DNA of 64,000 bases, from NCBI GenBank assembly GCA_964389625.1, contig CAYMEF010000001.1:5880-69879 (forward strand), given 5' to 3'. Each line of letters opens with the position of its first letter. Position 1 is the first letter of the stretch. This document shows positions 1 to 64,000 of this stretch, piece after piece. The translations under genes and the position numbers were made by a program. This DNA is from an uncultured Thermoplasmatales archaeon. GTDB taxonomy: Archaea > Thermoplasmatota > Thermoplasmata > Thermoplasmatales > GCA-001856825. The notes under the pieces are model-generated. The model made no database searches and was not told where the DNA came from. It saw only the letters and a list, made by a program, of their open reading frames with translations.

Positions 1-141
1 CTTCCTCTTGCTCACAGCCGACGCAGAGAATATACCGATCTTTTTGCCCAGCTGGACGTTTGTTTGTGAAGCATCGCTTGTGAGCTGTTTGAGCAGTCTT
101 AAATCAAAAACATCGGGCTGTGTTCCTTTGTGTACGTTCAT
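1..141 (-). CDS. Lrp/AsnC-family transcriptional regulator, N-terminal 47 codons (gene runs off the window start)
   Basis: Minus-strand ATG at 141. Translation MNVHKGTQPDVFDLRLLKQLTSDASQTNVQLGKKIGIFSASAVSKRK has the Lrp/AsnC HTH pattern. Absent from the ORF track because the window edge truncates it. Confidence 0.6.
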   Translation of the reverse strand, partial: MNVHKGTQPDVFDLRLLKQLTSDASQTNVQLGKKIGIFSASAVSKRK

Positions 142-283
142 GAAACCGTCAATTTATGCCTATATTTAAAATTGAAGCAAAATTTATCCGTAATTGGCCA
201 GAACGGACTATATTATTTCCCAAATTTGTTGTCGGGTTTAGTTCCAAACATCCTTAAATAAGATGTGAATTATTTACGCCCTT

Positions 284-1702
284 ATGGCCGTAGAAGATTC
301 TGGTACAGTTCTTAGGAAAAATTCGGGTGGCCTCTGGCTCGGAGTTTTTCAGAGTCTGGCATTTGTTGCTCCCGCAGCCACCGCCGCTTCGTTCTATGTG
401 GTTGAAGCAGGAATACTTGGTGCGTCCCTGCCGATTACCTATGTTATCGCTGTCATAGGAGTCCTCTCTGCAATGTATATGAATTACTCTTTTTCTAGGA
501 GAATCTCTCATGCAGGTGGATACTATGCATACGTGTCAGCAGGTTTCGGTTCGGGCGCAGGTATATACGCATCCTGGTTGTATCTCTTTAATCTGTTGGG
601 GGCTGTGAGTGGTTTCTCAATCCTCTTCTTTGCGGGTGTACTGCAGCCTCTGGTGCCGGGATTGGCTACGAGCGCATTAGGCTGGATTCCGCTCATGTTT
701 ATCCCGTTCCTAATAATTACAATATTACTTCTGAGTGGGCTTAAACCGTCTTTGTTCTATACCATGATCGGAGGAGTTCTTGAAGTAATATTCCTCGTAG
801 TAATATCTATAATAATAATTGTCAAGGTCGGTCCCGGTAACACCCTTACACCATTTACCTTTACCGGCCACTCCTTTGGCCAGGTAGGCTTTGCTACGGT
901 TTTTGCGATCTTAGGGTACGTTGGAGTTGGATCAGTGATAACGCTGTCTGAAGAGATGAAACAGCCAAAGAAGACTGTCCCGAAGGCCATTCTTATTGCA
1001 ATTGGCATGGCAGCATTTGCATACATTCTAAGTACCTACGCATTCACGGTTGGTTGGGGTGTAAACAACATGTCTAGCTTTGCTTCGGCTTCCAATCCAG
1101 GATTCTTGGTTGTTGCTAGGTATGGTGGTCCAGTTGCCCTCATAGTATTCATAGTTCTGACGCTCAACAGCTTCATCTCGAACGGAATCGCGGAAGGAAA
1201 CGCACTCAGCAGGGCTGGCTTTGCTATGGCAAGGGATTCTATATTGTTCCCGAAGAGCCTAACTAAAACCTCAAAGAGGACAGGAGCCCCATTCAAAGTG
1301 ATCATTGTTGAGATGATCATCGTACTGATCATAGCACTGGTTGGGGGAATTATATGGGGACCATTTACCGCCGCAGCAGTTATCACAACAATGAACGGAG
1401 CTTCACTTTACATAGTCCACATAATTGCAAACTTTTCCCTACCGGTCTGGGGGAAAAGAACTCTCAAGGCAAAGGCGAAGCAGGTCATACCATTTGCAAT
1501 TTTCCCGCTGGTGGCAACTGCAGTATACGCATTCGCAGTCTATGGAGTGTTCGTTCCATTCCCTGGATATCCCCTTGACATCGCGAGCTATTGGGTCCTG
1601 GTGCTTGCGGTCTCAGGCATTTTTGTTGCCTCCATAGTATGGTGGTACAGAAAAAAGAAGAATCTTGGTAAAACAGGAATGGAAGTGGGGACCTTCGATT
1701 AG
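284..1702 (+). CDS. APC-superfamily amino acid permease
   Basis: 472-aa polytopic membrane protein with about 12 hydrophobic segments and APC-like composition. Divergent from an Lrp regulator. Confidence 0.8.
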   Translation: MAVEDSGTVLRKNSGGLWLGVFQSLAFVAPAATAASFYVVEAGILGASLPITYVIAVIGVLSAMYMNYSFSRRISHAGGYYAYVSAGFGSGAGIYASWLYLFNLLGAVSGFSILFFAGVLQPLVPGLATSALGWIPLMFIPFLIITILLLSGLKPSLFYTMIGGVLEVIFLVVISIIIIVKVGPGNTLTPFTFTGHSFGQVGFATVFAILGYVGVGSVITLSEEMKQPKKTVPKAILIAIGMAAFAYILSTYAFTVGWGVNNMSSFASASNPGFLVVARYGGPVALIVFIVLTLNSFISNGIAEGNALSRAGFAMARDSILFPKSLTKTSKRTGAPFKVIIVEMIIVLIIALVGGIIWGPFTAAAVITTMNGASLYIVHIIANFSLPVWGKRTLKAKAKQVIPFAIFPLVATAVYAFAVYGVFVPFPGYPLDIASYWVLVLAVSGIFVASIVWWYRKKKNLGKTGMEVGTFD

Positions 1703-1709
1703 GAAATAG

Positions 1710-2990
1710 GTGAATAAGATGGCAATTAAGAGCTTGAAAGTCGAAAGACTTGAAACTGAAAGAGAAGAAACCGATCTACAGAAATTAGTGGGTGACGTAA
1801 TATCTGATGTACGGAGGGATGGAGACGCTGCAGTAAAGAAATATACGAAACTCTTCGACAAGGAAGACCTAAAGTCGCTCCAGATGCAGAAAGACCAGAT
1901 TGAAGACTTAATAAAAATGGTCCCAGATGAGGTGAGGGAGCTTATAGATACCAACATCTCGAGGATTCGGAAGTTTGCAGAGTTTCAGCTATCGATGTAC
2001 AAGGACATGGAGCTGAAGGTCGACAACGGTGGAACAACTCTCGGACAGAGAGTGATTCCGATCGAGTCGGTGGGTGTTTATGTTCCTGCAGGAAGGTTTC
2101 CTTTACTATCCTCTGCCCTGATGGGGACAGTACCTGCAAACGTAGCTGGAGTGAAGCGTATCATAGTTGCAACTCCTCCTGGAAGAGGAAAACCGGATCC
2201 TGCTGTTGTCTATGGTCTCGTAAAGTCTGGGGCGAGCGAGATTTTCAATGTGGGTGGCATACAGGCAATCGCAGCAATGGCGTTCGGTACGGAATCAATC
2301 AAGAAAGTCGATAAGGTGGTTGGTCCTGGAAACAAGTATGTGAACCATGCAAAGAAGACTGCATTCGGAAGCGTGGGTATAGACCTCTTAGCAGGACCCA
2401 GCGAAGTGCTAATAATAGCGGATGAAACAGCAGACCCGGTGAACGTGATGTATGACCTGCTCGCACAGGCGGAGCACGATGTTGCTGCTAGAAGCTCCCT
2501 TGTTACAACTTCTAGAAAACTCGCGGAGGAAGTTGTGGATAGAATGGATCAGTTCATTGATTCCTTGGCAACGAAGGAAATACTCAAAGTATCCTGGGAT
2601 CAGAAAGGATCGATCTTCCTTTGCGACACACTTGACGAGGCCATAGATGTTGCAAATTCTTACGCCCCAGAACATCTTGAGCTACATCTTTCCAGAGAAT
2701 CTGAGGAGCGGGCATTCAAGAATCTCAAGAACTTTGGATCTCTATTCCTCAATGAAGACACCCCTGTAGTGTTCTCCGATAAACTCATTGGAACGAACCA
2801 CACGCTCCCTACAAATCAGGCGGCGAAGTACACGGGTGGACTGTCCGTAGGTGCATTTCTGAAAATTCTCACCTACCAGAGGGTGACCGACAAATCGGCA
2901 AAAGAAAATCTTGCGAACAGAGCCTACAGGCAGAGTATTAGAGAAGGACTGGCTGGTCATGCAAAGTCTGCTCAGTTGCGAATGAGCTAG
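1710..2990 (+). CDS. hisD: Histidinol dehydrogenase family protein
   Basis: Motifs GPGNKYV..AKK, AQAEHD and APEHLELH, about 425 aa. ATG at 1719, preceded by AGGTGA, may be the true start. Lies 8 nt after the permease stop. Confidence 0.8.
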   Translation: MNKMAIKSLKVERLETEREETDLQKLVGDVISDVRRDGDAAVKKYTKLFDKEDLKSLQMQKDQIEDLIKMVPDEVRELIDTNISRIRKFAEFQLSMYKDMELKVDNGGTTLGQRVIPIESVGVYVPAGRFPLLSSALMGTVPANVAGVKRIIVATPPGRGKPDPAVVYGLVKSGASEIFNVGGIQAIAAMAFGTESIKKVDKVVGPGNKYVNHAKKTAFGSVGIDLLAGPSEVLIIADETADPVNVMYDLLAQAEHDVAARSSLVTTSRKLAEEVVDRMDQFIDSLATKEILKVSWDQKGSIFLCDTLDEAIDVANSYAPEHLELHLSRESEERAFKNLKNFGSLFLNEDTPVVFSDKLIGTNHTLPTNQAAKYTGGLSVGAFLKILTYQRVTDKSAKENLANRAYRQSIREGLAGHAKSAQLRMS

Positions 2991-3043
2991 GTGAAAACGA
3001 CTGGACGACTTTGCCTGTAGATATAGATTCTTTTCTCACCTTT

Positions 3044-3712
3044 TTATTTTTCTTGATTCTCCAGCGCGTCCAAAATCGCAGAAAGATTTTCAACTTCGTA
3101 ATTTGGGAGTACGTTTCCTTCATTTGGCTCTCTGTACCTGTTGACCCAGATCGTTTTGAACCCTAAACTGGAAGCAGGAGCTATGTCGTGATATATGCTC
3201 CCGGCTACGTGTATTACCTCGTCTTTCTCTAATCCATACTGCTCGAGGAACCTGATCCAGTGGGTTTCTTTTGGCTTGTACGACTTCACATCTTCTGCAG
3301 TTATGTATCCGTCGACATCCAATCCGCTCTGGCCGATCGTTCCTCTGAGCAGATCCTTGTCTACGTTAGACAGAATCACCCTCTTGTAGCCCTTCATGCC
3401 CAGTGACCTGAGGGTCGAGACTGTGTCTTCAAAAGGCGGCCACGATTTTATGCTTTCGGAAAATCCCTTGGCGTCTTCCTTGGAAGGGTCGAGATCAAGT
3501 TGATGTGCAAGCTCCATGAAAGACGATTCGAGTATTTCCTTGTACGACGAATAACCTTGTTCTTTGCTTGCCTCTATCTCCTGGTACCGCTTGAAAATGT
3601 CTACATCTGCAGAGTTATCTAGCCTTGCACATGACCTGAAATTGGTTTCCAGCCCCATTCTCCAGTCAATCAACGTTCCGTAACAGTCGAAAGTGAGATA
3701 TCTCACACTCAT
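3044..3712 (-). CDS. HAD-superfamily hydrolase, type II haloacid dehalogenase-like
   Basis: MSVRYLTFDCYGTLIDW (DxYGTL nucleophile motif), ILSN, SYKPK. Start re-called to ATG 3712; the 179 upstream codons of the track ORF are antisense to the next gene. Confidence 0.8.
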   Translation of the reverse strand: MSVRYLTFDCYGTLIDWRMGLETNFRSCARLDNSADVDIFKRYQEIEASKEQGYSSYKEILESSFMELAHQLDLDPSKEDAKGFSESIKSWPPFEDTVSTLRSLGMKGYKRVILSNVDKDLLRGTIGQSGLDVDGYITAEDVKSYKPKETHWIRFLEQYGLEKDEVIHVAGSIYHDIAPASSLGFKTIWVNRYREPNEGNVLPNYEVENLSAILDALENQEK

Positions 3713-3835
3713 TTTACCACTTGCATGGAAGAGACTCATCATAAAAGCTTTGGCCACTTTGTTTTCCCTCTTGTCGTCTCTTTTGAAGCGTCGCGCGAGA
3801 GAATTATTAAATAACTCAATGCATCTCATTGAAAA

Positions 3836-4843
3836 ATGGTGAGTGAACAGAAGAGATTCAGGGATTTGCTTGTGAAAAAGCCGTTGATATTTACTGTTAT
3901 ACCACTCAGAGACGCAAAGACTGGAGATCAGGTTCACGACGACAGGATCGTCAGGAATCTCAATAACAGAAAAGAGGAGCTCGCCAATGCACTGAACCCA
4001 TTTCAAAGACTCAATGCCATTAGCGTTCCAGAGCTTGTGGAGGAGAACCACGAGGGGAAACCCAGGTACAACAGCATCTACACTAGAGCACTCGCTCGAG
4101 GTACAGCAGATATCCTGCACATAGACGCCCTCGTCAACAAGGTAGTTGCACATATCGAAAACTATGAAAACTTTGTTGACTGGATAAGAGAGACTCATTC
4201 TCTCGGAATAAGCAATCTTATCTTTGTTGGAGGAAACACCAGACATCACAGATATCCAGGACCGAGCGTTTCAGAAGCTAACGTCATAGCGAGGAGACTG
4301 TGGGAAGAGTTTCACGAAGAGGAGATAACAATAGGCAATATCTCCCTACCAGAGAGAAAGGAAGAGGCCAAGAGGATGTTATTCAAGACCATAGCGGGGA
4401 CCGAGTTCTTCACGACACAGTTGCTCTTTGACAGCGTGCAAGCCATTAGCCTACTTAGAGAATACTACAAACAGTGCGCAATTGCTGGAGTGAAACCTGC
4501 CACTATTCTGTTCAGCTTTGGCCCAATAAGGAGCGTAGCAGATCTTAATCTTCTAGACTTCCTTGCAGTTGAGCTGCCAACACAGGCAAAAGATTACATA
4601 TTGGAGAGCAACGATCTAGCAGAGGCTTCAAAGCGGTCAGTCTTCAACTCACTGAGGGTATACGGCGAGATTATAAATGCAGTGGAAGAGCTTCAGATCA
4701 AGGTTCCTATTGGAGTGAATGTAGAACAACTTACCAAATCGAACTTTCCTTCGTCTGTGAGTATGTTGGAGAATTTTGCCAAGGTGATTGACTTAGATGC
4801 GCATGAAGTCAACGAATATGTCAAGAAATTCGGACACAACTAG
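3836..4843 (+). CDS. Methylenetetrahydrofolate reductase (MetF)-like protein
   Basis: The FFTTQLLFD block corresponds to the MetF ITQFFFD motif, and the surrounding TIM-barrel-like spacing fits. Family-level call only. Confidence 0.5.
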   Translation: MVSEQKRFRDLLVKKPLIFTVIPLRDAKTGDQVHDDRIVRNLNNRKEELANALNPFQRLNAISVPELVEENHEGKPRYNSIYTRALARGTADILHIDALVNKVVAHIENYENFVDWIRETHSLGISNLIFVGGNTRHHRYPGPSVSEANVIARRLWEEFHEEEITIGNISLPERKEEAKRMLFKTIAGTEFFTTQLLFDSVQAISLLREYYKQCAIAGVKPATILFSFGPIRSVADLNLLDFLAVELPTQAKDYILESNDLAEASKRSVFNSLRVYGEIINAVEELQIKVPIGVNVEQLTKSNFPSSVSMLENFAKVIDLDAHEVNEYVKKFGHN

Positions 4844-4979
4844 TTGTTTTTTCAAGGATCTCAAAGTATCTTTTACTGCCAAATTGATTTAAAAATAATC
4901 GATCCTAGGGCTAGCTCTTTTATTCCTTTCGGGCCTGAAAATAGCTGTAGCTTGAGTTTGCAATACTTGGAAATCTCTA

Positions 4980-5306
4980 CTAAATTTTGCTGGCTTCTTC
5001 TATGAGTATCGGTTCGATGTTGGAACTGTATTGAACTCTTTCCACTGCAATCTTAAGACTTCCCAGGTTATCGACCATCCGGGGGCCCAAATTAGAGCAG
5101 ATCACTTTTCTTACTCCATTGTCTGTTAGTGTTTTGAGGACCCTTCCATGGCCAACTTGATCATCAGACTCCTTGTTGTGTGGATTTTCTGCAAGGGTCT
5201 TGCTAATTACCTTACCATTTTCGATTCTCGCTATGAGAAAGTTTCTTGACCTTCCAAAGTGCTCAGAAACTGTAAATCCATCATCCGTGGGAATTGCAAT
5301 TATCAA
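4980..5306 (-). CDS. NifB/NifX-type (dinitrogenase FeMo-cofactor biosynthesis domain) small protein
   Basis: 108 aa starting IIAIPTDDG..VSEHFGRS..F; typical of the PF02579-like family. TTG start. Confidence 0.65.
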   Translation of the reverse strand: MIIAIPTDDGFTVSEHFGRSRNFLIARIENGKVISKTLAENPHNKESDDQVGHGRVLKTLTDNGVRKVICSNLGPRMVDNLGSLKIAVERVQYSSNIEPILIEEASKI

Positions 5307-5517
5307 TTTAGATCACCCTACGCTTCCACAAGTGGTTTCAAGTGAATATTCTTTCCGTTCTTATTTTGACTCGGCTTTCTCTTTTCTGAAATTGATTACG
5401 TATGTTTTCAATTTTTCTAGTGCTCACTGAATGGCCCATTATAGAAGCCTTTAGATTTGGTCCCCTATTGGTAGCTAGGTAGAACTATTACAATAAAAGG
5501 AGTAATCGTCAAAAGAA

Positions 5518-5667
5518 CTAATCTTTCTTTTCCTCGTTTTTCTTGAATCCTTTAACAAGACCCTTTCCGAAACCTTTTACTGCACCAACACCTTTTTTCG
5601 CAACATCGCCAACAACTTCGCCAGATTTTTCAACTACTCCTTCCTTTTGTTTCTTTTCTTCTCCCAT
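5518..5667 (-). CDS. Unannotated 49-aa Lys/Gly/Val/Glu-rich small protein
   Basis: ATG 5667 to TAG 5518: MGEEKKQKEGVVEKSGEVVGDVAKKGVGAVKGFGKGLVKGFKKNEEKKD. Nearly every codon starts with a purine (strong RNY signal). TTTATA box at 5706-5701. Below the track's 60-aa cutoff. Confidence 0.55.
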   Translation of the reverse strand: MGEEKKQKEGVVEKSGEVVGDVAKKGVGAVKGFGKGLVKGFKKNEEKKD

Positions 5668-6128
5668 TTATATTACCCATGCATCCAATCAAATGTCACT
5701 TATAAAGATTTCATCACAATTAGGCCAGCTTCATAAACCATTACAACACCTGAAATTAGGAGATTGTTGCCTAAAAGCAAAATGTACCGGGACTTTACCA
5801 CACCCACTTGTCGTGCATTATTGAAAGTGGCAGAATCTGGTAATGTAGAGAAGGAATTCTTATGCAACGGTAAAGTTCTAAGAGATCTAAAGATTGTATT
5901 TCGATTGTGGCATTTTCTGGGAAACACTGGCAGAACACGTCTCTTCCATTCACTAAATGGTAGACGGCCAACTGCACCAAAGTACTTCCCTGCGCTTCCC
6001 CTCCTTGCAAGATGAAGAAATGCTGGAAGAATAATTGGAGGGGGAGAGCAGCTCAAACTATATTTCGTTGAGAGCCAAGTAACATCCATCTAGTTCTATA
6101 TAGTAAATTTCCATAGTGAGCAAACAAA

Positions 6129-7076
6129 ATGAATTCGATAGAAGTCAGGGACCTTAGGGTATCGTACGACGGGAAAAAGTATGTGGTTGACGATCTCAGC
6201 TTCAACGTCAAGGAAGGCGAAGTATTCGGTTTTCTCGGACCAAACGGAGCTGGAAAGACCACGACAATAAGAGTCCTGACTACACTTATAAGACCTACAA
6301 GGGGTACCGTGAATATTCTCGGGATGGACGTAACGAAAAAAGGGCTGGAGATCAGAAAGAGGATAGGCGTAATACTTCAACAGCCAAGCTACGAGTGGAA
6401 TCTGTCTGTGGAAAAAAATATGTACGTATATGCTACCCTATGGAACATTCCGAGGATTAATGTAAAGAAGAGGATAGATGAACTTATCGAGAAATTTGAT
6501 CTGACGGAGATAAGAAAGGTGAATGCTGCCGACATATCGATCGGGCAGAGGAGGAGACTTCAATTGGTTAGGGAACTATTGCACGACTCAGAATTGCTCT
6601 TCCTAGATGAACCTACCATAGGGTTGGATCCGATAGCAAGGAAGAATTTACTCACCTACTTTAAATCGATGGCGAAGGAGGGAACGAGCATCTTCTTCAC
6701 CACACACAATCTTGAGGAGGCGGATTTTCTCTGTGACAGGGTGGGAATAATCAATCACGGGAAGCTCTACGCAGTCGATTCTATTGAGAACCTGAAAGCC
6801 ACCTATGAGGGGGAAAGGACGATCGAAGTCATGGTGAGCAGGGATCCAGAAAGGCTAGTTGAGAATCTGAAGAGGAGGGCGGATGGGGCAGTTGTAGATG
6901 GATCGTTTACCTTAGACAAGCCGATAAAGATCGTCACGAACAAGGTTTCAGAGACCATGGAGATCATCAACGATTACATCAAGGCAGAGGCAAGTTCTTT
7001 GGTCTGGTTGAACGTCAAGAAGACTGAGCTTGAAGACGTCTTCTTCAAGGTAGTGGAGGATCATCACAATGAATAG
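6129..7076 (+). CDS. ABC transporter ATP-binding protein (ABC-2/DrrA-like exporter type)
   Basis: Walker A GPNGAGKTT, signature SIGQRRR, Walker B LLFLDEPT. Confidence 0.9.
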   Translation: MNSIEVRDLRVSYDGKKYVVDDLSFNVKEGEVFGFLGPNGAGKTTTIRVLTTLIRPTRGTVNILGMDVTKKGLEIRKRIGVILQQPSYEWNLSVEKNMYVYATLWNIPRINVKKRIDELIEKFDLTEIRKVNAADISIGQRRRLQLVRELLHDSELLFLDEPTIGLDPIARKNLLTYFKSMAKEGTSIFFTTHNLEEADFLCDRVGIINHGKLYAVDSIENLKATYEGERTIEVMVSRDPERLVENLKRRADGAVVDGSFTLDKPIKIVTNKVSETMEIINDYIKAEASSLVWLNVKKTELEDVFFKVVEDHHNE

Positions 7077-7839
7077 CGTAGTTAGGCTGACGTATAGAAT
7101 CATCAGATCCGCCCTCGACATAAACACGATTTCGTTTCTCGTCCTTCTGCCAGTGGGTTATCTTCTGATAATGGGGCTTATGATGGGGTCCATCATCCAC
7201 ACATTCAGTTATGGGGGTACAAACCTATCTTATGTCTCTTTCATAGCACCTGGAGTAGTAGCGGATCAGATACTGATGGGAGGATCAATGGCTGGTTGGG
7301 TGCTGTGGTCCGATAAACGCACCGGAATGCTCGAGCAGATATTCTCTATGCCTTTCTCTAGGTTCGAGTATCAACTGAGCAACCTGGTCGCAATGATACT
7401 CGTTACGTTCGGAGGTGCATTGATCATGATCCTGGTAGCGATCCCTTTTATTTCCCTCAGGATAACTATCGGCGGATTCCTTCTTGTTTGCGTCTTCCTG
7501 GTCCTTGGGACTCTCACCTTTGGCTCTATAATGCTTGCGCTCGGTGCCACGGTGCGATCCAATCAAGTCTTCAATGTGATAAGCAACGTCATGTTCTTCG
7601 TTGTCACCTTCACTAGTTCGGTCTTCTATCCCATTACTTCACAGACACCGAGAGCACTTGCCATTGCGGCCCGCTTGAACCCTCTGACATACGTAGTGGA
7701 TGGTATCAGGAGTGCGTTCCTCAATACAAGCTCCGGTATTGACCTCCTCTACATAGGTGTACTCGTCCTCACGTCTGCGATATTTATGGGAATCGCTTCT
7801 TACACCTACAAGAAGATAAAACTCTCCGCCACCGTTTAG
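7069..7839 (+). CDS. ABC-2 type transporter permease
   Basis: 256-aa protein with 6 TM segments. Its start overlaps the ATPase stop (ATGA coupling). Confidence 0.85.
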   Translation: MNSVVRLTYRIIRSALDINTISFLVLLPVGYLLIMGLMMGSIIHTFSYGGTNLSYVSFIAPGVVADQILMGGSMAGWVLWSDKRTGMLEQIFSMPFSRFEYQLSNLVAMILVTFGGALIMILVAIPFISLRITIGGFLLVCVFLVLGTLTFGSIMLALGATVRSNQVFNVISNVMFFVVTFTSSVFYPITSQTPRALAIAARLNPLTYVVDGIRSAFLNTSSGIDLLYIGVLVLTSAIFMGIASYTYKKIKLSATV

Positions 7840-7923
7840 GGGTAATAATCCATCGGCCACCTAGCATCTAAAGTCATCGCACCAGACTCCTCCCAAGACA
7901 AGACATAAATAGACTGCGTTTGT

Positions 7924-8721
7924 ATGTTAAGCATGAGAGGTCTCGATGGAAAAGTTGCCATTGTTACTGCAGCGAGTTCCGGGATTGGAAAAGGAATAGC
8001 CAAAGTTTTAGCTTCTGAAGGATGCAGGGTACACATCTCGTCTAGGGATGAAGACAAGCTCAAGAAGAGCGCAGAAGAGATAATGAAAGAAACGGGGATG
8101 CAAGTCAGCATAATTCCCTGCGATCTCACAAGACCCGAAGACGTCAAGAAGATGCTCACGGATGTTAAGAAGAAGAGTGGTAGCGTAGACTTTCTCGTGA
8201 TCAATTTTGGAGACCCCAAGGTTGCTCCTTTCCTCGAGATAACGGAGGATGACTGGGACTCCAGCATGAACATGTTTCTCAAGAGTTCCATCATAATGGT
8301 GAAGAGCGTTCTTCCAGAAATGATCTCAAAGAGGGATGGGAGAGTGGTTTTCGTGACGTCCCTTACAACGAAGCAGGTGCTCGATAATTTTGCCATCTCT
8401 GCTTCTCTCCGTGCTGCTGTCGTTAGCCTGTCCAAGGTTCTTTCGCTTGAATACGCACAAAATGGGATCACATTCAACAGCGTCTCCCAGGGTTACGTCA
8501 TGACCCCCAGGTTGGAGAACATCGCCAAGAGGAATGCGGAAAGAATGAATATTACGGTAGATCAGGCTTATGATGCCATAAAACAGGGCATTCCGGCGAG
8601 GCGGTTCGGTAAACCCGAGGAGATAGGACATCTCGTTTCCTTCCTCTGTTCAGCGGATGCCTCCTACATCAACGGTACGAACATCCAGATAGATGGAGGA
8701 GTTGTTAGGTTCCCATTGTAG
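7924..8721 (+). CDS. Short-chain dehydrogenase/reductase (SDR)
   Basis: Cofactor motif TAASSGIGKGIA, about 265 aa, classical SDR layout. Confidence 0.85.
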   Translation: MLSMRGLDGKVAIVTAASSGIGKGIAKVLASEGCRVHISSRDEDKLKKSAEEIMKETGMQVSIIPCDLTRPEDVKKMLTDVKKKSGSVDFLVINFGDPKVAPFLEITEDDWDSSMNMFLKSSIIMVKSVLPEMISKRDGRVVFVTSLTTKQVLDNFAISASLRAAVVSLSKVLSLEYAQNGITFNSVSQGYVMTPRLENIAKRNAERMNITVDQAYDAIKQGIPARRFGKPEEIGHLVSFLCSADASYINGTNIQIDGGVVRFPL

Positions 8722-8843
8722 CGAAGTAGAGACTGTCGTCCGATTTTTGAACCTACCTACCATTGGCAATAAATCAGTATTGGGTAGCTGGCTTGGGGCC
8801 TCTCAGCAGATAATATATATTTTTGAATATACTCTCTTCAATT

Positions 8844-10214
8844 ATGATTGTCAAAAACAAGTTCAGTGGCGATCAATTTATCGAACTAAGAGATACAGAT
8901 CTACCCGATGCAAGTACAGTTTTAAGAAATGCGAAGAAGGCGTTTCAAGAGATGAAAGAGCTGCCTTCATTCGAGCGCTATGAAGCCCTAATGAAGATAT
9001 CCAGGGAGCTCGAAAACAGGAGAGAGGAGTTTGCTAAAATAATCTCAAACGAAGCGGGCAAACCGATAAAATACTCGAGAGGGGAGGCGAGAAGGGCTTC
9101 CATCACTATGTTGTTTTCTGCAGAGGAATCGAAAAGGATTTACGGAGAGACGATACCGATGGATGTAGAATCCCGTGGGAAGAACAGATGGGCATATTAC
9201 AACAGGGTCCCGATCGGACCGATCTTTTCGGTCACGCCGTTTAACGACCCACTTAACCTTGTAGCTCACAAGGTTGGACCTGCACTGGCCGCTGGTAACT
9301 CGATAGTCAACAAACCCGCTTCGCTCACCCCCTACTCAGGCTACAGGCTCAATGAACTCGTCAACAACTCTGGTCTACCGGAGAATGCCATGCAAACGGT
9401 GATTGGTCCGGGAGGTGGAGAGGTAACAGACTTCTTCCTCAGGTCAGACGATATCAAGAAGGTAACTTTCACTGGAGGAGTGGAGGCCGCTGGCAGGCTC
9501 ATCAAGAAGGCGGGAATAAAGAAGTATTCAATGGAGCTGGGAAGCAACTCGCCGGTTATCGTTTGGAACGATGCAGACATCGACCTTGCTTCGGATGCCA
9601 TCGTCGATGCCGCGATGGAATCACAGGGACAGAATTGCATACACTCTCAGAGGATCCTGATACACAAGGATGTGTACAACGAATTATCCAAGCAACTAGT
9701 GGAGAAAGTTGCTAAGTTGAAAGTGGGAGACCCCTTGAACGATTCCACGGATGTTGGACCGATGATAGCTGAGAGTGAAGCGATCAGGGTGGAAAGAGAG
9801 GTAGGCGATGCGGTAAAGAATGGAGCCAAAATACTAATCGGTGGAAGGCGAGATGGAAGGTTCTATCTTCCAACACTGGTCACTAATGTGAAGCACGATC
9901 AGGGACTCTGGCACAATGAAATATTTGGCCCAGTTTCCATCCTTCAGTCAATAGATGACTTTGAAGAAGCCATCGCAATGGCAAATGACGTTCCTTACGG
10001 CCTGCAGGCAGGAGTCTACACACACAATCTAGACATTGCCATGAAGGCCATCCAGACTCTGGATTTCGGCGCGGTACTGATCAATGACACATCCGATTTC
10101 AGGGTAGACGTTATGCCCTTTGGAGGAATGAAACTCAGTGGACTCGGACGCGAGGGTATCAGATTTGCAATTGAAGAGATGACGGAGATAAAACTGGCAA
10201 TCTTCAGGAAGTGA
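8844..10214 (+). CDS. NAD(P)-dependent aldehyde dehydrogenase (lactaldehyde-DH-like, short form)
   Basis: ELGSNSP, GQNCIHSQR (catalytic Cys), EIFGPV. The track ORF starts at TTG 8823; the first ATG is 8844. Confidence 0.85.
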   Translation: MIVKNKFSGDQFIELRDTDLPDASTVLRNAKKAFQEMKELPSFERYEALMKISRELENRREEFAKIISNEAGKPIKYSRGEARRASITMLFSAEESKRIYGETIPMDVESRGKNRWAYYNRVPIGPIFSVTPFNDPLNLVAHKVGPALAAGNSIVNKPASLTPYSGYRLNELVNNSGLPENAMQTVIGPGGGEVTDFFLRSDDIKKVTFTGGVEAAGRLIKKAGIKKYSMELGSNSPVIVWNDADIDLASDAIVDAAMESQGQNCIHSQRILIHKDVYNELSKQLVEKVAKLKVGDPLNDSTDVGPMIAESEAIRVEREVGDAVKNGAKILIGGRRDGRFYLPTLVTNVKHDQGLWHNEIFGPVSILQSIDDFEEAIAMANDVPYGLQAGVYTHNLDIAMKAIQTLDFGAVLINDTSDFRVDVMPFGGMKLSGLGREGIRFAIEEMTEIKLAIFRK

Positions 10215-10308
10215 AGGGGCAGAGACATACACCATCCAATCTCTGTCATTAGGAGCTGACAGGGAGGCCCCGTAGTAATGTATTAGAGTTCACGATCCAT
10301 TCACCAGA

Positions 10309-11118
10309 ATGAGTGAACAAGTCGATTTCTTGAATAAACTCAGGAGTTCCAGATCTCTCCTCGCTCCTCTGATCAGCATTCGTGACCCCTCTGTATCAGA
10401 GCTAATTTCTTTCATCGGACCTGATTTCCTGATAGTCGATATGGAGCACTCTGCCATAGACTCAACTGAGCTCCAGAACATTCTTATGGCTGTGAAACCC
10501 CTAGACGTAGTTGCCAGAGTACGGGGCCTGGAGAAGAATGAGATAAAGAAGGTCCTCGATAGTGGTGTCGCTGGCATTATAATCCCGGGGATCGAGACTT
10601 TTCAGGAGGTGGAAGAAGCAGTTTCTTACTCGAGGATTCCGCCCGTGGGAATCAGGGGAGTTGGACCCGGTAGAGCTTCCAAGTATGGGTATGGATTTGG
10701 ATCTTACTTAGAACGAGCAAACGAACAGGTATTGATCGTTCAGATAGAGACCAAGAAGGCGTACGAAGACCTACCAGCGATTTTATCCACTCCGGGTCTG
10801 GACGGATGCTTCATAGGACCGGTCGACCTGACTACTGGCCTCGGAATAGAATTCTCTTGGAACAACAGGGAATTCGTCTCCGTGGTTGATAGAATTCTAA
10901 CTGAGGCTAGAAGAAGGGATCTTGTGGTAGGAATCTACACTCCGCTGGCCAACAAGTCACCTGAGCCTATCATTACTAGGGGGTTCAATTTCCTAATGTT
11001 CGGTACAGACAGGGAGGCAATACAGCTAGAGTACAGGAGCTCTCTAGAGAGTGTTAGGAGCAAGACTAGGGCATTGAATCCAGGAATTGACCTAATGCGT
11101 CAATTCCGTGATCAATAG
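10309..11118 (+). CDS. HpcH/HpaI-family aldolase
   Basis: DFLIVDMEHS motif and (beta/alpha)8 aldolase-like layout. The 3' end overlaps the convergent aminotransferase by 53 nt. Confidence 0.75.
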   Translation: MSEQVDFLNKLRSSRSLLAPLISIRDPSVSELISFIGPDFLIVDMEHSAIDSTELQNILMAVKPLDVVARVRGLEKNEIKKVLDSGVAGIIIPGIETFQEVEEAVSYSRIPPVGIRGVGPGRASKYGYGFGSYLERANEQVLIVQIETKKAYEDLPAILSTPGLDGCFIGPVDLTTGLGIEFSWNNREFVSVVDRILTEARRRDLVVGIYTPLANKSPEPIITRGFNFLMFGTDREAIQLEYRSSLESVRSKTRALNPGIDLMRQFRDQ

Positions 11119-12217
11119 ATTCCATTGGGCCTGCGAACGATATCCTTATGTGACCCTCCCCAGATTCACCGAATGCGGACCCAGGGAGAACCGCAACTTG
11201 GTACTTGCTGAGCAACTCCTTCGCTAGTTCCTGCGACTTCATATCGTAACTGTAGGAAGGGAAGGCATAGAATGCTCCTTCGATCGGGTACGTCGTCAGA
11301 CCCCTAATTTCGCTGAGCCTTTTCCTTACGTGCTCCATTTTCTTCCTGAAATCCAGCCTGAATTCGGCTATGAATCCATCTCCATTCTTCAGTGCGAAAG
11401 CGGAGGCTTTCTGAACGAAGACGGGAGAGCAGGTAGTTGTCTGCTCAACTACCTTGGCAATGTTAGCCACAATCTCGTCCGTCGCTATAGTGTATCCAGC
11501 TCTCCAGCCGGTCATTGAATAACTCTTTGAAAGGCTGAAGATAGAAATCACCGCATCCGGACTATCTTCTAGCGATCCTACCGAAAAGTGTTCTCGATCG
11601 TACAGAATGTCTTCGTACGCTTCGTCACTTATTATTTTCACTCCCTTTGATTTACACGAAGAGTAGAGCTCCTCCATGTCTTTCCTTTCAATGATCCTAC
11701 CAGTTGGATTACCCGGTGAATTTATGATCACCGCCGCAGTATCGCTGTCCAGCTTTGATATGACATTCTTCACGTTGAACGATAGATCTTCATTCATCCT
11801 GTACCGCACTGGTTTCAGGCCGGCTAGAAGGGCCGGTTCGTGATAGAAATAACCAGGATCCGGTATCAGAACTTTGTGCCTATCTCCCGCGATGGCCATC
11901 ATTGAGGCATAGATAGACTGCTTTGACATTATGAAAATGGTATTATCGATGCTCGCTCCGATTCCGTTCTTCTTGTTCACCTTCTCCACTATTGCCTCTC
12001 TAACTTCCTTTGTTCCGTAGGATGAGGTATAGTGGGTATCACCGTTCTTCATGCTTTCAAACGCAATTTGGCTTATAGCTAATGGAGTCGTGTACATCGG
12101 CTCTCCTATAGCTAGAGATGTGACTTTCTCCCCTCGTGATATCTTCTGGAGCACCAGGTTCACAATTTCAAGCGATGGGGAGCCGCCAAGGTCCCTTATG
12201 TGAGTTATCTCGGTCAT
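11066..12217 (-). CDS. Class I/II PLP-dependent aminotransferase (aspartate aminotransferase-like)
   Basis: NPGNPTG and SLSKSYSMTGWRAGY (PLP lysine). Start re-called to ATG 12217, about 24 nt downstream of TTAAATAT (12244-12237). Confidence 0.85.
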   Translation of the reverse strand: MTEITHIRDLGGSPSLEIVNLVLQKISRGEKVTSLAIGEPMYTTPLAISQIAFESMKNGDTHYTSSYGTKEVREAIVEKVNKKNGIGASIDNTIFIMSKQSIYASMMAIAGDRHKVLIPDPGYFYHEPALLAGLKPVRYRMNEDLSFNVKNVISKLDSDTAAVIINSPGNPTGRIIERKDMEELYSSCKSKGVKIISDEAYEDILYDREHFSVGSLEDSPDAVISIFSLSKSYSMTGWRAGYTIATDEIVANIAKVVEQTTTCSPVFVQKASAFALKNGDGFIAEFRLDFRKKMEHVRKRLSEIRGLTTYPIEGAFYAFPSYSYDMKSQELAKELLSKYQVAVLPGSAFGESGEGHIRISFAGPMESIDHGIDALGQFLDSMP

Positions 12218-12308
12218 GGTTGTTAAGTTGAAGCGAATATTTAAGTGGTTATTTCCCAGCATCAATCCACCCCTAAAGAGATAAATATGAGGGGGCCATG
12301 ATAATTTA

Positions 12309-12668
12309 ATGGCAGAACTCAGAAAGACGAGTTGGAAAGAAGTGAAATCAGAGAAACTCTCAGAAGTGCTTTCGAGGAAGCTGATCTATGGAGATAGGGT
12401 TATGCTTGCCGAGGTCGTACTCAAGAAAGGAACTGTAGTGCCAGAACACCACCACGAAAATGAGCAGTTGACTTGGATAGTCAAGGGTGAGCTCCTGTTC
12501 GAGATAGGAGGGAAAGAGATAAGTGTGAAGGAAGGAGAGGTGCTCGTCATTCCATCCAATACTCCACACAAAGCCACTGCTCTCGAGGACACAATTGACA
12601 TGGACGTGTTCAGTCCTATTAGACAGGATTGGCTTAGCGGTCAGGACCAGTATCTGAGAGGTAAATAG
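12309..12668 (+). CDS. Cupin domain protein
   Basis: 119 aa with GTVVPEHHHENEQLTWIVKGEL...IPSNTPHKA, the two-motif cupin pattern. Confidence 0.7.
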   Translation: MAELRKTSWKEVKSEKLSEVLSRKLIYGDRVMLAEVVLKKGTVVPEHHHENEQLTWIVKGELLFEIGGKEISVKEGEVLVIPSNTPHKATALEDTIDMDVFSPIRQDWLSGQDQYLRGK

Positions 12669-12752
12669 AGCTTAAAGAATGTAGAGTCATATACTCATTC
12701 GGTTTTGAATACTGCCTGCTTTTTAGCCCTACGGGTATTCGAGTGCCTAGTT

Positions 12753-13256
12753 CTAGATCTGAACGGCGGACGTTTTTATTCCGTGAGAAACTATGAAAAA
12801 TGCGGGGCACTTATCGGAGGCCTTGATCACTTCTCTTATGTCCTGATCGGCTTCTACTTCAATTTTGAGTTCCTTCGCCAGAGGGGCATCAGTCGGTACA
12901 AGCATTGGTCCGATATCGTAATAGAGATGACCCTTCATTTTGAGTTTCTTGAGCTTTATCCCCCTTAAGGAAGCATTTACTACTATGGTGGAGGCAAAAC
13001 ACGACATAACCCCAAACATTAGATAATTCAGGGGGGTAGCATATATTCCTCTCCCTCCCAAAACTCCTGGTTCATCGGCGCCCACTGAGAATGTTGCTGC
13101 CTGTGATGAAAGAGTGGCAGTGAACATTGGACTACCTTCTAGGTGAAATTCTCCGTCGATGTGCTTTTCTAGGTAGAAATGCCCACCATCCGATTCTATT
13201 TTTTTCTTCGTCTCCAAAACGGCACTTAGGTTCACATTGTTTACGAGTTCTGGCAT
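12753..13256 (-). CDS. OsmC/Ohr-family protein
   Basis: 167 aa with ADEPGVLGG...P..YL.....SC, the OsmC-type pattern. Confidence 0.65.
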   Translation of the reverse strand: MPELVNNVNLSAVLETKKKIESDGGHFYLEKHIDGEFHLEGSPMFTATLSSQAATFSVGADEPGVLGGRGIYATPLNYLMFGVMSCFASTIVVNASLRGIKLKKLKMKGHLYYDIGPMLVPTDAPLAKELKIEVEADQDIREVIKASDKCPAFFIVSHGIKTSAVQI

Positions 13257-13473
13257 AAGTTATCGCCGTATAATTAGAAAAGCAATCTATAAATAATTTG
13301 GCAGACTTGTTTCATTAGGATGGGCAGGGCTTGATTTTCTAATCATATTACCGGTTGTCTTTGTGACCATTCATTCTAACTACTAGGAGTGGCGAAAATG
13401 ATTTAGCTCACGAAATAATTTTTCAGGCAAGTATATATAATTCGAGGAATATCCGACGCAGAGGTTTGAATGT

Positions 13474-15072
13474 ATGGTTGATCAGGCTGAGGAACCGGGT
13501 ATTAAAGGTGTTCAAACTGAAAAGCGTGAATATAGAAAGGAACTGAACTTCTGGCATATTGTGTTCCTTACAGTTGGTGCGATTTTTGGATCAGCTGTCG
13601 CCTTTGTACCCGTTTACGTATTAGCTTATGGAGGACCGGCCGGTATTCTGGCATGGCCGATAGCATTTCTCCTTATCTTGCCCATAGCGTTCCTGTATGT
13701 TGAACTTGGGACGATGTGGCCGAGGGCAGGCGGAATAGCATATTACCCTGCTAGGAGTCACGGTACCCTCGTTGGATTGATGAACGGATGGAGCACTTTC
13801 ATTGGGTATACCCTTGCTCTTCCAACCCAGGTAGCGGTAGTGGTCGAATACATTGGACTCTACTATCCTCCACTGTATTCCGGCGGAGTCATAACCACTC
13901 TGGGAATAGTGGTTGGTATACTGATGCTTGTCCTGATATTCATTGTGGAGATCAGACACGTCAGAATTATCGGAAACGTGAACAACGGTTTCACCATAAT
14001 TAAGGTCTTGATGATGGTGATTATTGCCCTCGCGCTCATCTCATTCTTTGATGGAAAGAACTGGACTCTCAACGGAGGGTTTGCACCATTGGGCATTCCG
14101 GGAATCTTCCTAGCCATATCGGCAACAATATTCGCATATGCCGGTTTCAGGCAACCAATAGATTATGCAGAAGAAGTCAAGGAACCCGGTAAGGTCCTGC
14201 CAAAGGCTATCGGAATCTCCCTCGTAATTGTCATGATACTCTACGTTCTCGAAAGCCTTGCATTCCTGGGTACAATCAACTGGACTAAGCTGGGATTCTC
14301 GGCCGGTAGCTGGGGGAGCCTATTCAGTCTAGGGTCTCCTTACACAAGCGCTTCTATAAATGTGGGACTTGCGGCCTTTGGAGTCCTGGCCGTGATAGTG
14401 ATCATAATAGCTTCCTTTAGCGATGGGCTGGTCTACTGGGGAGGAGCTGCAAGGGTAGGAAATACTATGTCCAGGTACGACAGATATTTCCCGGATTTCT
14501 TCTCTTCTCTCAGTAAGAGAGGGATTCCGTTCAATGCCGTTGTAGTAGTATTTGCGATTGCAGTCTTCTATCTGCTTCTCTTGCCTTCTTTTGCTTCGCT
14601 AATAGGCGTCTTCGTTGATGCGGTGGTAATATCATATGCACAGTCGGCAATAAGTCTAGCCATCTTCAGGAAAAAGTACCCGACCGAAAACAGGCCGTAC
14701 AAGCTCCCAGCTTACAAGGTCATGGCCCCGATCGCCTATGTGATAGCAGGACTCCTGGTCTACTGGTCAGGATTCCACGCAATAATAATCGCAATCCCTT
14801 CTGTGTTTGCGGGTCTACTCTTCCTCATAATGGCAAGGAGAAAGCACAACTTCGGGATAGCAGACGTTAAAGCTGGACTCTGGTTGCCAATATACCTCAT
14901 AGTTGTTGTCTTCCTATCATATACCGGGAGTTCCTTCTTTTACGGTCGAAACTTGGTGCCTTTCCCATATGATAACATCCTCTTCGTGGTAGTGACACTG
15001 ATATTCTACTACTGGGGATATTACTCTGGAATGAAGTACACGGGAAAGGGAGTAGTCGACGCGCTCGATTAG
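13474..15072 (+). CDS. APC-family amino acid permease (paralog A)
   Basis: 532-aa polytopic protein. By eye about 45% identical to the 17265..18896 product (for example ELGTMWPRAGGIAYYP vs ELGTTWPKAGGIAHYP). Confidence 0.85.
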   Translation: MVDQAEEPGIKGVQTEKREYRKELNFWHIVFLTVGAIFGSAVAFVPVYVLAYGGPAGILAWPIAFLLILPIAFLYVELGTMWPRAGGIAYYPARSHGTLVGLMNGWSTFIGYTLALPTQVAVVVEYIGLYYPPLYSGGVITTLGIVVGILMLVLIFIVEIRHVRIIGNVNNGFTIIKVLMMVIIALALISFFDGKNWTLNGGFAPLGIPGIFLAISATIFAYAGFRQPIDYAEEVKEPGKVLPKAIGISLVIVMILYVLESLAFLGTINWTKLGFSAGSWGSLFSLGSPYTSASINVGLAAFGVLAVIVIIIASFSDGLVYWGGAARVGNTMSRYDRYFPDFFSSLSKRGIPFNAVVVVFAIAVFYLLLLPSFASLIGVFVDAVVISYAQSAISLAIFRKKYPTENRPYKLPAYKVMAPIAYVIAGLLVYWSGFHAIIIAIPSVFAGLLFLIMARRKHNFGIADVKAGLWLPIYLIVVVFLSYTGSSFFYGRNLVPFPYDNILFVVVTLIFYYWGYYSGMKYTGKGVVDALD

Positions 15073-15182
15073 TTTTATTTCCTTTTTTTTTATTTTCCAA
15101 GGTCGATTTTTCCATGGGTTCTAATCGTGTAGCACACTAAACTTGCCGTTAAATAAAAATAAAAACAGGTGCTCTATTGATT

Positions 15183-15833
15183 ATGATTTTGAAAGCAGTT
15201 CATGATCTAAGCGTGACCGTTGAGCCGGGCATGGCAACTTGGCCATCAAACCCAGAGGTAGAACTGAGGGACGAATGGAGCTACGAGAAAGATGGATACA
15301 AAGAGGAAATTTACAAATCTTCAACTCATACCGGTACTCACTTTGATGCACCGATTCACATGTTCAAGGGTGGCCATCCAATAGATAGGATTGACTTGAA
15401 TGTTCTAGTGTCTGAGGGGTATTGTATTCGCCCAAAATTCAGTGGTACGGAAATTCATCTAGATGAAATAAAGAAGGTTTGGAAGGAACAGTACAATGGA
15501 AAGATCATTCTCATAAACACTGGATGGGACAAGAAGAGAGCGAAGAATGAAGAATGGCAGTACAAGTTCCCTGGTCTTGCAGAGGATACGGTAGACTTCT
15601 TTGGAGAGAAAAAAGTGAAACTCATAGGAATAGATACTCTGGGTATCGAGGCGGCAGACCATACAACATTTCCGGTACACATTGGACTGGAGAAGTACGG
15701 TATAACCTTCATCGAAGATATGGCCAACCTGAACGAGCTCATTGAGGGAAAGCCCTATCTTGTGGTCGGCCTTCCTCTTAAACTGAAAGGGGCGAGCGGT
15801 TCTATGGGTAGGGTAGTTGCAATTGAATTGTGA
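15183..15833 (+). CDS. Cyclase-family (KynB / arylformamidase-like) metal-dependent amidohydrolase (paralog A)
   Basis: HTGTHFDAPIH motif (HxGTHxDxPxH). ATG at 15183; the track starts at TTG 15177. Confidence 0.8.
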   Translation: MILKAVHDLSVTVEPGMATWPSNPEVELRDEWSYEKDGYKEEIYKSSTHTGTHFDAPIHMFKGGHPIDRIDLNVLVSEGYCIRPKFSGTEIHLDEIKKVWKEQYNGKIILINTGWDKKRAKNEEWQYKFPGLAEDTVDFFGEKKVKLIGIDTLGIEAADHTTFPVHIGLEKYGITFIEDMANLNELIEGKPYLVVGLPLKLKGASGSMGRVVAIEL

Positions 15834-15869
15834 GTGTTTTTTAACACTCACAATAGGAAAGAAGCAGAA

Positions 15870-17072
15870 TCATTTACCTGGATTTTTGAAGACCCTTCCC
15901 AGCCTCCTTACTCCCTCGACTATGTTTTCGTCGGAACTGTATGTGAAATTGAGCCTCATCGATTCGTGGTTGTCGTTGTCGGGATAGAATTCTGAACCGA
16001 CAACGTAGAGAACCTTCTTCTTTATTGCTTCTTCCAGCATTTTATCTGTATTTGCTCCCTTCTTTGTTACCCAGATGAACATCCCTCCATCGGGTCTTGT
16101 GAATTCCACATCTCCCGGGAGGTATTCCTCGAGCGATCTGAGCATCAGGTTCCTCTTTCCCTGGTACAGCTTTACTACGTTTGGAATCCACCTGTCTATG
16201 TACCCCCCAGAGAGATACGCTTCCGCTATGTATTCTGATATCGTGCTTGATGCTAAATCCAGCGCCTGCTTCACCATTTTCATCTTCTCTACTACCTCTG
16301 GAGAAGCAACTGCATATCCGAGTCTGAAACCCGGGGCAAGAACTTTCGAGAATGTTCCCAGGAAGATCACGTTGTTCTCCCCATCCAGGGCCTTTAGAGG
16401 AGGACTGGGAGTTCCGGAATATCTCAGTGCACCGTACGGATCGTCTTCCAAAATAGGTACTCCCAGTTCGGAAACAATTTCGAGAAACTCCTTCTTCCTC
16501 TCAAGCGTCCACGATAATCCTGTTGGATTCTGGAAGTTTGGCAATACATAGAAGAACCTCGGATGCGGATATTTCTTCAGTGTTTCCCTTAGCGAGTCCA
16601 TCCTCATCCCATTCTCATCCATCTCCACTCCTATCATCTTGATCCCGGAAGCCTTAAAAGCAGTGATCGCACCGAGATATGTTGGAGCTTCAGATATAAC
16701 GTACTCCCCGGGATTCGCAAACAGCTTCCCCAAGATGTAAAGCGCCTCTTGGGAGCCTGTGGTTTGGACTATATCGTTTGGATCACACTCGAACCCCTGT
16801 TGTGCCTTCATCCTTTTCGCAAGAGTGACAGAGAGTGCTCTTAGTCCTTCTGTTGCTCCATATTGGAGCATCTTTCTACCGCTAGTCGTGATCAACTCGT
16901 TGAATACTTTCTTCACATCCTCCACTGGAAAAGATTCTGGGTTTGGTAACCCTCCGCCAAACGAGATCATTTCTGGGTCTCCTATTGCCTTAAGGATCGC
17001 GTCGATAGCAGAAGGCTTCATTGCGTTCACAATGCTCGAGAATTCTTTCTTAGATAGAACGTTCCCCGCCAT
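15870..17072 (-). CDS. PLP aminotransferase of the KAT-II / 2-aminoadipate aminotransferase subgroup
   Basis: ISFGGGLPNPESFP, NFQNPTG, TFSKVLAPGFRLGY. Confidence 0.8.
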   Translation of the reverse strand: MAGNVLSKKEFSSIVNAMKPSAIDAILKAIGDPEMISFGGGLPNPESFPVEDVKKVFNELITTSGRKMLQYGATEGLRALSVTLAKRMKAQQGFECDPNDIVQTTGSQEALYILGKLFANPGEYVISEAPTYLGAITAFKASGIKMIGVEMDENGMRMDSLRETLKKYPHPRFFYVLPNFQNPTGLSWTLERKKEFLEIVSELGVPILEDDPYGALRYSGTPSPPLKALDGENNVIFLGTFSKVLAPGFRLGYAVASPEVVEKMKMVKQALDLASSTISEYIAEAYLSGGYIDRWIPNVVKLYQGKRNLMLRSLEEYLPGDVEFTRPDGGMFIWVTKKGANTDKMLEEAIKKKVLYVVGSEFYPDNDNHESMRLNFTYSSDENIVEGVRRLGRVFKNPGK

Positions 17073-17264
17073 GATTTATGAACAGATATTATCCTAATAA
17101 TATTTCCTCTCTGGTAGAGTGACGAGCGAAGGGCGCCAATTTCTTGAAAAGAAACAGGTGGTGGTTTCACGGAGTATATCGAAAAATGATCGAATATTCC
17201 AATGAATGTTGATAAGAGAAATATTAAAAGAAAAAAGAAAAAGAGGTAAGACCGCTGCTAGAGC

Positions 17265-18896
17265 TTACTCTGAAGTTTCCTGGTCCGTAATGCCCTTGAA
17301 GAACTTGCTACCCTTAACTCCAGACCATACACCGATGTAGTAGAATACCAAGGAAACAATGATGAATATGACAGTATCCGTTAGAATTGCTGCTAGGTTT
17401 CCGGTTGTGAATGCGCTATTTGTAAGGTAGGAGAATACAAACACGAACACCAGGAATATAGGGAGGTATATGCCATAGAGATATCCCACTCCTTTCACCT
17501 TTGTGTGTCTGTTGTAGAGTAGTATCAAGAATACTCCAGCAAGATCGAGCGGTACCACGTACAATATCGCGGTGAATCCAGACCAGTATACCATCAGGTT
17601 CGTCACGATAAACGCAATAGGCGCTATTATGAAGGCAGCTGGAAGCTTGTAGGGTCTGGTTACGTCCGGTGCAGTCTTTCTGAAGACGGCTAGACTGATT
17701 GGTCCGGGAGCGTACGATATCAGGAATGCGTCGACCATTAGACCTATGATAGTGCCCAGAGATTTACCCAGTGCTACTAAAACAAGCGACACAACAAGCA
17801 CAAGGATCACGGAATATGTTGGGACTCCCTTTTCGCTTAGGTGACCTATCGACTTGGGGAAATACCTGTCCTCCTTTCCGAGAATCTGTCCAACTCTGGC
17901 CGCGCCCCCGTAGTAAATGATACCGTCCTTGAACGTCGCTATCAGGGCAACCACTATCGCGATTATTACTATTGCAGGGATCGCAAGAGACTGTGCTTCA
18001 GTGGCATACGGAGATCCGTACCCGTAGAAGGCGCCCCAGCTCGTGACATTCAACAAGTGGAAGTTGGCCGCACCTATGAATACGAATGCAAGAAGCGCAT
18101 ATATTACTCCGGAGATGACTATCGAGAGAACAACTGCCAGAGGTATGCTTCTACCAGGGTTCTTCGCCTCTTCAGAATAGTCAATGGGTTGCCTGAATCC
18201 GCCATAACCGAATATAGTGATCGTGATAGCACCGAAAAATCCGATCGCTCCATACGGGGCAAATCCTCCATATGCATGGGAAGTGAAGTTCGATCCGTGG
18301 AAGAAGAAGAGCAACCCGATTATCGTGGCGGCTATCAGGATGACTGTGACTATAGTCAACCAGTTGTTTATATTTCCCATGTGCTTGATCCTCAGCATGT
18401 TGATTCCGAAGACTGCGACTAGCACTACCTCGGCCACGATTATTCCAGTTGTAGACAGGAACGTACCAGAGTAAAACGATGGAACGTAGAAACTGGCATA
18501 TTCCACGACTGCAAACACTATCACCGGCGAAACGAGGAGGTACCCTACAAAGGACGACCATCCGTTTATTGCACCAACCAACGGGCCATTGCTTCTAGAC
18601 GGATAATGTGCAATCCCACCCGCCTTCGGCCACGTAGTACCCAATTCAGAATAGACAAGGCCAACGGGTATCAACATGAACATGGCTACGAACCACGCTG
18701 CAATCCCACTCGGACCCGCAAATGCAACCGTATATACGGGAGCATAAGCCACTGCAGGACCCAGTATTCCACCCAGAGCAAGAAAAACAACGCTCCAGGT
18801 TCCCAAATCTTTCCTGTACCGAGAAACTTTCGTTCCTTGGCCAACGGCTTCCTTCGAAACAGTTGGTACATCCCCACTTTTTGCCTCATTACTCAT
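17265..18896 (-). CDS. APC-family amino acid permease (paralog B)
   Basis: Paralog of 13474..15072. ATG 18896 is preferred over TTG 18911. Lies 11 nt after the stop of the upstream cyclase gene. Confidence 0.85.
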   Translation of the reverse strand: MSNEAKSGDVPTVSKEAVGQGTKVSRYRKDLGTWSVVFLALGGILGPAVAYAPVYTVAFAGPSGIAAWFVAMFMLIPVGLVYSELGTTWPKAGGIAHYPSRSNGPLVGAINGWSSFVGYLLVSPVIVFAVVEYASFYVPSFYSGTFLSTTGIIVAEVVLVAVFGINMLRIKHMGNINNWLTIVTVILIAATIIGLLFFFHGSNFTSHAYGGFAPYGAIGFFGAITITIFGYGGFRQPIDYSEEAKNPGRSIPLAVVLSIVISGVIYALLAFVFIGAANFHLLNVTSWGAFYGYGSPYATEAQSLAIPAIVIIAIVVALIATFKDGIIYYGGAARVGQILGKEDRYFPKSIGHLSEKGVPTYSVILVLVVSLVLVALGKSLGTIIGLMVDAFLISYAPGPISLAVFRKTAPDVTRPYKLPAAFIIAPIAFIVTNLMVYWSGFTAILYVVPLDLAGVFLILLYNRHTKVKGVGYLYGIYLPIFLVFVFVFSYLTNSAFTTGNLAAILTDTVIFIIVSLVFYYIGVWSGVKGSKFFKGITDQETSE

Positions 18897-18907
18897 TTTT
18901 TTACACC

Positions 18908-19561
18908 TCAATAAATGTCCATGGCAATGACTCTCGCCATGGCTCCGCTAGCCTTAAAAATCTTGAGCGGAAGTGCTGCTATAAGGTATTTCTTACCCTC
19001 CTCGAGTTGGTCTAATCCCGCCAGGTCTTCAATGAATGCAAAACCCTTACTCAAAAGGGCCTTGTGGACCTTGAAGTCCGAGTGGCTGAAGGGCTCGATA
19101 CCGAGCGTGTCTATCCCGATCAATCTGGGTTTATGCTCCGTCAGGAACTCTATCGTGTCTGTAGCCAGTCCCGGGAACTCGTACTGAAATTCTTTGGTGA
19201 ATCCCCTCTTCTTGTCCCAACCTGTGCTGATGAGTACAATTTTTCCGTCATATTCGCTCTTCCACTTACTCTCCAGGTGTTTCAATGTTATTTCGGTTCC
19301 ATCTGCTCCAGGTCTGATCATGTAGCCTTCTCCTACAAGCTGGTTCAGGGGAAGGTCGTCCACCGTAGTCAGAGTGTCTATCATGTGGTAAGGTGCGTCT
19401 ATGTGCGTTCCACTGTGCGTCACGGAGGAGTAAGACTCGACGTTATAGCCATCTCGAGCCGCTATGCCTATTGGAGCTACCGTCAGTAAGGGGTTCGTTG
19501 GCCAAAGAGGCATATAGGTTTTGAGGGTTACGCTCAGGTCAAAAATACCTCTAATTTGCAT
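18908..19561 (-). CDS. Cyclase-family (KynB / arylformamidase-like) amidohydrolase (paralog B)
   Basis: HSGTHIDAPYH motif. Collinear with paralog A over its full length. Confidence 0.8.
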   Translation of the reverse strand: MQIRGIFDLSVTLKTYMPLWPTNPLLTVAPIGIAARDGYNVESYSSVTHSGTHIDAPYHMIDTLTTVDDLPLNQLVGEGYMIRPGADGTEITLKHLESKWKSEYDGKIVLISTGWDKKRGFTKEFQYEFPGLATDTIEFLTEHKPRLIGIDTLGIEPFSHSDFKVHKALLSKGFAFIEDLAGLDQLEEGKKYLIAALPLKIFKASGAMARVIAMDIY

Positions 19562-19820
19562 CAGAATTGATTAATTAACAATATATTAAATCTATCGGTG
19601 ATATTAATTTTTTGAGCAACACCACCACTATTTAATAATAGTTATCATCTGTTCCAGTGATATTTGATTAAACACACTATAATCCATTTTTAAATATTAA
19701 AATATTGAAGCAGAAATAGACCAATAAAACAACTTGTCTGCGACATAGGAGACCAGCTAGTTAGTAGACATGGTTACCGAAAGTCTTGCGTGATTTGGTC
19801 AAAATAATGAAAATAGAAAT

Positions 19821-20786
19821 TTAGTTGGTACCGGACCTCAGAATGCTTACAAGGTCCGTGAGAGCCGCCTGTGCCGTTTGTGTTTTCCCCGCACCAGGTC
19901 CCATCGAGTAGATCTTCCCCATCGTGTCTGTGTCTATCTCTATGGCGTTCATCACCCCGCTCACCCCCGAAAGCACGTCATCTCTTGAGAGCCTAGTCGG
20001 TCGAACGTAGACAGTTGATTTGTCTGCATATGCAACTAGCTTTGTTTTCTCCCTAGCCTGTTCAAGAGTCACGTTTCTGATTCCCTCTATCTTTACGTCA
20101 GCGTACTCGTGCCTCCAACCTAGAATGTGAGAAATTATGGTGATCTTGGAGGCCGTGTCGAACCCGTCGACATCATTTGTTGGATCCGCCTCTGCATATC
20201 CTAACTCCTGTGCCTCCTTCAGGGCAGCTGCAAAGTTCTTTCCCTCTTCCATAGATGTGAGGATATAGTTGGTCGTGCCATTCATGATGCCTCTGACGCT
20301 CTTGACTTCGGCACCCGGGAGCAGATCAAGAAGGTTGAACGAAGGGGTGCCCGCCATTACCGTTCCCTTCATCAAGAACCTCACTCCTTTCTTTTCGGCC
20401 AAACCGGTGAGTTCCTTGAATTTAAGGGCGGAGGGCCCCTTGTTGGTGGTGATTACATGTTTCCCCAGCTCAAGGGCTGTTTTGATGTGAGAATATGCAG
20501 GTTCCGCTGTCTTGAGATTCAGCCATGTGAACTCACACACTATATCGGCATCGGATTCCTTGATTGTGGAAATAACGTCCTTTTGCGGAAAGATCTTACC
20601 TCCAGAAATCTCGGCAGTCAGGTTGGCTGTTGGATCGATTATGTGACCATACTTCATATCGATGATTTCGCTGATCGAAACGTTCCCAAGTCCGAGTGAG
20701 CCTTTTTTCTTGTTAAATAGTTCAAAAAATCCCTGACCTACGGTTCCAAAACCCAGCAGGAGTATCCTGTGTTTATCAGGAGTCAT
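19821..20786 (-). CDS. hom: Homoserine dehydrogenase
   Basis: N-terminal ILLLGFGTVGQG Rossmann motif, 321 aa, typical archaeal Hom layout. Confidence 0.75.
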   Translation of the reverse strand: MTPDKHRILLLGFGTVGQGFFELFNKKKGSLGLGNVSISEIIDMKYGHIIDPTANLTAEISGGKIFPQKDVISTIKESDADIVCEFTWLNLKTAEPAYSHIKTALELGKHVITTNKGPSALKFKELTGLAEKKGVRFLMKGTVMAGTPSFNLLDLLPGAEVKSVRGIMNGTTNYILTSMEEGKNFAAALKEAQELGYAEADPTNDVDGFDTASKITIISHILGWRHEYADVKIEGIRNVTLEQAREKTKLVAYADKSTVYVRPTRLSRDDVLSGVSGVMNAIEIDTDTMGKIYSMGPGAGKTQTAQAALTDLVSILRSGTN

Positions 20787-20915
20787 GCCAAAAGATTGTT
20801 TGCGATTAGTTAAAGATTCTGCTCTAACTCCGTTAGTATCCCAGTCGACGGTTGATCGTCACTCCTTCAATGGGCACTAACTTCCCATAACATCCATCTT
20901 TACACGGACGAAATA

Positions 20916-21797
20916 TCAGCCGAATTTCTTTATCCAGAATCTCGCGATCTCTTCCCTCGTGGCAAACCACGTACCTGGCTTATTCTTCGCGTACTTGAGG
21001 AACCCTTCTAATGCGGGCAGTCTACCTGGCCTTCCGATGACCCTTACGTGAAAGGCAGCTGACATCATCTTTGAGTTTGTCGCTGATTCCCTATAGAGGG
21101 TATCGAAAGAATCCTTCAGATAAGCCAGGAATTCAGAACTCGTAGAGAATCTGTTCATCGGGTTTTGAAAATGAAAGTCGTTTGAGTCTGGTGCATATGG
21201 TACAATTAGCATCTTGGATTTTCTATCGAAGTACGGAATGTCGTCTGCATATGAGTCGGAATCGTAAATGAAGTTCTTGAATTTACGCAACAGATTCAGG
21301 GTATTTTGACTCGGTTCTCGGGCGTAGAATCCAACCGGTTTCCTTCCCGTAATCTCCTCTATAAGGTCTATAGACTTTCTTATTTCATTCTTCTCTTCTT
21401 CCACTGTCATCTTAAATAGTTCGGTCCACGAGTATCCATGATCGCAAATCTCGTGACCCTCTTCGATGATCTTTCTCGCCGCCTCCGGGTTCGCCTCGAG
21501 TGCTCTGGCCGTGGCAAAAAATGTTGCTTTTACTCCATATTTTTTCAAGAGGCCAAGTATTCTCCAGATCCCCACCCTCTGACCGTATTCATACACGGAT
21601 TCCATGCCCACGTCCCTAGTCTCCACATCAACGGGTCCAAATTCTCCTATCTGCTCCACCGTACCGTCAACCGGCACCGAGTGTTCGCTCCCCTCCTCAT
21701 AGTTGAAGACAACTGAGAGTGCAAGTTTATTGCCGTTTGGCCACCTGAATTTTGGAGGAAACTGACCGTATCCGAAGTAATCTCTTGAAACTGGCAT
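20916..21797 (-). CDS. Polysaccharide-deacetylase-fold protein of the PuuE (metal-independent allantoinase) type
   Basis: Collinear with PuuE hallmarks as I recall them: RDYFGYG..PP..RWP, NYEEGSE, MESVYEYG, HGYSW, DSDSYADD(I)PY, VPY..D.ND, RVIGRPGR. Confidence 0.7.
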   Translation of the reverse strand: MPVSRDYFGYGQFPPKFRWPNGNKLALSVVFNYEEGSEHSVPVDGTVEQIGEFGPVDVETRDVGMESVYEYGQRVGIWRILGLLKKYGVKATFFATARALEANPEAARKIIEEGHEICDHGYSWTELFKMTVEEEKNEIRKSIDLIEEITGRKPVGFYAREPSQNTLNLLRKFKNFIYDSDSYADDIPYFDRKSKMLIVPYAPDSNDFHFQNPMNRFSTSSEFLAYLKDSFDTLYRESATNSKMMSAAFHVRVIGRPGRLPALEGFLKYAKNKPGTWFATREEIARFWIKKFG

Positions 21798-22072
21798 CTG
21801 ATACTTTTATGCAATGCTCAGAGAAAAGCATAACTGAATCCTTGGAATGGCCTATTCTATCGAGGTTAGTCCGATTGAAGTCGATTGCTGGAACTTCATT
21901 ACACGGAGTGGACACACAAGTCTCGTGAGCGTTCAGATCGTTGAATAAACGGAACACACATGGAGGTAAATTGAGTAGTTTTCGCAACCAGAGGTTCACT
22001 GTTATTTTGACCATCTTTGAAGGCACTCCACCCAAGAATTCAACGGCATTAAGAAGAAAAAAGAGAGAAAGA

Positions 22073-23443
22073 CTACAGTTTTTTTAGGTCTTGAATAACC
22101 TTCGATAAGGTATCTTGGGCATCCCCATATAGCATCTTCGTCTTGTCCATGTAGAACAGATCGTTTTCAATACCCGCAAATCCCTTGCCCTGTCCTCTCT
22201 TGAGAACAACCACGTTCTTGGACTTGTCAACATCCAGGATTGGCATTCCGTATAGTGCCGTTCCCTGTATCCTTGCCGCTGGGTTCACAACGTCGTTCGC
22301 TCCAATCACCAATGAGATGTCGACATCCTGGAACGACCTGTTGGCCTCCTCTCTGTCCTCCAGCAGGTCGTACGACACACCCGCCTCCGCAAGCAATACG
22401 TTCATGTGCCCTGGCATCCTTCCCGCAACCGGGTGGATCGCAAAGAATACCTTGATCCCCTTTGATATAAGAATGTCCGATAGATCCCTCACTTTGAACT
22501 GCGCCTGAGCAGAGGCCATTCCAAACCCGGGGACTATCGCCACGGTCGAGGCGTAAGATAGCATTACAGCAACGTCCTCGCTGCCGATCGATTTCAGGCT
22601 ACCCGTTACCGTCCTGTTTTCACTCTGGGTCTTCCCGAAACCACCTGCAAGTATCCCCCCCACTGACCTGTTCATAGCCGTCGCCATCGCAAGAGTCAAG
22701 ATCGTTCCAGCGGCACCAACCAGGATTCCTGCCACAACCATTGCATAGTTGGATATCGCGAATCCTTCCAGGCCAACCGCTATTCCAGTCATCGCATTGT
22801 AGAGGGAGATCAATACCGGCATGTCAGCTCCCCCAATTGGCAGGGCCATCAGGAAACCGTAGGCCACCGTCAGAACGAAGAAGGGTAATAATGCATCCCT
22901 GAACGGTCCGGCAATGTTCGAATGTGCCAGAAAAACTACTCCGAAGAATACACCTACCGCGGCCACTAACAGGTTCACCGCCTGTTGAAGGGTGAACGTT
23001 ATTGGTTTCTGTCTTATCCAGCCTTGGAGCTTGAGGAAGGCGATGACGCTACCTGCAATTGAGACGTTGCCAATGATTGCTCCGACCATGGCTATCGTGA
23101 TATTGATCGAAGATGTACCTAGCTTTATCAGCTCTATGGCCGCTATGGAAGAAGCCGCTCCAGCCCCCATTCCGTTGTAGATTGCGACCATCTGAGGCAT
23201 GTCAACTATGGCTACTCTTCTCGCTGCATAGTACCCGATCAGTGCACCGATCAGAATTGCGGGAAGTATCAGTGTTAGATTTGAAAGACCCGGTACGAAG
23301 AAGGTCGCCCCGATCGAGAAGGCCATCGCAATCCCGGCCCATAGAATTCCACTCCTTGCAGTAGCTGGATTGCCCATCCTGATCAAGCCTATCACGAATG
23401 CAGCTATCGTCAGAACGTAGATAGGTTGTGTAATGTCGATCAC
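22073..23443 (-). CDS. pntB: NAD(P) transhydrogenase subunit beta
   Basis: 456 aa with an N-terminal membrane domain and a C-terminal dIII domain (GANDVVNPAA, YGMPIL). GTG start overlaps the upstream stop. Confidence 0.9.
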   Translation of the reverse strand: MIDITQPIYVLTIAAFVIGLIRMGNPATARSGILWAGIAMAFSIGATFFVPGLSNLTLILPAILIGALIGYYAARRVAIVDMPQMVAIYNGMGAGAASSIAAIELIKLGTSSINITIAMVGAIIGNVSIAGSVIAFLKLQGWIRQKPITFTLQQAVNLLVAAVGVFFGVVFLAHSNIAGPFRDALLPFFVLTVAYGFLMALPIGGADMPVLISLYNAMTGIAVGLEGFAISNYAMVVAGILVGAAGTILTLAMATAMNRSVGGILAGGFGKTQSENRTVTGSLKSIGSEDVAVMLSYASTVAIVPGFGMASAQAQFKVRDLSDILISKGIKVFFAIHPVAGRMPGHMNVLLAEAGVSYDLLEDREEANRSFQDVDISLVIGANDVVNPAARIQGTALYGMPILDVDKSKNVVVLKRGQGKGFAGIENDLFYMDKTKMLYGDAQDTLSKVIQDLKKL

Positions 23444-23733
23444 TTGGTCGCCTCCTTTTTCTTGAACATCGCTAGCATTCTCTCCGTTACGACGTATCCA
23501 CCCACGACGTTGAGCGTCGCCATTACCACTCCCGCAAATCCTATAACTCTCTCCACGTCATTCGTTGCATACCCAAGCGCGAGAATTGCTCCCACGAGCA
23601 CTATCCCATGTATAAAGTTGGAACCTGACATCAATGGGGTGTGAAGTATCACTGGAACGTGACTTATCACTTCGTACCCAACAAACACTGCCAGGATGAC
23701 TATGTAGAGCCATGCCCAGTCTGTGATGATCAC
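23440..23733 (-). CDS. pntA: NAD(P) transhydrogenase subunit alpha, part 2 (membrane)
   Basis: 97-aa membrane protein lying between the alpha-1 and beta subunits. GTGA overlap with alpha-1. Confidence 0.85.
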   Translation of the reverse strand: MIITDWAWLYIVILAVFVGYEVISHVPVILHTPLMSGSNFIHGIVLVGAILALGYATNDVERVIGFAGVVMATLNVVGGYVVTERMLAMFKKKEATK

Positions 23734-24875
23734 TGCTTCTCACCCTCCTTCAGCAGGGGTTCAAACGTGATTCTTCCCTCACTGCAGATCATGCTTGCCG
23801 ACAAAAGTTCGTCCTTGCTTGGGTCATTGAAATTTCCGTCCTGTCCGATGAGTATTGAAATGAAGGACAAGACGTTCCTAGAATACATCTGGCTAGCGTT
23901 TATTGACACCTCAGACGGGGGGTTGATTGTACCAATGATCTTAACGCCATTAATTTCTATTATCTTCCCCTGCTGCGTCAATTCGCAATTTCCTCCGGAT
24001 TCTGCCATGGTGTCGACGATCACCGTTCCCCGCTTCATCTTGGATACGACCGAAGCGTTGATGACTAAGGGAGCTTTCTTGCCCGGGACCCCTGCAGTTG
24101 CAATCACCAGATCGGAAGAGACTATAGCCGCCTCTAACAGCTCCTTCTCTTTCTTCCTCTCTTCTTCCGTGAGCTCTCTCGCATAACCGCCAGCACCCGC
24201 AGCGTCAAGGCCAACGTCTAGGAATTTCGCTCCGAGGCTCTTGACGTCGTTCTCAGCCGCTCTCCTGACATCGTAAGCTGTTACTGAAGCACCGAGCCTC
24301 CTGGCAGTAGCTATGGCCATCAGTCCTGCCACTCCCGCTCCTATGACTAGGACATTTGCAGGCTTAACGGTCCCTGCCGCTGTTGTTAGCATCGGCATAA
24401 GTCTGGGAGAATAGAACGCCCCTATAACAGCTGCGCGATATCCCGCTACGGCCGACTGGGACGATAGGACATCCATCGATTGGGCCCTCGTTGTCCTGGG
24501 TAACAGTTCGAGCGAGAAGACCCGGAGGTTGGCGCTTGAAAGTTCACTGGATAGTGACCGGTTTCTAAGAGGGAAAATCTGTCCAACTACCGTTGAGCCT
24601 GGCTTCGTGTTTTTGAGGTCGTCTCTTTCAGGTCTTCCGAGCATTATCAGCAGATCCGCCTTTGAAATGACCGAGGCCCGGTTCTCCTGAACATTGCACC
24701 CTGAGTTGGTGTAATCCGCGTCGGAATACCCTGCTCCGGTACCAGCACCTGACTGGACCAGTACTTCCAGGTTCCTGGAGACCAGCTTTTTTGCATCTTC
24801 GGGAACGAGCGCGACCCTGTTCTCGTTTTCAGATATTTCCTTTAGGATTCCTATTCTTATGGGCAAATTCACCAA
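23730..24875 (-). CDS. pntA: NAD(P) transhydrogenase subunit alpha, part 1 (dI, alanine-dehydrogenase fold)
   Basis: IGILKE..ENRVAL.P and VLVIGAGVAGLMAIATARRLGA (NAD site). Start is TTG 24875 or GTG 24872. Confidence 0.9.
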   Translation of the reverse strand: MVNLPIRIGILKEISENENRVALVPEDAKKLVSRNLEVLVQSGAGTGAGYSDADYTNSGCNVQENRASVISKADLLIMLGRPERDDLKNTKPGSTVVGQIFPLRNRSLSSELSSANLRVFSLELLPRTTRAQSMDVLSSQSAVAGYRAAVIGAFYSPRLMPMLTTAAGTVKPANVLVIGAGVAGLMAIATARRLGASVTAYDVRRAAENDVKSLGAKFLDVGLDAAGAGGYARELTEEERKKEKELLEAAIVSSDLVIATAGVPGKKAPLVINASVVSKMKRGTVIVDTMAESGGNCELTQQGKIIEINGVKIIGTINPPSEVSINASQMYSRNVLSFISILIGQDGNFNDPSKDELLSASMICSEGRITFEPLLKEGEKQ

Positions 24876-24991
24876 CCTTGGCGCACATAACTGATTTTCA
24901 TATGAAATTATCGTTCAATTTTAAGGTACAACTCGGCTATTTTGCCCAAGTAAACCCAAAAGACTTTAAATCACAAAGCGCCTCGGCAATT

Positions 24992-25600
24992 GTGAAGCTA
25001 GCCGATGACATTGAATTGATAGATGGAACTATGGCCAATTGCTACGTTGTTAAATCGATAGACAAGACGATCCTAATCGATGCCGGCATGAAGAGCTCTG
25101 CAAAGAAGATCATCGGATACTTTGAAAGCAAGGGAAGCAGACCAGATATTGTTCTGATAACCCACTGTCACCCGGACCACATAGGTGGTCTGGCGGATAT
25201 TGAATCGAAATACGGGCCAGATATCTTCGTACCAGATGAGGAGCTAGACATCGCAAGGGGAAGCGAGAGGATGCCATCCACAGGGGGGGTCATGTCTGCT
25301 ATTGCAGGTCTTTCTAGACCACGACCAATTAGTACGTCGAAACCTCTGAGTAATCTAGGCACAGGCTATGTTCAAAGAATCGACAGCAGGGGACACACAC
25401 CGGGTAGCACTTCCTACTATTTCGACGGACTCAAGGCTCTGTTCGTAGGCGATGCTGTATCAGAAAACAAAGGCAAGTATGAATTCAATAAGTCATTCAC
25501 CCTGGACCCGGTAAATGCACAACTTGCCATTAACAGAATACTTGAAATGCACGGCGTAACGGCCTACCCAGGGCACGGGAAGAAGTTCCTAATCCCGTGA
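24992..25600 (+). CDS. MBL-fold metallo-hydrolase
   Basis: THCHPDHIGG motif. Start re-called to GTG 24992, about 24 nt after TTTAAAT (24965-24971). The track ORF from 24791 overlaps pntA and its promoter. Confidence 0.7.
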   Translation: MKLADDIELIDGTMANCYVVKSIDKTILIDAGMKSSAKKIIGYFESKGSRPDIVLITHCHPDHIGGLADIESKYGPDIFVPDEELDIARGSERMPSTGGVMSAIAGLSRPRPISTSKPLSNLGTGYVQRIDSRGHTPGSTSYYFDGLKALFVGDAVSENKGKYEFNKSFTLDPVNAQLAINRILEMHGVTAYPGHGKKFLIP

Positions 25601-25636
25601 GCCTATTGTCTTAGTGCTCTCTGAATTATCTACTGT

Positions 25637-26551
25637 TCAATTCGATTGCTGTAGGAGAATCTTCAGAGCTTCCTGTATATTCGGATACTTGAAGACGAAT
25701 CCCAGTTCGTTCAGTCTCTTTGGCACGACCTTCTGGCCTCCGAAAATGGAGAATTTACCCCCCTCTCCCAGCGTCAGGTTGGCCAACCCTGGGCCCATCC
25801 TCAGCCTTATCTTCTTACCCATCTCACCTGCTATGAGATTCATCAACCCCTCCATCCTCATCGGGTTTGGCGCGACAGCGTTGTATGGCCCTTCATAACC
25901 CTTCTGAGTCATGAAAACTATGGATGCGATTACGTCTTCAACATGAATCCAGGACTTCCATCCTGCCTTCCCCTTAAGGTTGAACGATATTCCGGACTTT
26001 GCCCCCCTAAGCAGTTGCGGAAAGGCTCCTCCATCGTCTCCAAGTATGACACCAAACCTTGGAATCAGGAGTTTGACCATCTTGTCCACCTTCTTAGCCT
26101 GTTCTTCCCAGCTCAAACAGAGGTCGGCGAGGAAATCGCTTCCTGGTTTTGAATCCTCATCTACTGCAACGTCTTCTACGTTCCCGTAGTATCCAATGGC
26201 AGAAGCACTCACGAAGTATTTTGGCTTGTTTGCTGAAGCGTTTATTGCTCTGACGAGCTGTGAGGTACTCCTGACTCTTGACTCTACGAGTTCGTTCTTG
26301 TATGCATCAGACCACTTCTTGTCTATTCCGGTACCTGACAGGTTTACCACCATGTCGTATCCCTCGATCTCACCCGGAGATATGCCTTCCGCGGATGTCG
26401 GATCCCAGGTTTTCTGTCTGTACGGCAGAGACGGATTCGATCTCCTTGTCAATATTGTAACCTCCCCTCCCATTTCCTTAACCTTCTCTGAAAGATGCCT
26501 ACCAATGAACCCTGAACCTCCTGCAATCAATACGTTAACCACCATTATCAC
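25637..26551 (-). CDS. NAD-dependent epimerase/dehydratase family protein (TIGR01777 / SDR39U1-like)
   Basis: VLIAGGSGFIGRHL Rossmann motif and a C-terminal DUF1731-like segment. Confidence 0.75.
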   Translation of the reverse strand: MIMVVNVLIAGGSGFIGRHLSEKVKEMGGEVTILTRRSNPSLPYRQKTWDPTSAEGISPGEIEGYDMVVNLSGTGIDKKWSDAYKNELVESRVRSTSQLVRAINASANKPKYFVSASAIGYYGNVEDVAVDEDSKPGSDFLADLCLSWEEQAKKVDKMVKLLIPRFGVILGDDGGAFPQLLRGAKSGISFNLKGKAGWKSWIHVEDVIASIVFMTQKGYEGPYNAVAPNPMRMEGLMNLIAGEMGKKIRLRMGPGLANLTLGEGGKFSIFGGQKVVPKRLNELGFVFKYPNIQEALKILLQQSN

Positions 26552-26596
26552 GTCTCATTAGTTTTCAAAAGTCGACCCGAAATATAGAATTAAATG

Positions 26597-26950
26597 TTAT
26601 GTACCTGCGGTAACAGAAAACCTGGTAGGCAACGTACCTTCCGGCAGGACAGGGTCTACTATGATCCTGAATGGAATCCCATTCTTCTGGCAGAACGCAT
26701 CTATCTCATAGACCTGAACTTGCACTACCCGATCGGCCATCTTCTTAGTGGTGGGGAATGTATTGTAATATATGGTTGAGGTATCCCTTGGTTGGTCTTT
26801 TTTGTCCGCATACTCTATCTTAACCTTATAACTGTGGTTCAGGTCGCAGATAGGACACTTGAGCATTGACAAATTCATTTCTAGTTCAGGCATGATTCCT
26901 GATTTGATCATAATATATACCAATTTGTTCTTGGCGCTCTTTTCCATCAT
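26597..26950 (-). CDS. Hypothetical protein
   Basis: 117-aa ORF filling the gap. A single CPIC pair. No family recognised. Confidence 0.35.
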   Translation of the reverse strand: MMEKSAKNKLVYIMIKSGIMPELEMNLSMLKCPICDLNHSYKVKIEYADKKDQPRDTSTIYYNTFPTTKKMADRVVQVQVYEIDAFCQKNGIPFRIIVDPVLPEGTLPTRFSVTAGT

Positions 26951-26994
26951 TTAATAATACATTCGCCATCTGGATTCGAGGGACAGATACGAAG

Positions 26995-27885
26995 ATGTTC
27001 GAGAGAGTGGTGCGGCTAGCCGATATATCTTCCAGAGGTGGGAGCGTTCCTCCCATGTATCTCTACCTTGTCTGGATCCTGCCTGGTTTTGCGTACTCTG
27101 TGGACGTTACCGGCTCTTACGCGTATATACCATTCATACTCGTTTCCGTTTCAATAATGCCTTTGATGGCTGCGACGAACCTGTTTGATGATTATTTTGA
27201 TTACACAAAGGGTGTCGATAGGGCAGGTTCACCTAACACAATCTACAGGCGTCACCCGATATACCACTATGGGGTGACCAGTGCTTACTTGCTCGGGTGG
27301 GCTGTGGTTTTCTCGGCAATATATCTCTCGCTGACATTCACAATATCCCTTAGGTATGGTTTGATTTTGAATCTGATTGCCCTATCTGGCTTTATCCTTG
27401 GCTATGGTTATACGGGACCACCTCTGGGATACAAATATCTTGGACTTGGCGAGGTCGGAGTGTTCCTGTCTACAATCGCTGCTGGCGAGCTCATATCTGT
27501 AGCAACCATTGGACACTTTAACCTTGCCTCTTTACTGTATTTCGTACCATTCTCGCTCTTCATCTCCCTCCTACTCTTTATCGGAAATTACAGGGATTTG
27601 GAGTTCGACAGGGAGGCAGGATTCAGAACTCTTGCAGTCGTTCTTGGGAGGAAGGGATCTGAACTGTTCTCTGCAACTGTAATTACGCTGTTCTATATCA
27701 CTCTCGTACTGCTGGCTATATCTGGCATTTACACGTCACGCTCACTTATCGACCTGGTCACTGCACCTTTCGCATTCTACTTCTCCTTCAGCTGGATAAG
27801 GAGAGACGGTGCGGGAATCGAGAAATACGCTGGACCCTTCCTGTTCGGGATTCTTTTCATTCTGATACTCCTACTTGTGTGGTAG
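26995..27885 (+). CDS. UbiA-family prenyltransferase (MenA-like)
   Basis: Polytopic protein with NLFDDYFDYTKGVDR, the Asp-rich motif of the MenA/UbiA family. Confidence 0.75.
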   Translation: MFERVVRLADISSRGGSVPPMYLYLVWILPGFAYSVDVTGSYAYIPFILVSVSIMPLMAATNLFDDYFDYTKGVDRAGSPNTIYRRHPIYHYGVTSAYLLGWAVVFSAIYLSLTFTISLRYGLILNLIALSGFILGYGYTGPPLGYKYLGLGEVGVFLSTIAAGELISVATIGHFNLASLLYFVPFSLFISLLLFIGNYRDLEFDREAGFRTLAVVLGRKGSELFSATVITLFYITLVLLAISGIYTSRSLIDLVTAPFAFYFSFSWIRRDGAGIEKYAGPFLFGILFILILLLVW

Positions 27886-27952
27886 ATTCATAGAAAAGCT
27901 ATTGCATTTAAGAAACGGTTATATCCCGAATGTGTTGTCAGAACTGACCGTT

Positions 27953-28408
27953 ATGGATGAGTTCGACAAACGCATTTTAAAATTGCTTCGAGAGGATGCG
28001 ACTCTATCTCTGAAGGAGATAGGCAAGAGAGTTGGACTTTACTCACCATCTGCAATAAGCAAGAGAATCGAAGTACTCAGGATGAACGGATACATCAAGA
28101 AGATCACCGCAACTCTAGACTACTCTAAGATGGGTCTTTCCTTCGCCACCCTGACGCTCATAAGGGGCAGGTACGGTGGGAACTACAAGGATACTATCGC
28201 AGACAAATTGAAGAAGATTCCTGGAATAGTTTCAGTCTACTTCCTGCTTGGGGATATTGATTTTATTATCCAGACAATTTCCAAGAGCAAGGACGACTAC
28301 TCGAAGATCCTGGACAGGATTTCATCGATTGCCGAGATAGAGAGGTCTGATACGAGGACGATACTCCAGACCTACAAGGAGATGGACTTCGGGTCAGTAG
28401 ATATCTGA
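27953..28408 (+). CDS. Lrp/AsnC-family transcriptional regulator
   Basis: MDEFDKRILKLLREDATLSLKEIGKRVGLYSPSAISKRI followed by a RAM domain. Start re-called to ATG 27953. Confidence 0.85.
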   Translation: MDEFDKRILKLLREDATLSLKEIGKRVGLYSPSAISKRIEVLRMNGYIKKITATLDYSKMGLSFATLTLIRGRYGGNYKDTIADKLKKIPGIVSVYFLLGDIDFIIQTISKSKDDYSKILDRISSIAEIERSDTRTILQTYKEMDFGSVDI

Positions 28409-28415
28409 ACCTGAT

Positions 28416-29900
28416 TCACTTGTTTCCGTATATCTGATAATACCAGCTCTTTCTGGCGTTCCCCGTAAGGTCGATGTAAACGTGCTTTAGAGAGGTAAAT
28501 TCTTCGATGGAATATCTGGAAGTGGAGGCACCAAACCCAGAACCCTTCATTGGGGACCACGGCATCTCGGAGGGTATCGGTACGTGATCGTTGATCCACA
28601 CAGTACCGAATCTCAGGTCCCTGGCAGCCATCATTGCATTCCTGACGTCCTTTGTCCATACCGATGATCCAAGTCCGTATACTACGTCATTTGCCTTTTC
28701 AATGACTTCATCGTACGTTTTGAATTTGAGCAAAACTGGGACAGGTCCGAATATCTCTTCCTGGACCACCCTTGCCTTGTTGTCATCGGTACCTAGCAGC
28801 ACAGGTTTTGTGAAGAACCCGGACTCAAAAGTGGTTTCCCCGTCCTCGTAGAGAACCTCCCCCTCCTTTCTTCCTATTTCTACGTATGACCTGACCTTAT
28901 TGAGTTGATCTGAAGAGATCAGAGGACCGACGTCTGTTGTTGGTTCGGTGGGGTTCCCGACCCTGATCTTCCCAATCTTTTCTATGAACATTTTCTTGAA
29001 TCTTTCGTAAGCTCCATCCTGAACGTAGATCCTGGTAGCTGCGGAACAGTCTTGGCCATTATTTACAAAGCTTCCGACAACTGCGCCCTCCGTGGCTGCT
29101 TCCAGGTCTGCGTCTTCAAATACAATGAATGGGGCCTTGCCTCCCAGTTCGAGAGAGAGCCTTTTTACGGAACTAGATGCAATGTTGAAAATCCTCTTAC
29201 CCACCTCGTTAGATCCCGTAAAAGCTATCATGTCAACTTTGTCACTCTTTGCAAGTTCTTCCCCAACCGTCCTACCCGGTCCCGTGATCACGTTGAAGAC
29301 ACCGCTCGGTATCCCTGCGTCCTTGACAGCATTGGCCAGCTCCAGAGTCGTCAGTGGCGTGTAGGTGGCGGGTTTTACCACAACCGTGTTCCCTGCGGCA
29401 ATGGCTGGGATAGCCCGCCAGGCGACCATCATAAGCGGATAATTCCATGGTGTTATCGCCGCCACTACTCCTACCGGTTCTCTCCGAAGGATGCTCGTTC
29501 CCTCGGAAACGTACTCCTTTGCAGCAACACCGTCTAAAATTCTTGCCGCTCCCGCGAAGAAACGGAGATTGTCTATTGTGTATGAAACGTCATAATCTAC
29601 AACCTGTTTGACTGGCTTCCCGGTATTTGCAAGTTCTGTTTCGCCAAATTTTATCATATCCTGTTCAAGGAACCTGCTGAGTCGCAGTATGGCCTCCGCC
29701 CGTCCCGCTGGTGAAAGTCTCGGCCATTCTCCCTTGTCAAAGGCATGCCTCGCAGCGTCTATGGCTGCCCTGGTATCTTCTAAGTTCCCCTTCTGGATCG
29801 TTGCAATCTGTTGCTCGTTCGCTGGATTGATTACACCTTCCTCCTCTTCCTTGCTGGATTTTACCCATTCATTATTTATAAACAAACCGTAGCTTTTCAT
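28416..29900 (-). CDS. NAD(P)-dependent aldehyde dehydrogenase (aminoaldehyde / betaine-aldehyde DH-like)
   Basis: ELGGKAP, GQDCSAATR, EEIFGPV. Start re-called to ATG 29900 (MKSYGLFINNEW). Confidence 0.9.
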   Translation of the reverse strand: MKSYGLFINNEWVKSSKEEEEGVINPANEQQIATIQKGNLEDTRAAIDAARHAFDKGEWPRLSPAGRAEAILRLSRFLEQDMIKFGETELANTGKPVKQVVDYDVSYTIDNLRFFAGAARILDGVAAKEYVSEGTSILRREPVGVVAAITPWNYPLMMVAWRAIPAIAAGNTVVVKPATYTPLTTLELANAVKDAGIPSGVFNVITGPGRTVGEELAKSDKVDMIAFTGSNEVGKRIFNIASSSVKRLSLELGGKAPFIVFEDADLEAATEGAVVGSFVNNGQDCSAATRIYVQDGAYERFKKMFIEKIGKIRVGNPTEPTTDVGPLISSDQLNKVRSYVEIGRKEGEVLYEDGETTFESGFFTKPVLLGTDDNKARVVQEEIFGPVPVLLKFKTYDEVIEKANDVVYGLGSSVWTKDVRNAMMAARDLRFGTVWINDHVPIPSEMPWSPMKGSGFGASTSRYSIEEFTSLKHVYIDLTGNARKSWYYQIYGNK

Positions 29901-29998
29901 TCTATTCAATAATCTCATAGCTACCCCAAAGATAAAATTTAGCATTTTACAGAGGTATTGGAAAAAAATCCAATTATGATCTCTAAATGTCTCTCTTT

Positions 29999-30991
29999 CT
30001 ACTCTGTTTTATTTTCTTGGGTGCCCCGCTCTTTGTAGTCGTACAACCAGCACTTCACTGAGCTCTTCCCGAAGTCAAAAGTGGGGGGGTCATTCTCACA
30101 AGCGATAAATCGCCTGCTGCACGAATTTTGATATATGCAACCGTGCCTGCATGGCTCTCCGGATTCGTGGGCCACATTGAACTCTTTGGAGGAGCCAAAT
30201 GAGAGGTTAGCGTTGATCAGGTCTGAAGTATACGGATGCTTCGGCCGCTCGAAGATTTCGAATGTATTCCCCTGCTCAAGTATCTGACCGTAGTAGAGGA
30301 CAGCAACCCGGTCGCACATGTACTTTATCACGTTGAGATCGTGTGTAATGAAGAGGTAGCTGATCGATAGTTCATTCTTAAGACGGGTGAGCAAGTTGAG
30401 AATCTGTGCCTGAATAGATACGTCAAGTGAACTGGTGGGTTCATCTAGGACCAGTATTTTCTTCTCTCCGATCAGCGTCCGGGCCAGACTCACTCTCTGT
30501 TTTTCGCCTCCGCTGAGTTCGGGTGGAAACGACTCGAGCTTGCTCTCCGGCAGCTCAACCAATTCGGCGGCATCTCTGATCTTGGTTTGGAGTTCTTTTT
30601 CAGTCAATTTTTCTTGATCTATAATGCCCTCGGCTATTATCTCAGAAACTGTGACCCTAGGGTTGAGGCTCCCGACGGGATCCTGAAAAACTATTCCTAT
30701 CTTCTTCCTCATTAGCAGGATGTCCTCACGCTTCTTGAAATCTATCTGTTTCCCATAGAGCTTGACCTTACAGTTCTTAGGCTTGTATATACCGACCAGT
30801 GTCCTGGCAAGCGTGGTCTTCCCTGATCCGGTCTCTCCAACTATGCCAAACGTCTCTCCCGCCTTGATGTTGAACGAGATAGAATCGAGGACCTTCTTCC
30901 ACTTTTCTGACTCGTCCGCTGTATGAAACATCTTGGTTTTCTTCTTGAACTGGAGAGAGAGGTTCTCGACCTCTAGAATGGGTTCATTCAT
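29999..30991 (-). CDS. Opp/Dpp-type ABC transporter ATP-binding protein (F-like)
   Basis: GETGSGKTT, LSGGEKQR, ILVLDEPT, and a C-terminal Cys-rich oligopeptide-type extension. ATG 30991 overlaps the upstream stop by 8 nt (ATGAATGA). Confidence 0.9.
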   Translation of the reverse strand: MNEPILEVENLSLQFKKKTKMFHTADESEKWKKVLDSISFNIKAGETFGIVGETGSGKTTLARTLVGIYKPKNCKVKLYGKQIDFKKREDILLMRKKIGIVFQDPVGSLNPRVTVSEIIAEGIIDQEKLTEKELQTKIRDAAELVELPESKLESFPPELSGGEKQRVSLARTLIGEKKILVLDEPTSSLDVSIQAQILNLLTRLKNELSISYLFITHDLNVIKYMCDRVAVLYYGQILEQGNTFEIFERPKHPYTSDLINANLSFGSSKEFNVAHESGEPCRHGCIYQNSCSRRFIACENDPPTFDFGKSSVKCWLYDYKERGTQENKTE

Positions 30992-31982
30992 AGAGCCAAC
31001 ACGCAACCTCCCTTTTGTCCATCTGCGTCTTGAGTTCTGGAACCTTGTTGCGGCATATCTCCATGACTCTGGGACACCTGGGATTGAAGGCGCAGCCTGG
31101 CGGCAGGTTTCTTAGATCTGGTGGAGCGCCTGCAGACACTCTGAGAATCCCATCGTTCAGGTAACCTTCTGGAACTGAGTCTTTCAGCATCTTTGTGTAC
31201 GGGTGGAGTGGATCTTTTAGGACCTCTTTCATCCTTCCCATTTCCACTACCTTTCCGGCATACATGACGTATACTCTGTCGCACATATTTGCCGCTACTT
31301 CGAGGTCATGAGTTATCAGGAGAATGCTCGACAGTACCTCCTCTTTCAAGCGGAGTATCAGGCTTATGATCTTCCTCTGAACTATTAGATCCAACCCAGT
31401 CGTGGGTTCATCTAGAATCAGTAGGTTTGGTTTCTGCACTAGAACCATTGCTATGGAAACTCTCTGCCTCATACCACCGGAGAGTTGATGCGGGTAAACG
31501 CTCAGGACCCCTTCCACATCCCTTATCATTACCTCATTCAAACTCTTCCTTATTATTGCCTCCTTTTCCTTCTTTCCAATTTTCTGTTCTCCTATGTTTA
31601 TTGCTTCTTCCATCTGGTCATGGACTGAATAAACTGGATTGAGTGAGGTCAGTGGTTCTTGGAAAATCATATTAATACCCTTTCCTCTGAAGTTTACCTT
31701 CTTGTCATTCCTGGGGTATATTTCCTTCCCATCGAAGCGTATTGTCCCTCCAGTTACCTTTGCTGGTGGCGTGTCCAAGACCCCTATTATGGCCTGAGCG
31801 AGCGTAGACTTCCCCGATCCGCTCTCACCCACAACGCCCACTACCTCTTCCTTACCCACTCTTACTGACACTCCCTTGAGGACTTCCACCGTTCTATCGA
31901 CAGTCTCGAAATTCACAGCAAGTCCATCTACTTCGAGAAGGTTATCGCTCAAATTGTCTCTATTGGGAATGGTAGCAGCCAT
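30984..31982 (-). CDS. Opp/Dpp-type ABC transporter ATP-binding protein (D-like)
   Basis: GESGSGKST, LSGGMRQR, LLILDEPT. Confidence 0.9.
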   Translation of the reverse strand: MAATIPNRDNLSDNLLEVDGLAVNFETVDRTVEVLKGVSVRVGKEEVVGVVGESGSGKSTLAQAIIGVLDTPPAKVTGGTIRFDGKEIYPRNDKKVNFRGKGINMIFQEPLTSLNPVYSVHDQMEEAINIGEQKIGKKEKEAIIRKSLNEVMIRDVEGVLSVYPHQLSGGMRQRVSIAMVLVQKPNLLILDEPTTGLDLIVQRKIISLILRLKEEVLSSILLITHDLEVAANMCDRVYVMYAGKVVEMGRMKEVLKDPLHPYTKMLKDSVPEGYLNDGILRVSAGAPPDLRNLPPGCAFNPRCPRVMEICRNKVPELKTQMDKREVACWLYE

Positions 31983-31992
31983 ATTAATTATC

Positions 31993-33144
31993 TTAGTTTG
32001 AGTCGAAGCTCTCTTCGGCCTTTATCTTGATGTCCCTCTTTCCGAGTTCAGCGAAGAATGGTTTGACGGGAACTATCTGCTCTGGGGGCTTTACCCCCTT
32101 CCCCTTTATAACACCAGTCATTATCATCTGAGCGATTATTGAACCGGGGACTCCAACTTCTTTCTGGGATGCAGAGACCTTCCACTTTTCATCATACTTG
32201 AAATATGCCCTCATCTCGACCTTCTTGGGTCTGCCTTCGTCTATTCCCTTAGCCGTGACTATTGTCATTTCGTAGTCCATAACCTGGACGTTCTCGGGGG
32301 GTGCAAACATATTCTGCGACTTGAGAAAATCGAACAGGAATTCCCTCGGGACGACCTCAGAGCCTCCAGCCTTGACCTTGTCCAGCCTTCCAAATCCTAT
32401 ATCCGTTAGGAACTTGAGCTTCTCGATTTCAGCGCTACCCTCCTTCCATTCTATATATTTAATCCCTTTTTCGATGAAACTCGCAGGGAGGGTCGCAATT
32501 TCGGAGTGAATAGACCTGAATATCTTGGCTTTCCCGATCTCCCATCCAAAGTCGTACTCCTCGCTAACCCCGAACGGATCTGATTCCACTATGCTGCCGT
32601 CAAAGTGTACCGCCTTCAGGGTGAGTTCGTCAAAGAGAGTGGAAGGGGACCAAGTGAAAAAGAGCTTCTGGTAGTTTGTCTTGTCGATCCACCCATCCCT
32701 GATTATTATCTCATCGACCTTGTCCATCTTGCTGACCGCGTAGCTGGCCATGATGTTAGAGATTCCAGGCTGTGCCCCCATCCCGATTATTGCCAATAGA
32801 CCTGCGTCCTTGAACTCCTGATCGAGCGTCAACTGCTCCAGTGTTATTCGATACAGACCTCCAAAATCAATGTAATTCGTCTTGGCCTCGAGTGCTGCCT
32901 TCATTATCTTCATATTGTGATAATACTGAACCGCGTTTATGACAACGTCAGCACCGCGAAGGGTCTTGACTAGGGAATCCTTGTCGTTAACATCCTGTTT
33001 GACGAATTTGACCCTAGGATCTCCAAAATCCAGATTTTTTACTATATCGGCAACTATTATCTCATCCATTTTATTATTTTCGATTAAATCAAATACTGCA
33101 CATCGACCCGTTAAACCCATTCCACCCAGTACTATAGCCTTCAC
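31993..33144 (-). CDS. Saccharopine dehydrogenase family protein (NADP-binding plus C-terminal domain)
   Basis: MKAIVLGGMGLTG Rossmann start, 383 aa. Family also includes lysine-forming saccharopine DH, carboxynorspermidine DH and homospermidine synthase. Confidence 0.75.
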   Translation of the reverse strand: MKAIVLGGMGLTGRCAVFDLIENNKMDEIIVADIVKNLDFGDPRVKFVKQDVNDKDSLVKTLRGADVVINAVQYYHNMKIMKAALEAKTNYIDFGGLYRITLEQLTLDQEFKDAGLLAIIGMGAQPGISNIMASYAVSKMDKVDEIIIRDGWIDKTNYQKLFFTWSPSTLFDELTLKAVHFDGSIVESDPFGVSEEYDFGWEIGKAKIFRSIHSEIATLPASFIEKGIKYIEWKEGSAEIEKLKFLTDIGFGRLDKVKAGGSEVVPREFLFDFLKSQNMFAPPENVQVMDYEMTIVTAKGIDEGRPKKVEMRAYFKYDEKWKVSASQKEVGVPGSIIAQMIMTGVIKGKGVKPPEQIVPVKPFFAELGKRDIKIKAEESFDSN

Positions 33145-33300
33145 AACACTATATTAAAATACTTAAATATAACAGTTTCCCTTTTTTGCAAAAAAATGTA
33201 AAAAAAATGAAATATAATTAGACAAATTTTAATCAAATACGCCTCTGAGAAAAAATAATATACCCTCTAGGAATATCAATCCGTATATGGTTGTGAAATT

Positions 33301-34677
33301 ATGGAGACCGGCGATGATGTTCATAAAGAAATTTTGAAAGTTCCAGAGAAGGCGAGAGTGTTTGACACGAGGAGGTCTCACAATCTCTTCAAAAAGACAA
33401 AAAAGTTGATACCCACCGGTGCTAGTTCCCTCATGAGGACGAGCTCATGGGACGAGTATCCCATATTCATGAGAAGGGCCAAGGGGACAAGGATGTGGGA
33501 TGTGGATGGAAACGAGTACATCGATTTCCTGATGGCATTTGGACCGTTGATAAACGGCCATGCTAACGAGAAAATAACTGCGGCTGTAAGGAAATACATA
33601 AAGAATGGAGATCTCTACGGTACTCCAAACGAACTAGAATACAAACTGGCAAGGGAGTTCAAGAAGTTTGTAAAGACACAAGACATGGTTACTTTTGCAC
33701 TCAGCGGATCGGATGCTACATTCAACGCGCTCAGGATTGCGAGGGCTGCTACAGGCAAAGACATGATTCTGAAGTTTGAGGGGCACTACCACGGACTTCA
33801 CGACTACGGAGCAGTATCTGTTGAGGCCCCACCTCAGGTTTCCGGCCTCAAGTGGTTCCCGAAGTCTCTACCCTATTCTGCCGGAATACCGCAGGGAGTT
33901 ATGGATACGGTAGTAGTTTCGTCCTGGAACGATCTCGAGAGCCTATCGAAGATACTAAGGATCAGAGGAAATGAGATCGCTGCAATAATAATGGAACCAA
34001 TAATGGCGAATTCCACGCTCATATCACCGGAACCAGAGTATTTGAAGGGTGTAAGAGAGCTAGCCGATGAGTACAACATTCTGTTGATATTCGACGAGGT
34101 GATAACTGGTTTCAGAGTTAGCGAGGGAGGCGCACAGAAGCTCTACGGAGTTACTCCAGATCTCTCTTCCTGGGCAAAGTCCCTCAGCAACGGGTACCCC
34201 ATATCTGCCGTCGCTGGTAAGAAGGAGTACATGGAACTGATAGGCAACGGCGTAGGTTACGGCGGCACCTATTTTGGAGTCCCGATATCCTTGACAGCAT
34301 CCATAACCAACTTGAAGATACTCGAAACTAACGAATTCGAGGGCTACAGTCACCTGGGTAGATTGACGAGAAGAATGGGAAGAGGTATAGAAGAAATAGC
34401 GGAGGATCTCGATGAGCCTATGTTTGTCAACTACGAAACGGGTCTGTTGACGTTCATCTTCACTGAACAGAAACGGGTCACAAACTATAGGGAAAGCATC
34501 ATAATGGACTGGAACAAATACAAGGGAGTCCAACAGAGAATGCTTCAGAAAGGAATATACTATCACCCCGACGGAGCGGAAAGAATCCCATTGTCTATGG
34601 TGCACACAGATGCCGACATTGATACGTTCCTGACTGGACTGAGAGATTCGATAAAGGATTACAACAGAGAGAACTGA
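33301..34677 (+). CDS. Class-III PLP aminotransferase (glutamate-1-semialdehyde aminomutase-like subgroup)
   Basis: SGSDATFNALRIAR, FDEVITGFR, WAKSLSNGYP. Confidence 0.8.
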   Translation: METGDDVHKEILKVPEKARVFDTRRSHNLFKKTKKLIPTGASSLMRTSSWDEYPIFMRRAKGTRMWDVDGNEYIDFLMAFGPLINGHANEKITAAVRKYIKNGDLYGTPNELEYKLAREFKKFVKTQDMVTFALSGSDATFNALRIARAATGKDMILKFEGHYHGLHDYGAVSVEAPPQVSGLKWFPKSLPYSAGIPQGVMDTVVVSSWNDLESLSKILRIRGNEIAAIIMEPIMANSTLISPEPEYLKGVRELADEYNILLIFDEVITGFRVSEGGAQKLYGVTPDLSSWAKSLSNGYPISAVAGKKEYMELIGNGVGYGGTYFGVPISLTASITNLKILETNEFEGYSHLGRLTRRMGRGIEEIAEDLDEPMFVNYETGLLTFIFTEQKRVTNYRESIIMDWNKYKGVQQRMLQKGIYYHPDGAERIPLSMVHTDADIDTFLTGLRDSIKDYNREN

Positions 34678-34837
34678 TTCCATGGGCCCGGGGCATTCTT
34701 GCCCCTATCTTTCCCAAGTATGGGAATTGTACGCTCAACGCGAGTGGGTTTAGTTTTAAGTGATTTGAATTTATTCCGATTGAATCTATCGCTAATGTTT
34801 CTCGAACATTCACAGAATTGATATACTTTATTTATTT

Positions 34838-36205
34838 ATGTCAAATATGGCTGGAAATAATCCTGATGCTTCCAATGATGTTAGGAAAAATTGTACCGAT
34901 TTGACGTATGGTACGTGGAGAAAACAAGGTGGTTGGTCCCCGCTGGTAATACAGAAGGCAGAAGGAGTCTACTTCTCTGATTCTAATGGCAGGAATTACC
35001 TGGATTTTTCCTCCCAGCTCATGTGCTCGAATTTAGGCCACGGTAACCGAAGAATCAAGGATGCGATCGATGAACAACTTGACAAGTTTGAGTACGTACA
35101 GCCTGGATATGCAACAGAGATCAGGTCTGAAGTCTCCACTCTCCTCAAGGAGGTGCTTCCATCTACTCTGACGAAGTACTTCTTCGGCACATCGGGGACA
35201 GAGGCAAACGAGGCAGCGATAAAGACGGTCAGAATGTTTTTCCAGAGGGACAGGAAGACCAAGATAATCTCGAACTTCAATTCCTACCACGGGTCGACCT
35301 CTGGCAGCATAACGCTTACAGGGGACTTTAGGAGACTCCCGGTAGACACATACTATTCAGTCCCGGGGGTTGTACACTCTATACCTCCGTATTGCTACAG
35401 ATGCCCTCTGAAGCTGAAATTTCCGGATTGCGATCTGGCGTGTGCGGAATATAACCGATACTTGATCAAGAATGAAGGAAACATAGGGGGGATGATAGTC
35501 GAACCAGTCACGGGGACAAATGGGGTCATCATACCTCCGGATGGCTATCTTCAGAGGATAAGAGAGATCACCAAAGAAAACGACGTTCTATTGATCGCAG
35601 ACGAAGTCATGAGCGGTTGGGGTCGAACCGGAGCATGGTTTGCAGTCGAGAACTGGAATGTAGATCCAGACATCCTCACCACCGCAAAGGGAATCACCGG
35701 CGCCTATGTCCCTCTCTCCCTAATGGCAACTAGCAAGAGAATTGCGGATTATTTTGAGAACAATTATTTTGCGCATGGGCATACCTACGAGGCTCATCCC
35801 GTAGCACTGGCTGCGGCTAGGGCCGCTATAAATGAATACAAGGAGATGAAGCTCATTCAGAGATCGAGGGAATTGGGGAAGACGCTCGGCAAGAGACTTG
35901 AAGAGATCAAGGAGAGGCATAAATCGGTAGGGGACGTGAGGAGTATTGGTTTGTTCGGCGCAGTGGAGCTGGTGAAAGACCGGGAGAAGAGAACACCATT
36001 CAACACCTTCGAAGAAAAGTTGGAGGGTAAGCAGCTGATGACAGACAGGGTCTCTAAGAGCGCAATGGAAAGCGGTGTTTACATAAACAACTGGCTCAAT
36101 CACTTCGTAATTGCCCCTCCTCTTGTAATTTCAGAACGTGATCTTGAAAAGGGACTGAACACGCTGGACGAGAGCTTGAGAATATCTGACGGCGAGGCGA
36201 ATTGA
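34838..36205 (+). CDS. Class-III omega-amino acid:pyruvate-type aminotransferase
   Basis: GTSGTEANEAAIK, ADEVMSGWGRTG, TAKGITGAY (PLP Lys). Confidence 0.85.
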   Translation: MSNMAGNNPDASNDVRKNCTDLTYGTWRKQGGWSPLVIQKAEGVYFSDSNGRNYLDFSSQLMCSNLGHGNRRIKDAIDEQLDKFEYVQPGYATEIRSEVSTLLKEVLPSTLTKYFFGTSGTEANEAAIKTVRMFFQRDRKTKIISNFNSYHGSTSGSITLTGDFRRLPVDTYYSVPGVVHSIPPYCYRCPLKLKFPDCDLACAEYNRYLIKNEGNIGGMIVEPVTGTNGVIIPPDGYLQRIREITKENDVLLIADEVMSGWGRTGAWFAVENWNVDPDILTTAKGITGAYVPLSLMATSKRIADYFENNYFAHGHTYEAHPVALAAARAAINEYKEMKLIQRSRELGKTLGKRLEEIKERHKSVGDVRSIGLFGAVELVKDREKRTPFNTFEEKLEGKQLMTDRVSKSAMESGVYINNWLNHFVIAPPLVISERDLEKGLNTLDESLRISDGEAN

Positions 36206-37654
36206 ATGATTGCAATAAAGAATTTTGTTAATGGAAGATTCGAGGAACCAAAAGGACAGGACACATACGATGTGTACAACCCAGCCTTTGGAAAGAGGAT
36301 TGCTGTCGTCAGGGCGGGAAAGAGAGAGGAAATTGATGCCGCAATCGAAGGCGCGTACGACGCTCAGTTGAAGTGGCAGAGAGTGCCGATTTCTGACAGG
36401 ATCAAGTATCTTTTCAGGCTTGAAAACTTGATGTGGGAAAGGATCGATAGGATCGCCGAGGTCACCACAATCGAACATGGGAAGACGTTTGAAGAATCCA
36501 AGGGGGACGTAGTGCGTTCGATACAGAACGTTGAGTCGGCCGCAGCAGCAAGCTACCAAATTATGGGGAAAAGCAATAAACAGATAGCGACGGGAGTAGA
36601 CGAGGAGCTCGTAAGAGTGCCAATGGGTGTATTTGCAATAGTTTCCCCATTCAACTTCCCTGTAATGATTCCATTCTGGTTTTTCCCTTATGCTGTGACT
36701 CTGGGAAATTCTGTGGTGATCAAACCTTCCGAGAAGACACCGATGAGCATGGAAATGATCATGGGACTGATCAAGGAAGCGGGGTTCCCGGACGGAGTCA
36801 TCCAACAGGTAAACGGAGGAAAAGAGGCTGTAGATTTTATACTTGAAAACAAGAAGATAGCGGGGGTCAGCTTTGTGGGGTCAACACCGGCAGCAGAATA
36901 CGTTTACATGAAGGGCACTTCGAGCAAGAAGAGAGTCCAGGGAGGTGCTTCAGCGAAGAATTACATATTGGTAATGCCAGACGCAGATCTCGAAAAGAAC
37001 ATCGACAACATGATAGGGTCCTTCTATGGGAATGCAGGGGAAAGGTGTCTGGCCGGATCCGTACTCGTCACTCTTCCGGAGAATCATGATAAGGTCATCA
37101 GTTTGTTTAAGAGGAGAGCGTCCGAGATCAAGCTGGGGTATGGAATGGATGTAGGGGTCGACATGGGCCCTCTAATAAGAAGGGATCACTTGGAAAGGGT
37201 CACGAACTACATAGAGATCGGAAGCAAAGAGGGAGGGAAACTGGTACTCGATGGCAGGGGGGCCAAGATCCCCAAGTATCCCGATGGATTTTTCCTCGGA
37301 CCGACAATAATTGACGATGTTGAGGAGGGCATGACTGTCATGAATGAAGAAATCTTTGGCCCGGTCGCATCATTCTATACCGCGAGCTTGCTGGAAGACG
37401 CGGTCGAGGCTATAAACAGGAGCAGGTACGGCAACGCGTCTACGATCTATACAACGTCTGGCCTGAATGCTAGGAAGTTCTCCGAAACTGTAGAGACCGG
37501 GAACATCGGGATCAATGTGGGAGTTGCGGCCCCCATAGCTTTCTATCCGTTCTCAGGGAGGAAGGATTCATTCTTTGGTGATCTTCACCCGCAGGGTGGG
37601 GATGACAGCGTCCTCTTCTTCACGGAGAGAAAGGTCATCATCTCCAGGTGGTAA
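36206..37654 (+). CDS. mmsA: CoA-acylating methylmalonate/malonate-semialdehyde dehydrogenase
   Basis: 482-aa ALDH with FVNGRF, catalytic GERCLA, EEIFGPV. The ATG directly abuts the aminotransferase stop (TGAATG). Confidence 0.8.
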   Translation: MIAIKNFVNGRFEEPKGQDTYDVYNPAFGKRIAVVRAGKREEIDAAIEGAYDAQLKWQRVPISDRIKYLFRLENLMWERIDRIAEVTTIEHGKTFEESKGDVVRSIQNVESAAAASYQIMGKSNKQIATGVDEELVRVPMGVFAIVSPFNFPVMIPFWFFPYAVTLGNSVVIKPSEKTPMSMEMIMGLIKEAGFPDGVIQQVNGGKEAVDFILENKKIAGVSFVGSTPAAEYVYMKGTSSKKRVQGGASAKNYILVMPDADLEKNIDNMIGSFYGNAGERCLAGSVLVTLPENHDKVISLFKRRASEIKLGYGMDVGVDMGPLIRRDHLERVTNYIEIGSKEGGKLVLDGRGAKIPKYPDGFFLGPTIIDDVEEGMTVMNEEIFGPVASFYTASLLEDAVEAINRSRYGNASTIYTTSGLNARKFSETVETGNIGINVGVAAPIAFYPFSGRKDSFFGDLHPQGGDDSVLFFTERKVIISRW

Positions 37655-37786
37655 CCTCCCCCGTTAAGCTATATTTCTAGCGGGACAATCCCACTTCTGG
37701 AAAAAATAGCAAAAAAAGTCAATATTCGAGACAAATTAATGGCAAACTTTAAGTTAATATATTGTTTTCATCATTGAAGATTTGAT

Positions 37787-39610
37787 ATGAAGCGTTCTTA
37801 TATCGCAATTATAGTGGTAGTTGTGGTAGTAATAGTAATCGGTTCTTCGGTGGCAGTCTATGAATACAACAATTCCAGTCGTAATAAGAAAACTACGCCC
37901 AACACACTAACGGTAGAGGAGTCTGCATTCCCGGACAGCCTTGATCCTGCTGTGACATTTTCAACGCCAGGCTGGGAAATATTGGATCAAGTTTATCAGA
38001 CGCTGATTGCTCCTGACAATTCGAGTCAGACCTCGTTCGTTCCTGTTTTAGCGACTAGCTGGACGGCATCATCCAATTACATGAATTATACGTTCGATCT
38101 GAGACACAACGTCACCTTCTCGAATGGCGACACGTTCGACGCTTACGTAATGTGGTATTCCCTCTATAGAGGAATGCTGCTTAATCAAGCACCGGAATTC
38201 ATTCTCGGCCAGAACTTGGCAGCCAATGGCACCTACGGAAACAACTCTTTCAACATAACGGCCAACACGTTGAATTCAATTAACTACACCAGCCCGAGTA
38301 CTTCGGATTTGTCCACAATGAGCAATCCTTTCCAATCGGTCCAGGTAGTGAACAAGTACGAGATTGTCATACATCTCGGCTCTGGGTACAATGGATATCT
38401 GCCGTACAATGCATTCTTGATGACACTGACGACTCCAATGGGAATGGCAGTTGATCCTGCGGTTGTAAAGGCCAATGGGGGAGTTGTAGCCGGTCAGACC
38501 AACCAGAACTTGTCTGGCTGGGCCATAGGCACCGGTTTCTACAAGCTCGGCTCTGTTGTTCAGGGGCAGAGTATCACCCTCGTTGAAAATCCCACTTACT
38601 GGGGAAAGAATATTCCTTCGGGTCAGCTCAACAATGCAATCAGCCCTCCGCACATAAAATACATAGTTCTAGAGTACAAGCCAACTTCTTCCATAATATC
38701 CGACCTCAAGGGCGGAAAGGCACAGATAGTTGAAGCTCCTGTCACGGATTATTCAGTCCTCAAGAGCATATCGGGAGTAACAGTCAACAAGCTTCCGATC
38801 CAGTTCGGGTCCTCCCAGAATTCTTTCTTTGTCTATATGGACCAGATTGGAAATTATGCATTCCAGAACATCGATGTAAGGAAGGCCGTGACCTATGCCA
38901 TCAACTACACCGGGATTATTTCGGGAGTATACGGCGGTCAAGCCCAGCAGTGGATTGGCCCGGTGCCGCCAGGCTTCGAGTACTACAATCAGAGCATCGG
39001 TTCCCTGACAATGTACTCCTATGATCCTGCAGCTGCCGCCCACTACCTAAACGATGCAGGTTACAGAGCTGTTCTGCCGGACGGGACAGTCCTTAAAGGA
39101 ACTCCATTCCCGACCTATGACTTCCTGTACGAATCTGACTCCACTTCCCAGACCCTGGCAGCAAGGATAATTTCCAACGATCTGGCTGCAATCGGGATCA
39201 ACGTGACCCTGGCAGGACAGCCCGCGAGCACTTTCACTGCGATCGTCTATGCCTATGCCTCGAGTTCGACACAGTACCCAATTGGGTTGAATTACTACAC
39301 CGAAGATTATTCGGCATCGGTAGATTATGTGTCAGCTCTTGCGGCTGGATACTACAACGGCACTTCGGATTACTACAACTCGACAGTTTTCAACTGGACG
39401 GTAAATGCGAGCACTTCCTTCAACAATGCGTCTATAATACAGAACCTGAGCTACATAACGAACGAAATGTATCAGAACTACACGATGGCATGGCTGTACG
39501 TACCTTACCTACTCAGTGTTAATGCTAACGATGTCACCGGAATGATACCCAATACCGCTGGGTCCGGTGCGGGATACTTTATGTTCTACAATACTGTGCA
39601 GTACACGTGA
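37787..39610 (+). CDS. ABC transporter substrate-binding protein, family 5 (Opp/Dpp/Nik type), membrane-anchored
   Basis: N-terminal TM anchor IAIIVVVVVVIVIG, family-5 SBP length, and position upstream of two permease genes. Confidence 0.8.
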   Translation: MKRSYIAIIVVVVVVIVIGSSVAVYEYNNSSRNKKTTPNTLTVEESAFPDSLDPAVTFSTPGWEILDQVYQTLIAPDNSSQTSFVPVLATSWTASSNYMNYTFDLRHNVTFSNGDTFDAYVMWYSLYRGMLLNQAPEFILGQNLAANGTYGNNSFNITANTLNSINYTSPSTSDLSTMSNPFQSVQVVNKYEIVIHLGSGYNGYLPYNAFLMTLTTPMGMAVDPAVVKANGGVVAGQTNQNLSGWAIGTGFYKLGSVVQGQSITLVENPTYWGKNIPSGQLNNAISPPHIKYIVLEYKPTSSIISDLKGGKAQIVEAPVTDYSVLKSISGVTVNKLPIQFGSSQNSFFVYMDQIGNYAFQNIDVRKAVTYAINYTGIISGVYGGQAQQWIGPVPPGFEYYNQSIGSLTMYSYDPAAAAHYLNDAGYRAVLPDGTVLKGTPFPTYDFLYESDSTSQTLAARIISNDLAAIGINVTLAGQPASTFTAIVYAYASSSTQYPIGLNYYTEDYSASVDYVSALAAGYYNGTSDYYNSTVFNWTVNASTSFNNASIIQNLSYITNEMYQNYTMAWLYVPYLLSVNANDVTGMIPNTAGSGAGYFMFYNTVQYT

Positions 39611-39619
39611 TAGGGTGAT

Positions 39620-40627
39620 GTGTTGGAGGGGAAGCAGGAGTTACTCTACTTCATCCTGAAGAGGATCGCGGTATCAGTACTGGTGATCCTCGGGACAATT
39701 TTTGTAGTTTTTTTGATATCTCACTATCTCAACAGCAACCCCGCGGCACTATGGGCTGGACCCAAAGCAAGACCATCAACCATAAAGTCAGTCATCCTCA
39801 GATACGGACTGAATCAACCGGTCTATATCCAGCTCTACAATTTCATAAAGGACTTCTTTACTGGAAATTTTGGAACAGATCCGGTTACTGGTCGATCAAT
39901 AAGTTCAGAGATATTCTTCTTTTTGCCGAATACGATAGCACTTGTCCTTACCGCACTGTTGGTCATAGTAGTAAGTGGCGTTGGGCTTGGATATCTTGCT
40001 GCCATAAACTTTGGCACAAAGAAGGATTCCATGATCAGGATACTCTACACATCTGCGTGGGCATCCCCTACATTTCTCGTGAGCATACTCGCGTTGATTT
40101 TGTTCACCTCATATTTCCCTATTTTTCCATCAGGTGGAATGTTCAATCCAACAGAAATACCTCAACCGGGATTCGTAGGGGCGATCTCTCACTTCTCGGA
40201 TGGGTTGTATCACATCGTGCTACCTGCCCTTACGCTGGCTTTTCTAAACTTTGGGATCATAACCAGGATCAGCAGGAACGGAATACTTGGGGTCAAGTGG
40301 CTTCCCTACGTTAAGTCTGCGAAAGCCAGAGGACTGGATCAGAAGAGCATAAACAGGCGTCACATTCTGAGGAATGGACTCGTGGAGAGCAATACTGTCA
40401 TTGCAGTCATGTTCGGATGGTTAATGACAGGGGATGTCATCGTTGAGGAAATATTTGGCTGGCCCGGGATAGGGAAATTCGCTTATACGGCCATTTCTGG
40501 AGACGACTACCCTGTATTGATATTCATCGTGATAACATTCACCATCTTGGTCATTTTGGCCAACCTGATTGCAGACATAATGTATGCCGTACTGGACCCA
40601 AGAATTAGACTGGGAGGGGAAGAATGA
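39620..40627 (+). CDS. ABC transporter permease (OppB/DppB-like)
   Basis: 6 TM segments and an EAA-like loop (KSAKARGL). GTG start. Confidence 0.9.
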   Translation: MLEGKQELLYFILKRIAVSVLVILGTIFVVFLISHYLNSNPAALWAGPKARPSTIKSVILRYGLNQPVYIQLYNFIKDFFTGNFGTDPVTGRSISSEIFFFLPNTIALVLTALLVIVVSGVGLGYLAAINFGTKKDSMIRILYTSAWASPTFLVSILALILFTSYFPIFPSGGMFNPTEIPQPGFVGAISHFSDGLYHIVLPALTLAFLNFGIITRISRNGILGVKWLPYVKSAKARGLDQKSINRRHILRNGLVESNTVIAVMFGWLMTGDVIVEEIFGWPGIGKFAYTAISGDDYPVLIFIVITFTILVILANLIADIMYAVLDPRIRLGGEE

Positions 40628-41553
40628 GGCGACAGTCGCTAAAAAAGTCTCTTGGAATCGTTACCGGCAACCGCCTGTCTTCAACTGGGCTTGTGATAAT
40701 ACTTGTCTTCATTGTCATAGCCATCCTGTACACAGTACTTGGGAACCGTATAATTCCGTACAACCCCCTGAGCATGAATCTAGCAGACGTGAATGCACCG
40801 CCGAGTTTCACTCACCTATTTGGTACAGATAATTCTGGTCGTGATATCTTTTCCTTGATCATTGCTGCGATCCCAATAGACATTGGTATTTCCATATTCA
40901 TCGTCGTAGTTTCGGCACTGATCGGACTCTTCCTTGGAACCATTGCCGGATACTTCAGGGGAATCGCGGAGGAGGTTATAATGAGGATAACGGACCTATT
41001 CTTTGCCTTCCCTCCACTGGTTATGTCCCTCGCAATAGCGGCCACTCTGGGAAAGAGCCTGTTGTTCGCTGCATTTTCAATCATTTTCGTGTGGTGGCCT
41101 CCCTACGTGAGACTAGTCAGGAGTAGCACCCTTCAAGTTTCTACTAGCGATTTCATCACTATGTCAAAGGTCTTGAACACAAGGTTCCGGAAGATACTCT
41201 TCAAAGGAATACTGCCGAACATAATGACTACACTCGTCGTGTACGCAACAATGGACATAGGGACTGCGATGCTTACCCTCTCCACCCTGGGCTTCCTGAA
41301 CATCGGGATTCCGGTCCAGCAACCGGAACTGGGTCTCATGGCCTCTGTACTAAACACCAATCTCTATCTGGATCCGCTGGAAGGTCTGATTCCTGCCGTA
41401 TTCATTTTCATAATAGTAATGGGATTCAGTCTGACGGGCGAGGGTTTGGCCGAAGTAATCGATCCGAACATTAGGTCTCACCTTTTCTCGAGGAAAAAGA
41501 GACTGGAAGAATTCAAGAAAACGACTGAAGGAAAATCCAAGGCGGTCGATTGA
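40624..41553 (+). CDS. ABC transporter permease (OppC/DppC-like)
   Basis: FGTDNSGRDIFS N-terminal motif and a 4-nt overlap with the preceding permease. Confidence 0.9.
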   Translation: MRRQSLKKSLGIVTGNRLSSTGLVIILVFIVIAILYTVLGNRIIPYNPLSMNLADVNAPPSFTHLFGTDNSGRDIFSLIIAAIPIDIGISIFIVVVSALIGLFLGTIAGYFRGIAEEVIMRITDLFFAFPPLVMSLAIAATLGKSLLFAAFSIIFVWWPPYVRLVRSSTLQVSTSDFITMSKVLNTRFRKILFKGILPNIMTTLVVYATMDIGTAMLTLSTLGFLNIGIPVQQPELGLMASVLNTNLYLDPLEGLIPAVFIFIIVMGFSLTGEGLAEVIDPNIRSHLFSRKKRLEEFKKTTEGKSKAVD

Positions 41554-42366
41554 TCACCTCTTTATCTCTGGAGGATCGCCTCTCTTCCTGAGCGAAGGTA
41601 CCGGTGCAATGATCAGGACGATAACGAGAACCAAAATGATGGCCATGATCTCGTTGCTCTGGACTGGGATGTATTTGAGGTACAGGGTGTTGCCCGACAG
41701 CGCCGAAATCCAGAGTTTCAATACGCCTAGAACCGGAAGATATCCGACTGCATACCCCAAGACCTGTGAACTGTTGACTAGAGTATTGTCGATACCTAAA
41801 TTTTGGTCAGCACCCATAGTCCAGTTCCCTGTAGGATAGGAGGAACTCGCAAAATTGTGATCTCCCATTGTGACGAACCCTGTTTCCCCGATATAATTCT
41901 GAAGACTGACCAAGAGATTCTTGTGGGAATATCCCACATCAGTTAAGTAAACGTTCGACCCCTGAATCGTAAGCCATGATGGGTTGTAGTTGCCGTAGAG
42001 TATGGGAGTTGTACCCTTCCAACCTTCAACGTAAAAGATTGCTCTATGTATCACCAGCTCCCCGAGATAATAATTCTTGTAAACTATAACGTTACCGAAT
42101 TCACCGTAATTTGTTGGATGTCCTTTTTCGCGTGAAACGAGATACGTCTGGACGTCCTGGAAAGAATTTATTTTCTTTACTCCAACTATGTCACCCGTAT
42201 TGATTACTCCAAACACAAAGTTGTTTCCGTGTTGCATCGAGCTTGACTCAACTATGACAGCCGGTGGCCAGTTTTCGGTATAGAAATAGAGCGACGAGAA
42301 AATTACAGCTATGATCGCCAGTACGGCGATGACACTTATGACTTCGCCCTTGTATTTGAAAGTCAC
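41554..42366 (-). CDS. Type I signal peptidase, archaeal/eukaryal Sec11 (S26B) type
   Basis: N-terminal TM segment, then ESSSM (Ser box), TGDIV, VIHRA (His box), MGDHN, plus a C-terminal TM segment. Confidence 0.65.
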   Translation of the reverse strand: MTFKYKGEVISVIAVLAIIAVIFSSLYFYTENWPPAVIVESSSMQHGNNFVFGVINTGDIVGVKKINSFQDVQTYLVSREKGHPTNYGEFGNVIVYKNYYLGELVIHRAIFYVEGWKGTTPILYGNYNPSWLTIQGSNVYLTDVGYSHKNLLVSLQNYIGETGFVTMGDHNFASSSYPTGNWTMGADQNLGIDNTLVNSSQVLGYAVGYLPVLGVLKLWISALSGNTLYLKYIPVQSNEIMAIILVLVIVLIIAPVPSLRKRGDPPEIKR

Positions 42367-42470
42367 TGGAGGTCTAGAATAACAACGATTAAATCATTTG
42401 CCATGAAACGTCGGTGGAAAAAATTCAGAAAACAAAATATTTTATTAATAAGTGTTGCATCACAATTGTA

Positions 42471-42965
42471 ATGAAAGGGGAAAAAATTACAATAGAACAG
42501 CTGAATGAACTTGACAGGAAGATATTGCTAAGCATTTTCGACACGAGAGAAACGAACCTCAGTGTTATATCTAAGAAGGTTGGGGTTTCCAAATCGACCG
42601 TCCACAACAGACTAAAAAAAATGAAGAGCAGTAATTTTCTGAAGGGAGTGATTCCGCTCATCAACCAGAACAATCTAGATAAGAGTATAACGGCATTCTC
42701 CTTGATCAACGCGAAGTATGGCCCAGAGTATGGTGAGGCAATAGGTGCAAGGATTGCCAAGATCAAAGGAGTTTGGGCCGTCTACTTTGTCCTTGGGAGT
42801 ATAGATTTTGTGGCCCTGATAAGAGCGAGGAACAAGGCGGAGCTTGGAACTATTGTTAATGAGCTCTCCAGGACCCCTGGGGTTGAGAGGAGCGAGACCA
42901 TCATGGCCCTAAATACAGCAAAGGAAGATTTTCCAGAATCACTCAAGCTCGTCATAAAGGAATAG
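42471..42965 (+). CDS. Lrp/AsnC-family transcriptional regulator
   Basis: LDRKILLSIFDTRETNLSVISKKVGVSKSTVHNRLKKM followed by a RAM domain. ATG 42471 lies about 28 nt after an AT-rich TATA region (42435-42450). Confidence 0.8.
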   Translation: MKGEKITIEQLNELDRKILLSIFDTRETNLSVISKKVGVSKSTVHNRLKKMKSSNFLKGVIPLINQNNLDKSITAFSLINAKYGPEYGEAIGARIAKIKGVWAVYFVLGSIDFVALIRARNKAELGTIVNELSRTPGVERSETIMALNTAKEDFPESLKLVIKE

Positions 42966-43074
42966 ACGAGAAATAAGCTGTAGAATACTCCAGTTTTGAA
43001 GAAATTTTTCATTAAACTTCCTTTTTGAGGGAAAGTTATTCACGTTTAATATACCAGAATTGCATTGATGAGAT

Positions 43075-44451
43075 ATGTCTGTTCAAACTTCAAGTAGACT
43101 GAGCCTAGAAAAAGCTCCATTATTGAAGACAAGGGTACCCGGTCCCAAGTCCCTTGAATTGCTTGACGTCCAGGATAAACTCGAGACTTCTAGCAGGTCA
43201 TATACGGGCTTCTTCAAATTCGCAATAGACTATGGAAAGGGCTCTACTGTCGTCGACGTTGATGGAAACGTATTCATCGATTGGTTCGGCGGAGTCTCAG
43301 TTCTTAACCTTGGGCATGGTCATCCTGCCGTGGTGGATGCAATAAAAAGGCAGGTAGATAAATTGACCCACATTACTGAAGTACCCACGGAGGCTAGAAT
43401 AAGGTACCTCAAGACCCTGAACTCCGTTCTACCGGGAAAAATGAAGGACAACTCCAAAATATTCATGACAGTCACGGGAGCGGAAGCATGCGAGGCCGCC
43501 GTTTCGCTCGCTAGGTTCAGCTCGAAGAAACCTACCATAATAGCATTCACGGGATCATACCACGGTATAGCCGGAGGGATTGTTGGTGCTACCTCAAACT
43601 ATCACTACAGGGAGTACGCGGGATTTTCGACGCAGAATTACGTATACGCCCCGTATCCATACCCATACAGGTTCTCTGGAGACTCCAAGAGAGAGGACAT
43701 CTCAAAAGTGGTCGTCGAGAGGATAGAAGAGATGATCAACGATCCGTATTCGGGAGTACCACCGGTGGGAGGTATCCTTGTCGAACCCATCCAGGGAGAG
43801 GGGGGTTACATCATTCCCCCAGACGATTTCTTGCCTATGCTCAGAGAAATTTGTGACAAGTACTCGATTCCGTTGATTATAGATGAGGTCCAGAGTGGCA
43901 TCGGCAGAACGGGAAAGATGTGGGAAACGGAGTACCACAACGTAACTCCGGACATAATGTGCATATCAAAGAGCATTGGCGGAGGAATACCCTTTTCTTC
44001 GGTAGCATACAGAAAGGATTTCGATGAGCTTCCCAAGGCATTTCATCTGGGAACGTACAGAGGAAATCCACTTGGACTAGCGGCTGGTGCCGCAATACTG
44101 GACGTCGTAAGAGAGGAGAGATTTCTGGAGAGAGTTCGGTCAAAGGGACGTTATTTGGTCAACAGGTTCGAGGAGATACAAGCAGACTCCAAGAACATAG
44201 GCGAGGTCAGAGGTCGTGGATATATGATCGCAAACGAGATCGTCAAGAATAAGCAGCAAAAGACTCCCGGTACTGAACTCGCGGGAAAGATAAGGGAAGA
44301 AATGTTCAAGAGAGGAGTCCTGATGCACACCTGCGGACACTACGGGAATGTTATGCGTTTCATGGCACCGCTCACGATAGAGGACGACCTGTTGGAACAG
44401 GGATTATCAATCTTCAAGGAAGCAATAAAAGAGACGGAAGTCAGAGCATGA
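43075..44451 (+). CDS. gabT: Class-III aminotransferase, 4-aminobutyrate aminotransferase-like
   Basis: TGAEACEAAV, IDEVQSGIGRTG, SKSIGGGIP. Confidence 0.8.
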   Translation: MSVQTSSRLSLEKAPLLKTRVPGPKSLELLDVQDKLETSSRSYTGFFKFAIDYGKGSTVVDVDGNVFIDWFGGVSVLNLGHGHPAVVDAIKRQVDKLTHITEVPTEARIRYLKTLNSVLPGKMKDNSKIFMTVTGAEACEAAVSLARFSSKKPTIIAFTGSYHGIAGGIVGATSNYHYREYAGFSTQNYVYAPYPYPYRFSGDSKREDISKVVVERIEEMINDPYSGVPPVGGILVEPIQGEGGYIIPPDDFLPMLREICDKYSIPLIIDEVQSGIGRTGKMWETEYHNVTPDIMCISKSIGGGIPFSSVAYRKDFDELPKAFHLGTYRGNPLGLAAGAAILDVVREERFLERVRSKGRYLVNRFEEIQADSKNIGEVRGRGYMIANEIVKNKQQKTPGTELAGKIREEMFKRGVLMHTCGHYGNVMRFMAPLTIEDDLLEQGLSIFKEAIKETEVRA

Positions 44452-45764
44452 GCATAGTCATACGGGACCCATATTCTGGAAGCGTTATAGAGACTATAGA
44501 GACTGACAACGTTGATTCCGCACTCAACAAGATTAGTGAAACGAAGTTAGCGCAAAAAGATTGGATGAAGAGTCTCGATGAGAGGCTGGATTACTTCAAG
44601 GAAACTGTTAGGCCGAACTTTGTCAAGTATACAGATGAACTCGCTCTGATCATGACTCAGGAGATGGGTAAACCAATATCACAGAGCGTCTCCGAGGTAA
44701 AGAAGAGCATAAAGCTCCTGGATTATCTGATAGAGAATGCACCAGGAATATTTAGCGCGGAAGAGATAAAGACGGAGGCATTCAAGAGTTATCTTAGATT
44801 TGATCCAATTGGCACTGTGATGTGCATAGAGCCGTGGAACTTCCCAGTGTGGCAGGTTGCAAGGGCTGCATTTCCAGCGCTATTGGCGGGCAATGGCGTA
44901 GTCCTGAAGCACGCGAGCTTAGTCGCTGGAGTTTCTCTAAAACTTCAGGAGATCGTTGATTCAAAAATCTTCAGGAGCCTCATCGTCGATGGAAAAACGG
45001 CTACATCACTCATACGACAAGTGGACGGAGTGGCTTTTACGGGTTCCACTCAAGTTGGATCCGGGATAGCATCGGAGGCTGGGAAAGAACTCAAACACGT
45101 AGTGATGGAACTCGGTGGTTCTGATCCTTTCATAATTCTGGACTCTGCCAACATAGAGTCAGCGGCAAAGGCAGCCGCGATTGGGAGGCTTCAAAACAAT
45201 GGGCAGAGTTGCATTGCATCGAAAAGGTTCTTGGTCCAAGAGAACGTCTACGAAGAGTTCAAGAGACTTGCGGAGGAAGAATTTTCAAAGGTAGTCATAG
45301 GCGATCCAAAGAAGAAAGAAACGTACATCGGTCCGCTGTCCTCGGTGGAACAGAAACGCTCGGTGGAAGAACAGATCAATTACCTGAAATCCAGAGGAAA
45401 AGTAGTTTTCCTCGGGGAGGGACAAGGGAATATCGTGCCACCCACTATTGCCGAACTGGACGAGAATTATCAGGAAGAAATATTTGGACCGGTTGCCGTC
45501 TTGAGGAAGTTCAGGAACAGGGATGAAGCGGTAAAGATTGCAAACGAAACACCCTACGGCCTAGGGACATCTATCTGGGGTGAAAAAAGTGAAGCAGAGA
45601 CGTTGGTGAGCGATATCGAAGCAGGAATGGTCTTCATAAATAGCATCGTATTCTCGGACCCGAGACTTCCGTTTGGAGGCGTAAAGAAGAGTGGACTAGG
45701 AAGAGAACTTTCAAAGTATGGAAGCAGGGAATTCACAAATATGAAAACTGTCTGGGTCAATTAG
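44448..45764 (+). CDS. gabD: Aldehyde dehydrogenase, succinate-semialdehyde dehydrogenase-like (short form)
   Basis: ELGGSDP, GQSCIASKR, EIFGPV. ATGA overlap with gabT. Confidence 0.75.
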   Translation: MSIVIRDPYSGSVIETIETDNVDSALNKISETKLAQKDWMKSLDERLDYFKETVRPNFVKYTDELALIMTQEMGKPISQSVSEVKKSIKLLDYLIENAPGIFSAEEIKTEAFKSYLRFDPIGTVMCIEPWNFPVWQVARAAFPALLAGNGVVLKHASLVAGVSLKLQEIVDSKIFRSLIVDGKTATSLIRQVDGVAFTGSTQVGSGIASEAGKELKHVVMELGGSDPFIILDSANIESAAKAAAIGRLQNNGQSCIASKRFLVQENVYEEFKRLAEEEFSKVVIGDPKKKETYIGPLSSVEQKRSVEEQINYLKSRGKVVFLGEGQGNIVPPTIAELDENYQEEIFGPVAVLRKFRNRDEAVKIANETPYGLGTSIWGEKSEAETLVSDIEAGMVFINSIVFSDPRLPFGGVKKSGLGRELSKYGSREFTNMKTVWVN

Positions 45765-46389
45765 ACGTTACAGTAATAGCGTAGTGACCTCTGTGAAATC
45801 GTGAGATATCCTTGATCTGTTGAACAGAGAATATTTCCCTAATCTTCTTTATTTCTCGATCTATGGAGAAATCACTCCTAAGAGAGAAAGTCTTCAACAT
45901 CAGGATTCCCCTCTTCGATCCGTAGAACTCCATATTCTTGGCAAAAATCTCTATCTGGTTTGGCTGTGATACGTCTTGGTAGACAATGTCCACCCTATCG
46001 ACAAACAGACCGTACAGCTCCGGTTTCTGGGCATCCGAAAGAATGGGGAAAACGTTCTCCTTGATCGCGGACAGAGATGTAAGTTTGATAAAAGGGACCG
46101 GTGCGAATTCAACGGCGAAAATTGAGCCGCTCGACAAGGAGTCTGCAATGTGTGATGCAGTCGTTCCTGCGCCGGCACCTAAGTAAAGCATGTGGTCTCC
46201 ACTTCTGATATCTGGTCTAAGTCCAAGCCTCATTGACGAGGAGAGTTTGCTCCTAAGAGGTGAGAAAACTCTGAAATATTTCCCTCCACGGTTAGAGACC
46301 TGCTCTCCATAAATCGATTTATTGTCTTTTGACTGGGAATAGAGATTTCCCCTGTCTTCGTAGAAATTGGGAACCTGAATCTCTCTCAT
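45757..46389 (-). CDS. flpA: Fibrillarin-like rRNA/tRNA 2'-O-methyltransferase
   Basis: RVFSPLRSKL, LYLGAGAGTTASHIAD, VYQDVSQPNQ. The ATG shares one nucleotide with the pan stop (TGATG). Confidence 0.9.
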   Translation of the reverse strand: MREIQVPNFYEDRGNLYSQSKDNKSIYGEQVSNRGGKYFRVFSPLRSKLSSSMRLGLRPDIRSGDHMLYLGAGAGTTASHIADSLSSGSIFAVEFAPVPFIKLTSLSAIKENVFPILSDAQKPELYGLFVDRVDIVYQDVSQPNQIEIFAKNMEFYGSKRGILMLKTFSLRSDFSIDREIKKIREIFSVQQIKDISRFHRGHYAITVTSN

Positions 46390-47426
46390 CAGACGAACAT
46401 CTCGAGGTTACCTTTTCCTTGAGTGGATCTATTCCTCTGGACATTCATTTTATCTACTCCGTTTGCGAGATCCGATTGAATTATGTGGTCCCTCCCATCC
46501 CTGATTGCGAACATACCTCCCTCCACAACTGAAGCCCTTATATCGGCCCCGGAGAAACCCTCAGTAATCTCTGATATCTTCTCCAGATTCACATCTTTGA
46601 GGTTCATTTTCTTGGTATGGATCTTGAGTATCTCCACTCTACCCTTCTTGTCTGGTAGTGGTATCTCAATTATCCTGTCGAATCTACCTGGCCTTGTGAG
46701 AGCTTCGTCTAGAGTGTCTGGCCTGTTTGTGGCCCCGACGAGCTTTATGTTCCCCAGTGGCTCGAATCCATCTATCTCTGCGAGCAGCTGCATTAGAGTT
46801 CTTTGGACTTCCCTGTCTCCGGACGTGGAGGAGTCTATTCTTCGTGATCCTATCGCATCCAACTCGTCTATGAATATTATTGAGGGAGCCTTCTTCCTGG
46901 CTAGATCAAACAATTCTCTAACTAGCCTTGCGCCCTCGCCAATGTATTTTCGGACTAGCTCAGAGGCGACCACCCTAATGAAAGTCGCATTTGTGCTGTT
47001 TGCAACTGCCTTTGCAAGAAGAGTCTTCCCCGTCCCGGGTGCTCCCACCAGAAGGACACCGGTAGGTGGTTCTATACCTACCTTCTTGAAAATGTCCGGA
47101 TTTAATAGTGGAAGCTCGACCATTTCTTTGACCTCTCTTATCTGCTGTTCTAGGGCCCCGATCTCGTTGAAAGTCACGTTTGGTTTTTCTGCAATCTCTG
47201 CAGCAACTACTGTGGGATCGTATGCCTCTGGGATTACTGAAATAACAGAAAGTGTTGCTTTATTAAGCGCTACCCTCGTTCCCACCGTGAGCTTAGTTGT
47301 AGGAATGTGCTCCGATGTGTAAACAAGGAAACTCGGTCCAGTCGAACTCCTTATGACCACCCTTCTCTCATCAATTACGTCCTCTATGGAACCTATCAGG
47401 AGCGGCGGTAGTTTTAACCTATTCAT
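46389..47426 (-). CDS. pan: Proteasome-activating nucleotidase (PAN, AAA+), called from the first ATG with the 5' end unresolved
   Basis: OB-domain region, Walker A GAPGTGKTLLAKA, Walker B IIFIDELDA. Coiled-coil coding continues in frame to 47573 with no ATG/GTG/TTG (see findings). Confidence 0.85.
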   Translation of the reverse strand: MNRLKLPPLLIGSIEDVIDERRVVIRSSTGPSFLVYTSEHIPTTKLTVGTRVALNKATLSVISVIPEAYDPTVVAAEIAEKPNVTFNEIGALEQQIREVKEMVELPLLNPDIFKKVGIEPPTGVLLVGAPGTGKTLLAKAVANSTNATFIRVVASELVRKYIGEGARLVRELFDLARKKAPSIIFIDELDAIGSRRIDSSTSGDREVQRTLMQLLAEIDGFEPLGNIKLVGATNRPDTLDEALTRPGRFDRIIEIPLPDKKGRVEILKIHTKKMNLKDVNLEKISEITEGFSGADIRASVVEGGMFAIRDGRDHIIQSDLANGVDKMNVQRNRSTQGKGNLEMFV

Positions 47427-47550
47427 CTCCTTCTTTAGCCTTTCTATCTCTTCCGTTAACCTCTTGTTCTCAAGCTCCGCATACCTCTTCTCCTCCTCAG
47501 CGGTCCTGAGTTGTCTTAGGACTTCCTCGACATCATTATATCCATCTATG

Positions 47551-47580
47551 TCGTCGTCAGTCTTCGTCAGTCGTCACCAG
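47551..47580 (-). repeat. Three imperfect tandem 10-mers at the pan 5' end
   Basis: Minus strand reads CTGGTGACGA / CTGACGAAGA / CTGACGACGA. The unit length of 10 is not a multiple of 3. Confidence 0.8.
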
Positions 47581-47599
47581 GGTCTAAAACTAGACTCGT

Positions 47600-47607
47600 T
47601 ATTTAAA
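47600..47607 (-). promoter_or_regulatory. Putative TATA box of pan
   Basis: TTTAAATA on the minus strand, centred about 26 nt upstream of GTG 47577. Confidence 0.5.
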
Positions 47608-47964
47608 GATTTGTTCATGAGTGCGTATAATGGATTAGAGCGTTTCGATCTCAGTGATCAAGTATACAATTTTTCCACATTTGATAGATTTCTCTACTTC
47701 CGCTTTTCTTACCCTCATTCTGTTGTGAGCAGACTTGACCTAGGTCTAAGGACGTTTAGTGGTTTTCGGTATGTTATAAAGCAGAAATACAATGACCGGT
47801 TAAACTTTTTAATAGAGTCCAAAGACGAACAACAACGAGACTCCAGGAATCCGTTTCCTCCGGGGACAGACTCCCTTACCACTGATAGGAACGGTTCGAG
47901 TTGCTGAGGGTTCCACTTTAGAACACCAGAGGTAAAAAGTGCCAGGTAACCAGACTTCGGATAG

Positions 47965-48601
47965 AGGCTAGGACTATCATCCAAATCTGAAGATCTAGGA
48001 TCAACTGGTAGAGATAGGTGCAGAATTCTACAATGGAGGCTGGGTGTACGGGCCAAGAGGGAAGCTTTAGTGCAGTAGTCGAAACAAATCCCCTCAAAGT
48101 TGCAATCACTGCATCCGGAGTTGACAAGAGCATGCTCTCTCATTCGAAGATGATAGAAGTCGATTAGAATAGCAACACTTTGTGAGGATCTTTACACCCC
48201 CTAGTGAGACCCAGTTGCACCTAGCCATCGTGCGTGCTGTTTAGGCTGGAGCAGTTTTCCATACTCATTCTGTTTGGGAAACGATACTATCAAAGAAATA
48301 CTGGGCCAGGGTAGGAATAAAGCTCTCCGACTTCGTAATGCTTAAATGACTCGAGAATGTCGCCACTCACGAGCACAAGGAGTGGCTGCCCATCATTGAC
48401 AACTCTCAGCTTATGGATCTTGTCTCAGGATGGGCGTTTGGAATTTTGCGCTCGGGAAGGAACGTTCATGGACTTATGTTGAGGAGACACAGTCATCACA
48501 CCTATGGCAAAACAATCGAAGATGCGAATAGACACTCCGAAGTTATCGAGTTTATACTCGGGGTCGTAGGTAGAACTCTGCAGAAAGAGGATAGGGTGTG
48601 A
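47965..48601 (+). pseudogene. Class II aldolase/adducin-family (MtnB-like methylthioribulose-1-P dehydratase) pseudogene
   Basis: Plus-strand segments GSFSAVVETNPLKVAITASGVDKSMLSHSKMIEVD, FTPPSETQLHLAIVRAV*AGAVFHTHS and LMLRRHSHHTYGKTIEDANRHSEVIEFIL follow the family order. Interrupted by TAG 48165 plus a frame change, TAG 48242 and TGA 48347. Confidence 0.55.
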
Positions 48602-48831
48602 ACAAAACGGCGATTGTAAAAATAGAGGGAGTAGAGCGGGAGAGCGAAAGTTACAGAAAGATAGCAAACTCCAGATCACTTGCAACGGATGATTTCGTGT
48701 TCTTTTCAGGCTCCATCCCCGAGCTTGAAGCGACAAGGTGTGCCGGCATGAATGTCTGTCTCCTTTCCAGAAGGGAGGAGAGTGCTGTGAATATTACTTT
48801 CTCTCCGCCGATGGGATCCTTGACGAAATAG
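48598..48831 (+). pseudogene. HAD-family enolase-phosphatase (MtnC/E1-like) C-terminal fragment; about 150-170 N-terminal codons missing
   Basis: KIEGVERESESYRKIANS...FVFFSGSIPELEATRCAGMNVCLLSR matches the conserved FDT.IG.K.E..SYRKIA...LFLSD...E..AA..AG pattern. The DxDxT nucleophile region is absent. Confidence 0.5.
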
Positions 48832-48849
48832 ACGATTGGACCGATCTCT

Positions 48850-50196
48850 CTAGCGATTCGCTGGCTCCTGGTGCTGGATCTTGGATGAGGGCATTCTCTG
48901 TCTAGATTCGATCGCGAAGTAGACAAGCCCCGCAACAATGAATCCGACAAAGTAGCTTATATCGCTTCCACCGAGGAATCTGGACAAAACAAAAGTATAG
49001 TTGAAGTCCCCTAAGTACACATTCATGAAAGGTACTGACGCCCCCAACCCAACCAGATAAGCTATGACCCCACTCCACTTCATTCCCTTCTCAAAACTTA
49101 GTTTCTGTTTCTTGAGCAAAAGGAAGTCTACGACGAGAATCGCAACCCATGGTGATATCCAATAGTCCAAAACAAGAAGAAACGACTGGAAGAAGTTGTA
49201 AAACCCTTGGTAAAAGAGGATAGATGGGACAAGTCCCACCAGTGCGACGAGCCCGACGAATTTTGTCCTGCTCAACTTGATACCTCCCACCAGTCCAGAT
49301 AGAGAGGCGGAGTAAAGATTCAGTACATTGGCAGCGACGCCTCCAAGTGCTATCGTGATCAGTGACAAGGGATACAAGGATCCAGAAACCGCCTTGAGTG
49401 AGGAGATTGAGGATCCACTGAGGATTTCGAAAGATATTACAAGTGCCACTATTTCGACGAACGACGTGGATATGAACGATCCAAGGAATGTGTTTGAGAA
49501 CACCTTCCGGAGAGAGACGTTCTGAGGCAGATAACGGGAATAATCTGATGCATAAGGTCCCCAGCTCATAAGGTAGCTGTAAGAGAGAGCTATCATTCCG
49601 AAGAAAGAGAAATTGACCGTTGTTGAAGAGAGAGATAGGCCGACAACCGTGTGAAGGGAAGGAGAGGGGAAAAACAGAATCTTGACGAGCACAATGACAA
49701 AAAGTACTCCCAAAACGTATGAAAGAATCCTCTCAACTCTGTGAATAAAATTGTGTCCTAGATAGGCTACAACATACACAATCAAGACGAAGATCGGAAC
49801 GAGGATAAGGTAGGATGTCCCGAAAATCAGATAGAGTGCTGACACACTTAGAATGTTGTTGACTATGAACCATCCACCCGTGTTGGATAGGTTGACTATT
49901 CCGAATACTCTCATTACCCGTCTTCCCATCGAGTTTGTTGTCCCCATCATCTGTGGATATCCAGTTTTTGGACCCATCATCGCAGAAAAACCAACGATGA
50001 CTGCTCCCAGAACGTTCCCAATGACTATCGATAATATCGAGCTCACAAAGTTCATTCCCATTTCCCATGGGAGAAACCCGAGAGCGAAGTCCGCGATCGT
50101 CAGATTGGCAGCGAACCAGAGTGTAAACAAAGATCTGGGTTTCCCCTGTCTCGATTCGGTGGGTATCCTTTGGATCCCGATGCTTTCGAGTGACAC
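48850..50196 (-). CDS. NCS1-family permease (cytosine/purine/uracil/thiamine/allantoin type)
   Basis: 448 aa, 12 TM segments, N-terminal PRSLFTLWFAANLTI motif. GTG start. Confidence 0.8.
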   Translation of the reverse strand: MSLESIGIQRIPTESRQGKPRSLFTLWFAANLTIADFALGFLPWEMGMNFVSSILSIVIGNVLGAVIVGFSAMMGPKTGYPQMMGTTNSMGRRVMRVFGIVNLSNTGGWFIVNNILSVSALYLIFGTSYLILVPIFVLIVYVVAYLGHNFIHRVERILSYVLGVLFVIVLVKILFFPSPSLHTVVGLSLSSTTVNFSFFGMIALSYSYLMSWGPYASDYSRYLPQNVSLRKVFSNTFLGSFISTSFVEIVALVISFEILSGSSISSLKAVSGSLYPLSLITIALGGVAANVLNLYSASLSGLVGGIKLSRTKFVGLVALVGLVPSILFYQGFYNFFQSFLLVLDYWISPWVAILVVDFLLLKKQKLSFEKGMKWSGVIAYLVGLGASVPFMNVYLGDFNYTFVLSRFLGGSDISYFVGFIVAGLVYFAIESRQRMPSSKIQHQEPANR

Positions 50197-50225
50197 CTAC
50201 GAACATGTGTTCGTACTCTAAATAG

Positions 50226-50624
50226 TTAGTCTTTGAATATGTACCACGACCCCGTGGCATATGCACACAATTTCCCCTCGCCGTCGAAAACTTCAACCTT
50301 CGCAACACAAATGTTCTTGCCTTTTCGGATAACCTGACCAACAGCTCTTGCAGGCGATTTGGAAATTGGACGGAGGAAGTTAATGTCGAGATTCGTTGTA
50401 ACCTGGTTCTTCTTGCCTATGGACAAGACCGCAGTTCCGCCTGCCATATCGACCAGAGAGCAGATTACTCCTCCGTGTACTATATTCCCGAGCCTCATGT
50501 GCTTCTCTTCGAGGATGAGTGTTGACTCCGATTTACCATCGTCGATAATTTTCGATTTAATACCCAGGAGGCTGGAATAAGGATCTTTGTTGACCAAGTG
50601 TTCCATTATGTCGCGCTCATCCAT
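50226..50624 (-). CDS. PaaI-type hotdog-fold thioesterase
   Basis: GNIVHGGVICSLVDMAGG motif, 132 aa. Confidence 0.8.
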   Translation of the reverse strand: MDERDIMEHLVNKDPYSSLLGIKSKIIDDGKSESTLILEEKHMRLGNIVHGGVICSLVDMAGGTAVLSIGKKNQVTTNLDINFLRPISKSPARAVGQVIRKGKNICVAKVEVFDGEGKLCAYATGSWYIFKD

Positions 50625-50660
50625 AAATCGAAATACGTAACTGCTATATTAACGAGATTT

Positions 50661-51278
50661 ATGCGACAGGATCAAAAGAAATCGTGGGATAGAGAATATA
50701 GACTGAGGGGGAAGCTATGGAGGGGCAGGCTCAAGGAGGGCGAGATCTACGAAGACAATCTCCTTCCCGGCACGACGCTGGATAACGGTTGCGGCAATGG
50801 TAAGGGCACCCCGATGGTTAGAGGCGTCATTGGGTTGGATTTCTCAAAATTCGCACTCCGCCTTTATGAAGGCGAAAATAAGGTCCTGGGGGACATTGTG
50901 CACCTCCCATTCAAGGACGGGACGTTCTCCAACGTACTGTTTGTTCATTCCCTGGACCACATGGACAGAGTGGAGCGGAAACAGGCACTTGCAGAAGCTG
51001 CAAGGGTGCTCAAGGACTCTGGTGTACTACTTGTGAGGGTGTTCTCTAGGCAGGATTTCAGGTTTGGCAAGGGGAAGGAAACTGAAGATGGCACCTTCCT
51101 GCGAGGCACCAAAATAACGACACACTACTTCGACAGGGAAGAGTTTTTTGAGAGCTCACTATTTAAGGTAACTAAAACTGTAGATATAAATTACGAAGTT
51201 AAAATACAAAATAACAGATTTAATAGAAGAGAATTTATTATAATTTTAGTTAAATGTAAATCAGGAAATATCCAATAA
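50661..51278 (+). CDS. Class I SAM-dependent methyltransferase
   Basis: LDNGCGNGKG (motif I) and FSNVLFVHSLDHM. Start re-called to ATG 50661. Confidence 0.7.
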   Translation: MRQDQKKSWDREYRLRGKLWRGRLKEGEIYEDNLLPGTTLDNGCGNGKGTPMVRGVIGLDFSKFALRLYEGENKVLGDIVHLPFKDGTFSNVLFVHSLDHMDRVERKQALAEAARVLKDSGVLLVRVFSRQDFRFGKGKETEDGTFLRGTKITTHYFDREEFFESSLFKVTKTVDINYEVKIQNNRFNRREFIIILVKCKSGNIQ

Positions 51279-51355
51279 TGTTGCTCCGAACTGCTTTATA
51301 GCGGACTTCTTTGCAAATCAATATATATGCGTTCAACGTATAGGTTAAAGAGGCT

Positions 51356-53350
51356 ATGGAAGACTATACAGCTAAGGACATAGTAGTGCTAGAAGGACTC
51401 AAGGCAGTTCGAAAAAGACCTGCCATGTACATAGGGAGTACAGACATCCGAGGTTTGCACCAACTCTTGCAGGAAATTCTTGATAATAGCATTGACGAAG
51501 CGATGGGCGGTTTTTGTAAGAATATATGGGTCACCGTCAAGGGTAAAACGGTAACTATTGAAGACGATGCTAGAGGAATCCCGGTTGACATTCATCCAAA
51601 ATATAACAAACCAGCTTTGGAGATCGTGCTCACTGAACTCCACTCCGGAGGAAAATTCGAACAGAAGGCCTACAAGGTTTCAGGGGGTCTACACGGTGTA
51701 GGTATGCACGTAGTAAATGCCCTCTCTTCAACATTCGAGGTGTTTGTAAAGAGAGACGGATTAGTTTACCACCAAGGCTATTCAAAGGGGGAGAAGCTCA
51801 CCCCAGTCGAAAAAGTCGGGAAGATAGTGGATGGGAAACCGATCTGGACCCGCGCAATCAACACGAATTTCCACTTCACTTCTCAAACCGGTACACTGAT
51901 CAGCTTCGAACCAGATGAAACAATAATGGAGACATCGGAGTATTCACTAGAAACCGTGAGGGGAAGGATTGAGGAGTTGTCGTATCTGAACAAGGGACTG
52001 ACCATCACCCTTGACTGGAATGGAAGCATCAGCACATTCCAGCACGAGGGGGGAATAGAGGAAATGGTCAGGAACATGAACAAGGGGAAGAAGACCCTAC
52101 ACGATGACGTGATTTACGGACAGATCAGGTTCAATGGAGAGATGAAGGACATAACCAGGAACAACAAGAACAATGATGATTCGAAGGGAGAAGATTATCA
52201 ACCCAGTACATACATAGAATTTGCTATTCAGTACAATGAGTCCGTGAGCGAGAATCTCCTTGCCTTCGCTAATGACATCAACACGAGAGAGGGGGGCTCG
52301 CACGTATCGGGATTTAAGGGAGCCCTGACCAAGGTCTTGAACGATGAGGCCAAGAGACAGGAGATAATAGAAGAAGAGAATTTCTTCACGGGGGAAGACG
52401 TAAGGGAAGGTCTCACTGGGGTAATAAGTGTAAAGATACCCGAACCCCAATTTGAGGGGCAAACCAAGGAGAAGCTTGGAAACAGCAACGTAAAAGGAAT
52501 GGTCTTCAGTGGAGTGGCCGAACACCTAAAGCTATACTTCGAAGATCACCCAAGGGTTTCAGAAATAATTTGTAAGAAGGCATACCAAGCCGCCGAGGCC
52601 AGAGAGGCTGCCAGAAATGCAAGGGAAATGGTAAGATCTAAGTCCTCTCTAAACGCAACACTGCCGGGAAAACTCGCAGACTGCACCCTTGAAGATCCGG
52701 AGAAGACAGAGCTCTACATAGTGGAGGGAGACTCCGCTGCCGGCCCTGCAAAGCAGGGAAGGGACAGGTCATACCAGGCAATTCTTCCGCTAAGAGGGAA
52801 GATACTCAACGTTGAGAAAGCGGCGTGGGACAAACTTCTAAAGAACAACGAAGTTAAGAATCTGTTCTCAGCAATCAATATGGGTCCGAACGATCCTTAC
52901 GATCCCAAGAAGCTGAGATACGGTAAGATCATTTTCATGACAGATGCGGATGTCGATGGGAGTCACATTCGAACGCTCCTGTTGACGCTCTTCTATAGGT
53001 ATCTTAATGACCTCATCATCCATGGGCACGTCTACATCGCAGTTGTACCGCTGTTTAGGGTCCAGAAGGGAGCCGCGGTCAACTACGTCTATACGGAAAA
53101 GGCAAAGGATGCTCTAATAAAGCAGCTTTCGAACCCAATCGTGCAGAGATTCAAGGGTCTTGGAGAAATGAATCCGGATCAGCTATGGGAGACTGCAATG
53201 AACCCAGAAACAAGGAAACTTGTCAGGGTCCAGATCGAGGATGCCCAAGCAGCCGATGCACTCTTTACCCTGTTGATGGGCGAAGAAGTTGAACCAAGAA
53301 GAGACTACATAATAACTCACGCTAATGAAGCCCAGAACATAGATGTGTGA
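51356..53350 (+). CDS. gyrB: DNA gyrase subunit B
   Basis: GHKL ATPase motifs ([23 protein letters not shown]), Toprim [17 protein letters not shown]. Confidence 0.95.
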
Positions 53351-56232
53351 TACCTATGATCGAAAATAGAGCAATTGAGAAGGAGATGAAGTACTCATAC
53401 CTGGATTACGCGATGAGCGTGATCCTTGCCAGAGCAATCCCTGACGTTAGAGATGGACTCAAACCGGTCCACAGAAGGATCCTATACTCCATGTACGAAA
53501 TGGGTGTGACCTTCGACAAGCCGTACAGAAAATCAGCTAGAATCGTGGGAGAGGTCATGGGTAAGTACCATCCACACGGAGATACGGCCATCTATTCCAC
53601 ACTCGTTAGGATGGCCCAGGAATTCTCCCTAAGATATCCTCTGGTGGATGGGCAAGGAAATTTCGGATGCTTCACCAAGGATACTGGAGTGAGGTTGGCG
53701 GACGGAAGAAGCGTGGACTTTGAAACCATCATAGAGGAGCAGAAGCAGGGAAAAAGACACTGGACATTCAGCCTAAATCCTAATACCAGATCGATCGAAG
53801 TTACAGAGATAACTAACCCTCGCCGGACGAGAATCGATTCTGAGCTCGTTGAAGTGACGCTCGACAACGGCGAGAGAATCAGATGCACACCGGACCATAG
53901 ATTCCTGCTAAGGGATGGATCATACAAAGGAGCAAGAAAACTGTCTGTTGGCGAGTCGCTCTATCCACTTTATTTCAAGGACTCTGAAGATGTTCCGGGC
54001 CGAGCTGCGGATGCTAGCAACGACATCCTTGGTCAGCGGATTCCAGTCTTGGCACCTTCAAACCACAAGGTAAAACGCGTAATTTCCTTGGCAGAGAGGG
54101 AAGATACTTACGACCTGACGACCTCTCCGTGGCACAATTTCGCTCTATCTGCGGGAGTGTTTGTTCACAATTCGATCGACGGAGACCCTCCGGCCGCAAT
54201 GAGGTACACAGAGGCCAGACTGGAGAAGATTTCTAACGAAGTCGTTGCCGATATCGAGTACGAGACTGTGGATTTTGCACTTACGTTCGATGGTACCATG
54301 AAGGAACCGCTCTACCTGCCTTCTAGGATTCCGAACATACTCTTGAATGGAACGTCGGGTATTGCAGTCGGAATGGCTACCAACATGCCACCTCACAACC
54401 TCACGGAGATAGTCGATGGATTGATACACACTGTGAGGAACAAGGATGCACCAATAGAGGAGCTGCTGAAGATAATAACTGGGCCCGATTTCCCGACCGG
54501 CGGGATGATCCTGGGGAAGAAGGGGATCATCGATGCTTACAAGACAGGAAGAGGAAAGATAGACCTCAGAGCAAGAGCCGAGATAGAAAAGAACGAGATA
54601 ATATTCACCGAGGTACCCTACGAAGTGAACAAGTCAGAACTCCTCATCAAGATGGCGGAACTCTCAAAGGAAGGGGTTATAGGCGGTATCTCCAACATAA
54701 AGGACGAGAGCAATAAGGATGGCATAAGAATAGTCATAAAGGTCAAGAACGACTTCAGCCCGGAGATTTCTCTGAACCAGATATACGAACACACACAGAT
54801 GCAGGTCTCCTATGGCATAATCAACCTCGTTCTGGTGAACAATGTACCGAAGACACTGGGACTGCAGGAGATTATGCATGAATACCTGAAACACAGAGAG
54901 CTTGTCGTTACCAAGAGAACTCAGTTTTACTTGAAAAAGGCGAGAGAGAGGGAGCACATATTGGAAGCCCTGATAAAGGCCCTAGACGGCATCGATCTCA
55001 CGATCAAGATCATCAGATCATCGAAGGATGTCAAGGACGCTAGGGAGGGACTGAAGAAACAGTTCAAGCTGGACGATCTTCAGGCAAACGCAATCCTTGA
55101 GACTAGGCTTCAGAAGTTGACCGGAATGGAGATCGCTGACCTGAAGACGGAAATGAAGGAGATCGAGGAGAACATAAAGAAGTACAACGAGTTGCTTGCT
55201 GACGAGAACAAGAGATGGGACCTGATCGTCGAGGAACTCGAGGAAATTAAGCAGAAATATGGAGATTCCAGAAAGACGGAGATCAGCGACTCTTACGTCG
55301 AAACTACAGAGGAGGAGCTGATACCGCACGAGACAGACACTATTGTGCTTACGGAGGACAACAGGATCAGCAGAATCGAAGCGGATACATTTTCTGCCCA
55401 GAAGAGGGGCGGAAAGGGAGTTTATACCGGGACATCCGAGAGCGAGATAAAGCAGCTCATAACGTGTGATTCTCACGACAGGGTTTTCTTCTTCTCTGAC
55501 ACAGGAAAGGTGTTCCAGATCAAGGCTTACAGCATCCCCAAGGGGGAGAGAAGATCGAGGGCAAAACTCATCTCAGCCATATTCGAGAACATGAAGGGAA
55601 GGATTGTTTTCATCATGACAGAGAAGGCCGGAGAGGGAAAGAAGTACCTGCTGTTCGTGACGGAGAAGGGAAGGGTAAAGAAGACCGAAATCTCACAGTA
55701 CACAAACATCAGGTCCAACGGTCTCATTGCACTTAGGCTAAGACCGGGAGACCTGCTGAAGGACGTCTTCGTGACGGGTGGTGACGAAAAGATTGCTCTC
55801 CTCTCTACGGATGGAAGGCTCGTGCTCGTGGAGGAGAAGGAGTTCAGGTCTATGGGAAGACCCGCATCCGGTGTGACAGGCATAAGGTTCAAGGGAGACA
55901 ACAAGGTGGCGAGCGATGCTACTGTGAGCAGCAAGGAAATGATCGTGATCGCGGAGAAGGGACTGGGAAAGAGAGTAAGCGTAGAGGACTTTTCGATGAG
56001 ACACAGGGGGGCGAAGGGAATGAGGGCGATAAAGGTGACAGAGAGAACTGGCAGACCTATCTACGTCTCATCCATAGACGACGGCGACGAACTCCTCATA
56101 ATGACCAGAAATGGAAAAACGATAAGAACTGCAGTATCCGCTATTCCAAAGAAGGGAAGGAATGCGCAGGGAGTCAAGGTGATTGGATTGGACAAGGGGG
56201 ACGTGGTGGCTTCGGTCACTCAGCTCTCTTGA
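53347..56232 (+). CDS. gyrA: DNA gyrase subunit A, intein-containing precursor (961 aa; 793 aa after splicing)
   Basis: [21 protein letters not shown]|intein|[17 protein letters not shown], and a C-terminal beta-pinwheel. GTG 53347 overlaps the gyrB stop; ATG 53356 is the alternative. Confidence 0.95.
53668..54171 (+). mobile_element. 168-aa mini-intein in GyrA (no homing-endonuclease domain)
   Basis: Starts with Cys ([13 protein letters not shown], block A), TPDH (block B), [14 protein letters not shown] (block F), GVFVHN followed by Ser+1 (block G). The flanking exteins rejoin to the conserved GNFGSIDGD. Confidence 0.85.
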
Positions 56233-57100
56233 AAATACCTGCACTTGTAGTAGACGTGTCGAAAACCATGAAGTTCATTTCTTTCAGTTTCTTTACGAGC
56301 TTCTCTTTGTCTCTCGGAATTATGATTACCGCTCCCCCTCCACCCGCTCCGGTGAGTTTAGCTCCGTAACCATATTCCCTACCCACTGCAACTATCTTTT
56401 CTATCTGGTCCGTAGAAATACCGAAGACCTTCAACTCTGAGTGGTTTTCGTTCATCAGCTCACCCACTCTTGCTGCGTCCCCCTTCATGACCGCCCTTAC
56501 CCCCTCCTCCGTGATGTTACCGATCCTCTTCATTATGTCCTTGGCGAGGTTACCCCTCTCGTAGAATTTTCTCACTTTCGCGACCTGCTCTCTGGTAGAT
56601 CCCTTTGATCCAGAATAGACCACGACAAGTTCGATGTTCCTCGTTGGCAGACTCGAAAAACTCCATGAAATACCATTCTTCTCTATCTTCCATAGCGGTA
56701 TTCCTTCCTTGCCGTTTGTCAGAACGAATCCACCTGCTGAGATCGTTGTGGTGTCAATAGGGGAACCGAGTCCCTGCGTCTGGTATTCCAGGTTGTAGGC
56801 CTCGTTTGCCAGTTTCTCTTTGGAGAAATCCCTCTCGCACATCAGTATGCCTGTTATTATCATCGAAGATGTACCGAGACCAGAACCGGAGGGCACGTTT
56901 GTCTCAACCTTTACGTAAACGTTGGTGAGTCCGAGATAGGAGAGTGTCCGCTGAACAAATGGGGTGTACTGGAGTCCACTCCTGCTCGGGACCAGATAGA
57001 CCCTCGCAAAGAGGTCCACCGTCGCTGATAGTGCCGGATAACCGTACACTACAGCGTGCTCACCAAACAGGATGACCTTGTGAGGTGAGTAGACTACCAT
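56216..57100 (-). CDS. mvk: Mevalonate kinase (GHMP family)
   Basis: [33 protein letters not shown]. The 3' end overlaps gyrA by 17 nt (convergent). Confidence 0.85.
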
Positions 57101-57104
57101 TCTG

Positions 57105-57569
57105 CTACTTTAGCGAGACCAGTTGACTGGCAGAATCGTCCTTTTGGGCAACGATCGCAGTCCCATACGCAAGGACCTCTGACATCGTTTGACCAATCTC
57201 AGAGGAATCAAACCTGACTTCAATTACTGCGTTTGCTCCAAGACTCTTCGCGTGCTGTTTCAGTCTCTCAAGCGCTTCGAACCTGCTCTGGTCGAGCATC
57301 TCAGAATATTCTTTTATTTCGCCACCTGCGATAGTCCTCAGTCCGGCTATTACGTTGCCACCGATTCCTCTCGACCTGACTATCAACCCCCAGGTGAATC
57401 CGATAACGCTGGTTATCTTGTATCCGGGAACGTACGGCGTGCTCACAACTATCAGATCAGCCGTAGATGGGTTGTAGTTTCCGCTGAACATAGACGAGTT
57501 AGATAGTGAGAATATAAAACGGTTACGCAATACACCTACGGACTGAGCAAAATGATGGTCGGGATCCAT
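57105..57569 (-). CDS. YbjQ/UPF0145-family protein
   Basis: GYKITSVIGFTWGLIVRSRG...GGEIKEYSEML...R..A..RL...A..LGANAVI. The N-terminal extension is uncertain (alternative ATG 57491). Confidence 0.7.
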   Translation of the reverse strand: MDPDHHFAQSVGVLRNRFIFSLSNSSMFSGNYNPSTADLIVVSTPYVPGYKITSVIGFTWGLIVRSRGIGGNVIAGLRTIAGGEIKEYSEMLDQSRFEALERLKQHAKSLGANAVIEVRFDSSEIGQTMSEVLAYGTAIVAQKDDSASQLVSLK

Positions 57570-57604
57570 TCCCGATATTCTTGGGCTGTAATTTTGAATA
57601 TAAC

Positions 57605-57642
57605 GGAAAATAAAAATGAAGACTAAGGTATTGAACCTTAGT
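57605..57642 (-). terminator. Putative terminator after the thermosome gene (hairpin plus T-tract)
   Basis: Perfect 8-bp inverted repeat ACTAAGGT/ACCTTAGT (57622-57629 / 57635-57642) 2 nt after the stop, followed on the minus strand by ATTTTTATTTT. Confidence 0.45.
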
Positions 57643-57644
57643 GT

Positions 57645-59270
57645 TTAGTCTTCGTCTCCGCCTGGTCTTCCACCTGGTGGTTTGGGAGCGCCTGCACTCG
57701 ATGCCTTTGTCGCTATGACGTCATCGATCCTGAGTATCATGACTGCTGCGTCAGTTGCGCTGTCGATCGCCTGTCTCCCGACTCTGATTGGTTCGATTAC
57801 TCCCAACTCAAACATGTCAATGGGCTTCCCCTTGACCACGTCCACACCCATGTTCCTCTTTCCATCTGCGTGCTCTTTCTTAAGGGAAATAAGGATGCCT
57901 ATTGAGTCGAGTCCTGCATTCTCTGACAGCGTTCTTGGAATGATCTCTATTGCCTCTGCGAACTTCTCTATAGCGAGCTGTTCCCTTCCTCCAACCGATG
58001 CGCTGTATTCTCTGAGCTTCATCGATATCTCCATCGCTGCCGCGCCTCCGCCCGGAATGATCTTCCCGTCGTGGAGTGCTGCTGCTACTACATGGAGTGA
58101 GTCTACTAGGCTCCTCTCTATTTCGTCGACAACGTGTTCTGTTCCGCCTCTAACAAGCACTGAAATTGCCTTCGGATTCTGGCAGCCGGTGACGAAAGTG
58201 AGGTGGTCTTCACCGATCTTCACTTCCTCGACCTTTTCAGCCTTGCCAAGATCATTGGAGGAAAGATCGTCCATGTTCGTGATTATCTCCCCGCCGATTG
58301 CCTTTGCCAACTTTTCTATGTCGCTCTTCTTCACTCTTCTTGCTGCATAGATGCCTTCCTTTGCTAGGTACGCCATCGCGAGGTCATCGATGCCCTTCTG
58401 TGTGAGAACGACGTTAGCACCGGTTGCCTTGATCTTTTCAACCATGTCTTTGAGTATGCTCTCCTCCTGCTTCTTGAATTTCGTTATCGATTCTGGATCC
58501 TCGATCCTTATTGAAGTATCGAATTCTGGCTTCTTGATTTCAAGTGCAGTATTCAGGAGCGCAATCTTTGCTTTGTTGACCAAAACCGGCATCCCAGGGT
58601 GTACTCTCTCCTTGTCTACTATTACCCCATGGATCAATTCCGTATCCTCTACAGAGCCGCCCTGTTTCTTTACTAGCTGTATATCGTCAAAGTCTACCTC
58701 GATCTTTCCCGAACGATCCTGAGCTACCTGCAAAACAGCTTTCACTGCGATATCTGCGAGTTTCTTTCTTGAAGTGGATGCACCCTTGGAATTGAGCGCA
58801 GTGTTCGCTATCTTCAGAAGAACTTTTTCATCCTTTCCTACCGGACTGGATATCTCGTTCAGAATCTGTTTCGCTCTCTCCGCGGCCATTCTGTAACCAG
58901 ATGCTATTACGGTGGGGTGAACGTTCTGGTTCAGCAGATCTTCCGCCTTTCTCAGAAACTCCCCTGCGAGAATCGCAGCGGTAGTAGTCCCGTCCCCAAC
59001 TTCCTGGTCCTGCGTCTTTGAGACTTCGACCATCATCTTCGCCGCTGGGTGGTCGATATCCATCTCCTTGAGGATTGTCACACCATCGTTCGTAATAACG
59101 ATATCACCCAAGGAATCGACAAGCATTTTATCCATTCCTCTCGGACCAAGTGTTGTCTTAACTGCATCGGCGATAGCCTTAGCTGCGTTGATATTGTTCT
59201 GCATTGCGTTCTTTCCGGATTCTCTCTTTGCTCCTTCTCTTAGAATAAATACTGGCTGTCCTGCCATCAT
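57645..59270 (-). CDS. ths: Thermosome subunit (group II chaperonin)
   Basis: [38 protein letters not shown]. Confidence 0.95.
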
Positions 59271-59425
59271 TTAACTGGACACCTCGTTTTCCGTATTTTA
59301 TTCTTCTATATAAAGATGTGTGATCGACTGAATTTCGAACATGCGAGAAACTTAGACATAGAGCCGTTTTCCGAATGTCTGATTCAATGGAAATTGAGAT
59401 ATATCGAATGGAAATTAGCAATAAC

Positions 59426-59498
59426 GCCACCGTGGCTCAGTAGGTAGAGCAGCTGATTCGTAATCAGCAGGTCGGGGGTCCGATTCCCTCCGGTGGCT
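59426..59498 (+). tRNA. tRNA-Thr: tRNA-Thr (anticodon CGU)
   Basis: Manual cloverleaf: acceptor GCCACCG/CGGTGGC, D arm GCTC-AGTAGGTA-GAGC, anticodon arm GCTGA-TTCGTAA-TCAGC, T arm GGGGG-TCCGATT-CCCTC. 73 nt, no encoded CCA. Confidence 0.9.
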
Positions 59499-59618
59499 TC
59501 AAATGACGAGAACCGCAAGAGATTGGAAATTCCATTCTATAACTAAAGAGAAGTGGGCTCAGAAAGACCACAGAACTGAGAAATTTTAGCACAAAAAAAA
59601 GAAAAATAGTGAAGAGAA

Positions 59619-61169
59619 TTACTTCTTTCCACTCGTTCCAGGCACTGCAACTTTCTGCGGTCTAATCGTTCCGGCAACCAGCGAACCAGCTAGGACGAAG
59701 AGCAGGTTGACTAGTATTCCAACCATTCCTGCGTAGAAGAATCCGAGTGGTGTACTGAATTTGAAGAAGACCGTCGTGATGCTCGTCCCGTGCGCAACTA
59801 TGAAGTTCGCATCGATCAGCAGGCCGAGTCCGGTGAGCTGTCCTGCAAGCCATCCAACTCCCACGGCCCACTTGTTCAACTTGTTGCTGTATAGGGCAAG
59901 GAATATCGATGGAAGTGTTTGTAGGATTATGATCCCTCCAACCAGTTGCAGCTCCAGGGAGTACGTTGAACTAACCACAAAGATGAATGTGAGAGCAATA
60001 AACTTGAACATTATTGAGAAGTACTTCGACAGCCTCGCTTCAAGTTTTGGAGTCATGCTCTTCATGTATGGTTTTATCACGTTTCTGGCGAGGAGATTTG
60101 CCTGGGCGATTGCCATGATGGATGCAGGTACGAGTCCTCCTATGAAGATCCCCAGGAATGCGAATCCCACGAACCATGGTGGAAGGTACGCATAGATGAG
60201 AGCAGGTACTGTGGTGACAACACCATACTGATGTATCAGAGGAAGAGTCTTGGAAGCACCGTATGCTAGTACACCGAACAATGCCAACAGAGCTAAACCA
60301 ACTCCATACAGTGGAAGTAGTGCCGTGCTCATCCTTAGTTTCTTTGTGCTGCTCGTGCTCAACACTCCGTTTATTGCGTGGGGATAGAGATAAAGGGCGA
60401 GGGCGCTTCCTATGACCAGACTTATGAAACCATTGAGGAAGAGACCTGAAAGATCTCCCGTACCTGTTGCCGGAAGTGGTTTCGCCGAAGCCATTGCCGC
60501 AAGCGCATGACCGAATCCTCCAGTGTACATGGGAATTGCCACTATTGCGACTATCACAGTTACGAATATGATGATGTCTTTCATAACAGCAGTAACTACA
60601 GCACCTCTCAACCCGCTCGTGAACGTGAAGAGAGCCAGTATTACGAATGCAACTATTAGAGCTATCTCAGTTATCACTACAGCATTGCTCGTGACTAGTT
60701 GACCTATCATTATGGTAAGCACAGCCTGCATCCCGTATATTTGAAGTGCGATGTATGGAAGTTCAGCAACTATTCCTGTCAGTGCAATGATGGTTGCTAG
60801 GGACCTGCTGTTGAACTTGTCCCTGATCATATCGACTGCAGTAACATAGTTGTGTTTCCTGGAGAGCTTCCACAGTCTGGGCATCGTGATCATTGCTACA
60901 CCGAACGTCATCCCGACGTACGGAACCGCAAAGAAGTACACCGCGCCCTTCACGTAGAGTGATTCGGGGATGGCAATGAATGTGTAGGCAGTGTATAGAT
61001 CCGCACCTACGAGGAACCACGCAAGGTAGCTTCCAATTTTTCTACCCGCAAGAGCCCAGTCCCCGAGGTCGCTCATATCGCCCCTTCTAAAGCGAGAAGC
61101 CCAGAATCCGAGTCCCACAAATAGGACAAATAGGCTGATGAATACAGCCAAAACTTCTATGTTATTCAT
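59619..61169 (-). CDS. Sodium:solute symporter (SSS) family transporter
   Basis: 516-aa polytopic protein with SSS-like N-terminal topology, coupled to a small upstream membrane protein. Confidence 0.8.
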   Translation of the reverse strand: MNNIEVLAVFISLFVLFVGLGFWASRFRRGDMSDLGDWALAGRKIGSYLAWFLVGADLYTAYTFIAIPESLYVKGAVYFFAVPYVGMTFGVAMITMPRLWKLSRKHNYVTAVDMIRDKFNSRSLATIIALTGIVAELPYIALQIYGMQAVLTIMIGQLVTSNAVVITEIALIVAFVILALFTFTSGLRGAVVTAVMKDIIIFVTVIVAIVAIPMYTGGFGHALAAMASAKPLPATGTGDLSGLFLNGFISLVIGSALALYLYPHAINGVLSTSSTKKLRMSTALLPLYGVGLALLALFGVLAYGASKTLPLIHQYGVVTTVPALIYAYLPPWFVGFAFLGIFIGGLVPASIMAIAQANLLARNVIKPYMKSMTPKLEARLSKYFSIMFKFIALTFIFVVSSTYSLELQLVGGIIILQTLPSIFLALYSNKLNKWAVGVGWLAGQLTGLGLLIDANFIVAHGTSITTVFFKFSTPLGFFYAGMVGILVNLLFVLAGSLVAGTIRPQKVAVPGTSGKK

Positions 61170-61420
61170 CTTCTCCCCTCCATTCTATTCAGCATTAGGG
61201 CTGCACCAGTAAACATCGCGGCTGTTACAAAAAGCCAAAGGGTCTCGAACCAGTAGAAGAAAGTCAGTCCGAACAGCGTTGGTCCTTTGAAGTTGTAGAT
61301 CGGTGTTATTGCAAAAACCAGCATTGGGATCAGCAGGAGTATTGCAACCACGATCTTTTCTGCGGTCGTCCCCCTGACTTCAAGTGATAGTTCGTCGGAG
61401 GCTACTTCACCCGTCGTCAT
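61166..61420 (-). CDS. Small membrane protein associated with the SSS transporter (DUF3311-like)
   Basis: 84 aa with 2 TM segments. A 4-nt overlap with the symporter start matches the common small-subunit arrangement. Confidence 0.55.
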   Translation of the reverse strand: MTTGEVASDELSLEVRGTTAEKIVVAILLLIPMLVFAITPIYNFKGPTLFGLTFFYWFETLWLFVTAAMFTGAALMLNRMEGRR

Positions 61421-61546
61421 TTTTTACCGAGATGTGCTATGTTTCAGGGGCTATTTATACTTAATTATAATTTAATAATTTCATATTACTTTAGAAAACT
61501 CCCTTTAATCAAGAAATTTTTAATCCGACAAAGCACTCCCCTAGGA

Positions 61547-62998
61547 GTGCAGTACAAGTGGACCGTCCTTTCAAATACCACCCTCGGAACGTTGATGGCA
61601 TCTCTTGACACGAACATAGTTCTCATCTCCCTACCAACTATAGCCAGGGAACTTCCAGATACATCGATCCTGGACCTTCTCTGGATCCTGATGGGTTATA
61701 CGCTCATTACCGCCGCGGTCCTGGTAAACTTCGGAAGGCTCTCGGATATGTTTGGTCGGGTGAAACTTTACACATTTGGGTTCGCCGTATTTACGATTGG
61801 CTCCGCCCTGTGTAGTCTGTCACAGATCGGCCCTGAGCTGATTGGATTCCGTCTGATACAGGGAGTCGGAGCTGCTTTCCTTTTTTCCAACAGCGGTGCA
61901 ATAATAACAGATGCTTTTGAAGAAAACGAGCGGGGTATGGCGCTCGGCATCAACCAGGTGGCCATTGTTGTGGGGTCGGTGTCCGGTCTAGTCTTTGGTG
62001 GGATACTCACCTACACCGTTGGATGGAGGTCCATATTCTACGTCAACATACCGATCGGGATAGCGGCAACGCTATGGGCACATCACAACCTGAAGGAGCT
62101 TGCGGTCATAACGAGGCGCCAAAAGATTGACTCGGTAGGGAACGTTTCATTCGCGGGAGCTATCGGGCTGGTCCTCGGGGGAATCACATTCTATGCAACT
62201 GGTTCCGCACACCTTGATGTTGTTCTGGCAATGATCTCGGCAGGGGTGATTCTATTCGTTCTCTTCATAATGTACGAACTGAAGATCGATCACCCGATGT
62301 TTGACCTCAGGATGTTCAGGATAAGATTGTTCGCAGCCGGAAACCTGGCAATCTTCATGAATGCACTTGCGAGAGGAGCCGTTACGTTCGTGCTGGTCTT
62401 CTACCTCCAGGGTCCAACTATGAGGTTGAACCCGTTCGAGGCCGGGCTCTTTCTGGTTCCGACTTCAATAGCACTCTCGACCTTTGGACCGATCAGTGGC
62501 TGGTTCTCTGACAAGTATGGGGCCAGATCGATTTCAACCATAGGTCTCATAGTCTCTGCAATCGGATTCATACTCCTCTCCCGGATAGGCCAGACAACGA
62601 CATTTAATGATTTGGTGGTACCTCTTGTATTAGTGGGTAGCGGTATGGGTATATTCGCATCTCCCAACCGCGCATCTATCATGAACTCCTCTCCCCCTGC
62701 AGAGAGAGGTATCGCATCCGGAATGAGTGCGACCCTTGTCAACACTGGCCAGATCTTCAGCATGGGAATCGCATTCTATGTCATGTCTCTCTCTGTGCCC
62801 ATGTCAAACCTCGCCGGTATATTCCTTGGCACGTCGAGCGGTGGTTCCGTTGGTCCATGGATAGGCAATTTCATCTCCTCCATCCACAACCTCTTCTTCC
62901 TCTCCGCTGCGATACTGCTGATCGCGATAATACCATCCGTCCTAAGGGGGAACAAGAGGGTCTCCCAGCCCGTACCCCTGCATTCAACTTCTAAGTGA
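61547..62998 (+). CDS. MFS transporter, 14-TM DHA2/EmrB-like
   Basis: LGTLMASLDTNIV, GRLSDMFGR, and 14 predicted TM segments. GTG 61547 is preferred because the 36 upstream codons of the track ORF run through an AT-rich promoter-like stretch. Confidence 0.8.
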   Translation: MQYKWTVLSNTTLGTLMASLDTNIVLISLPTIARELPDTSILDLLWILMGYTLITAAVLVNFGRLSDMFGRVKLYTFGFAVFTIGSALCSLSQIGPELIGFRLIQGVGAAFLFSNSGAIITDAFEENERGMALGINQVAIVVGSVSGLVFGGILTYTVGWRSIFYVNIPIGIAATLWAHHNLKELAVITRRQKIDSVGNVSFAGAIGLVLGGITFYATGSAHLDVVLAMISAGVILFVLFIMYELKIDHPMFDLRMFRIRLFAAGNLAIFMNALARGAVTFVLVFYLQGPTMRLNPFEAGLFLVPTSIALSTFGPISGWFSDKYGARSISTIGLIVSAIGFILLSRIGQTTTFNDLVVPLVLVGSGMGIFASPNRASIMNSSPPAERGIASGMSATLVNTGQIFSMGIAFYVMSLSVPMSNLAGIFLGTSSGGSVGPWIGNFISSIHNLFFLSAAILLIAIIPSVLRGNKRVSQPVPLHSTSK

Positions 62999-63082
62999 TT
63001 AGCTTGGAAAAAGTTCACCCCTCACCTCATTGGATTTAATTACACCGAAAATGTTTAAAAGCAAAATCAACTTTCTAGAATA

Positions 63083-63925
63083 ATGCACCCGGATTACGTG
63101 AAAGTTAAGTTGCCCACGGACGAGACATTCTTTGATACGAAGAAGGAAGTCCATGGACTGAACTTACACACAGTCTGTGAGGAAGCTAGATGCCCAAACA
63201 GGAGTGAATGCTGGTCTGATGGAACCGCGACTTTCATGGTCCTTGGGAAGAATTGTTCCAGGGCATGCAGGTTCTGTTCCGTGACTCATGGATTCGTGCA
63301 ACCACTCGATCCCATGGAGCCATTCCACATCGCAACTGCAGCGAGAGAGATGGGGCTGAAGTACGTTGTGATAACTTCTGTTGATAGGGATGACCTCCCG
63401 GATCAGGGAGCAAATCACTTTGCGAGTGTTATAAGGGAAGTCAAGAAGACGGGTGCGAGAGTAGAAGTGCTCATACCAGACTTTAGGGGAAACAGAGACT
63501 GCATAGATACGATCCTTGGGGAGGAACCGGTGGTACTTGCACACAACGTGGAAACGGTGAGAAGACTCACCCCATCTGTAAGGGATCATCGTGCAAATTA
63601 CGATCAGTCCCTGGAGGTTCTTAGGTATTCGGCCTCGAGGGGATTCGTTACAAAGTCGTCCATCATGTTGGGACTCGGAGAAACGGACGAAGAAGTGGTG
63701 CAAACCATGAGGGACCTTCGGAACGTCGATGTGAGCATACTCACGATTGGACAGTACCTCAGACCCTCGAAGGTGCAGCTTCCCGTGGTCGAGTACAGCA
63801 GGCTCAGCAGGTTCGAAAAATTGAAAGATGTCGGGTACGAGATGGGATTCCAGTTCGTAGCCTCAGGTCCGCTGGTAAGGACATCCTACAAGGCCGCGGA
63901 GGCATGGGCAATGAGGAGGATCTGA
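63083..63925 (+). CDS. lipA: Lipoyl synthase
   Basis: Auxiliary cluster CEEARCPNRSEC and radical-SAM motif CSRACRFC. Confidence 0.9.
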   Translation: MHPDYVKVKLPTDETFFDTKKEVHGLNLHTVCEEARCPNRSECWSDGTATFMVLGKNCSRACRFCSVTHGFVQPLDPMEPFHIATAAREMGLKYVVITSVDRDDLPDQGANHFASVIREVKKTGARVEVLIPDFRGNRDCIDTILGEEPVVLAHNVETVRRLTPSVRDHRANYDQSLEVLRYSASRGFVTKSSIMLGLGETDEEVVQTMRDLRNVDVSILTIGQYLRPSKVQLPVVEYSRLSRFEKLKDVGYEMGFQFVASGPLVRTSYKAAEAWAMRRI

Positions 63926-63928
63926 GAT

Positions 63929-64000
63929 ATGGCGGTTGTAGGAAACCTGTCGAACGAACAAGCAATCTCTGCGTACAAGACCGCTGTACTGGCACGCACG
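63929..64000 (+). CDS. 5' end of a CDS running off the window, possibly 2-oxoacid dehydrogenase E1 alpha
   Basis: ATG 63929, 3 nt after the lipA stop: MAVVGNLSNEQAISAYKTAVLART. The assignment rests only on context and a weak N-terminal pattern. Confidence 0.3.
   Translation, partial: MAVVGNLSNEQAISAYKTAVLART

Follow-up and report, generated by a model that had tools for sequence, protein, structure and literature searches.

A gene group of 17 kb from an acid-mine archaeon encodes an importer, a saccharopine-dehydrogenase-family protein (hereafter SDH-like), three aminotransferases (AT1 to AT3) and three aldehyde dehydrogenases (ALDHs). The group lies in a window of 64,000 nucleotides (the whole stretch of DNA analyzed) from an I-plasma-like Thermoplasmatales archaeon. 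With a probability of roughly 45%, we read it as a layered amine-catabolic cluster, for which the polyamine/ω-amino-acid assignment is partly supported. Comparison with other archaea suggests that the core of the cluster serves to degrade an amine taken up from outside, a polyamine being the likeliest. The features are as follows.

27875–28408, plus strand: Lrp1, Lrp/AsnC regulator (PF01037, PF13404), convergent with ALDH1
28416–29945, minus strand: ALDH1, aminoaldehyde (aminobutyraldehyde/betaine-aldehyde) dehydrogenase-like (PF00171, 523.8 bits), last gene of the minus-strand operon
29999–31006, minus strand: Dpp/Opp-type ABC ATPase (ABC_tran + oligo_HPY)
30984–31982, minus strand: Dpp/Opp-type ABC ATPase (ABC_tran + oligo_HPY), overlapping the other ATPase by 23 nt
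31993–33144, minus strand: SDH-like, dehydrogenase resembling carboxyspermidine dehydrogenase (CASDH), "H-S-E" type (PF03435, PF16653)
33145–33300, no strand: divergent promoter region between SDH-like and AT1, middle part conserved in relatives
33301–34677, plus strand: AT1, HemL/GSAM-family PLP enzyme (TIGR00713 and GntE matches, both below cut-off)
34838–36205, plus strand: AT2, putative ω-amino-acid aminotransferase (PRK06062) of the β-alanine, taurine or polyamine:pyruvate type
36206–37654, plus strand: MMSDH, CoA-acylating (methyl)malonate-semialdehyde dehydrogenase (TIGR01722, over cut-off)
37787–39610, plus strand: substrate-binding protein, SBP (SBP_bac_5)
39620–40627, plus strand: permease of Dpp/Opp-type importer (BPD_transp_1)
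40624–41553, plus strand: second permease of Dpp/Opp-type importer (BPD_transp_1)
41554–42366, minus strand: conserved membrane protein, translation beginning and ending with hydrophobic stretches
42414–42965, plus strand: Lrp2, Lrp/AsnC regulator (PF01037, PF13412)
43075–44451, plus strand: AT3, class-III ω-aminotransferase (PRK05769, TIGR00700, below cut-off)
44448–45764, plus strand: ALDH3, succinate-semialdehyde-dehydrogenase-like (PF00171), overlapping AT3 by 4 nt

Every gene inventoried in an earlier note on this DNA was recovered in place by Pfam and NCBIfam, with MMSDH alone among the block enzymes exceeding a curated NCBIfam family cut-off. That note had described an island; however, the GC content of the block (0.44–0.48) falls inside the window-wide range of 0.42–0.51, indicating a gene cluster rather than a compositional island. 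In the whole 1.51-Mb assembly, ∼10 genes encode class-III aminotransferases and 9 encode ALDHs, and three of each were observed in 17 kb, compared to an expectation of ∼0.1 of each. The arrangement is syntenic in relatives.

The block consists of three layers, a core, an AT2–MMSDH add-on and an Lrp2–AT3–ALDH3 neighbor, and the description of it as a single "supercluster" had to be abandoned, as wide conservation is limited to SDH-like, AT1 and the importer, to some extent with ALDH1. This core of SDH-like, AT1 and ABC importer, usually with ALDH1, was seen in Thermoplasmata orders and in Nitrososphaerales. Among close loci with enough flanking sequence, all 15 have a HemL-family aminotransferase at most 10 kb from the SDH-like gene, as do 37 of 47 distant loci. 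Of these 47, 27 have a Dpp-type ABC importer and 22 an ALDH1-like gene; the loci compared come mostly from few clades and are not independent. In distant Thermoplasmata the core cluster ends with an ALDH1 ortholog (47–50% identity), and within the genus ALDH1 varies, being absent from the cluster or truncated in several genomes. The AT2–MMSDH add-on is an insertion of the I-plasma clade between AT1 and the SBP gene of the core operon; both genes also occur near the SDH-like gene in distant locus L037, and AT2, by best match, occurs there without MMSDH in L002 and L072. The only genomes in which AT3–ALDH3 turned up next to Lrp2 are five of the same genus, in all of which AT3 lies ∼10 kb from the SDH-like gene, and one 66% relative.

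The position of AT3–ALDH3 outside the widely conserved core would be expected if the block were a set of functionally unrelated neighbors, with several aminotransferase/ALDH pairs, each independently turning over an osmolyte or amino acid (such as taurine, ectoine-derived diaminobutyrate or GABA), standing by chance beside a peptide importer. Acid-mine-drainage biofilms indeed contain taurine, and probably ectoine and hydroxyectoine (PMC3604775), and the best solved relative of AT2 is a taurine:2-oxoglutarate aminotransferase. Nevertheless, we consider chance proximity highly improbable, since SDH-like, a HemL-family aminotransferase and an importer recur together across archaeal phyla, even with differing importer types, AT2–MMSDH sits within the core operon with AT1 and the SBP gene on either side, and the best Lrp2 match moves with the core in rearranged relatives.

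SDH-like is closest to CASDH. Its nearest solved relatives are the CASDH entries 8deb, 4ina, 4rl6 and 8h4z (profile E-value of 3.4e-45 for 8deb; Foldseek TM score of 0.86) and the second-nearest is the lysine 6-dehydrogenase (LysDH) 3abi (8.9e-22; 0.79); saccharopine reductase gave 8e-11 and TM scores of 0.72–0.80, and homospermidine synthase TM scores of 0.54–0.67. The AF2 model of SDH-like has a pLDDT of 95.6. By both measures SDH-like groups first with CASDHs and not with LysDH or LYS1/LYS9, the biosynthetic placement that the earlier note had named as contrary to its proposal. In the alignment, H213-S214-E215 of SDH-like corresponds to H228-E229-E230 of CASDH and E173 to E188. Thus, by reference to the CASDH catalytic residues (PMC10413350), His228, the relay Glu230 and Glu188 are retained, with Ser or Thr at Ser144, whereas Glu229 is invariantly replaced by Ser. 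This replacement implies that the substrate of SDH-like is unlike that of CASDH, but does not tell the nature of the difference. SDH-like also harbors Asp33 at the end of β2, where BfCASDH has Ser-Arg for NADP. An Asp at this position is a signature pointing to NAD, suggesting that SDH-like uses NAD rather than NADPH. We propose that SDH-like is an amine (C–N bond) dehydrogenase that is probably NAD-dependent.

Identity as a biosynthetic CASDH was considered and rejected: SDH-like scored 57.9 against the NF043000 cut-off of 800, no nspC/CASDC over cut-off was found in the host genome or 30 relatives, and the classical spermidine synthase SpeE is present in the host genome. The lack of a CASDC partner together with the presence of SpeE makes a biosynthetic role unlikely.

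The LysDH relationship bears on lysine or peptide catabolism; the earlier note had offered lysine degradation as its alternative. Here, the Dpp-type importer would take up peptides, SDH-like would act as a lysine 6-dehydrogenase yielding 2-aminoadipate semialdehyde for oxidation by ALDH1, the aminotransferases would process the resulting amino acids and the other aminotransferase/ALDH pairs would be generic ω-amino-acid enzymes. Some source annotations do name SDH-like relatives "lysine 6-dehydrogenase", the importer is of a peptide type, I-plasma has been described as an amino-acid scavenger (PMC3750248) and APC amino-acid permeases flank the SDH-like/aminotransferase pair in L098, while L002 and L037 each have one such permease at a distance of ∼8.5 kb from the SDH-like gene. 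However, CASDH is clearly nearer to SDH-like than is LysDH, from which the H-x-E motif kept in SDH-like is reportedly absent (PMC10413350). Moreover, a tightly linked aminotransferase would be redundant beside a LysDH, malonate semialdehyde is not a product of lysine breakdown, and the Pot-type transporters and SAM decarboxylase of distant loci would be left unexplained. The lysine route is thus weakened to an unlikely one, although LysDH stands as the second-nearest solved relative.

The proposed polyamine link gained from the neighborhoods of SDH-like orthologs in distant archaea, which adjoin PotABCD-type transporters and, once, a SAM decarboxylase. Specifically, the SDH-like gene and a HemL-family aminotransferase stand beside PotD/F-, PotB-, PotC- and PotA-type genes at three Caldarchaeales loci (L099/L060, L063 and L070) and at one of two Bathyarchaeia loci (L044), whereas the importer in the window is of the Dpp/Opp type. 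Bathyarchaeia L061 has a PotA-type ATPase alone, ∼9 kb off, without the HemL-family aminotransferase. In the Pot-type loci, PotA scored 375.1 against the TIGR01187 cut-off of 355.6. L063 contains an additional ALDH, and L070 a SAM decarboxylase (119.5 versus a cut-off of 75.65) together with a CASDH-like paralog of the true H-E-E type. The HemL-family aminotransferases of these loci share just 33–40% identity with AT1, a level comparable to that of true HemL, so that their orthology to AT1 is uncertain.

The presence of the SAM decarboxylase and the CASDH-like paralog beside the L070 ortholog would also fit polyamine salvage or remodeling, in which AT1 converts an imported diamine to an aminoaldehyde and SDH-like reductively condenses this with a second amine to form a homospermidine- or norspermidine-type triamine. 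The characterized members of the CASDH branch are all reductive, condensing, biosynthetic enzymes (PMC10413350), and loss of Glu229 would suit an aldehyde without an α-amino-carboxylate group. We nonetheless give salvage little chance: the conserved core includes an aldehyde-oxidizing ALDH, to which this lineage adds MMSDH and SSADH-like genes, Asp33 favors NAD over NADPH and SpeE is already encoded in the genome.

All three class-III aminotransferases noted earlier are present, but AT1 proved to be a HemL-family paralog (TIGR00713, 373.6 bits, cut-off 527.3; GntE, 405, cut-off 525). It is not the housekeeping HemL, as the true hemL of the host forms part of a heme operon on another contig, C12. 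AT1 retains counterparts of GSAM Arg32 and Glu406, the Arg being carboxylate-binding in GSAM; a plain diamine would thus be a poorer fit than a carboxylated substrate. AT2 scored 406.8 bits with PRK06062 (cut-off 472), and its PDB matches include 6jix, the taurine enzyme (5e-85), SpuC-type enzymes and β-alanine:pyruvate transaminases. Its stop codon directly precedes the MMSDH start codon and MMSDH exceeds the TIGR01722 cut-off (494.1 versus 448.5 bits), in keeping with the β-alanine-type pair postulated previously. Likewise, the aminobutyraldehyde dehydrogenase PRK13473 is the best family of ALDH1, which agrees with its being aminoaldehyde-dehydrogenase-like even though the score is under the cut-off (569.6 versus 615 bits). 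AT3 probably belongs to the GabT/ornithine-aminotransferase/archaeal racemase-like group, judging from PRK05769 (406 bits, cut-off 552), TIGR00700 (331, cut-off 506.65) and the PDB match 7vno (1e-82), annotated as a hypothetical 4-aminobutyrate aminotransferase; DABA-AT families are also among its matches. ALDH3 scored 381.3 bits against the PRK09406 cut-off of 730.

The DABA-AT matches of AT3 and the AT1 counterpart of the carboxylate-binding GSAM Arg, together with the nearness of CASDH and its retained catalytic residues, are what would be expected for a pathway degrading an opine-like secondary amine with a carboxy-aminopropyl group, for example carboxy(nor)spermidine or a metallophore of the nicotianamine type. 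In an exact reverse of the CASDH reaction, aspartate semialdehyde would be released and converted to aspartate by ALDH1 or to diaminobutyrate by AT1. The best, though weak, matches of the SBP are NikA, metallophore and opine-type binders, but these similarities are too weak for ligand assignment. SDH-like invariantly carries Ser in place of Glu229, the CASDH residue proposed to position aspartate semialdehyde, the AT2–MMSDH pair would be unaccounted for, and we know of no such compounds available in this habitat. An opine-like substrate is, in our estimate, very unlikely.

For the favored catabolism of a polyamine, we infer the substrate, the direction of the dehydrogenase reaction and each step from the gene content, family assignments, conserved neighborhoods and retained active-site motifs. 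The SBP-dependent ABC importer would take in an amine, likeliest a polyamine (spermidine or a related tri-/diamine). SDH-like, working in the oxidative direction and probably with NAD, would oxidize a C–N bond, and hydrolysis would yield an aminoaldehyde and a shorter amine. AT1 would convert the amine or aminoaldehyde partner and ALDH1 would produce ω-amino acids. In this lineage, AT2–MMSDH would take β-alanine through malonate semialdehyde to acetyl-CoA, and the neighboring Lrp2–AT3–ALDH3 unit may convert a GABA-like ω-amino acid to a dicarboxylate. Of the route as originally put forward, the CASDH kinship of SDH-like, the Pot-type contexts, AT2–MMSDH and ALDH1 speak for it, while the HemL-family nature of one aminotransferase, the layering and the Dpp-type importer do not. 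Also counting against it are the reductive CASDH relatives, the Glu229-to-Ser replacement, the AT1 carboxylate residues, the uncertain aminotransferase orthology and the ALDH1 losses.

The SBP, two permeases and two ATPases are predicted to form one Dpp/Opp-type ABC importer; the SBP shows only weak similarity to NikA or peptide binders, with no assignable ligand. An A-rich element in the SDH-like/AT1 promoter region (33178–33206) recurs upstream of the SBP gene (37689–37717), and these are its only two occurrences in the genome. Across the I-plasma clade, Lrp1 keeps its syntenic position at the flank of the cluster. Lrp2 is likely the cluster regulator: even where relatives are rearranged (L021, L022 and L032), its best match remains with the transporter and SDH-like genes, as does a match of 63% identity in Thermogymnomonas (L058). 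The shared promoter element, this behavior of Lrp2 and the recurrence of AT2 and MMSDH at distant loci connect the layers and count in favor of the amine-catabolic reading. The membrane protein gene at 41554–42366, which was missing from the earlier inventory, gave no Pfam or NCBIfam match. Its product has an Atlas lead to Peptidase_S26 (0.89), is syntenic at 58–73% identity and is possibly signal-peptidase-I-like and probably not catabolic.

Our analyses revealed, by ORF listing and profile searches, every gene that the earlier note had named, and the features of the block are as follows.

Features of the gene block (window coordinates)
27875-28408; left flank; Lrp1, Lrp/AsnC regulator
28416-29945; minus strand; ALDH1, aldehyde dehydrogenase, last gene of a presumed minus-strand operon
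30984-31982 and 29999-31006; minus strand; two Dpp/Opp ATPases, ABC_tran and oligo_HPY
31993-33144; minus strand; SDH-like, saccharopine dehydrogenase (DH)-family protein, PF03435 and PF16653
33301-34677; plus strand; AT1, HemL-family class-III aminotransferase
34838-36205; plus strand; AT2, class-III aminotransferase
36206-37654; plus strand; MMSDH, CoA-acylating methylmalonate-semialdehyde dehydrogenase, TIGR01722, start codon immediately following the AT2 stop
37787-39610; plus strand; SBP_bac_5 binding protein, found by profile search
ending at 41553; plus strand; two permeases, BPD_transp_1
41554-42366; minus strand; convergent membrane protein, no match in Pfam or NCBIfam
42414-42965; plus strand; Lrp2, Lrp/AsnC regulator
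43075-44451; plus strand; AT3, class-III aminotransferase
44448-45764; plus strand; ALDH3, aldehyde dehydrogenase, 4-nt overlap with AT3

The SDH-like gene lies 10 nt from the first of the two ATPase genes, these overlap each other by 23 nt, and ALDH1 follows after a further 53 nt; the four look like one operon, and the SDH-like and AT1 genes diverge across a 156-nt region. All five parts of the predicted Opp/Dpp-type importer are present (one SBP_bac_5, two BPD_transp_1 and two ABC_tran plus oligo_HPY proteins), split over two divergent operons, and the Lrp/AsnC regulators described at both flanks each carry an HTH domain and an AsnC_trans_reg ligand domain. The term island does not hold in the compositional sense, as the GC content of the block lies inside the range found across the window. 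The assembly (1.51 Mb, 65.7% complete) contains ∼10 class-III aminotransferase and ∼9 aldehyde dehydrogenase genes, and three of each within 17 kb is far above chance. MMSDH is the sole enzyme of the block to pass a curated cut-off (TIGR01722, 494.1 vs 448.5). ALDH1 falls narrowly under the aminobutyraldehyde-DH subfamily model PRK13473 (569.6 vs 615) and scores 441.8 vs 909.3 with TIGR03374. AT2, AT3 and ALDH3 lie under every curated cut-off; specifically, the pair proposed to be GabT/GabD scored 331 vs 506.65 (AT3, TIGR00700), 381.3 vs 730 (ALDH3, PRK09406) and 253 vs 646 (ALDH3, TIGR01780). The product of the convergent gene at 41554-42366 is conserved, is 270 aa long and has hydrophobic stretches at either end; it accompanies the cluster in the I-plasma clade, and an Atlas lead (score 0.89) points to a signal peptidase S26/Sec11.

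The SDH-like protein belongs to the saccharopine dehydrogenase superfamily (PF16653, 95.6 bits, cut-off 31; PF03435, 68.3 bits, cut-off 25.1). A profile built from 53 family members and run against solved structures matched carboxyspermidine and carboxynorspermidine dehydrogenases (CASDH/CANSDH) best (8deb, 3.4e-45; 4ina, 7e-41; 4rl6, 5e-39; Helicobacter pylori CASDH 8h4z, 1e-36), followed by lysine 6-dehydrogenase (LysDH; 3abi, 9e-22) and saccharopine reductase (8e-11); homospermidine synthase (HSS) was not recovered among the solved structures. The AF2 model of the protein (pLDDT 95.6) gave the same ranking by fold, with TM scores of 0.82-0.87 for CASDH, 0.76-0.79 for LysDH, 0.72-0.80 for saccharopine enzymes and 0.54-0.67 for HSS. 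Thus, by profile and by fold, CASDH is nearest and LysDH second; the grouping with LysDH or LYS1/LYS9 that the earlier note had held would speak against its reading was not seen by these two measures. An HSS-like enzyme was discarded as a candidate, as HSS was absent from the sequence matches and gave the weakest fold match in the family.

The SDH-like protein shares the three-domain saccharopine-DH fold with CASDH/CANSDH, yet is only 20-23% identical to them. The Pyrococcus horikoshii LysDH (PH1688, 3abi), an archaeal enzyme, has this fold too and uses NAD to oxidise the C–N bond of an amine to an aldehyde, but its profile match is weaker and, like saccharopine reductase, it reportedly lacks the H-E-E sequence that is partly kept in SDH-like (PMC10413350). 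In CASDH, His228 is the general base, Glu230 and Ser144 form the proton relay, and Glu188 and Glu229 position aspartate semialdehyde (PMC10413350). H213-S214-E215, the counterpart of CASDH H228-E229-E230, is invariant in the SDH-like family, E173 aligns with CASDH E188, and a Ser or Thr stands at the Ser144 position. Because counterparts of the catalytic His, the relay Glu, the Ser/Thr and Glu188 are kept, the predicted catalytic machinery is CASDH-like. However, Glu229, one of the substrate-positioning glutamates, is replaced by Ser in 53 of 53 aligned family members, and the full H-E-E triad is therefore not conserved. A further difference from CASDH is D33, which stands where BfCASDH has its NADP-phosphate-binding Ser-Arg; by the usual Rossmann-fold rule, an Asp at that position suggests that the SDH-like protein uses NAD.

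A biosynthetic CASDH was rejected because the carboxynorspermidine synthase model NF043000 scored 57.9 against a cut-off of 800, the decarboxylase partner nspC/CASDC (TIGR01047) had no match in this genome (65.7% complete) and reached no more than 52 bits in 30 relatives (cut-off 409), and a classical spermidine synthase (SpeE) is present in the genome. The neighbours of the SDH-like gene encode importer parts, aminotransferases and aldehyde dehydrogenases, which suggests that the enzyme works in the oxidative direction. Every characterised CASDH relative is biosynthetic (PMC10413350), a point that counts against polyamine catabolism and is compatible with polyamine remodelling by the block; we regard remodelling as improbable.

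AT1 is a HemL-family protein: it scores highest with GntE (405 bits, cut-off 525) and then with HemL TIGR00713 (373.6, cut-off 527.3), and its best solved relatives are the HemL enzymes (GSAMs; E 7e-86 to 7e-76). It retains the PLP lysine and counterparts of GSAM Arg32 and Glu406, whose roles we take to be those in the Synechococcus structure, but its gating-loop segment is longer than in GSAM. Four HemL-like genes were found in the genome, and a hemL lies on contig C12 in a hemB-hemA-hemD-hemC-hemL operon adjoining uroporphyrinogen decarboxylase. Since the heme operon has its own hemL, AT1 was rejected as the housekeeping HemL and is a paralog recruited to the cluster. Aminotransferases with unrelated activities such as HemL had been named as evidence against a catabolic role; the family membership of AT1 agrees with that concern, yet AT1 falls under the HemL cut-off and lies outside the heme operon. 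The C12 hemL itself (C12:10873-12060; L093:6874-8061) matched the HemL model in two pieces, with model positions 145-175 skipped, and its alignment with the paralogs contains a ∼28-residue gap in the gating-loop region, the frame being open throughout.

A scan of species-representative genomes yielded at least 409 SDH-like relatives, and 80 loci were examined; many of these loci are kin and are thus not independent observations. The host, a mine-drainage archaeon of the Thermoplasmatales, is I-plasma-like, with an SDH-like protein 89% identical to that of I-plasma, and the stretch is present in DNA runs of mine-drainage and hot-spring metagenomes. Within the I-plasma clade (65-89% identity) the entire order from Lrp2 to Lrp1 is syntenic; all 15 loci whose flanks are long enough carry AT1, AT2 and MMSDH, and only about half carry ALDH1. 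An SDH-like ortholog was present in 13 of the 18 same-genus genomes sampled and in none of 12 genomes from other families of the order (E 1e-40). Within the genus, ALDH1 is cut to residues 156-509 in one genome (G012:C1:66018-67079), and at least three other genomes lack it in the cluster; ALDH1 copies of 74-76% identity are located elsewhere, including on contig C104 of this genome.

Further afield, Cuniculiplasma carries a 55% identical SDH-like ortholog adjoining a class-III aminotransferase, importer genes and more aldehyde dehydrogenase genes, and Thermogymnomonas a 45% ortholog adjoining AT1, importer genes and an Lrp2 match (63% identity); ALDH1 had no match in the 10 kb on either side. 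Distant, mostly soil Thermoplasmata (40-45% identity) show a repeated unit of SDH-like, AT1-like (47-51%), two permeases, two ATPases, a binding protein and ALDH1-like (47-50%) genes. In the soil group (L102:6166-9942 and ∼20 related loci), the core is preceded 5′ by genes for an Lrp regulator, a glutamine-synthetase-family protein, an Amidohydro_3 protein (525 aa) and a conserved 214-aa protein; the latter two may belong to the pathway. The glutamine-synthetase gene was set aside as evidence for a gamma-glutamylpolyamine synthetase because, at 72-83%, it is conserved much as its housekeeping neighbours are. Among Nitrososphaerales, SDH-like is accompanied by an AT1-like gene (L040), by Dpp-type transporter genes (L048) or by both (L052). 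In locus L037, genes that best match AT2 and MMSDH both lie near SDH-like; in L002 and L072 there is such a match for AT2 alone. In L002 (45% SDH identity), the aldehyde dehydrogenase 3′ of the AT2-like gene is in three ORFs of 84, 303 and 107 aa (L002:7564-9066), probably a pseudogene. A best match to Lrp2 remains with the transporter and SDH-like genes in three rearranged relatives (L021, L022 and L032).

AT3 lies ∼10 kb from SDH-like in five of five same-genus genomes, and a class-III aminotransferase adjoins Lrp2 in one 66% relative; AT3 is absent from the cores of distant loci. Because the core, AT2–MMSDH and AT3 differ in how far they are conserved, the block is layered: there is an ancient core, to which a beta-alanine-type pair has been added, and, at the level of the genus, a neighbouring unit that has the Lrp2 gene in common with it. 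The confinement of AT3 to close relatives is what might be expected if the genes were unrelated neighbours, an explanation to which the recurring core leaves little room.

Several relatives place the SDH-like gene in a polyamine context. Caldarchaeales loci (L099/L060, L063 and L070) and the Bathyarchaeia locus L044 carry 42-44% identical SDH-like orthologs and a HemL-family aminotransferase beside PotD/F-, PotB/H-, PotC/I- and PotA-like genes. PotA scores 375.1 against the TIGR01187 cut-off of 355.6, and the other Pot parts are best matches under their cut-offs. L070, from a Caldarchaeum subterraneum MAG (L070:1-16641), looks like a dense polyamine locus: within 17 kb it contains two PotABCD-type sets, a GabT-like aminotransferase, an ortholog with the H-S-E motif and a HemL-family aminotransferase, together with a SAM decarboxylase directly upstream (119.5 vs 75.65) and a second SDH-family gene with a true H-E-E motif. 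L063 repeats the Thermoplasmata core (two HemL-family aminotransferases, SDH-like and an aldehyde dehydrogenase) with a Pot-type importer, and in L098 APC permeases flank the SDH-like/aminotransferase pair on both sides, replacing the Pot importer. In Bathyarchaeia L061, a PotA-type ATPase stands alone ∼9 kb away, with no HemL-family aminotransferase.

The SDH-like/aminotransferase pair thus occurs beside three importer types, including the canonical one for polyamines, so that a small amine is a likelier substrate than an oligopeptide. Against a polyamine, the HemL-family aminotransferases of the Pot-type loci are just 33-40% identical to AT1, and the importer in this genome is Dpp-type; there are no Pot genes in the window, PotB-, PotC- and PotD-like genes were not found in the assembled part of the genome, and similarities of the binding protein in PDB and NCBIfam are too weak to assign a ligand. 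Lysine or peptide catabolism would accord with the Dpp-type importer and with LysDH as second-nearest structure; set against the nearer match to CASDH and the Pot-type loci, it seems unlikely to us, and it would make the block an ordinary amino-acid scavenging locus. The GSAM-like Arg and Glu of AT1 would suit a carboxylated substrate, a further point against a polyamine and one in keeping with opine or carboxy-amine catabolism, which we consider improbable.

Polyamine or omega-amino-acid catabolism, as originally proposed, is still the best reading, with a probability of roughly 0.45. The CASDH-like enzyme would run a CASDH-type reaction in reverse and oxidise a C–N bond of an imported polyamine-type amine, which would be split into an aminoaldehyde and a shorter amine. 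The amine or aminoaldehyde partner would be the substrate of AT1, and ALDH1 would produce beta-alanine and/or GABA; acetyl-CoA would come from AT2–MMSDH and succinate from AT3–ALDH3. This scheme, each step of which we infer, has a place for every enzyme of the block, as the earlier note had seen; the original proposal is supported in part.

Bacterial genes for polyamine and beta-alanine use include Pseudomonas SpuC, a polyamine:pyruvate transaminase, beta-alanine:pyruvate transaminase with malonate-semialdehyde dehydrogenase, and Escherichia coli PatA/PatD and GabT/GabD. The archaeal cluster resembles these in its order of aminotransferase, aminoaldehyde dehydrogenase, omega-amino-acid aminotransferase and semialdehyde dehydrogenase, and AT2 matches SpuC-type and beta-alanine:pyruvate transaminase structures. 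Unlike them, it contains no gamma-glutamylation enzymes, amine oxidase or SpdH-type enzyme, its entry steps would fall to a CASDH-like dehydrogenase and a HemL-family enzyme, and its importer is Dpp-type. In its predicted logic the cluster follows known amine catabolism, with an uncharacterised CASDH-like clade at its centre. A wider proposal, which we advance tentatively and hold to be less probable than the catabolic reading itself, is that the clade with H213-S214-E215 is an undescribed NAD-dependent, oxygen-independent polyamine (secondary-amine) dehydrogenase that, combined with an aminoaldehyde dehydrogenase and a PLP enzyme derived from GSAM, would form a polyamine-catabolic entry route common among archaea (Thermoplasmata, Nitrososphaerales, Caldarchaeales and some Bathyarchaeia) fed by Dpp- or Pot-type importers.

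The known routes of polyamine breakdown in bacteria rely on oxidases, on gamma-glutamylation or acetylation, or on direct transamination; a reversed CASDH-type dehydrogenase, if true, would add an entry reaction of a new kind. It would also give a function to a family of at least 409 relatives in species-representative genomes that are now labelled saccharopine or lysine dehydrogenase. We came across no mention of the cluster in literature on Thermoplasmatales, Cuniculiplasma, Lutacidiplasmatales and acid-mine plasmas; we found in the literature, and know of, no dedicated polyamine-degradation route in Thermoplasmata or the other archaeal groups that carry the module. Cultured carriers, Thermogymnomonas acidicola and Cuniculiplasma (named as in the record), make the idea directly testable.

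An A-rich element (TCCC..TT.TG.AAAAAA..G.AAAAAAA) occurs at 33178-33206, in the divergent region between SDH-like and AT1, and at 37689-37717, 5′ of the binding-protein gene. These are its only sites in the genome at ≤3 mismatches, the pattern being derived from the same two copies, and nothing like it was seen upstream of AT3. The element may be an Lrp operator. As the exact pattern was not found in relatives at ≤3 mismatches, with a looser A-rich similarity remaining, it is at most a faint indication of co-regulation. In a small metatranscriptome, short contigs fall within AT2, MMSDH and the binding-protein gene (0 differences) and Lrp2 (1 difference), which hints at presence in the RNA library; assembled contigs give no expression level, DNA carry-over is possible, and genes that no contig covers are uninformative.

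The same genome contains at least five more SDH-family genes outside the window (contigs C2, C7, C34, C56 and C88) and two further, paralogous modules, on C56 (L095:205-7106) and C2 (L094:6123-13149). Each module has an SDH-family gene without the catalytic His (350 and 380 aa), a class-III aminotransferase (455-464 aa) and a HemL-family aminotransferase (∼443 aa). On C56 these are followed by genes for both CoA-transferase subunits (A and B) and for a thiolase, with an HTH_10 regulator after; on C2 we confirmed the thiolase and the HTH_10 regulator, and the CoA-transferase positions are taken by two ORFs of corresponding size. The pairing of SDH-family and HemL-like genes is therefore a repeated theme in this genome.
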